Origin: Elusimicrobiota bacterium
Lineage (GTDB): Bacteria > Elusimicrobiota > Elusimicrobia > Elusimicrobiales > UBA9959
Assembly (NCBI GenBank): GCA_022013385.1
Contig: JAKLQJ010000119.1
Coordinates: 1 to 36,474, forward strand
Length of the DNA: 36,474 bases
Reading direction: 5' to 3'
In this document: positions 1-36,474 of the stretch, piece by piece
Numbering within the stretch: position 1 is the first letter of the stretch
How the letters are laid out: every line of letters begins with the position of its first letter
Translations under genes and position numbers: made by a program
The notes under the pieces: generated by a model
Told to the model about the DNA's origin: nothing
The model's database searches: none
Seen by the model: only the letters and a program-made list of their open reading frames with translations

Positions 1-1079
1 ACGGATGTGGCTAGCGGCAGAGAAGAACTTTCGGCCTTAATAGTGTGGCTTGAAGCTACTACGGGAGTAAATACAAAAACAGTCGCGCCGGATTCAAGCG
101 GTTGAGAAGAAGGATTTATATCGTATTGGTCGGTTATAATATTCACCGCCGCATAAAAATTGGCCGTAGTATCGGTGTTGTAATAAGGGTCAACCCCATA
201 AACAGTAGCGCTGAAAGTTGAACCGGCAAGCTGATCGATAGGAACGCCGATTTTACCCTTCGGTTCGCTTGTCTTGCCCTGAACCCTTGTCTCACCGGGC
301 AATAAAACCAAAAGTCTGTCAGCATCTTGCGCTATCACCGGCACATTGCTTGAAGGATTCGAAGCATTGCTATAAATCCCCTGCCCCTTGGCTCTTACAT
401 TCCAGCCTGTCGGATCGGCGGATACGAAAATCCTGTTTACTGTGGTAGAACCGACAAAGACCGCATTAGTATCAGGGCTTATGATTGAATTATTGTCGTC
501 GGTATCTGAAATATCCACGCTTGCCGCCGACGATAGCGCCAAGTTCCAATATTTATCGGTAACCCGAATTAGAAATGGAACGCTTAAACCCGCGGATTTG
601 GTTCTCGGCAAGCCCTCGCGGCCCTCGCTTCCGATAGGCTCCATTTTGCCTGGAGCCGGCATTTGGCCCGCAGGGTCAAAGTCGGCTATCACCTGCAATC
701 TGTCAGCTGTCGCCGGGTTAATAATGACGCTCGTAGTTCCGAATATACCCGGATTATCTTTATCTTCCACGCGTAAAGTTCTTATCGCCGCCTTTCTCGG
801 GCGGACAGTAAAATCATGTTTTCCAAGCCAAGCCGGCTGAAATTGCTGTTGCTTGGGCAAACCGTGTATTTCATCCGTTATATCATCATTATCCATATAT
901 TCAGGACCGCCGGGCGCGCCGTCTATATAGAAATTGAGCGTTCCGTTATAAGCGGAAGCGGTATTGCCTGAGCCGGCAATTCCATCCTTCGCCTCAACCG
1001 TCAGAGTTATATCAGACCCCGCCTCGGCAGGATTAACAGACACACTCAAAGCAAAACTCTGAGCGGGCGCCGCAATATA
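1..1079 (-). other. Start of a third domain type (about 3 Ig-like units), truncated by the window edge
   Basis: Unit 1: AQSFALSVSVNPAEAGSDITLTVEAKD..GN..YNGTLNF. Unit 2: ADRLQVIA..PGK..GLPRTKSAGLSVPFLIRVTDKYWN. Unit 3: ADRLLVLLPGE..GKIGVPIDQLAGSTFSATVYGVDPYYN. These lack the YWxG hairpin and the DxAGN motif. Confidence 0.6.
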
Positions 1080-4000
1080 AAATTTCGGGCCCTGAGTTAT
1101 TATGGTTTGCTGCGTTCCGGCATTATCGGTTGCCTTAATCCACGAAGCATAGCGGTCTCCTCTAACCCAGCATGGAATATTAGTCGGATTAGGATCGGGA
1201 CATATCAGACTGTCATACTGCCAATTACCTAAGGAATCGGTAAAGACGGCCGAATCCCATACGGCGCCTTCGCTTGCCGCGGTCCAAGTTGAACCGTTCC
1301 AGAAATATCCGGTATCATCCCATCCGCCATAAGGTATCGGGCCCGCGGGGGCAAGATACGGCTCAGTATCTCTGAACACAAGGATATTAACACCGCCTTT
1401 GTGCCAGCCGAGACTGGGATAAACGCCTGAACCCGCGCCGTTTATGCCGGTGGTAAATCCAGGATCGGAAGAATTTCCTGAAAGCATTTTGTTATCATTG
1501 TAAATCACATCGTTTACGGGATTTAGTATTGAAGACTTAGGCTCGGTTATGTCAAACAAAAATCTGGACTTGCCGACCGCAAGCTGGACATTGCCTATGG
1601 AATCTGTCGCCGATGACTTTACAATATAATGATATGCGCTCGTAAACTCCAACAGACCGTTCGTATATGTCCACGACGAAGGATAAAGACTTAAAATAGG
1701 CAACCAAACCTCTGTGTCTGAAGTAAATTCAGAGCCTGTAAAGTATTTTGGGCCGCCGATTTCATTTTCGCTTAATATGGAAATGAAGACGCTGTCAACA
1801 GTGGTTACGCCGTCCACCGAAGTGCCGCTTAACACTGCGAGAGAATTATAAGCCGTATCGGGGCCCGGCCTGTCAGGACCGGACATAGGCGGTTCATTAT
1901 CAAATATGAATGTTCTGGTTGAATAGTTAATTTCGTCATTCGCGGTGGAATCTCTGGCTTTTGAGGCTATATAAAATTTCTTACCGTTAACTCCGTCATG
2001 AGTTGCCTGTTTCCACACATAAATTAATTGGCTCGGATCGTCAAAATCAGAATGACTGAAATCCCATGAAAGAATGGTTGCCTTTGGGCCGCCGCCTAAT
2101 AAAGTCGGCCAATCAGGATCGTTAATAATCCAATGCTTCCCGCCTATAGTGTCCGGCGTCCAATAATATGTCGTTCCCGCGCTTATATACCACATTTTTA
2201 TTCTTACCTCATCCAGCGGCGAACCATAATCAAGCGCCGTCCCTGTGATATTCGTCATTGAAGAATACAATATATCGTCGGAAGGCGGATATAATATGGC
2301 CGAGCCCGGAGGAGTTTTATCAAAGCTGAATGTGGAACTTGTGATACTATAATTGCCGGCTCTATCCTTGGTCTTTATCTCTATCCTGAGCTCATGGTCT
2401 CTATCAGGCCATGAGACCAATGATGAATCATATGCCCAACCAAATTCTCCGCTCTGAGAAGAGGAACTGTTTACGATATTCCATGTCGAGGAATCAATCC
2501 AACCGGAACTCTCGCTCCAATATTTGGTCAATGGCACATCAAAAATTCTGATTTGCGGGTAGTTTACATTAAAAGCGTCGTTCGCGGTTCCGGATATGGA
2601 AAGCAATGAATTATATCTGCTGGCATCTTCGGGCTGACTGATAAAAGCGGTGGGAGAAGAAACATCAAACCTGAATGAGCTTCCGCCGGTAACGGTTTCG
2701 GTATTGCCGGCGATATCATAAGCCCTCGTTCTAATTGTGTATAAACCCCCGTCAGTCAATCCAGTGCTATTGTCTGAAGGCGGCAATTGCGTATTCTTCG
2801 TCCAGTTCGCTCCGCTCGCCGCGGCAAGCCATGTCTCCGACACCACCCAAATGGCGCCGTTCCAAAAAACGGTTCCTGAACTTATGGTTATCTGAGCGCC
2901 TGAAGCGCCTGAAGGGTTGGTATTTTGATCCTGCGCTGTGCCTGTTATTGAAACTATGTTATTGAAAAATGACCCGTCGGCAGGGCTCACTACGCCGGAT
3001 AAAGGAGGCGTGGTATCATATCTAATGGTGGTGGCGGTGGGCGGCGTCATTACATTACCCGCGATATCGTCGGCAATGACCTGAATATTGTAACTGATAT
3101 TATCCTGCAGGGGCGGAGCCGATGCTGTCCATGTATAATTTGGACCGGAGCCTGAAATACCGGCCGTTATCCATTTCTGAGTAATTGAGTTGAAAGTGGC
3201 AAAACCGACATCGTAATAAAGCGATGAACCGACTTCCTGAAAAGAGATTGAGGCTGATTTTATTTTAAAATTTTCATATGCCGTTCCGCTTACGGAAGCA
3301 AGAGTTTTAAGATTGCCTTGGCTGCTCGGCAATCCCACAGGAAATGTTATGGCGGCTCCGGGAGCGAATGTGTCATAAGTAAATGTGACGGAAGAAATCT
3401 CCGTCTCTTCATTCGGCGGTAAAACATCGTCCTTGGCCCTTACCTTAATTCTGTACAGATATCCGTTTGAAAAAGCGGGCGCGTCCATATTCCAGTTCAG
3501 ACCGTCATAAGAGCCGTTCAGAGACGCTCCGCTTAATGGATAAAATGTCTCGCTTGTCGCGGTAAATGTGCCGGGCACAATGCCTGTCCAATAAGCATTG
3601 CCCGGGGACACTTCCTGTATGCTTATTTCTATTTGGCCCATTGATGAAATGCCTGCTAAATTATCCAAAGCGGCGCCTGATATTGAGGCCAAAGTTTTTA
3701 ATACGGCTCCGTCAAGCGGCGCCGTTACTCTTGATTCGGGAGGCGTTATGTCATAAAGGATATTTGTCTTTGCCACGACATTGTCAAACACATTGGAAGG
3801 ATTGGCAACGGGAATAGCATTGTCCTGAGCTCTAGCTTTTATGGCATAAATTTTATCCTGAACCATAGCGCCCTGAAATCCCGCCTGAGTATAAATCCAT
3901 GTTCCTGATGAGGGGCCCTGCACAGCCCAGTTGGTAGCCGACCACCATGAATTCGTGTTATCAAGAGTGGTTGAAGAAAATTGAGCCGCATTGTCATAAT

Positions 4001-7000
4001 AATATGTGTTTCCGCCGTCAAGATACGAGATTTGAATCTGAATATTATTCATTGACGCCATTCCGGAATTAGTATCCCAATTAGGATCATTCGCCGTTCC
4101 CGAAACCGAGACTAAATCGGATATTTTGGCGCCTGAAGCTATTGAATTTATATCTATGAGCGGCGCGGACTTATCAATCGTAAATGTAACCGATGAACCA
4201 TTGCCCGTGAATATTGTTTGAGTATTGCCGGCCTTATCGATCGCTTCAACCCACATCGTGTAAATGCCTTTATCCGCCCAAGATGGTATTGCCGCGATGG
4301 ACCATGAAGACTGGTGAACAGACGAATTTGTGGAAACTAAAGAACTTGGATTCCAGCTTGAACCTGTCCAGTATTGGCTGGAGATATTATCTTTTATATG
4401 CAGTTTAACGGTGTCTATCTGCATGCCCGGAAGTTGCGCCTCATTGGCTATGACCATGGTTTCATGTAAAGCGCCCGAAGCAATTTGCACATTGGAACGC
4501 GCCTCGTCGGCATATACGCAAGCAACCGCGGCTGTGGGAATGGAAATATCATAACTAAACACCTTGCCCGTTGAGAGTTCCGATTGATTGCCTTCCAAAG
4601 CGGTATTATTGTAAGTTAGATCCGAAGCTTTGGCCTTAACTTCGTATTGAACACCGTTTATAAAAGCGGACGTGGGATAACTTACGGCATATTCCCATGA
4701 AGAACCTGCCACATAGTAAACGGATTCATTTGCGCTTTGACTCCAAGAAACGGTAAAAGTGCTGGAAGCATTATCCCAATACTTGCCGGCATAATCTCCG
4801 TTATTGGCCTTGATTTGAGTCCAAACCTTGTAAATGCCGGCCGCAGGCGGACTTGTCCCCGGCAGGTCAATGACCGCGCCGCCTAAAATATCAAGAGAAT
4901 TATAGTAGGGATTTAATGCGCCGGGAATATTTACGACTGTATTAGGCGCCGCCGTATCAAAGAAAAACTGAATCATTAAAGGAACAGATTCATCCACATT
5001 GGAAAAATTCGTTCCTATTGATCGCATTGTATATGACGAAGAGTCTATAAACTCGGGCAGGTTTACATCATATGTCCAATTACCGCCCGAAGGCATTATG
5101 GAGCCGGTGGAAACCGCAACCGATTGCCAAACCGAAGCATCAAAATTCCAATAATAATCATCCGAAAGCCTTATTATTTCAAGCGCCAGTTTTTGAGTAT
5201 CGTCATTTGCGGTGCCGTTGACAACTGTCAACTCTTTGTAATACTTCAAATTCAGCGGCATTGTAATTCCGGTTTCGGACGGAGGCGGAGTAAACTTAAA
5301 TCTCCTAGAGCCGAAAGATGACTCGCCGTTAGAAGCATTATCAACAGCGCTGGATTTGGCGATATAGAAGCATTGCGGTTTAAAGGTAATTGCGGAACTG
5401 TTAAAACTCCACGCATTAGTTCCCCAATTATAGGAGTTAACGCCATGCCACTTCTCAGGAATTTGCCACGAAATTCCGTTCCAATAATAACCATTATTAC
5501 CCGTGTTCGTGCAATCGATGTCTTGAACGGTATCCTGCCTGATTCTTATCTGAACCGTTGATATGTCGGCCGTAAAATCATCGGCCGTGCCCGAGACGGA
5601 AGCAATAGTCAATACGCCGTCGCCTTCAATAGCTGGAACGGTAATAGCGGAATTCGGTTCAACCAAATCAAGAGTGAAAGTTGATTGGTTTAAGTTAAAA
5701 TCGGAATAGTTCCCGGCCTTATCAAAGACTTTGGCTTTCAGAACAAATGTGGCGCTTGTTCTGCCAATAGCCCAAGAATCGGCCAAAATCGGATTATTTG
5801 AAGGCAATGCCGAAACAGACCAATCGGAAGATGCCGCTATTGTCGTGCTGACAAAAGCGCCCTGCCAAGTCAAAGAGTTGAAATTCCAGTATTTTTGAGG
5901 CTGGAAATCGGTATCCGTCAAAAGAAACTCAATCTCGTCAAGTTCGCTATTTATTCCTCCGCCGACAATAGGGTCATCGGCAATACCTGAAACGAGAGAT
6001 TTGGCATTAAAGAAACTCTGGTGAACGGGACTAACTATTGAAGCAGTCGGGGTTGAATAATCCAGTATAAAAACAGCCGTGGAATAAATTATTTCTGTAT
6101 TAGGGCCGCCGTTTACCGGCTGAGTATTGTCGCGAGCATATGATTGCACTTCAAATTTGAATCCGTTTCCTTTATCGGCGCCGCTATAACAGTCTCCGGG
6201 ATTTGCTCCTCTGAAAGCCGTCGGTTCTATATTTTTGGTCCATTCGGACAGCGAACCCCCGTCCTGCTGATTCCAACCGTCGGAGAGAGTGGTTAACCAC
6301 TGGTTTAAAAGCGCGTCATAATCGCAACGAGCGCTTCCAATGTCAAACCTCCTTATCCTGACAAAGACATTATTTAAACCCGACGGAATACCGGCCTCAA
6401 CTTCGGCCGCGGTGCCCGCTATAATGCTTATCGGATGATTCAAATAGACTGCGGGGCCATTGCCCAAAGCGGGAGATGTGCTAACCGATACGGGAGCAAA
6501 CCTGTCCATCGTAAAGAGATTTTCGCCCGAAGAAGGAGCAGGATTATCCGGCCTTGAAATATTCTGGGCGAGATCTTTGCCTCTAACATAGATTTTGAAC
6601 TTAAGAGCCCCGCCAAGCGTATTGAAATAGTTTGCAAGGCTTGGACTAATGTATGTCCAAGATGATGAATAAACATTGCTGGCGTTTATCCAATGAGAGG
6701 AAGGATTATAATCACCCACCAAATCCCAAGTTGCGCCGTTCCAATAGGCTCCGTCGCCGTTTCTTTGAATTAGAACTTGGATTCCATCGCCCGGATTTAT
6801 GCCGGAATAAGGTTCCAAAAAAGTTCCTTCAATTTGTGGAAGAGCCGTATAAGCGAAATTATCGCCCGGAAGAGTTACATCAACGCTTGGAGCGGAATTG
6901 TCATAACAAAACTGCTTCTCAATATAGACTTCGGTATTTTGAGACCTGTCAATTGATCTGGCTCTCACATAATAAGTGGAGCCTTCGGTCAAAGACGGGG

Positions 7001-10000
7001 GCCAAGTATCGGGAGCTTTCGGATAAGTCCAATTGGCTCCTGAATTTATGTCAACACCGATGACAGCGTCGGTTACAATGCCCGTGAAAGTTATGTCGGC
7101 CTTTCTCCAGAAATTGCCGACGGCAAAACCCGTGCCGTTAAACGAATTTCCGCCCGAATCAAACACCTGAATTTCTATGCCGCCAGGCGCAATACCTGAA
7201 ATCGCCTCTGTTGAAGTATTGACCCAATCAATAGCTGTCCCCGAAAATGTCGCCACTTGAGAAGCCTTGCTAAAAGGCAAACTCGGAGAAAGTATCGTGG
7301 TGGAAGGCTTATTTATGTCATATATAAATTCGGAAACGACCGCATCTTGAGGAATATAATTTCCGGCATTGTCTTGTGCCCACATCTGAGCTTTGTACCG
7401 CTTATTGCCCGCTAATGAAGGTTCCGAGTATGTCCATGGATTTAGATTCGTTACGGCAAGCCATGTGGACTCAACAACCGTCCATGCCAAACCGTTCCAT
7501 TTGGGCTTAATAGCGCCCGCTTCGGAAAGGTTTGAAATCTGGATTTTTATCGGCGGAACTATTCCGCTTGGAACATCGGCCGAGTTTCCTGTTAATGTTC
7601 CAAGCGCTCTTGAAGTTCCGTAAAAAGCGTTCTCGCCGGACATGGGAGTAGACACTGTTACAGCCGGATAATTGAAATCGGATGTAACACTTATAATTGA
7701 AGGCGTTTCCTGATTTCCGGCTTCGTCAAGCCCCGCTATTGAAAAATTGTAAACCTGATTGTGAATTGAAATATCGGGCAAATTGTAACTCACGGGCGGA
7801 TATGTCCATGTCACGGTGGAAGCCGAAGCGGTAAAATCAACCGGCAAATCAATCGCGGTCGGAGAACTCCATTTAACTCCCGTCCAATACCATGTGTCGG
7901 TTCCGGAAATATAGTATGCTCTGAGTTTCAAGCCCGGCGCGCCGGATTCAAGTCCTGAAGCTCCTCCATAACTCGTTCCCGAAATTTCAGATAAAGTATT
8001 TTGAATGAACCCTCCCGCGGCGGGAGTTGAAACCCTTGAAACAGGAGGAGTTCCGTCCACTATAAAAGTGCGTGCCGCCCACGGATCTTGCTCATTTCCT
8101 CCATTTGCTCCCATAGGTTCGGCTTTGTCAAAGGCTCTCGTTTTTAATGTGTATTCTTTATCCGAAATCCAATCATCGGAACTAAAAGAGTATTTCCATG
8201 TATCCGTTCCGCTAGCGTCTTGCCATGCCGTGATATCGGTCACAGTCCACGAACTAAAATTGGAGCCTGCCCAGTAATAGGTTGTCCCGCCGTCAAGGTA
8301 ACTCAAATGGATTTGAACTTTATTAAGAAGCTCTCCGACAAAAGGCAAAGACGCATCCGAGGCGCCTCCGTTCAAAGCGTCAATGCCGGACAAACCGGTT
8401 GGTTTATATTTGACGGTATCCACCGGCTGATTGATTGAAGAATTTGGCGGAGTCGTATCCCAAATAAAAGTCATCGATGAAACCGTATCCGTAAAACCGC
8501 TTTGCGCATTGCCCGCCTTATCCCAAGCTCTTGTTTGAAGAATATAATACCTTCCGCTCGCGCCCGTTACTCCGGAATATGTCCATGTACTGGTGCCTGA
8601 AACCACATTGAATGAAGAGCTGCCTTGGTCAAAATTGGAACCGCCCCAATATTTATTATTGGCTTCGTCATAAATTTGAATCTCCACCTTATTCAAATCG
8701 GATTTATAATTCGGAGCGTAAAAGCCTGCCTCGTCTAATGCCGTTCCTTCAATAAGCGCCAATGATCTTAAGACCTTCATGTTCGCGGGATAAGAAATAT
8801 AGGTTTTGGGAGTTCTGGTATCAAAAAGAACCTCATAATTTGTCATTTGGCCTTCATCGGTTTGCTTGTTTTGCGCTTTGTCTTTCGGAATAAAGTAAAC
8901 TCCGTATTTCTTCCCGTCTTTTAAGCCGGAATTCACCAAGGTGGCCGTTGACCAGTTTACAATCGTGGCGGCCGCATATTCCGCTTCTATGTACGATTCG
9001 GCTCCCGAAACTGTAAAACTGGAACCGCTCCAATAAGTTCCGGCATCAATGTCCTTGATTCTCACATAAATATTCGCGCCTCCCGCTTTATTGAGCGATG
9101 GTTGCGTAATATTTCCGGGATCGGTGGCGGTGCCGGATACAGCCGGCATGGAATTTATGTAATAAGTGCCGGGCGCCAATATCTCTCCAACGGGAATAGT
9201 ATTGTCTATAACGATTCTTCTTTGAGTGGACGGACTTTGAGCTTCATTGGACGAGTTATAACCTATCGTAGTTACCGTATATGAAGCATTATCAACCGTA
9301 AAAGCCGCGTTTCCGTTTATGCCTAGCGCCCAAGAACCGGCTGTCGCGCTCGTGAATGTATATGTATCGGAATCAACCCAATGCAAAGAGGGCTCATACC
9401 ACCAGCTTGCGGGCTCTTTCAATCTCTTTATGTGTATTTTAACGCTATCAACCGCTCTCAAATTGGAACCTACGCCTGATATGGTTAAAACATCGCCTGC
9501 TCTATAATTTTTATCGTCCGGGCCGGCCGGGTTGCTTATTGTGGTATTCGCTTGAGGAGTTTGCAGATAAAACGAAATATCGGGACTTTCCAAACCCGGA
9601 GTCAGCGCCTTATTGCCGGCTTTATCAACGGCGAGAGCCTGAATATCGTATTGACTATCGTTTATCCAACTTATAGCCGATGTGTTAAAATTCCAATTGC
9701 CGGGTTGGCCTTTAACATTATCCACGGTGGCTGTCGCAATCCATAGTCTGTCATCGGGATAAACGCCGCCGGGGCAAGATATGAAATCGCTTCCATCGTA
9801 GCATTGTGGAAATCCAAGTCCGGAAATTTGCTTGATTGATATTTCAACCACTCCGCTGTCTTTCAATTCGCCGGGCAAAGTATCTTGAGCGGTTCCCGAT
9901 ACTAAATTCACGAATTCGACAGTTCCGGTTGGAAAGGTGGCTTTTGAAGTCGGCTTGGTAGTGTCGCCTGTGAAGTAATTGGTCGTATATTGAGTTTGAA

Positions 10001-13000
10001 TATTTGAGACAATGTCTCTTACTCTGCTCATAGCGTGATAAGTGGTTCCGTCGGCAATAGCTCCAAGCGGCAGATTATATGTCCAAGTTCCCGACGACAT
10101 CCCGACAAAATCCGCTTTTTTCCATTCTCTTATCGCGCTATTAAATCCTAAGCCGTCCCACCATTTTTCATCCGCAAGCCTTTCTATGGCAACTTCAACC
10201 GCCGTCTCGCTTTCACTTATGCCGGATTCAAAATTCCTAGGACTTGACCAACCATTGATATTTTCAACGCTATCATCGGCCGTTCCGGTTATAGCCGGAA
10301 CCGAACCTATGAAACTGTTGTTTACCGGGAAATCGATTTTTGAAGTGGGGGTGGTCATATCCACTATAAAAGTGAATGTCGAAAAATAAGCCCCGTCGCT
10401 ATTGTTCAAGGCATTATCTCTGGCATAACTGTAAAAATTATACTGATAACCGTCATTAAGAGCCGACTCATTAAAACTTTTTTCCCAAGGGTTTGTTCCG
10501 TTAGTATTATAATCGTCTCCGGCCGCTCCGAACCAATCGTCATTGGTAAAACGCCAATAAGCTCCGTCAGAGCGCTTTAATTTTATCCTTACCGCGCTCA
10601 CTCCGCTGGGCTGAGGACTGCCGTCATAAGAGGTTCCTCTCACAAGGCCGGTTGAATTTGCCAAAACAAAAGATTCTGGAACCGTAATGCCCGTTACGGG
10701 GTCGGACTTGTCAAAAGAGAAATAATGAGCCGGTAAAGCGTCGGCATTTAAATTGTTGTCTATTTGAGCGTTTGAAGGAGTCGGACTCCAATTTCCGGCT
10801 TTATCAATGGCTCTTGCCCAAACATAAAGCCTGTTATTGTTCACATAGTCAATATTCGGCAGAGGGATATTCCACTCTCCGTTTGAATAAGTCGCCGTGC
10901 TCCAATGAGTGTATAAATCGCTGTCGTCCCAATCGGTTGAGTCTCCGTTATATGTTCCTTTCCAGACACTGCTAAAAGCATCCGCTTTAATCATGAGTTG
11001 CACAGTAGTAACAACGCCTGTATCGGTTGTGATGCCGTAAAGCGCTGGGATATCATTTTTGTATGAATTATTCGCCGGCGCGGTAGTAATGGCCACGGGA
11101 ATAGCATTATCAAAGTTTATGGTTCTACCCACGCTTGCCGGTATATCCGCATTATCCGGCTGTCCGGTATTCGGGCCGAATTCCCTGTTTTGGGCCAAAT
11201 CGTATGCCCATGTCACTATCCGATACTGATAATTCTGACGGCTCGGGTCCGTCATATTGGTTTGAATCGCGGCCGATAAACCATAAGAAAATTCATTCGG
11301 TGAAGTCACTGTTGAATTATTGGCTTCATACCACTTTGGAGAGCCGGAACTAAAGTCCGAAGTTCCTTCGTCCCACCAGCCCGCGGAACCGCTTAAACGC
11401 CTGATAGCGACTTTAACAGTATAAGTGCCAAGTCCCGCTTCATAACTTAGAGCGCCGTCAGTATCATCCGAAGCCGTGCCGCTTATTTGGGTTAAAGAGT
11501 TTACATATTCCCCGTTCGGAGCCGTTATGGTGGATGTAGGCTTTTCTATATCATATTTCACGATTACACCGGAAATGGAAGAATTGTTTTTCGCAAAATC
11601 CGCAGATTTCGCCTCGAATTTATATCTGCTGTCATTTATGAACGCGATATCATTGTCATTAAATGTCCAATCGGCAACAGTGCCGCCGTTTATGGGCAGC
11701 CATATCGGAGCGACGCAAGCGATAAAAGAGCTTCCGTCAAAACAATTAGTATAATTCTCGTCGCCATCAACCTTGCTTACGGCAATTGTAACGGTGCTCA
11801 CTCCCGTATTTGGAGAACTCTGATTGCTTGCGGAAGTTCCCAGAACAGGAGTTGAAATAAATATTTGCGAATAAGTTTTGCCGTTTTTGGGAAAGTTCAA
11901 TGCAACCGAAGGCTCCGTAATGTCATAAGTAAAGGCATAAGTGGAGTAAAGAATTGAATAATTGCCCGCATAATCCAGCGTTTTGGCGCTTACAGTATAA
12001 ATCGTGTCATCTTCAAGCATAGCGCCTTCAACCGCATAATACCATGAGGTTGAACCGAGTTTATCAGTTTTATTCCATGTTTCGGCGGCCGTCACCCATT
12101 CGTTTGTGTCTCCTTCCCAATATTTTTTCACCGCCGTTCCGGTGGATATCCTTATCCGTGCCGAATTAAAACCGGCAATATCTCCGTTCGCATCGCCGTA
12201 TATTGTCGGTATTGAATTATGAGCCACAGAAGTCGGAGATGTTATTTCAACCGAAGGCGGACTATCGTCCACTATGAATTTATGAGTAACAAAAGGAGCT
12301 GTTTCCCAATTACCTTCGCTTAAAGGATTATCCGCCGTGCGGGATTTGTCCATAAACTTAGTTTCAAGTTTATATTCCCTGTCCCCGTCCCATAACATAT
12401 CAGGCAAATACACCCAATCCCAATTTGGTTCATTTTCGGTTATATTTACTCCTTGCCATGCCGTTATTTCCGTAACCGTGTATGAGCTAAAATTCGAACC
12501 CGTCCAATAGTAAGTGTCTCCGGTCTCCAAATACGAAACTCTTATTTTTCCGCTTTCAACTCCCGCATTGTTTTGAGTGTAAAAACTATCAGAAACGCTT
12601 CCTTTTAACCTGGAACTCGTTGCGCTTTTTCCTACATTAGAGCTTTGATACCGTCCGCTTAAACCGTCGGAGTTATCAAGAGGAAAAGTAATTGAAGAAG
12701 TGGGCGCTTTTCTGTCAATGTTAACGATAATGGAGGAAATATCAATATTGAAATTCTGCTGGGCATTTCCGGCAATATCCTCAGCTTTTGAAAGCAATAA
12801 ATATTTAAGCCCCGAACTTCCTGGAGTAAATTTACTGTCCAAACCAGAAGGAGCATAAATCCAGCTTGTGGCGTCCGGCGACAAATAGCCGTTACTATTC
12901 ACGGATATCCAGTAAGTGGCGCTTTGAGTAAGTTGAAAACTTGAACCGTCAAACCACAAAGGAGGAGCGTCCAGTTGTCTTATGGCTACTTTAACCTCAT

Positions 13001-16000
13001 TATTGCCCCAATTATCCAAAGCCGTACCCGAAATTTGAGAAATAAGCCTTATGCTTCCCGTTGAAGGCTCAATTATTCTTGCCACAGGGGAGCTGGTATC
13101 TATGGTAAAATCAAAAAAAGGCGAAGGAGTGGTTTTTATATTGCCGGCTTTGTCTGTGATTTTTACTTGAAGTTCATAAGCTTTATTTGCTTCCCACTGG
13201 GGAAGCTGAGTGTCCAAATACCAGTATTCGCTGTTTGAATCAAAAATTCCGTCGCCGGCATTTACAATAAGCCAGCTTGAGCCGGCGACCCAATAAGCGC
13301 CGTCCCAATAATAGCTTAGATTCCCTGTGGAAAGAGCTATTTCAACTTTCGTTATTACGCCGATACCCAAATCACTTGCGGTTCCGTCTATTTTAGAAAG
13401 AGGTTTTTCATACGGAGCGTCCGGTTTAATAAGGGTAGAATCCGGAAAATCACCGTCTATATGGAAATATCTCTCAACAAACGGAGACGGCTCGGGTATG
13501 CTCTCATTGTCATTATAACCTCTGACCGCAAGTTTGAATTTATTTGTTCCGGCAGGCCATATACCGCTTATATTTTTGGTCCATGCAAGATTATCGGCGC
13601 CGAAAAATCCGCAAGTTGACTGTCCGATCACATAAGTGTCTTCCGTGCATCCGGCGAGATAGGTGACGGTTGAAATCCAGCCGCCCGGGGTCCAGACCGT
13701 ATCCGGTTCAGAAGCGGTGTTTATTATCCTGACTTGGACGGTGGTAGAGTACAAAGCGGTTCCGGATATCACTGTTAAGTCAGAAGGTTTATAATATGGC
13801 TGTCCGGCAATGGGAACTGCTATGGCGGTGTCAGGCTTTGGAGTTTGCAATTTAAATTGTATCCACGGGCCATTGGCGGGACCTATTTTAGCGGTTTCAT
13901 TTTGAGCCTTATCAACGGCCTTAGCGAATATCCTGTAATTTACGCCGTCTTTTGTCGTAATCCATGTCGGGGTTGAAGCTCCCGATGCCTCCCATTTATC
14001 ATCTGGCAATATGGCCGCATTATAAAACAACTCTGAAGCGGAACTCCAATTGCCCGCATTGCGATCCCAATATCCCAAAGGAGCGTCCGCTTTATAATAA
14101 GAAACCGCGACCATATCAAGCTCGCCGGGAGCCGTATCCGAAGCGCTGCCCGATATTATTGTCAATTCGCTGTCTACCGTACTGCCGTTGGCGGGATAAG
14201 TTACTGTTGATGTCGGAGCCGTAAAATCAGCTTTAATGTTTGTCGCCGTAGAATAGACAAGCTGATAATTGCCCGCTTTATCTCGGCCATAAACATTCAT
14301 CTCGTATTCTTCGCCCGTTTGCCACGGCGTCGTTCCAAATTGCCACCATGTGGCATTGGCGCTTAATGTTCCCGAACTTATGACATCGTTCCACACCTCG
14401 GGAGCGTTTTCAACCGTCCAGCTTGAATCCGATACTCTCCAGTAATGAGCAATCTTCGGACCTGCCAATTGCTTGATTCTGACATACATATTGCCGACCA
14501 TGCCGTTCGGCGTATCATATGAATTGCCTGTTATCTTGCCTGTTTGGCTTATATAGGCATTATTATAAGGGTAGGTTATAGCCGCGGTGGGTCTCTTTAT
14601 ATCATAAACGAAAGTGCACTTCAGGCCATACCCTTCTTCATTGGTAGCGACATCAAAAGCATTGGTCTCTATTGTATATTTCTCGCCGTCTACATAAGCC
14701 GCATCAAGAGTAATATTCTGAACCCAATTGTCTAAAGGCTCTTCTCCGCTGAGAACACTAATATCGCTTTGCCAATTTATACCGTTCCAGTAATAACCGT
14801 TTGACTTTCTAAAATAAAACTTCACTTGATTAACTCCGGAAAGAGCGTCATAGCTTGTGCCTTTTATAGTTATGGGTTTTGCCGAGAGATTAATATGTTC
14901 GCCATCAGCCGGATAAACTACATCAGAGATAGGCATGCCCGTATCAAATTGAAACGACGCGGTTGCATAAGTTATGTCCCAATTGCCAATTTTATCCTCA
15001 GATTTTATCCTAATTCTAAAACTTGCTCCTGTTGTCCATGTGGAATCTTCCACGGCATAAGTCCATGAAGCCGAAGTTGTCCATATAGTCGGCGAAACAC
15101 TAATCCACGGCGCCTCATTTTCGGTTTTACCGGATATAGACCACGCGCCGCTCAAAGACGGGTCATAATACTTGCCCTGTGAATAGTCGAAAATTGTCAT
15201 TTTAATTTCGTTTATCCCGATATTATCCTCGGCCGTGCCGCTTAACTCAGTCAGGGTATTATAAGCGACGGCGCTGGGCACTGAAATAAAAGATGAAGGT
15301 CTCTCATTGTTAAAAACACGCGTAGAATACAGAGTTGAATAATTACCCGCATAATCAAGGACTCGCGCTTCAACCGTATAATCCGTTTTTTCAATAAGAA
15401 TGTTCTTATCTATAGTATAATACCATGAGGTCTGTCCCAATTTTATTGAATCATTCCATGTATCCGGCGCAGCCGCCCAAACACCGGTATCTCCGTTCCA
15501 ATATTTTGTTCCCTCTATGCCGGTCGTGGATATTCTGATATATGTCAATTTATGACCGGCCATATCGGCATTGGCCGTTCCGTATATATTGGTATTTGAG
15601 TTTAAAGACAATTCGGTAGGACTCGTTATCTGAACCGAGGGCGGTGTATCGTCCACTATAAATTTTCTTTTAATGTACGGAGCTATTTCCCAATTGCCGT
15701 CGCCCGTATTGTCGGAAAGCCTTGAATCATCCATAGCCTTTACTTCAAGCGTATATTCTCTATCGTCGGTTGACCAAGCTATATCCTCCAAGTAATACCA
15801 GTTCCATACGGGAGGCGAAGCAGCCAAAGTGTTTGCCTGCCACGCGGTAGCCTCGGTCACCGTATAAGAACTGAATTCCGCTCCGGTCCAATAATATGTA
15901 TCGCCGCTTAAAAGGTATGAAAGCCTTATAAACGAGTCTTTAACTCCCGCGTATGTATTAGACGGATTCTCAAAAGCCGTTCCCTCAAGTTGCGTTCCGT

Positions 16001-19000
16001 TTCCCGTCTGCCCTATATTCGCGGAATTATATCTTCCGCTTATACCGTCTCCGTCGTCCAAAGGCATTGATATGTATGAAACAGGCTTGTCTTTATCAAT
16101 GTATATTGTCATGGAACTAACATTAAGCGCTTGCTCATCTTCCATATTCTCCGCGATATCCAAAGCTCTTACAATAATCCAATATTTGTAATTTGACGCA
16201 AAATCGGCATTCATACCCGTCGGAGAATATGTCCAACTCGTGGCGTCAGGCGAAAGATAACCGTTTATCGCGCCGATATCTATCCAATTCGGATTTGAGC
16301 CTGGGACAATAAAAGACTCTCCGTTATACCAAAAAGGCGCTCCCGCCTGTTTTTGTATAGCTATTTGAACGATTTTATTTTTCCAATCGTCAAACGCGGT
16401 GCCGGATATTGACGGCAGGCTTCTTACCGTCCATGTGGAGGGAATAAGTATTTTTGAAGTCGGAGATGTTCTATCTATTGTAAATATCTTCTCGCCCGCA
16501 ATACCTAAGTTTCCGGCTTTATCATTTGAAAAAAGCTGCGCTATGTATACCTTGTCCGTTTCCCAAGCCTGGCCGCTTGAAAAATAATCGGTTGTATAAG
16601 TGGCTAGATTTCCGGCCACATTAGCCGTTAAATCTGTATAAGGCGGACTTAATGCCGTAAATGTTGACTCTTGCCAATTCCAATATTGCTCAATAAGCTC
16701 TCTTTTGACTCTAAAATATACATTTTGCAAAACTCCCGGAGATATGTCGCTGACATTGCCTTTAAGCTGGACAAGCGATTTAATATAATCCGCGGCCGGA
16801 ACGGTTATGGCAACAACAGGAGCGCTTGAGTCTATTATGAATTTTTTGCCCGCGCCCTCAGTATATTCTTCATAAAGGTCAGGTACGGTATCCTCATTAA
16901 TGCCTTTTGACGCGATTTTGTATTGTCTATTGCCGTTCCACTGAGCAGAAAGCAGGGAAAAGCTCCAATTGGTCCCGTCAAAACTATTAACCCCCACAAA
17001 ATCATTGAATGTATTTGTTGAAACCCATATACTGCCATTCCATGCCAAATTATCATTACCCGTCAATTCCCCTAAATCCGGGCCAAAATCAATGATTTTT
17101 AATTGAACGGTGGTTGAATGAACCGCGGTGCCCGCTATACCGGGAATCGCTGTAAGCCTCCAATGCGGCACACTGGTGTCGGGAGTGGCAATTAAAGAAA
17201 TCGGCGAAGGTGTTTGCAAAATAAATTTGATATAAGACGAAGCTGCCGCCGGCGCGCCGGGTTTTACCACCTCATTGCCGGCTTGATCCACACCCTTCGC
17301 AAATATTTCATAATCAATACCGCTTGTGCTTGTTTCCCATGTAGGAGTTGAAGCTCCTGTGGCTTCCCATTTATCATCTGGCAGTATATCGGCATCATAA
17401 AATAAAGCCGTATCGGAATCCCATGCGCCCGTAATTCTGTTCCAATATTTCCCATTGCAAGCGCCGGAAACGCAACGATAGGACAATTGAACCTTGTCTA
17501 AAACACCTGGCAATAGATCGGAAGCGGAACCTGAGATAATAGTTAAATCCGTTTGAACGATATCGCCGTGTCCCGGATAAGTTATGGTTGAAGTAGGCGC
17601 TGTAAAATCAGCGGTGATACCTGTCACTGTTGAATAAACCGTATCATAATTATTCGCTTTGTCTTTGACATACGAATTCATTTCATAAGTTTCGCCGGTT
17701 TGCCACGGCGTTGTTCCCAATTGCCACCATGTGGCATTGGCGCTTAATGTTCCCGAACTTATTACATCGTTCCACACCTCGGGAGCGCCTTCAACCGTCC
17801 AGCTTGAATCCGAAACCCGCCAATAGCGACCTTCATTGGGTCCAAACGATTGTTTAATTCTGATATAGGCATTTTCCACCATTCCGTTAGGCTTATCATA
17901 GGAATCGCCTGTTATTTTGCCTGTCTGACTTATGTAACCGTTATTGTATGGATAAGTTATAGCTCCCGTCGGCTTTGATATATCATAAACAAATGCGCAT
18001 TTAAGCCCATAGCCTCCCTCTTCCTCATTTGTAGCAATATCCGTCGCCATGGTTTCTATCGTATACTTCTCACTGTCAACATAAGTTTCCGCCCTGTTGA
18101 GCAATTCTGACCAAGGGTTCGTATTGTCCGCGAGTAAGTATACAGGAACGCTTTGCCAAGCTAAACCATTCCAATAATCGCCGTTTGATTTTTTAAGATA
18201 GAACTTTACATCAGTTACCCCCGAACCGAAATCCGAGCTTGTTCCCGTTACCGTTATGTCCCTGTCAGACAAATTAAGATAAGAACCGTCGACGGGATAA
18301 GTTACAGTTGAAACAGGGGCATGAGTATCAAATTGAAAAGTGGCGGTGTCATAAAGGATATCCCAGTTTCCGGCTTTGTCTTGGGATTTTATTCTGATTC
18401 TGAAATTAGCTCCGCTGGTCCATGTTGAATCCTCTATGTCATAAGTCCATGAAGCCGACGATTCATATATCAATGTTTGCGGACTAATCCACGGAGCATC
18501 GTCAATACTATTGCAACCCGCCGTAAACCATGGATCCGGAGTATATGAGGGGTCATAACATTTGCTTTGGTCATAATTTCTTATGCTTATCCGAATTCCG
18601 CTTATTCCGATATTATCTTCGGCCGTTCCGCTTAATTCGAGCAGGGTATTATAAGCCACAGCGCTTGGAACCGATATTTTGCTTTGCGGCCTTTGGTTTA
18701 AAAATGTCCTCGTGGAATATAGAGTTGAATAATTACCGGCATAATCAAGAGCTTGCGCTTCGACCGTATAAACCGTATTTTCAATCAAAATGCTCGGATC
18801 CACAGTATAATACCATGAGGTTGAGCCCAATTTTATTGTGTCATTCCAAGTTCCGGCCGAAGTAACCCAAGCGCCGGCGCTGTCATCCCAATAATGCTTG
18901 ACTGTAGTACCTGTTGAAATTCTAATTTTAGCCAAATCAAATCCGGATATATTCGCATCCGCCGTTCCGTATATATTGGTGTTTGAATTCAAAGACAATT

Positions 19001-22000
19001 CGGTCGGACTTGTTATCTGAACCGAAGGCGGTGTATTGTCCACCATAAAATTATGGGTGATAAAAGGCTCTGTTTCCCAATTACCCTCGCCTATGCCGTC
19101 GGAAAGGCGGGATTTATCCATTGATTTGACTTCAAGCTTATAAGGCCTGTCACCCGACGGCCATATTATGTCCGCGGTATAAAGCCAATTCCATATAGGC
19201 GCGCTACCCGAAACCGAAGCGGGTTGCCATGCATTATCATAGGCCGCCGTGCCCGAACTAAAACCGATGCCTGTCCAATAATATGTGTCGCCGCTTAAAA
19301 GATATGAAAGCCGCGTCTTATTGGGATTGTCCGCGCCCGAATTATTAGCCGAATAGTCATTGTCCGTAACTGTTCCCTTAAATCTGGTATCCGGAATGCC
19401 CGATTTGCCGATATTCGCCGGATTATATCTGCCGCTTATGCCGTCGGCGTCGTCAGCCGGCAATGTAATGATTGTATCCGGCGCCGCCTTATCCACATAA
19501 ATTACCATCGACGAGCTATCTACTATAAAATCAGTCTGAACATTGCCTGCAATATCGGTTGAACGCGTCAAAATAAGATATTTCAGCCCGCCAGAAAAAT
19601 TATCATTCATATTCGCCGGCGCGTATATCCAGCTGGTCGCGTCCGGCGAAAGGAAACCGTTTCCTGCATTTATGTCAATCCAGCGAATGTCTCCTTCATT
19701 AAAACTCACGCCGTTATACCATAATTGCGGGTCGCCCCATTGTTGAATGGCTATCTGCACGCTTTCGTTTTTATGGTCGTCACTTACCGTTCCGGATATC
19801 AACGGAATAGAATTTATGCCCGTAATGCCATTAGGCGGAACAAGTATTTTTGATACCGGCGATGTTCTATCCACCGTAAATGTCTTCTCGCCCGCCCAGC
19901 TTGAATTGCCGGCTTTGTCATTTGAAAAAAATTGCGCTATATATGTCTTGTCCGTTTCCCAAGCCTGGCCGCTTGAAAAATAATCGGTTGTATAAGTGGC
20001 TAGATTTCCGGCCACATTGGCCGTTAAACTAGTATAAGGCGGACTTAAAGCCGTAAATGTTGATTCTTGCCAGTTCCAATATTGCTCAATAAGCTCTCTT
20101 TTGACTCTGAAATATGTATTTTGCAAAACTCCCGGCGATATGTCGCTGACATTGCCTTCAAGCTGGACAAGCGATTTAATATAATCCGCGGCCGGAACGG
20201 TTATAGCAACAATAGGAGCGCTTGAGTCTATTATGAATTTTTCGCCTGTTCCCTCAGTATATTCTTCAGGAAGGTCAGGCTCGGGATCTTCATTAATACC
20301 TTTTGATGCAACTTTGTATTGTCTATTGCCGTTCCACTGAGCAGGCGATAAGGAAAAATTCCAGTTGAGCCCGTCAAAACTATTAACCCCCACAAAATTA
20401 TTGAATGTGTTTGTCGAAACCCATGCTCCTCCATCCCAACATAAATTATCACTACCCGTCAATTCCCCTAAATCCGGGCCAAAATCAATGATTTTTAATT
20501 GAACGGTGGTTGAATGAACCGCTGTGCCCGATATGCTGGGAATCGTGGCAAGCCTCCAATGCGGCTCGCTGATATCGGGAACGGCAATTAAAGAAATCGG
20601 CTGAGGCGTTGTTAATGTAAATCCAATGTGCGAGGAATTTGCCGCCGGAGCGCCCGGTTTTGCAACCTCATTGCCGGCCAGATCCATGCCTTTAGCGAAA
20701 ATACGGTAATTTATTCCCGCTACAGATGTAATCCATGTGGGCGTTGAAGCGCCTGTAGCTTCCCATTTATCATTCGGCAATATGGCCGCGTCATAAAATA
20801 TTTCAGTATCCGAACTCCATAAGCCGGTATTTCTGTCCCAGTATTTTCCGCTACAAACGCCGGAACCGCAATAATAAGATAATCTGACCTTGTCTAAAAC
20901 ACCGGGCGGTAAATCGGAAGCCGAACCTGAAATAACCGTCAATTCAACTTGAATAATCTGCCCATTGGCAGGATATGTCACGGTTGAAGTCGGCGAAGTA
21001 AAGTCAGCTTTAATATTCGTTGCTGTGGAATAAATAAGCTGATGATTATCCGCCTTATCCTTGGCATAGGCGTTTATTTCATAAACTTCGCCCGTTTGCC
21101 ACGGCGTCGTTCCCAATTGCCACCATGTGGCATTGGCGCTTAATGTTCCCGAACTTATCACATCGTTCCAGACCTCGGGAGCGCCTTCAACCGTCCAGCT
21201 TGAATCCGAAACCCGCCAATAATGATCTTCTTTTGGGCCAAATGATTGCTTAATTCTGATATAGGCATTTTCTACCATTCCGTTTGGCTTATCATAGGAA
21301 TCGCCCGTGATTTTACCGGTCCGGCTTATATATCCGTTATTATAGGGGTAGGCTATTGATGAAGTCGGTTTTGATATATCATAGACAAACTCCGAATCCC
21401 TGATATCCGCGTTTCCCAAACCGTTTTCCTCTTGATTTGTCGCCGCGTCATAAGCCTTTGACACCAATTTATACAAATGTCCGTCTTCCCAGGTCGGTTT
21501 GCCATAATCCTGTCCTAACCAGTACCAATCATCCGCTATCATAGCCGTGAACAGCCATATTTCGCTGCCCGTCCATCCCACGCCGTTCCAATAAGCCGCT
21601 CCCTGAGTTAAGTCCCGCAAATATAATTTGACTTGCGCAACTCCTGAACCTGCGCTGGGGTCAAAGGAAGTGCCGGTAATTGAGTCGGTTGAAATTGAAG
21701 CATAATGAGTTCCGTCAACGGGGAAAACGACGGCGGTTTCAGGATTGGTATTGTCAAATTTAAAAGTTTTCGTTGAATAAACCGCGTCATAATTGTCAAC
21801 ATAATCTCTTGACCTTGCCTCTATTCTGTAAGTATACCCGGATACCCATGGTTGCGAAGTAAAGGAATAAGAAAAAGTTCCGCTTGACTGAGCTCCGCCC
21901 GCCCATGAAAATGCTGTGGTTGAAAAATAGGTATTCGGGTCGCAAGGGGACTCGCAAGTTTCCCAAGCGCCGTTGATAAAATCCCAATACCCCGCTCCTA

Positions 22001-25000
22001 TCGGAGTAAACACTCTTATTTTTACCGTCTGTTCGGTATCCGCTGTATGAAGCTTTCTATTGTCTTTGGCGGTGCCGCTTATTAGAGGCAGAGAATTGTA
22101 CTGCGCCGCGGAAGGCAATTGAATCAGTGTCGTCGGATTTTCATTATCTATCCAAAACGCCGCCTGCGGGGACGCGGCTCCTTGATTTGCCCCTGATTCG
22201 GCGCTGTCCTTGCTTCTGATATTGACATAATATTTGTAGCCGCTATTCCATGCTCCGGACATATTTTTGGTTAATGTCGCCGTAGTCCCCAAAACCGTAA
22301 AATCGTCCACTGAAAACCAGACATTCGCGTCATAGCTTATCCATTGCGTTCCGTCCCATGTCCCGTCGGGAATATCGTCGCCGTTTATATCTCTGTGAAG
22401 GCGCGCCTGTCCGTCCGCCGGAATTGTGTATTCATCATAAGAAGTGCCTGTAATGGACGCCACATCGGAATAAGTTTCGCCGTCAACAGGATATGTTATT
22501 TGCGAAACCGGCCCCTGATTATCGCATAAAAAGGTTTTGCCTTGATAAGCGGCGGTTTCCGCATTCCCGCCTTTATCTGCCGCTATGGAAGTGATATAGT
22601 ATTCTTCGGCGTATGTCCAATCTATATTTGATTCCGTATATGTCCATGATGACTCGTCAATAGCTGCCGCGTTCCAGACCTCGGTTTCGATTGTGTCCCA
22701 TAAATCCGTGGAACCGTTCCAGTATTTTGTCGTTCCGCCGTCAAGCCATTTTATAGCGACTTTTACGCTTTGCAAACCGGCCGGCCCCGCATCTTCGGCG
22801 GTTCCTTCAATAACGGACAAATTACTGTGCTTGGTATTATTCAAGGGAGCGGTAACTCTGGATTCAGGAGGCGAAATATCCACGATATACATACTGCCTT
22901 TATGAGGAACCTCTATATACGAAGCGCTGACAAATTGTCTTTTGCTGCGTATTATGTATTCCCCTGTCGTCCATGTAATGCTTGAAGCGTCAAAGGTAAA
23001 GGGCCGGTATTCCCCCTCATCGCCGCCTAAAACGGCATCATTCCATACTTCTCCTCCCGAACCCCATCCTCCGATTCCTCCGCCCAATGACTGGTCCCAA
23101 TATTCTTCAAGCGTTTTATTGTAAACACTGACTTTCACCCAATTAGTCCCACCAGTATAGTCCGACCATGCCCTTCCGATAATTGAGATTGTGCCGGAAC
23201 TTATTTCGCCGTGATAAGGAGTATCTACTATGGACCACGGACGATCGCCTGCCGAGTAAAAAGTTTCTCCCGCTCCCGCTATTTCGTCTTTTATCTGAGT
23301 GGAACATCTCGCTTTTATCGTGGCATAATAAAAAAGGCTATATGAACCAACAGTGCCCGGCATATCGGTTCCGTCATAACGCCAATAAACAGGTCCCACT
23401 GCAGCCGTTATGCCTATATCTTTCCAATAATCCGCTTCATTGCCGGTTACCCAAGAGCCGGCCCAATTCCAGTAGTATAAAGGCGCTCCTTCCCGAATGA
23501 TGAGTATTTCAACCTTATCAACTTCAGCTTCTCCCGCTGTAGATTTTCCTTGAACTACTGAAGGCGTAAAATAGTCATAAGCCGGTAAATTAACGGCATA
23601 AGGGGTATAAATTTCAGTTTGCGGGGCATTGGCGTCATATGTAAAAGTTGCCGAGGATATAAAAGTGTCTCCCAGATTTTCCTGAGCATTGCCGGCCGAG
23701 TCAACAGCTTTTGCCCTTACTATATAAGATTTTAGATTTTCCCAAGCCGGCACATCATAGTAATTCCAAGCGGCCAAAACGCCGGTCGCGGCGCTTTTGT
23801 TTATCAAAGTTTCGGTTGCGTCAAGCCAATATTCGACGGCTCCCCAGCCTGTGGCCGGGCCTTCCCAATATAAATATGAGCCGAAATTTTGCCTTATTGA
23901 AACTTTAACCGATTCCTCATCCAGTTCGGAACCCGGATAATAATCTTTGTACAAGCCTTGTATTTCATCCAAAGCGCTCAATTCCGACCCATCAACAGGT
24001 TGAGTAATGGTGGCTGTTGGATAACGAATGTCATAATCAAATATATTTGTCGCCAAAATAGTTTGAACATTGCCGGCGGAGTCGGTGGCTTTGGATTGAA
24101 TTTCATACCGATGCCCGTCAATCACATTCGGAACGGAATATGTCCACGGAGTGGCTAAAGTTTCGGGACTGATTACATTTACCGGTATCCATATGGCGGA
24201 AGCGCTTTCTAACCAGCCGGCGCCGTTCCAGTAAGTGGTCGGCCACTCTAATTCGCCTTTAATACCCAAATCCCTTATCCAAACCGACACACCGTCGGCG
24301 GGTATACCCGATAAATCATCATCACTCTGACCTTGAATTAAACTTAATCCGCTTGCATTATAAGCGCCGCCGTTTTCGGGCAACGAGACACTGCTGTTCG
24401 GATTTAACATATCCACAATAAAGCTCGAGGTGGTAATATTGGTCTGCCAGCGACCGACATCGTCCTTTGCCCTCGCGCTTAATTCATATTTTCCGGAAGT
24501 CCAATTCACGCCCTTATGAGACCAGTTAAGCGCGGTCACCGATAAATTTTTAAGGTCATCGGAACTAATCCATAAATCGTATCCCTCATCATCGTGCCAA
24601 AACACGCCGTCCCAATACATATAAGGCGGACTAAACCCCGTGGAGGTTGATTTTTTTAAACAGATTTCAATAAGGTCCAGACCCTTATTATCAAAAGCTG
24701 TGCCGTAAATATCCCATGAACCGCCATAAATCCCGCTATCGGCGGGGGAGGTCGCAATGGCTACAGGCGGCTGTAAATCTATCGTAAACCTAACTCTTGG
24801 ATTATCAGGATTGGACAGGCTATTATCTTCTTGATTCCCTGCCTTATCAGTTGCCCTGTATCTGATTTCATAATCATAGTTGTTGAGCCAGCCTGTTGAA
24901 GGAATTATCGCCCAATCGTGTTCCCAGCGGAAATCTGTTCCGTTAAAACTCTCTCCTCCAAGACTGACATTTAAGGGAGTTTCCGCTCCCCAGCCCGAGC

Positions 25001-28000
25001 CTGTGAAATAATTGCCGCTTTGCTCATTGTAAATTGATATTTCGGTTTTATCCAAGGATGTGCCGACGGGGCCAAAATGAGAACTATCCCATGCCGTTCC
25101 GGATATTTCGCCAAGCCCGGCTAAAAGCGCTCCGTCGCTAACATTGGTTACCGTTGAAGTCGGTTTATCCGTATCGTACCAGAACATCGGCTGCGCGCTG
25201 TATCCGACATTTGGCGCTGGTATTGACGCATCCGTTCCTTTGACATAAAGCGCGTATTTCCTTCCGCTAACAAAAGCCGAAGCCGAAACTTTTAATCTCC
25301 AAAAACCCTGAGCATAAATATCGGCTATATTCCAGACTTCGCCCTCTTGCCATAACTTAGTCCCTTCATTCCAATAGGTGGTTCCCTGCGCAAGGTCGCG
25401 CAAACGCGCTTCAACTATGGATGCATCGACGGCTATGGTTCCTTGCATCGTTGTTTGGGGCCATAAAGGAGCCGAAATATATTCTAAAGATCCGGGAACA
25501 TTCACAATAGGCGCGGGAGCGGCAGTATCATATGTGAAAGTGATGGTGGTGAAATTGGTTTCATATCTCAACATATCTTTGGCCCGCGCATTTATATCGT
25601 ACTGCGTGGGAGGATTCCCTGTCCAATTGAAATTATCGGTATATGTCCAATCAGTGGTTCTCTGCCCCAGACTTCCCAAATCAATCCATGCATTGCTGGC
25701 ATAAAATATTGTAAAGTCATCGGCTGAATCATTCCAATACAGGTTGTCGGAATCCCTCTTTATTCTTATAGCCAAAGAATCAAGCCTGACAGTGTCCGAA
25801 GCAGTGCCGGTAATTTCGGTTAAAGACGAGTAATTGTTTCCGCTCTCAGGCTCGCTTATTCCGCTTGTCGGGCTTAAATAATCTACCCAGAATGTTACAG
25901 GGTTCCCGCCGGGATAGGCTTCTATTAAGGCTGATTGATCCCACGCGCTTGTCTGCGCATAATATGAAACATTATCCGACAGTCCCGAATTTACATTTAT
26001 ATACCACGGGTCCACACTTGTGGCGGTGTTCTCTTTCTCGCTGCTTATAAAACTATTGTCTGTGGCTGACCACCAATAATTATCGCTGTTTCGCCGTATC
26101 TTTACTTTTACCGCTGTTACTTCGCTCCCGGAATCGGAGCTTGTTCCGCTTATCGCATACGGAGCCTCATCCGATATATACTCGGCGCTCGGCGCCGTTA
26201 CGCTTGATACCGGTATTTGATTGTCAAATCTGAATGCCCTTGTGGAATACACATTGACATAATTTAATGCCTTATCTTGCGCCCTGACATTTATTTCATA
26301 ATCGGACCCGCTTATAAAACTTATTCCGCCGGGCGTCCCTGTTGAAAACCAGCTTGAATATAATGGCGTTACTGTTGACGACACCACAAACCACGCCGCT
26401 TCTTGTCCGGATATGTCATAATCACCCGTCCCTAAATTCCAATACGCATTGGCTGAGACATTTTTGACTCGCATTTGCACTTCTTTTATCTCGCCTAATC
26501 CGTTAGTATCGGCCGATGTCCCTCTTATGTACTCAAGCGAGGTTATATACGCGCTTGACGGCACCGTCGTTATCGCTACGGGCAACTGCGTGTCATATAT
26601 AAATTCCTGCGTTACTACTGTGGATGTGTTCCTTGACACATCCATACTCCGCGCTTCCACTCTGTACTTTGTGTTCGTTACCCAGCTCGGCGTTGAACTG
26701 CCGGTTAATGTCCATGCCGGCGGCCCGGCGCTATTGTCTAGCCAAACCCTGCCCGTTGAATCAAATCCTCCTCCGTCCCACCAAAATCCTAAAGGCGGAT
26801 TCCGCTGTATCGCTATTTGCGCTTTCAACATCCCCGATGTATACGGCCCTATGCTGTCTTCATCTTGCGCCGTCCCGTCTATCTGCCCCAATCCATTCAA
26901 AAAACTCGCGCCGGGATTATCTAAAGCTACTGTGGGCGCTTCCAAGTCATAGTAGAAGTAATTGGTGGCATATACGCTTAAATTTCCGCCCATATCATAT
27001 GCCCGCGCCTCTACCCGATATTTATATCCGTCTGTAAGCGGCGGCAGTTCCACTTGCCAGCCGCCGGCTCCCGCTCCCGCATAATGCCAACTGCTTATGT
27101 TTAGTTCCCAGCCTGTTGTGTGCCAGTACGAACTTGTGTTTACTTCATATATTCGCGCCTCTGCTTTCTCTATGTTCTGCGCGTCCGAACTTGTTCCGCT
27201 TATCCCGCTTAAATAATAACCGCTCTCAGCGCTGTTTTTTCCGTAGTAACGGTTATTAACCGGATTGATTATCCCCACTATCGGCTTGATAGTATCGTAT
27301 ACGAAAGTTATTGTTGAATATTCGACTGTCCAATTGTTCGCTTTATCCCGGCACTTTGCCACGAGCTGATATGTCGTCTGATCGATTAATCCGCTTAATC
27401 CTGTCCAGCTCCAACTGCTTATCCATACATTGTTGGCTTGATTATCCTCGCTTACCAATACCCAGCCTCCCGCGCTATATGAGGATACTTTTATTAGCGC
27501 CTCTTTCAATCCCGATATTGCCGCCGCCGCTGTCCCGGCTATAGCGGGAGTATAACTCAATACCGCGGCGGCTGTGGGCGATGTTATGGAAAGTAACGGA
27601 GGACTGCTATCCACTATGAAATTATGGATGAGAAAAGGCTCTGTTTCCCAATTGCCTGCGCCGGTATCATCCGAAAGACGGGACTTATCCCCTGATTTCA
27701 CTTCAAGCCTATAAGGCCTGTCCCCTGAAGGCCATATTATGTCCGTAGTATACATCCAAATTAAAGGCGGCGTGCCGGTAAAAACGGATGCCGTCCGCCA
27801 AGCATCGGCCTCAGCCGCCGCGCCGGAACTAAAAATCACACCCATCCAATAGTATGTGTCCCCGCTTAAAAGATATGAAAACCTTATTCTGTTGGTGGCA
27901 TCCGCGCCGGAATTATTGGCGGAATAATAAGTATCGTCAACATGGCCGTAAAATCTGGTGTCCGGCGGACCTGATTTGCCTATATCGGCGGAATTGTATC

Positions 28001-31000
28001 TGCCGCTTATGCCGTCACTGTCATCCGCCGGCAATGTAATAAGCGTTTGGGGAGCCACCCTATCCACATAAATTGTCATTGATGAGATACCGGGCGTAAA
28101 ATCATTTTGAATATTGCCCGCTACATCGGTTGAGCGAACCAAAACAAGATACTTCAAACCGCCTGTAAAATCGCTATCTAAACCCGCGGGAGCAAATATC
28201 CAGCTTGTGGCATCAGGAGATAAAAAACCATTGCCGGCATTAATATCAAGCCAATGAGGTTCGGCGTTTCCGTCATCAAAATCGGCTCCGCCATACCATA
28301 GATACTGCGGGCTTCCCCATTTTTGAACGGCTATCTGAATATTTTCGTTTTTATGATCGTCATAAGCCGTTCCGGATATGGAAGGAATGGAATTGATGCC
28401 GCTATTATTGGCGTCAAGCGGAACAAGTATTTTTAAAGCCGGCTTTGAACGGTCTATAGTAAAACTTATTTCGTTTACAAGGCTGATATTGCCGGCTTTG
28501 TCTTCCGCGTAAAGCTGAGCGGTATAACTTCTGTCGGTTTCCCATGTTTGTCCCGTTTGGAAATAATCCGTCGTATATGTCGCCAAACTCCCATTACCGG
28601 CGCCTAAATCGGTATAAGGACTTAAAGCCGTAAATGTGGATTGTTGCCAATTCCAATATTCGGCGGCTTCCTGCCTCTTTACCCTAAAATATGATTTTAA
28701 AATACTGCCGGGCGAAACATCGCTAACATTGCCGGACATTGTGGAAATACCCGTTTCATAAGCCTTATCGGGTTCGATTATTAAAACCACCGGCGCCGTT
28801 GAATCTATTACAAAAGTATTCCCGCCGACGGGAGTTTCTTCGGTCAGATATACAATGTTTGAACCTTTTGATATAACACGATATTTTCTGTTCACATTCC
28901 AGCTCGCCGCCGCTATGGACCAGCTCCAGTTGGGCGCGGCGAAAGCGTCAACGCCGATAAAATCATTAAATGTATTGGTTGAAACCCATGCCGCCCCATT
29001 CCATGCCAAATTATCATTACCCGTCAATTCCCCTAAATCCGGGCCAAAATCAATGATTTTTAACTGAACCGTGGTTGAATAAACCGCCGTCCCGTTTATA
29101 GATGCCACGCTCGCTTTCCAATGAGGCGTATTTATATCCGGATTTATTATTGTGGTTAGCGGAATAGGCGTTTTTAATGTGAATTCAATATATGAAGAGT
29201 CATCCGCCACAGCCCCCGGTTTTGAAACCTCATTGCCCGCTTGGTCCACCGCCTTGGCGAAAATCCGATAATTGATTCCGATTGTGTTTGTAATCCATGT
29301 GGGACTTGACGCGCCGGTGGCTTCCCATTTATCGCTCGGCAAAATCGTCGCGTCAAGGAAACTGCCTGCTTCCGAAACCAAATCCCAAGCGCCTGTCGCC
29401 ATATTCCAATATTTGCCGCCGCAAACATCGTTAACGCAATAATATGACACCCTCACCTTATCCAAAACTCCCGGAGCAAAATCCAAAGCCGAACCCTGTA
29501 TTACTGTCAAATCTTCTTGAATTGTGCTGCCGTTTGTCGGATATGTAATGGTTGAAAACGGAGCATCAAAATCCGCGACTACATTCGCCGCCGTTGAATA
29601 CACTATTTGGACATTGCCGGCTTTATCCGCGCCGTACGCGTCTATAGTATATACACTTCCCGTCTCCCACGGCGCCGCGTTTAAATACCAATATGTCCCC
29701 CCCGAACTTAAATAACCGTAATTGACAATATCGTTAAATACACTGCCGCCCACCCAATCATTAGCGAGACTTGACCACCATACGGCATCCTTCTTTATCC
29801 TTACATATACATTATCTATTGCTCCGGGCGATGAATCCTGCGCCGCGCCCGTTATCTTGCCTGTTTGCGAAATATATCCGCTTGATAGCGGATATACCAC
29901 CGTCGCGGTAGGGATATCTATGTCATAAATAAAACTGTTTGTGGACAATATAAGCTCGCTATTGGCGGCCTTGTCAAATGCCTTTGAAATAATTTCGTAT
30001 TCTCTGCCGGCTTTCCAAAAATGAATCGCTTCCAAACCCGATTGCGGGGTATCCCAATACCAATTTTCAAAATTTGAATCCCAAACACCGTCATTCGCGC
30101 TAGCGGAGGGAAGATTGTCTATCGCAGGTTCGGCGAGAGCCCAATCCTCAAGAATTTTGTCCCAGTAGTATGTTGTGCTTTCTCCCAAATCGGAATTAGG
30201 CAGCCGTCTTATATTTAATTTCGTTTCAGTTAATACGCCGCGCGGATTGTCAAGAGCGAAACCGCTTATGGAGCTAAACTTGTTATTGAGATGTTGGTCA
30301 TCGGCGGGTTCGTTAACCCCGGAATCCGGTTTTTCAGGATCAGCCTCATACACATCATAGGTAAAGTATACCGTAGAAAGAGAAATTTCATAGTTGTTTG
30401 CTCTATCCAAAGCTTTAGAGATTAACCTGTATTTCATTGTGTGTTGCCAGCTTGGACCGGTAAATGTCCATGTGCCCGAACTGTTTCCCACATAAACCGC
30501 GTCAAACCAGTGAGCGGCATCCGTTTGATCGCCGATATCCCATAATGCCGGATTGGGATTGCCGTTGTATGTTTTATTATTGTTTGTATCATAAATATGC
30601 GTTTTTACCGCCTCTACCCTGCGTATCGCGTAAATGCTGACATTATCATCCGCGGTGCCGGATATTACGGATAATGAGCTTTTATGCTCGCCGTCAGCCA
30701 CATTGCTTATTTTTGTTCTCGGCGCTGAAGCATCAAAATAAAATGTATGGCTCTCCGCCGAACCCAAATTACCCGTTCCCGCTGTTTCGGTAGCATCAAC
30801 CGCATTATCTCTTGCGCGAGTATGAACCCTGTATTCGGCATTGTCCGACATTTCACCCGTCGGCGGCATAGGAGCCGTCCATACCATGGGATCGCCTCCG
30901 ATAAGCGACGCTACCGGCCAAGTTGAAGGTTCCACTGTCTTCCATTCAATGCCGGTCCACCAACCTTCCGGTGCCGGGAAACCTCTTTCCACTATTCCTT

Positions 31001-34000
31001 CCACTTTATACAATCCGGCAAATAATCCGCCGGGTCCCGGATAATCTTTGGCCGTGCCGCTGATTGTCCCTAAGGAAGGTGTGGAAAGACAATCATTATC
31101 ATCAGGAAAGGTTAATTGGGAAACCGGCGCCGTATTATCAAATGTTATTGTTTTTTCCGCCGCCAAAGCCGTATTGCCCGCCGCATCATAAACGCGCGCT
31201 CTAATTGTATAAGTTGTCCCGCTTGTTAGCGAACCTTCAAAACCCGTATATGTCCACGGATTCACGGCCGCGGCCGCTACCCAGGTTGACGGATTATTAA
31301 CAAAAGCCGAACCGTCCCAATAATAGTTATCCGACAAGCGTTGAATCTGCGCTTCAACCTTATCCGGCCCGGAAATGCCATCCGCGGATGAGCCCGATAT
31401 GGCGGATAATTCTTTCAATGTCACGCCGCCGCTCTGCGGCGCGCCTATGGCGCAAGTGGGCGGCGCATTGTCATATATGAAACTCTCACCCGCGGCAGGA
31501 GCTTCACGGCCGCCGTTCAGGCCGTAAGCCTTGCTTCTTATCACATACTGATGCCCTGAAATCATCTTAGCGATAGGAGTCGTATAGGTCCAGGTCTGGA
31601 ATGTTATGCTGTAATTGGCATCCAGCCATTGTTCAGTATTGGCTGAAAAATTTGCGCCGTCATACCAAGTTGTTCCCAGAGTTAAATCCTCCATACTCAC
31701 CCAGACATCTGCGGAATCGGCTGAAGCGTTTCCCTTAAGTTGCGCAATGCCCGCGCCGTTGTAATAAGGATTGCTTGGCGTGGTTATGGCAGAGGTGGGA
31801 TAAGCTCCGATAGTAACTGTGCTTGCCAGCGTAGAATATCCGCCCCCAAGATTAGTTACCTTTAGGTCCCACGGCCCCGCGGTTGCCGTGAGCGCGACAT
31901 TAACTTCCGCTTCTATATGCTGAGCGTCAATAAATGTTACCGCGCTTACCGTGACCAAGCCGTATACAATATCCACACTGCATCCTTCCTGAAAATAGTT
32001 TCCTGTAATCAAAATAGCTTCTCCCACCGCTCCTTTGCCCAATGTGCTTGGCTCTATTGAAATTATTGCGGGTTTTGGGCCGACAGTAAAACCATTGACC
32101 GCCTTATATTTGCCGCCGTCAGGATTAATAATAGTTACATCGCCGAGACCTGTTGACGCGCCGATATCAATGTCCATTTGAACATCTATTTGTCCCGCGC
32201 TTTGATAAAAGACTTGGCTGACAGTAATACCGGGATTGCTAAACAGCGCTTGTGGACTTCCCCCGACATTACTGAAAGCCGAGCCATAAATGGAAATCCA
32301 TTTGCCGAGCACGCCTTGGTCGCCGATATTGGGGTCTATGGAAGAAACCTGAGGCCTCGCATTAACCGTAAAGCCGGCATAATTTCTGCCCGCATCGGAA
32401 TTTATAACGGAAATGGTCCTTTGGCCTTGAGTGGCTGTCGCTGAAATGGTTCCGATATGCACGGTAAAGGATGAAGCATGATAGGTATAGCTAGCAATTT
32501 CAATATCTAAGCCGAAATCCGCAACGCATCCCGATTGATATCCCGAAACAAAAGTTATGCCTATATCCTGTTCGGTTGCTCCCTGACCTCTATTGCTTGG
32601 GATTACTTGAGATATTATGGGAGGCGTATTCACGGTAAATGTGCTATAAACGGTATCGTATCCCTCGTCGGTATTCATTAATTTGATAAATTTACTGCCC
32701 ACCGCGGCATCGGTTGAGATATTTATGGTAACCTGCGCCGTAGCGTCATTTAGAAGGTTTGCCGAAACGGGATAAGGAAGTATCTTGCCGGTTGCTCCCC
32801 CTTCAAAATACGCATTCATTCCGGCAACGAAGTTTTCTCCGTATATTGTAATAACCGAATTTACTGCCCCCGCTCCTCTATTATCGGGTGCGGCATAGCG
32901 GAACTTTGGCCGCGGATTAACTGTAAAGGCGCTGCTTAATACATCCGAACCGCCGTCGGGATTGAGTATTGTAAGGTCCCTTGCCGCCCCGGTGGGAGCG
33001 GCGTCTGGGTCTATTGACACATTCACTATAATCGTATCCGGCACATACACGGTTACATTGTTTATCGTAATGCCGGTAGCAGGCGCAAATATAATATCGC
33101 TGACGCCAATCCCCGACTGAAAATAACCCCCGCTTACGGTAAGATTGTAATTTGACGCCAATTGCCCCAGCTTATTAGGCGTGAGAGAGACAAGGGACGG
33201 GGCCGCGTTTATATACAACATCTTGGAGACGCTAATCGTTTTTCCCTTGTCCGGATTTACTAATTTGATATACCTTCCGCCGACAGGGCAATCGCCGCTT
33301 ACCGAAACATCTAATGAAATAAGGTTTACGGCATCTCTGACAAAACCGTTTATCGTGATATTCGGGTCCTGCGTATTGCAAGAGGACTCGGTGGAAATTA
33401 TGATATCCGATATGCCCAAACCGGCTTGAAAATAATCGCCCGCAAGCCGTATATTTTGATTTGCCGTCCCTTGTCCGAGTTCATTATCCGTCCAGCCTGA
33501 AACCTCTGTCTGTATTTGGCTTAAAACCGGCCTGCTGCTTACGGTAAATGGTTGCCAGTCACTGGCGAAAATTCCTTGATCGGGGTTTGAAATATTTATA
33601 TCCTTCGCTCCCGTCTGAGCCGCCACATCAATATTAACCGTAACGGTAATGGAGTCCGGAACGAAGGTATAATCATAGCCGGACACATTTACAATCGTAT
33701 TTAAGAATTCAACACTACAGCCTGTTTGCAGATTGGCGCCATTTATCACAATATCCGCATTCTGCGCGTTTTGTCCTAGCTGAACGGGTTCGACAGTTGT
33801 AAATGATGGGCCATAATTTACATCAATTTGGTCGACCAAACTATCGGAGCCCCAGTCAAGATTGGTCACTTTAATATCATATACGACTAAAGGGTCGGCG
33901 GCCGGAGAGATATCCACCTGGCATTGCAATATGCCGGCCCCGAGAACGCTTGTCCAGTCAACGGAAATTCCCCCTTCGGGAAAAGAAGCTTGCGCGCCGG

Positions 34001-35957
34001 ACACGAAATTGTTTCCCGTCACTGTAAGGATTATATTGCTTGCCCCCTGTCCGAAAGTAAGAACGGCCGGATCGGTTATAGCGCTAAGGGTTGGCTTCTC
34101 CTTTATCTCAAAAAAAGCGTCCGCCGGGACTTTTTTGTCATAACCGTCATCGGGATTTGTAATCGTGAAACTTGATTTACCGAGAGGACACGATGTCCCC
34201 ACCGAAACCTGAACCCTCAATCTATTCGGATCTTCGGTCAAATAAGTATAATCATAGCCGAATATCGTAATCCCGTCACTGCCGCTGGGAAGATTAAAAT
34301 CAATTGTGCCGCCATTCTGGAAACTATAGCCCTTTACATCTATCCACTTATTTGAGGCGCCTCTGGCAAGCTTGGCTCTTGGCGTCGCGTCAAGACCGAC
34401 GACCTGCGCGCTAATGAGAACCGGTTTGGGATTTATGGTAAAAGAACCTGTCTTTGTTGTTCTTCCCTTGTCGGGATTGGTCACGGTAATATTTCCTAAA
34501 CCATAAGTGGGGCTGTTTGAAATATCTATTACCGCCCTAATCTGCGCCCCGCTGTCAAATATGACATTATTGACTGTAATGCCCGAAGCGGAAAAATCAA
34601 CACTGCAACCGTTTATGAAACGCGCGGAAACATCGGTAATGGTAATAGTGCTTCCGGCCAAATCCGCTCCTTTTGCTATCGGACTTACCGTTAAATTGGT
34701 CCCGCCCGCTTCTTCGCCCGGCCTATAATTTACCGTAAACCAATCTATCCAAGAAGCGACGCCGGTATCGGCATTGGTTATGGTAATATCTCTTGGGCCT
34801 TGAGAAGCGCTTGCCAATACGCTGATTTGGCATTGAACCTCTGTTAATGACACATAATTGTTTGACGAGACAGTGATTCCCAAGCCGAAATCGGATGTAA
34901 AACCCGGCAAGAAACTCTTCCCTGTTATAGTTATCCACTCGCCCACCGCGTTCTGACCTCTATTATTTGGCGAAATTGTTAAAAGCGTGGGTCTTACCAT
35001 GAAAGCGACAGAGTTTGTATTTACCCCTTGCGCTGTGATATAAACATTTCCGCTTATAAGGTCATCGGGCGGGTCCGATATTGATATCTCATTATCGTCC
35101 CATGTAACTGTTGCATCGTCATAAGCTATCCACTTATTGCTTAGCTGTATGCCGTCGCCGGCTATCGGCGTTCCAAAAAGCGCTCCTTCAAGCGTCAGCC
35201 CATAGTCAACAGACACCTGAGAAGGATTTACGCTGAACAAATAAGGGATAAATGTCAAATCGCAATTCTCACAGGTAATTCTTGACAATCGAAGAGGATT
35301 GTCCAGCATAAGGCTATGAGTTCTACTATAAATTGTTGAGGCATTATGCCATTCCATTTCCACCACAAGACGGTCGCCGTCTAGAACCTGAATTTCAGAA
35401 CCCGGCGCATTATTTCGTATAAGCGCGCTCAGCGGGTAGGATGTATAGTGTGAGGTTCCGGTCGTAGAGCCTGAAACAGGGCTTAAAAGCAAAACCCCGC
35501 CCCTTTTGCCTGAATTATCGTTTTTCCATATATAAGCCGTAGCGCGAAGTGTCCAGTAGGCACTCCTTGCTCCACCAATACCATAAGTAAGCAGTGTCCA
35601 TGTCGTGGCTGTGGTTAAAAGCGTGGATTGCAAGGGCGGCGAAACAAACCTTGCCGCCGCGCCATAACCTTGCGCGCCGCCTGAGGGAAAAGTATATCCT
35701 ACGCTATAATCCGCCACAGTTCCTGAAGTTGTAGTCATTTTGTAATTATCAGCGTTAGTCGGCATACCCGAGCCAAAAACATCTGTTGTTTGCGCCGCGT
35801 CGGGCGCCGCCCCAACCGCATCCTCCGGATGAAAATACAATGTAGTCTGAGAAAAGACATCCCCTATTACAAACAACAAAAAGAATACCAAACCAATACA
35901 ACCTACGCGGTTGTATTTGGTTATTTCAATATAATTTTTGTTTCCCGTTTTTCTCAT
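1..35957 (-). CDS. Giant secreted/surface repeat protein with tandem Ig-like domains, at least 11,985 aa, 3'-partial (runs off the window's left edge)
   Basis: ATG at 35957-35955 (MRKTGNKNYIEITKYNRVGCIGLVFFLLFVIGDVFSQTTLYFHPED...), with an in-frame TAA at 35969-35967 just upstream that fixes the start. The same frame is still open at the left end (...VFVFTPVVASSHTIKAESSSLPLATS). None of the 13 minus-strand ORFs in the supplied track lies in this frame, which is expected if it has no stop anywhere. Hand translation at many points gives coherent repeat protein in this frame. Confidence 0.96.
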   Translation of the reverse strand, partial: MRKTGNKNYIEITKYNRVGCIGLVFFLLFVIGDVFSQTTLYFHPEDAVGAAPDAAQTTDVFGSGMPTNADNYKMTTTSGTVADYSVGYTFPSGGAQGYGAAARFVSPPLQSTLLTTATTWTLLTYGIGGARSAYWTLRATAYIWKNDNSGKRGGVLLLSPVSGSTTGTSHYTSYPLSALIRNNAPGSEIQVLDGDRLVVEMEWHNASTIYSRTHSLMLDNPLRLSRITCENCDLTFIPYLFSVNPSQVSVDYGLTLEGALFGTPIAGDGIQLSNKWIAYDDATVTWDDNEISISDPPDDLISGNVYITAQGVNTNSVAFMVRPTLLTISPNNRGQNAVGEWITITGKSFLPGFTSDFGLGITVSSNNYVSLTEVQCQISVLASASQGPRDITITNADTGVASWIDWFTVNYRPGEEAGGTNLTVSPIAKGADLAGSTITITDVSARFINGCSVDFSASGITVNNVIFDSGAQIRAVIDISNSPTYGLGNITVTNPDKGRTTKTGSFTINPKPVLISAQVVGLDATPRAKLARGASNKWIDVKGYSFQNGGTIDFNLPSGSDGITIFGYDYTYLTEDPNRLRVQVSVGTSCPLGKSSFTITNPDDGYDKKVPADAFFEIKEKPTLSAITDPAVLTFGQGASNIILTVTGNNFVSGAQASFPEGGISVDWTSVLGAGILQCQVDISPAADPLVVYDIKVTNLDWGSDSLVDQIDVNYGPSFTTVEPVQLGQNAQNADIVINGANLQTGCSVEFLNTIVNVSGYDYTFVPDSITVTVNIDVAAQTGAKDINISNPDQGIFASDWQPFTVSSRPVLSQIQTEVSGWTDNELGQGTANQNIRLAGDYFQAGLGISDIIISTESSCNTQDPNITINGFVRDAVNLISLDVSVSGDCPVGGRYIKLVNPDKGKTISVSKMLYINAAPSLVSLTPNKLGQLASNYNLTVSGGYFQSGIGVSDIIFAPATGITINNVTVYVPDTIIVNVSIDPDAAPTGAARDLTILNPDGGSDVLSSAFTVNPRPKFRYAAPDNRGAGAVNSVITIYGENFVAGMNAYFEGGATGKILPYPVSANLLNDATAQVTINISTDAAVGSKFIKLMNTDEGYDTVYSTFTVNTPPIISQVIPSNRGQGATEQDIGITFVSGYQSGCVADFGLDIEIASYTYHASSFTVHIGTISATATQGQRTISVINSDAGRNYAGFTVNARPQVSSIDPNIGDQGVLGKWISIYGSAFSNVGGSPQALFSNPGITVSQVFYQSAGQIDVQMDIDIGASTGLGDVTIINPDGGKYKAVNGFTVGPKPAIISIEPSTLGKGAVGEAILITGNYFQEGCSVDIVYGLVTVSAVTFIDAQHIEAEVNVALTATAGPWDLKVTNLGGGYSTLASTVTIGAYPTSAITTPSNPYYNGAGIAQLKGNASADSADVWVSMEDLTLGTTWYDGANFSANTEQWLDANYSITFQTWTYTTPIAKMISGHQYVIRSKAYGLNGGREAPAAGESFIYDNAPPTCAIGAPQSGGVTLKELSAISGSSADGISGPDKVEAQIQRLSDNYYWDGSAFVNNPSTWVAAAAVNPWTYTGFEGSLTSGTTYTIRARVYDAAGNTALAAEKTITFDNTAPVSQLTFPDDNDCLSTPSLGTISGTAKDYPGPGGLFAGLYKVEGIVERGFPAPEGWWTGIEWKTVEPSTWPVASLIGGDPMVWTAPMPPTGEMSDNAEYRVHTRARDNAVDATETAGTGNLGSAESHTFYFDASAPRTKISNVADGEHKSSLSVISGTADDNVSIYAIRRVEAVKTHIYDTNNNKTYNGNPNPALWDIGDQTDAAHWFDAVYVGNSSGTWTFTGPSWQHTMKYRLISKALDRANNYEISLSTVYFTYDVYEADPEKPDSGVNEPADDQHLNNKFSSISGFALDNPRGVLTETKLNIRRLPNSDLGESTTYYWDKILEDWALAEPAIDNLPSASANDGVWDSNFENWYWDTPQSGLEAIHFWKAGREYEIISKAFDKAANSELILSTNSFIYDIDIPTATVVYPLSSGYISQTGKITGAAQDSSPGAIDNVYVRIKKDAVWWSSLANDWVGGSVFNDIVNYGYLSSGGTYWYLNAAPWETGSVYTIDAYGADKAGNVQIVYSTAANVVADFDAPFSTITYPTNGSTIQEDLTVIQGSALDFAPGVLDKVRVSYYCVNDVCGGKYWNMATGAWDLVSEAGSFLDATILPSDKWEATGASSPTWITNTIGINYRIFAKAVDQAGNEVSKPGAVADDSSYIEFTLKTPIPLTTIINPDINTPHWKASVASINGTAVYSTTVQLKIIDFGPDLGELTGNDNLAWNGAAWVSTNTFNDFIGVDAFAAPNWSWSIAAASWNVNRKYRVISKGSNIVYLTEETPVGGNTFVIDSTAPVVLIIEPDKAYETGISTMSGNVSDVSPGSILKSYFRVKRQEAAEYWNWQQSTFTALSPYTDLGAGNGSLATYTTDYFQTGQTWETDRSYTAQLYAEDKAGNISLVNEISFTIDRSKPALKILVPLDANNSGINSIPSISGTAYDDHKNENIQIAVQKWGSPQYLWYGGADFDDGNAEPHWLDINAGNGFLSPDATSWIFAPAGLDSDFTGGLKYLVLVRSTDVAGNIQNDFTPGISSMTIYVDRVAPQTLITLPADDSDGISGRYNSADIGKSGPPDTRFYGHVDDTYYSANNSGADATNRIRFSYLLSGDTYYWMGVIFSSGAAAEADAWRTASVFTGTPPLIWMYTTDIIWPSGDRPYRLEVKSGDKSRLSDDTGAGNWETEPFLIHNFIVDSSPPLLSITSPTAAAVLSYTPAIAGTAAAAISGLKEALIKVSSYSAGGWVLVSEDNQANNVWISSWSWTGLSGLIDQTTYQLVAKCRDKANNWTVEYSTITFVYDTIKPIVGIINPVNNRYYGKNSAESGYYLSGISGTSSDAQNIEKAEARIYEVNTSSYWHTTGWELNISSWHYAGAGAGGWQVELPPLTDGYKYRVEARAYDMGGNLSVYATNYFYYDLEAPTVALDNPGASFLNGLGQIDGTAQDEDSIGPYTSGMLKAQIAIQRNPPLGFWWDGGGFDSTGRVWLDNSAGPPAWTLTGSSTPSWVTNTKYRVEARSMDVSRNTSTVVTQEFIYDTQLPVAITTVPSSAYITSLEYIRGTSADTNGLGEIKEVQMRVKNVSANAYWNLGTGDYDISGQEAAWFVVSSTVTPLYSSWFSTGTPGGISFISGSDYEINVRAQDKALNYVNVYSTRAFRFDNQIPVSSVTAPSAEYISDEAPYAISGTSSDSGSEVTAVKVKIRRNSDNYWWSATDNSFISSEKENTATSVDPWYINVNSGLSDNVSYYAQTSAWDQSALIEAYPGGNPVTFWVDYLSPTSGISEPESGNNYSSLTEITGTASDTVRLDSLAIRIKRDSDNLYWNDSADDFTIFYASNAWIDLGSLGQRTTDWTYTDNFNWTGNPPTQYDINARAKDMLRYETNFTTITFTYDTAAPAPIVNVPGSLEYISAPLWPQTTMQGTIAVDASIVEARLRDLAQGTTYWNEGTKLWQEGEVWNIADIYAQGFWRLKVSASAFVSGRKYALYVKGTDASIPAPNVGYSAQPMFWYDTDKPTSTVTNVSDGALLAGLGEISGTAWDSSHFGPVGTSLDKTEISIYNEQSGNYFTGSGWGAETPLNVSLGGESFNGTDFRWEHDWAIIPSTGWLNNYDYEIRYRATDKAGNQEDNSLSNPDNPRVRFTIDLQPPVAIATSPADSGIYGGSWDIYGTAFDNKGLDLIEICLKKSTSTGFSPPYMYWDGVFWHDDEGYDLWISSDDLKNLSVTALNWSHKGVNWTSGKYELSARAKDDVGRWQTNITTSSFIVDMLNPNSSVSLPENGGAYNASGLSLIQGQSDDDLSGIPADGVSVWIRDLGIKGELEWPTTYWNGAGWLESASAIWIPVNVISPETLATPWTYSVPNVIDGHRYEIQSKATDSAGNVQTILATNIFDYDIRYPTATITQPVDGSELSALDEIQGLYKDYYPGSELDEESVKVSIRQNFGSYLYWEGPATGWGAVEYWLDATETLINKSAATGVLAAWNYYDVPAWENLKSYIVRAKAVDSAGNAQENLGDTFISSATFTYDANAPQTEIYTPYAVNLPAYDYFTPSVVQGKSTAGEAEVDKVEILIIREGAPLYYWNWAGSWVTGNEADYWKDIGITAAVGPVYWRYDGTDMPGTVGSYSLFYYATIKARCSTQIKDEIAGAGETFYSAGDRPWSIVDTPYHGEISSGTISIIGRAWSDYTGGTNWVKVSVYNKTLEEYWDQSLGGGIGGWGSGGEVWNDAVLGGDEGEYRPFTFDASSITWTTGEYIIRSKRQFVSASYIEVPHKGSMYIVDISPPESRVTAPLNNTKHSNLSVIEGTAEDAGPAGLQSVKVAIKWLDGGTTKYWNGSTDLWDTIETEVWNAAAIDESSWTYTESNIDWTYAEEYYITSIAADKGGNAETAAYQGKTFLCDNQGPVSQITYPVDGETYSDVASITGTSYDEYTIPADGQARLHRDINGDDIPDGTWDGTQWISYDANVWFSVDDFTVLGTTATLTKNMSGAWNSGYKYYVNIRSKDSAESGANQGAASPQAAFWIDNENPTTLIQLPSAAQYNSLPLISGTAKDNRKLHTADTEQTVKIRVFTPIGAGYWDFINGAWETCESPCDPNTYFSTTAFSWAGGAQSSGTFSYSFTSQPWVSGYTYRIEARSRDYVDNYDAVYSTKTFKFDNTNPETAVVFPVDGTHYASISTDSITGTSFDPSAGSGVAQVKLYLRDLTQGAAYWNGVGWTGSEIWLFTAMIADDWYWLGQDYGKPTWEDGHLYKLVSKAYDAATNQEENGLGNADIRDSEFVYDISKPTSSIAYPYNNGYISRTGKITGDSYDKPNGMVENAYIRIKQSFGPKEDHYWRVSDSSWTVEGAPEVWNDVISSGTLSANATWWQLGTTPWQTGEVYEINAYAKDKADNHQLIYSTATNIKADFTSPTSTVTYPANGQIIQVELTVISGSASDLPPGVLDKVRLSYYCGSGVCSGKYWDRNTGLWSSDTEIFYDAAILPNDKWEATGASTPTWITSVAGINYRIFAKGMDLAGNEVAKPGAPAANSSHIGFTLTTPQPISLIAVPDISEPHWRLATIPSISGTAVHSTTVQLKIIDFGPDLGELTGSDNLCWDGGAWVSTNTFNNFVGVNSFDGLNWNFSLSPAQWNGNRQYKVASKGINEDPEPDLPEEYTEGTGEKFIIDSSAPIVAITVPAADYIKSLVQLEGNVSDISPGVLQNTYFRVKRELIEQYWNWQESTFTALSPPYTSLTANVAGNLATYTTDYFSSGQAWETDKTYIAQFFSNDKAGNSSWAGEKTFTVDRTSPVSKILVPPNGITGINSIPLISGTVSDDHKNESVQIAIQQWGDPQLWYNGVSFNEGDIRWIDINAGNGFLSPDATSWIYAPANMNDNFSGGLKYLILTRSTDIAGNVQTDFIVDSSSMVIYVDKAAPDTIITLPADDADGISGRYNPANIGKSGIPDTRFKGTVTDNDYSANNSGADNPNKTRLSYLLSGDTYYWTGIGFSSGTAAYDNAWQPASVSGSAPIWNWLYTADIIWPSGDRPYKLEVKSMDKSRLSDGIGEGNWETEPFITHNFMVDNTPPSVQITSPTELSLNSNTNIYGTADANISGFDLAKIRISTGTTVKHYWDDSAGAWVTSAGTWNDTIKLGSTSWYYTVDPSILIENTVYTVEAQALDYAGNYSTLYSTRTFLNQRPQSKISVPSAVAYNTLLELSGTAEDNIGISGIRISIRNYDQSKCYDPSYTPDPWFTAGCNSIDDAPWISPQTLIYESSASWTYDIEDSTWTSGANFRIRIKSQDKAGNWDILYDTATFQFDTHAPVSTVTYPVDGSYLNLSDRDITVTGTSSDFGSGVTDVKFYLKKSNGDYWNGLAWQSVPVYLLADNTNPWSELLNRAETYVDSEKYTIETMATDIATNEEEGGYGLKCAFVYDISKPTGAITYPYNNGYISQTGKITGDSYDKPNGMVENAYIRIKQSFGPNEGRYWRVSDSSWTVEGAPEVWNDVISSGTLSANATWWQLGTTPWQTGETYEMNSYVKDKANNYDTVYSTVTGITADFTAPTSTITYPGHGDIVQTDLTIISGSASDLLPGVLDKVQLSYRCVSGACNGKYWNRITGAWDSDTALFYDADILPDDKWEATGASTPTWETSTSGIDYEIFAKGVDQAGNEVVKPGAPAAASSYIKFILQTPSPISLIATPDTSVPHWRLTAIPGIAGTAVHSTTVQLKIIDFGPDLGELTGNDNLAWNGSIWVSTNTFNDFVGVNSFDGTNWSFSLLSAQWNGNRQYKIASKGINEDTVPDLYEEYTEGAGKKFIIDSSAPVVAITVPAADYIKSLVQLKGNVSDISPGVLQNVYFRVKRELIEQYWNWQESTFTALSPPYTDLTANVAGNLATYTTDYFSSGQAWETDKVYIAQLFSNDKAGNLGIAGEKIFTIDRTSPTSKILIPSTWTVRSLPSISGTAFDDWKNKIVQIAIQKQAGAPFWYNGESFIVPGSNPNWIDIGAINGYLSPDATSWTYSPTGMNADFASNYKYWIIVRALDIAENMEDEQALNVSSMTIYIDKDKPVSYISMPLDDGDGISGRYNSANIGQTGNGTQLEGTAFENPSNTYAGVKDSFIRLSYLLSGDTYYWTGAEFSSYTVTEATAWQANTLAASPPVWNWYYLEDIAWSTDDREYTLEVKAMDDSRLSDNTGDGNWEIAPYIKRKFIVDDTPPSVQITSPTELSLNSNTNIYGTANADMAGHKLTYIRISTTGIEGTKYWNGDTGVWAAAPDTWNDSIKLGQTSWYYTIDKNILIEKTDYTVEARVLDYAGNYSTLYSTRVFNNERPSSFISVPSAVAYNTLTELSGTAEDNIGINEIKMTIFDYSQGKYYDPSLSGAWSISGKTENEAPWISVSPTIWTTSASWTYAVEDSTWTTGASFRIRIKSEDKIGNWDITYATASFQFDTGMPISDVVYPADGEHINLSAKPITIKGTSYDALSGVNQVKFYFRKSNGYYWNGINWQSDISVLSGEEPLDNWVQNITLDAAYVDGEKYTIETNAFDVATNEEGYGLKCTFVYDIKRPTAAITYPYNNAYISQTGKITGNSYDTPNGMVGNMYVRIKQLAGPKIAHYWRVSDSSWTVENAPEVWNDVISSGTLSANATWWQFGTTPWQTGEEYEMNVYGRDKAGNYQLVYSTATNIKADFTAPTSTVTYPANGSTVDSELTIISGSASDTAPGELDMVAVSYYKADAPLGYWDRNAGNWSSASELFYNAAILPDDKWEASGASTPTWITTKDGVNYRIFAKAVDKAQNETAKIGPANGPWIQFKLQTPKPDTAIAVPIAGQPYYKPSDLTVISGTALYSTTVQVRIINTASEPDTVWTPGGWISTVTYLAGCTEDTYVIGQSTCGFFGADNLAWTKNISGIWPAGTNKFKLAVRGYNDNESIPEPSPFVERYFHIDGDFPDSTLIKPDAPYEKPLSKIDGTASDLGIGVITKVEIALSTGNLSYYWDGAYWVAGSSWLIVNAGDGIFDSNSEYWYLDTQLPQWEANKAYELQVKITDKAGNIKTTPSPFFDFTIDTSSPVARIIEPSTGSIRLISQISGTALDNWGNNEVKVAIRQLDAPPLWFDGSSFQLTQSATYWISVNSNGYLSPDATSWIYAPSGLDSKFTPGSSGLKYLLLSKAEDIAGNAQQNFNIDISSIIVNIDRKAPTSSITFPLDNSDGLSGRYQSSNVGKSATSSRLKGSVSDSFYTQNNAGVESGKIRVSYLETGDTYYWTGSNFSSYTVTEITAWQGVNITENEPNWDWVYLPDMLWDGDREYKLETKFMDKSRTADNPLSEGNWETAPFVTHKFIVDDSPPSVEITSPTSVAHNSIPTIYGDANGDIAGFNSARIRISTGTAVKKYWEGDTNEWVTAAETWNKTDKLGSTSWYYAVEGAMLEDDTIYTVSAKTLDYAGNYSILYSTYAFTYDITEPSVALNFPKNGKTYSQIFISTPVLGTSASNQSSPNTGVSTVTIAVSKVDGDENYTNCFDGSSFIACVAPIWLPINGGTVADWTFNDNDIAFINDSRYKFEAKSADFAKNNSSISGVIVKYDIEKPTSTITAPNGEYVNSLTQISGTASDDTDGALSYEAGLGTYTVKVAIRRLSGSAGWWDEGTSDFSSGSPKWYEANNSTVTSPNEFSYGLSAAIQTNMTDPSRQNYQYRIVTWAYDLAQNREFGPNTGQPDNADIPASVGRTINFDNAIPVAITTAPANNSYKNDIPALYGITTDTGVVTTVQLMIKADAFSSVWKGTYNGDSTDWDDSDLYTHWSTATYSNGEWNIPLPNIDYVNNNRLYVWARAIDKAGNWSPTPSNAQIDNNLNADALPAHYFSFDKSDPVTGITVPESFVLANSTGLVRGTSYDGSPQPSGVSAVRIKLKRSDGAYWRFTNDDWFGAAGDDYNTNGTNPWEKSFNESALNDGYQYNFYSYARDNALNNSDGAYFSTFTFIVDMTTPTSKIDFPVNNSFIGSVPAITGTADDSVENINGWSSPRNFESGISESETAVEVAIERLADEKWWDGLGFNSAIREWKKADFVGMSSGTWTYNLPLGAIADGTTYHAMSRVRDIVSNIQTQYTTNYFTGDTTKPTSKATFPTGTVEFVNLVSGTAQDTLPGELKDSGVVEISIKQISGLGFPQCYDGSDFISCPGGVYPDDRLWIATATVDNVKGQPGNWNFNTSAISWINDSQYDIQALAVDKAGNKALTPGLESPDISFYLQTPQANTTISNPAGPDDKNYRAGDVLTISGVGSNLRAVDSVKIHIKRLKEPASWWYEPSLHWVDSDTYTFTSATAGSWALGINGNAAFTVDNASYTVTTIGYNSSNEAQSPSTQRRIVIDNTIPVGEILAPGTYYINSMPAVSGTATDPGNITQPSLNKAGGANIYVRIKDIDAGTYWSGSSFTVSGAESYIEAEYAAATIVNWSTATLVNSGLKDGKKYGVYFIPKDKAQNKQTDEGQMTNYEVLFDTRTPKTYISYPANMKVLRSLALIEGTALDEAGFYAPNYKSDLNKVEIQIYDEANNKYWGGSNFDQGSSSFNVVSGTSTWTYSGVTGASGRYYILQTRAWDKAGNAQSGFTDTVSSMTFIWDTTPPNSSINQPVDTVKYKPTGLSGIDALNGGASDASLPFVGELLNKVQIHLSYLDGGTTYYWAGSNFSSWTVTDITAWQDASGTDTWKYSFSSDDWISDKEYTLKTRAFDKAEPMGANGGNEQDPWAARTFIVDGTPPVSRVSTPAAGGFIQNTLSEISGTSYGGASGLESGAPGLKLRAYYISGTDTWYWTGVKWSSPTAIDLPVDFTASASTVTWTYPPVSYNLPDISIHNQVYNFSIAGLDEAGNQETPSIISVTSDFNYPAVTVSTPMSGENAFYGTSRALGTLTGNSADVPSGIVPPIKIQISNLSEAGAIKPKWNGLAWTVVESTWLAVTNLNPWTYSEPSLAGNKRYKAQMWAQDNAGNYIPQDAVVSEFIYDINKPSTTILSPSLPFSKASQVATFSGTAIDWVNTSTEAISGIAPGGIEIQVFDSGGNSFNGTGFAVGNFWRKADITFTGIVTDAVIGVDINSGANWTYPKAPDTWPPSLTEGSTYYVRARSIDRSQNTEVYIEKQFCYDNSAPSVDVTLPGDNFAYTALPQIEGTFLEPYSGINPGDGIQVLIQRNGDGAYWNGATWDLVGDYNPSSHWINASNVYSSSWTYISPSLANYFNTLGGALKFKIYVRGKDLAQNISRPDNPAPSSGENLFTMDRFAPVSVSTSPALGNGPAVYLNHPISIIAGTAAEVEAGIPSGLNNVFVRIRRFDIGSARCDYDALLNQWLTTLSDGWNQQDGGSLSEWTKNIEPTAFRGANPGDCYSGADKGNGFKFEVQSYARDNTQPVNGGPNTEIIYSTAVFILDYSTPTASIVSPVHQSFFNAKSLVSGIADDPIVGGGINSELDEIEFLLTDTDFQPQKYWNFNSLTWQGAFVSTTIAASSDWSVSALPSNNPILADSWAIGRTSATFVLKAKVFDKAGNYSDFNLNQSTFTLDLVEPNSAITVPAIEGDGVLTIASVSGTADDFTADISTVQIRIRQDTVQDIDCTNTGNNGYYWNGISWQIPEKWHGVNSYNWGTNAWSFNSSAITFKPQCFYIAKSSAVDNASNGESSFGSRRFKFTPPPSETGITMPLNLKYYKELTVVNGTANDDTQKLALEIIRLSDDYYWNFDASVWQSVAVSTGSIMPSGGNWTYDVNLPEFIDSSSYTMRSIGTNFSNVDESVPLMIQFFFDTAAPNTVVNIPGALNPYYNSLDILGGAVIDLPGTSPPAAGIYKVWTQIKANNGDYAGKYWDNASSTFTVSWSQSANESVYYVAGSSWEYAVSYPTSAFINGVQYEVKAKASDLTYNNTALEGNQSELSTGKVFSYDISIPTAAVACVYADEARSNVQIASGALHETMVIANEAQLPGMQIDTVKLHIKDNISSQYWTGSSWNPSSLVSTNSSVHQSSWSIAAIPSWADKGIYTMWVEAIDKAGNTQTIFTGNGSSVTFTIDKSAPLIDINSIASGAKISDLVSVSGTANDPNWDTNSGMASMNNIQIQISYLDGGNTYYYDNAAQFSSTTLDNTNSWWSATNWAVQGPSSGTWIYTQAGFQGAMVQDKIYAIKARAQDNAIPVANPSNVFDNVVAKTNILYDITPPESRVTAPLDGAVLKTLASISGAALDNLAGISSMGQIEISIQEVSPGNAYWTGIVPGTFTATSETFYPLSGASLNGSYDGLNWNMDAPAFSNGYLYRIKVRAKDDVLPPNEETEISSVTFTYDTFAPGAAITFPVGLPSSQGNLKTLASVSGTAYENFKIKSASISFQEVGSSLYYDVGFATFNSITQKWITAGISGSGPNYTWTASAPPLQDNISYNIQVIADDIAGNVMTPPTATTIRYDTTPPLSGVVSPADGSFFNNIVSITGTAQDQNTNPSGASGAQITISSGTVFWNGAIWVVSETWLAAASGANWTKNTQLPPSDNSTGLTDGGLYTIRTRAYDIAGNTETVTGGSSFRFDVSSPTAFISQPEDASRYNSLLSISGTANDAFNVNYPQIRIFDVPLTKYWSESSGWIDSSTWNIVNSSSSQSGEFGWAYDSSLVSWPDRDHELRIEIKTKDRAGNYSITSSTFSFDKTPPGSAILYPPSDDILYSSMTNITGTALDYGSPLDEVRIKMWYISAGTTYYWTPDTIGGKHWIINDPDWPTLLGGGPKATILSWDFSHSDFDDPSQLIYVWKQATHDGVNGKKFYIASKARDSTANDEINYSTRTFIFDNEPPMSGPDRPGPDTAYNSLAVLSGTSVDGVTTVDSVFISILSENEIGGPKYFTGSEFTSDTEVWLPILSLYPSSWTYTNGLLEFTSAYHYIVKSSATDSIGNVQLAVGKSRFLFDITEPKSSILNPVNDVIYNDNKMLSGNSSDPGFTTGINGAGSGVYPSLGWHKGGVNILVFRDTEPYLAPAGPIPYGGWDDTGYFWNGSTWTAASEGAVWDSAVFTDSLGNWQYDSLICPDPNPTNIPCWVRGDRYASWIKATDNAGTQQTIITQGPKFYIAAPAQSFALSVSVNPAEAGSDITLTVEAKDGIAGSGNTASAYNGTLNFYIDGAPGGPEYMDNDDITDEIHGLPKQQQFQPAWLGKHDFTVRPRKAAIRTLRVEDKDNPGIFGTTSVIINPATADRLQVIADFDPAGQMPAPGKMEPIGSEGREGLPRTKSAGLSVPFLIRVTDKYWNLALSSAASVDISDTDDNNSIISPDTNAVFVGSTTVNRIFVSADPTGWNVRAKGQGIYSNASNPSSNVPVIAQDADRLLVLLPGETRVQGKTSEPKGKIGVPIDQLAGSTFSATVYGVDPYYNTDTTANFYAAVNIITDQYDINPSSQPLESGATVFVFTPVVASSHTIKAESSSLPLATS
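11925..21755. repeat. Tandem intragenic super-repeat with a ~3.39-kb period (9 domains): copies B (~17985-21380), C (~14600-17985) and a more diverged partial D (~11925-14600)
   Basis: CACCATGTGGCATTGGCGCTTAATGTTCCCGAACTTA occurs at 21121, 17725 and 14344 (offsets 3396 and 3381). A 72-nt identical stretch lies at 16551-16622 and 19947-20018. Paired shadow ORFs 16835..17056 and 20231..20452 are also offset by 3396. Confidence 0.9.
27560..29930. repeat. Displaced partial copy (A) of the same super-repeat
   Basis: AATTCCCCTAAATCCGGGCCAAAATCAATGATTTTTAA occurs at 29026, 20461 and 17065. The domain order and the DDxDGISGRYN and SRLSD..GNWE motifs match copies B and C. Confidence 0.85.
31805..35249 (-). 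other. Array of 12 IPT/TIG-like Ig-fold domains (1 short classical type plus 11 of ~90-110 aa)
   Basis: First unit: PYLFSVNP..LTLEGALFG..VTWDDNEISI..SGNVYITAQGVNTNSVAFMV. The next 11 share P-x(4-5)-P-x(2-3)-G[QK]GA..ITGxNF..GITV..G-x-RD[IL]T[IV]xNPDxG..FTV. Their late motifs in order are NADTG, NPDKG, NPDDG, NLDWG, NPDQG, NPDKG, NPDGG, NTDEG, NSDAG, NPDGG, NLGGG. Confidence 0.8.
35250..35849 (-). other. Single-copy N-terminal domain (~200 aa), probably a beta-sandwich
   Basis: Reads QTTLYFHPED...ARFVSPPLQS...YWTLRATAYIWK...IQVLDGDRLVVEMEWHN...ITCENCDLTF. It has alternating hydrophobic strands and I did not see it repeated in the window. Confidence 0.5.
35850..35957 (-). other. Probable Sec/SPI signal peptide, aa 1-36, cleavage VFS|Q
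   Basis: Basic n-region (MRKTGNK..K..R), hydrophobic core (IGLVFFLLFVIG) and small residues at -3/-1 (V-F-S) before QTTLYF. No lipobox Cys at the predicted cleavage site. Confidence 0.75.
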
Positions 35958-35968
35958 AAAAATTCTTT

Positions 35969-35974
35969 ACCTTA
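35969..35974 (-). promoter_or_regulatory. Possible weak Shine-Dalgarno site (TAAGGT)
   Basis: Minus strand reads ...CGTAAGGTAAAGAATTTTT-ATG, placing TAAGGT 11 nt before the start codon. Confidence 0.4.
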
Positions 35975-36019
35975 CGCTGTTCACTGTTTACCGGTTACAA
36001 ACAGGTCACCAGTTTCCAA

Positions 36020-36096
36020 GTCACCAGTCACCAGTAGCCTGCAGCTTGTAGCCTGTAGCCCGTTGCCTGTCACCAGTTACAGGTCACCAGTTATCT
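36020..36096. repeat. Degenerate 7-bp tandem repeat, 11 units in exact phase
   Basis: GTCACCA GTCACCA GTAGCCT GCAGCTT GTAGCCT GTAGCCC GTTGCCT GTCACCA GTTACAG GTCACCA GTTATCT, plus another GTCACCAG at 36005. Confidence 0.85.
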
Positions 36097-36112
36097 AATT
36101 CCATATTCCCAT

Positions 36113-36172
36113 TTACCTTGTTGCCCAATTGCTTAATCACTCAATCACTTAATCACTTTTCTATTGCCTAAT
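36113..36172. repeat. Degenerate 8-bp phased repeat
   Basis: TTACCTTG TTGCCCAA TTGCTTAA TCACTCAA TCACTTAA TCACTTTT, then ATTGCCTAAT at 36163, which is related to the pure array further right. Confidence 0.65.
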
Positions 36173-36202
36173 CTCTTCTCCAAACTCTCAACTGCTTTTG
36201 TG

Positions 36203-36367
36203 CCTAATTGCCTAATTACCTAATTACCTAATTGCCTAATTACCTAATTACCTAATTGCCTAATTACCTAATTACCTAATTACCTAATTACCTAATTGCC
36301 TAATTACCTAATTGCCTAATTACCTAATTGCCTAATTGCCTAATTACCTAATTGCCTAATTGCCTAA
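36203..36367. repeat. 8-bp tandem repeat (CCTAATT[A/G]), 20 full units plus a partial unit
   Basis: Read directly. The variable last base runs G A A G A A G A A A A G A G A G G A G G (11 A, 9 G). Confidence 0.98.
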
Positions 36368-36474
36368 AAGGCCTATCCCCTTTGCTGAAGTAGATTCGTC
36401 CGGCGCGGCTTGGTGGTCTGCTGATGCATGATCAGGTCTTTGTACGGTGCTGGCTCCACTTGAACGGCCTGTTG

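Follow-up and report, generated by a model that had tools for sequence, protein, structure and literature searches.

SprB of Flavobacterium johnsoniae is described as a type IX secretion system (T9SS) cargo with a type B C-terminal sorting domain (CTD), which is anchored on its own PorP-like barrel, SprF (PMC9143113). In Porphyromonas gingivalis, the described system combines type A CTD cargo with the PorV shuttle and the PorU sortase (PMC8545088, PMC10994853). The RTX adhesins of the type I secretion system (T1SS), such as MpIBP, SiiE and LapA, carry runs of bacterial Ig-like (BIg) extender domains in variable number and a distinct distal region. In adhesins of the LapA type the N-terminus is the anchored end. 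Elusimicrobiota are counted among the phyla rich in huge proteins, and in the parts of the two surveys drawn on here the counts for this phylum are given without architecture, export route or gene cluster (bioRxiv 10.1101/2023.11.21.568195; PMC11573180). The protein family described below was not found in print, and the supplementary tables of these surveys (10.1101/2023.11.21.568195, PMC11573180) may list its members. The locus analysed here probably encodes a Sec- and CTD-dependent giant surface fibre of 16,120 aa in a groundwater Elusimicrobiota bacterium.

The window, a stretch of 36,474 nucleotides, is the whole of contig C61 (JAKLQJ010000119.1) of genome bin G000, a 97.7% complete bin of 299 contigs. 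Its minus strand carries the giant gene from an ATG start through codon 11,985 (3..35957), with an open 3' end, as recovered with an open-ended ORF listing. The gene was missed in the original ORF list because the default listing omits frames that run off the end of a sequence; aside from the giant frame, two ORFs of at least 150 aa are present in the window. An initial annotation of this DNA had proposed a minus-strand frame spanning the window and extending past it to an anchor or export signal, with a T9SS-like or FlgD-Ig-like C-terminal domain among the candidates. Translation of 3..35957 is free of stops, and joining of C61 to contig C252 adds 4,135 further residues, ending in a predicted domain of this kind, to give a full gene of 16,120 codons. 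The gene is single copy and the window represents three quarters of it.

The contigs are joined over a 141-base overlap at the contig end (1..141), a length which is presumably the assembler's k. The same overlap is common to C252 and a second contig, C246, so that the end of C61 forks in the assembly graph. This fork and the split state of the bin would fit a reading in which assembly created the long frame, from chimeric or expanded repeats or through a wrong join, with C246 providing the true 3' end of a 13,664-aa protein; the first 559 aa of C246 are 76% identical to C252, and a sorting domain also terminates C246. Such an artefact is nevertheless very improbable. The longest exact nucleotide repeat in C61 is 72 bases, well under the 141-base overlap. 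The initial annotation had named an in-frame stop and a chimeric or expanded assembly as the outcomes that would speak against it; there is no stop, and in contigs from a further four public runs (three studies), positions 1-20000 of the window are covered in 30/30 bins with neither joint nor indel. Orthologues of 12,781 aa (G068, 528-kb contig) and 13,124 aa (G021, 109-kb contig), each encoded in one frame on one contig of a separate assembly, are collinear with the joined protein through the joint to the end of C252, with 50% identity over aa 5590-16120 for the former and 47% identity over aa 4552-16120 for the latter. Past its first 559 aa, C246 departs into domains that are missing from both orthologues, and its best partner is C80, a Kelch/fn3 paralogue. 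Over the same stretch, C61 is nearer than C80 to the G021 orthologue (54.8% versus 41.6%). In run X3 the contig depth over about bases 1-1334 is roughly double, depth being one figure per contig, and differences cluster at window positions 236-1371; together they weakly suggest that this part of the window is a two-copy stretch shared with a paralogous gene.

All features of the giant protein in the window lie on the minus strand. The signal-peptide-like N-terminus (aa 1-36; 35850..35957), recognised by a heuristic of hydropathy and conservation, has a positively charged n-region and a predicted cleavage site after VFS, followed by QTTLY; the h-region and the FS|QTTLY junction are kept in the three orthologues compared. 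Residues 16-39 form the sole stretch in 16,120 aa with a Kyte-Doolittle value of at least 1.8 (19-residue window), in agreement with the initial proposal of an N-terminal signal peptide and no internal transmembrane (TM) segments. The unique head that follows (aa 37-322; 34992..35849) is all-beta by prediction and matched no Pfam family. It is 56-64% identical among the seven aligned sequences, and a search with it recovered two partial homologues only, while an ESM Atlas search returned no usable match. The AlphaFold model of the head region (aa 36-400, seven sequences) reached a pLDDT of 46.6, too poor for a fold search, so that the designation of the protein as a putative adhesin derives from its architecture.

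Three repeat families, delineated with iterated HMMs of our own, follow the head. Family A comprises 11 IPT/TIG-like units of ~97 aa (aa 323-1391; 31785..34991), which match the NF058597 choice-of-anchor Z repeat at 33.4 bits (cut-off 30); PF01833 is precomputed on a homologue, and the unit profile had no match among PDB sequences. Family B comprises 81 bacterial Ig-like units with a mean length of 126 aa (aa 1396-11639; 1041..31772), with matches above the Pfam cut-offs to Big_7 (44.6 bits; cut-off 24.1), Big_3_2 (38.5; 23.3) and Big_13 (34.2; 27). Within it, a variable block at about aa 2000-6900 (15258..29960) lacks one-to-one orthology with G021, showing 20-37% identity versus 40-72% on either side, and contains recent duplications whose copies, offset by ~1,125-1,132 aa, reach 85.7% identity. 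A link between families B and C (aa 11640-11759; 681..1040) falls outside all three repeat HMMs. The first two of the nine family C units (aa 11760-11985; 3..680) close the window, and the other seven are located on C252, the family as a whole spanning aa 11760-12870. The estimate of about 95 or more domains in three successive families, made from the window alone, thus compares with 94 units found there (11 A, 81 B and 2 C). The absence of recognisable catalytic domains was likewise confirmed, no catalytic Pfam family being matched at E values up to 0.01.

The Ig-like character of the repeats, which had been proposed from the sequence, is upheld both by the Pfam matches and by similarity to extender domains of solved RTX adhesins: a family B profile built from 41 of the 81 units matches PDB entries 4p99 (MpAFP RII, 1.6e-7), 2yn3 and 5irb (an RTX-adhesin), and also the surface-layer entry 8cka. 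The homology of the B units to the extenders of MpAFP RII, 2yn3 and an RTX-adhesin would be expected if the giant protein were itself an RTX adhesin exported by a T1SS, like LapA, SiiE and MpIBP, and the variable repeat number and distinct distal region are shared features. A protein of this kind is, however, exceedingly improbable here, as no RTX nonapeptide (GGxGxDxUx) occurs in the 16,120 aa (shuffled mean 0.24), in line with the absence noted in the initial annotation, and the N-terminus is signal-peptide-like, the C-terminus is a predicted beta-sandwich CTD of the T9SS kind and a PorV-family gene is found as a neighbour. In contrast to the T1SS adhesins, the predicted route is by Sec and CTD, and the C-terminus is the proposed anchored end.

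The C-terminus aligns with the CTD part of NF052323 (31.8 bits) and with that of the PorU model NF033707. It falls below the curated cut-offs of TIGR04183 (17.4 bits; cut-off 23), FlgD_ig (16.6-18.5 bits; cut-off 27) and Por_Secre_tail, and Pfam searches at E values up to 1 with four pieces of the C-terminal non-repeat region gave nothing except the weak FlgD_ig match. When the final 1,200 aa were modelled with AlphaFold (pLDDT 89.7), beta-sandwich beads were obtained throughout, CTD included, and Foldseek searches with this model recovered strings of fibronectin, titin and contactin domains as well as PorU (6za2). On the basis of these profile alignments and the model, the protein is predicted to end in a T9SS-type CTD of the type A/FlgD-Ig-like class.

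A cluster located 3' of the giant gene codes for three proteins: a PorV/PorQ-family barrel carrying TPR, a FliG-like protein with a membrane anchor, and a coiled-coil protein. The barrel matches NF033709 (PorV/PorQ family; 110.3 bits; cut-off 90). Its gene occurs directly downstream of the giant gene in four relatives (G021, G036, G068 and G029), and in G000 it is located at the beginning of contig C139. The search for PorV-like neighbours suggested in the initial annotation thus had a positive outcome, on the same contig in the relatives and at the C139 start in G000; the queries used recovered no barrel within 9 kb downstream of the giant gene in G011 or G012. A complex model of barrel residues 45-345 with the CTD scored 0.93, versus 0.00 for the best of three controls, with at least 96% of contacts agreeing between runs and a partner pLDDT of at least 88; the score mark applied is reached by 58/80 solved complexes and by 2/110 mismatched pairs. 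The model supports binding of the predicted sorting domain to the downstream barrel, and a resemblance to solved PorV-substrate structures (PMC10994853) may account for the passing score. One genome contains 24 PorV-family matches, and nine of the 13 TIGR04183 matches in G000 have a PorV-like match just downstream on the same strand. TPR membrane proteins encoded upstream (G021, L022) were also considered as part of the system and were dropped, as no counterparts were recovered upstream in G068, G036 or G011.

Like SprB and SprF, the locus combines a very large repetitive and predicted surface protein, a predicted Sec signal and C-terminal sorting domain and an adjacent barrel gene, and anchorage is proposed to occur through barrel binding rather than through a sortase. 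The giant protein is ~2.5 times longer than SprB. It differs in that the barrel belongs to the PorV/PorQ rather than the PorP/SprF family, the predicted CTD resembles the type A/FlgD-Ig kind and the host phylum is Elusimicrobiota. With the P. gingivalis cargo proteins it shares the N-terminal signal peptide, the Ig-like beta-sandwich CTD and a PorV-family carrier, as far as can be judged from prediction and an interface modelled with high confidence, whereas in G000 there is one barrel per cargo gene (nine of 13 pairs) instead of one common PorV, and no PorU-like peptidase was seen. The Bacteroidota type IX drive machinery was similarly not seen. Among 21 genomes, no match to the PorU model NF033707 exceeded the cut-off, 17 of them matching in the CTD part alone (model positions ~870-1095), the GldK matches were weak, partial and all below the cut-off, and GldM was found in none; GldL and GldN gave no match in G000, and no control genome was positive for GldL, GldM or GldN. 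A SprA-like ORF of 1,779 aa on contig C147 matches TIGR04189 at 84.5-99.7 bits (cut-off 200), in its N-terminal parts only, and has no Pfam match.

In the proposed model of a Sec- and CTD-dependent fibre, the N-terminal signal peptide would direct Sec transport over the inner membrane. The last ~100 residues, comprising the T9SS type A/FlgD-Ig beta-sandwich, would then be held by the dedicated PorV/PorQ-family barrel and the chain would pass through the outer membrane, perhaps by way of the SprA-like protein encoded on C147. The C-terminal end would stay attached, with a conserved base of ~4,400 aa nearest to the cell, the 81-unit BIg stalk pointing outward and the exchangeable head at the tip as the binding part. 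Since no PorU sortase was found, non-covalent anchorage on the barrel, as for SprB on SprF, is likelier than A-LPS linkage. From the domain count and the C-terminal position of the sorting domain, we infer that a single chain may extend freely as a filament of ~0.4 micrometre, tipped by the head.

The initial impression that the protein resembles giant proteins of Elusimicrobiota-like lineages is consistent with the labels of its relatives, which are Elusimicrobiota and Elusimicrobiales; a 16S rRNA gene was looked for in the bin and not found, so that the taxon follows from these labels. The conserved C-terminal module of ~4,400 aa has the consensus end ...RKIGVIH, and the last 11,570 aa (G021), 10,530 aa (G068) and 4,380 aa (G011) of the relatives are collinear with the giant protein. 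The C-terminal 700 aa are present in 53/151 genomes of the order, with stop-free frames of up to 17,613 aa, and the long frames together with this conserved terminus may be counted as a sign of selection. An alternative function, as a structural coat in the form of an S-layer-like lattice, a sheath or a biofilm matrix rather than a projecting fibre with a binding tip, is suggested by the all-beta string of beads that lacks a recognisable binding or catalytic domain, by the match of the B-unit profile to 8cka, the HPI surface-layer protein of Deinococcus (E 0.0062), and by the similarity of the C246 paralogue to a portion of a model for an anammox S-layer glycoprotein (41.8 bits; cut-off 1400). 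We consider a coat unlikely, as the head, which is present in only 4/80 genomes of the family, is swapped among orthologues on a base that is kept in 53/151, a pattern better suited to a tip that meets changing targets than to a lattice unit, while the repeat number varies freely, as in a stalk, and most matches to the C-terminal 700 aa represent one gene copy per genome.

The FliG-like protein of the downstream cluster has a signal-peptide-like start and one TM segment (203-233) followed by FliG_M and FliG_C, and matches TIGR00207 at 121 bits over positions 112-326 of 338, under the curated cut-off of 226.7 bits. The gene order giant gene, barrel-TPR, FliG-like and coiled-coil is conserved; in 39/53 of the genomes with the C-terminus (hand count), the FliG-like gene shares strand and contig with the giant gene and follows it at a distance of 2-4.5 kb. 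A search for the FHIPEP flagellar export gate, positive in four of 14 control genomes, returned nothing from the 97.7%-complete genome. The giant protein might accordingly be read as the outer part of a motor-coupled apparatus, a fibre that is moved, turned or tensioned like SprB in gliding rather than a passive adhesin. With the CTD seated in the barrel, the TPR arm of the latter would reach through the periplasm to the periplasmic domain of the FliG-like protein, which would be bitopic. The cytoplasmic FliG middle and C domains of this protein, along with the coiled-coil protein, would then link the fibre to a stator driven by ions. Such coupling is quite unlikely, as gene order by itself is poor support for a physical link, and the relationship of FliG_C to the N domain of MgtE allows for other roles. 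Furthermore, no stator gene has come to notice beside the cluster, and the giant and FliG-like genes lie on different long contigs in G011, G012, G025, G014 and G148. A broader arrangement is similarly doubtful. In it, environmental Elusimicrobiales would have a type IX-derived fibre system that dispenses with the PorK/L/M/N ring and motor and with PorU and uses one PorV/PorQ-family barrel per cargo; for the giant fibre, the TPR arm of the barrel, the FliG-like protein and the coiled-coil protein would together span the envelope and connect a 0.5-micrometre fibre with exchangeable heads to a cytoplasmic apparatus, possibly driven by a stator. If true, such a system would represent an adhesion or motility organelle of a new kind, and one from outside the FCB group. 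Conservation of a FliG-like neighbour where no flagellar gate was found provides a lead to an unknown envelope-spanning machine.

The proposed surface fibre resembles the Omnitrophota giants and other Elusimicrobiota huge proteins in coming from an uncultured groundwater lineage and in belonging to the size class of 10,000 aa or more, and differs from the Omnitrophota giants, for which the available accounts give type II/IV-like secretion genes and PilZ neighbours, in its predicted CTD and PorV-family barrel. The combination varies the known themes of giant adhesins and type IX-like export in a phylum that is said to be without T9SS genes; the secretion tag and partner pore, so far known mainly from another bacterial group, probably serve here in export and in holding the protein at the surface. 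One uncharacterised family of huge proteins thereby gains a full anatomy, with a base of ~4,400 aa, a stalk of changing repeat number and swapped heads, and the hypothesis on its export and anchoring is reduced to two small testable parts, the CTD and the barrel. The system is also of relevance to the origin of type IX secretion and its minimal working core.

The GC content of the giant gene (46% versus 39%) was considered as a trace of horizontal transfer, which is not supported, as GC is elevated at each of the three codon positions and relatives carry the gene in collinear form. A tandem array of 20.6 copies of an 8-base unit (36203..36367) lies 246 bases upstream of the start codon, and C61 ends just past it. 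An identical 8-base array is found at one end of contig C120, which is therefore probably located upstream of C61; a HEPN/nucleotidyltransferase island on C120 looks like an insertion and was excluded from the system.

The window equals the entire contig C61 of the bin G000 (2.85 Mb in 299 contigs, 39% GC, completeness 97.7%, contamination 0.9%). When open ends are allowed in the ORF list, its minus strand carries a single frame (3..35957) of 11,985 codons, which starts with ATG and exits at base 1. This frame remained hidden from the ORF track because the default listing omits frames leaving the source. The giant open frame noticed in the initial annotation, and its absence from that track, are thus borne out, and the in-frame stop that might have broken it does not occur anywhere in the translation. 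Four further runs, belonging to three studies (groundwater, according to their records), yield contigs that cover bases 1-20000 with no joint or indel, and one of these contigs extends 1,574 bases beyond base 1. The giant gene has a G+C content of 46% (46.3, 46.6 and 43.9% at the three codon positions) compared to 39% for the genome, and the plus-strand GC skew is steadily negative across the window, reflecting minus-strand coding.

The first 141 bases of C61 also form the end of two contigs, C252 and C246; the longest exact repeat within C61 itself measures 72 bases, shorter than this overlap. The frame continues for 4,181 aa on C252, of which 46 overlap, and for 1,725 aa on C246, with the two continuations sharing 76% identity over 559 aa and being unrelated thereafter. 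The relative G021 (labelled Elusimicrobiales in its record) has a 108,930-base contig with a single uninterrupted frame of 13,127 codons, and this frame is orthologous at its start to the N-terminus in the window (57% identity) and at its end to that of C252 (64% over 700 aa). Joining C61 and C252 yields a protein of 16,120 aa, which aligns unbroken with that of G021 over aa 4552-16,120 (47%), crossing the joint at aa 11,985, and is collinear through the joint from aa 5590 (50%) with the 12,781-aa orthologue on a 528-kb contig of the relative G068. A further contig, C80, contains a 2,322-aa frame with both ends open, coding for Kelch and fn3 domains, and shares 41.6% identity with the G021 orthologue, versus 54.8% for C61. 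As the orthologues are collinear through the joint and C80 is more distant, C252 rather than C246 is assigned on orthology as the 3' continuation of the giant gene, and the stop codon and C-terminal domain expected in the adjacent contig are reached there. The most likely interpretation of C80 and C246 is that they are parts of a paralogous gene with a near-identical stretch common to the giant, which would account for the fork in the assembly.

In the coordinates of the joined protein, a predicted signal peptide (aa 1-36, cleavage site at 35850 in the window) is followed by a unique head (aa 37-322), 11 IPT/TIG-like A units of ~97 aa each (aa 323-1391), 81 B units with a mean length of 126 aa (aa 1396-11,639), nine C units (aa 11,760-12,870), a region of ~3,250 aa in which neither internal repeats nor Pfam families were detected, and a sorting domain in the last ~100 residues. 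The three successive repeat families recognised in the initial annotation hold across the joined protein. The signal peptide noted there is predicted here as well: residues 16-39 form the sole strongly hydrophobic stretch of the entire protein and the subsequent cleavage motif FS|QTTLY is kept in all three orthologues compared. Likewise, neither RTX nonapeptides nor a catalytic Pfam family were found in the giant protein, in line with the initial annotation. The A units match the NCBIfam choice-of-anchor Z repeat, narrowly over its cut-off, while the Ig-like nature proposed for the domains is supported by B units whose scores satisfy the gathering thresholds of Big_7, Big_3_2 and Big_13. When 41 of the 81 B units were combined into a profile, it matched the Marinomonas ice-binding adhesin (RII extender, 4p99), as well as 2yn3, the RTX-adhesin 5irb and the HPI protein of Deinococcus. 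A model of the last 1,200 aa (pLDDT 89.7) shows a string of beta-sandwich domains, for which Foldseek retrieved fibronectin, contactin and titin strings and PorU, suggesting that the 'non-repeat' C-terminal part is likewise built of beads. Solved Ig-like strings measure ~4-5 nm per domain, which for ~130 domains would give a length of roughly half a micrometre.

The last 700 aa of the giant are encoded in 53 of the 151 genomes sampled from the order, including 51 of the 74 in the window's family, none of the 74 in the small-genome family and one of the two in a third family, with open frames of up to 17,613 aa in the genomes containing this C-terminus. The first 330 aa are present in just four of 80 genomes of the window's family, and seven full-frame orthologues have N-termini unrelated to that in the window, all with signal-peptide-like starts. 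One-to-one orthology with G021 is observed for aa 1-2000 and from ~aa 7000 onwards, and is absent between ~aa 2000 and 6900, where copies with up to 85.7% identity recur at a spacing of ~1,130 aa, or nine units. In G011, which has the most distant of the orthologues compared (17,603 aa), collinearity is confined to the last 4,380 aa. These comparisons point to a family plan in which the base is conserved, the stalk varies in length and the head can be exchanged.

The C-terminus of the giant, located on C252, aligns with the C-terminal sorting domain (CTD) parts of type IX secretion system (T9SS) models, with scores below the curated cut-offs, a T9SS-like domain being one of the options listed for the C-terminus in the initial annotation. 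A PorV-like neighbour, also named there as a possibility, is encoded by the next gene, whose 538-543-aa product belongs to the PorV/PorQ family over its first ~330 residues (110.3 bits, cut-off 90), the remainder being TPR. This barrel gene directly follows the giant on one contig in four relatives (G021, G036, G068 and G029), and in G000 lies at the start of C139, 73% identical to the G021 copy. Nine of the 13 TIGR04183 domains in G000 have a PorV-like match just downstream on the same strand. PorV/PorQ-family barrels are strongly expanded: among G000 and 20 relatives compared, matches number 24 in G000, 6-39 per genome in its family and 1-3 per genome in the small-genome family of the order. 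A complex model pairing the barrel with the CTD received a score of 0.93, whereas the highest of three controls was 0.00; contact agreement was at least 96% and partner pLDDT at least 88. The mark was attained for 58 of 80 solved complexes and for two of 110 mismatched pairs. Since a complex of this kind has already been solved (PMC10994853), the model indicates likeness to that complex and is not proof of binding.

Against a full T9SS, the PorU model was matched by its CTD part only and the GldK model gave weak matches only. GldM, GldL and GldN had no matches, with the control genomes silent as well, so that this search is without a positive control. An ORF of 1,779 aa on C147 (L038, 3080-8419) resembles SprA/Sov in part (99.7 bits, cut-off 200) and matches no Pfam family; it adjoins the LptF and LptG genes in divergent orientation. 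Given the CTD and barrel evidence and the core parts that were not found, we propose that the giant would be exported by Sec, its CTD captured by the dedicated barrel, the outer membrane crossed by the SprA-like or another route, and the protein finally anchored to the barrel non-covalently, in the way reported for SprB and SprF (PMC9143113).

The barrel gene is followed by one whose 634-aa product starts like a signal peptide and contains one TM segment (203-233), FliG middle and C domains and TPR, and then by one for a 752-aa coiled-coil protein, an order retained in G036, G068 and G029. The FliG-like protein occurs in 60 of the 151 genomes, distributed over the families as the giant is. A hand comparison places its gene 2-4.5 kb downstream, on the same strand, in 39 of the 53 genomes that encode the giant's C-terminus, G011, G012, G025, G014 and G148 being among those where it is not so placed. 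This gene order, the absence of any match to the flagellar export gate FHIPEP in the G000 genome and the presence there of two FliG-like genes suggest a bolder reading, based on gene order only, in which the cluster would encode an envelope-spanning, perhaps motor-coupled, organelle. The second FliG-like gene (C266, 296-1720) has a 475-aa frame with 59 bits to TIGR00207.

The suspected likeness to giant Elusimicrobiota proteins agrees with two surveys, which in the portions available count this phylum among those rich in proteins >5,000 or >10,000 aa but leave these proteins uncharacterised (bioRxiv 10.1101/2023.11.21.568195; PMC11573180). According to a 2024 paper, no phylum other than those of the FCB group has T9SS genes, and literature searches tying Elusimicrobia/Elusimicrobiota to type IX secretion, T9SS, PorV or FliG returned nothing relevant. 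Annotators may already be labelling these proteins, since database models such as the PorV/PorQ family fit. The giant is rated as a variant of two known kinds, the giant BIg adhesin and CTD/PorV-type export.

If C80 (L011) and C246 (L010) are its two parts, the paralogous gene linked to window bases 1-141 codes for at least ~4,280 aa, with Kelch repeats, fn3 domains and B-type Ig units sharing 53% identity with aa 10231-11661 of the giant. Thereafter come CarboxypepD_reg, CARDB and fn3 domains, and then a sorting domain that exceeds the TIGR04183 cut-off. A PorV/PorQ barrel of its own (305 aa, 181 bits) is encoded downstream, as is a WD40 protein. An 8-base tandem array of 20.6 copies (window 36203-36367) is located 246 bases upstream of the giant's start codon, and a similar short repeat follows its stop codon on C252. 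As the same array ends C120 (L071, bases 5-140), this contig is probably upstream of C61; on it are the 3' end of a gene for a TPR membrane protein, two or three pairs of the nucleotidyltransferase/HEPN type, and genes for an ORF6N protein and a methyltransferase. In G021 (within L023, 1046-9848) and in L022 (1020-4552), both with the window's head type, two paralogous multi-TM proteins carrying TPR at the C-terminus (555 and 619-622 aa) are encoded ahead of the giant gene. No counterparts turned up upstream of orthologues with different heads; the two proteins might act as protein-modifying enzymes on the Ser/Thr-rich fibre. Further upstream in G021 are genes of the HEAT-repeat, LPG_synthase_TM-methyltransferase, radical SAM and radical SAM/B12/GT2 types. 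Predicted cleavage is followed by glutamine in the giant (FS|Q, window 35850), its barrel (FA|Q, L072:410-2041), the FliG-like protein (FA|Q, L072:2329-4233) and the C246 barrel (YG|Q, L010:2112-3026), recalling the 'Bacteroidetes Q-rule'.
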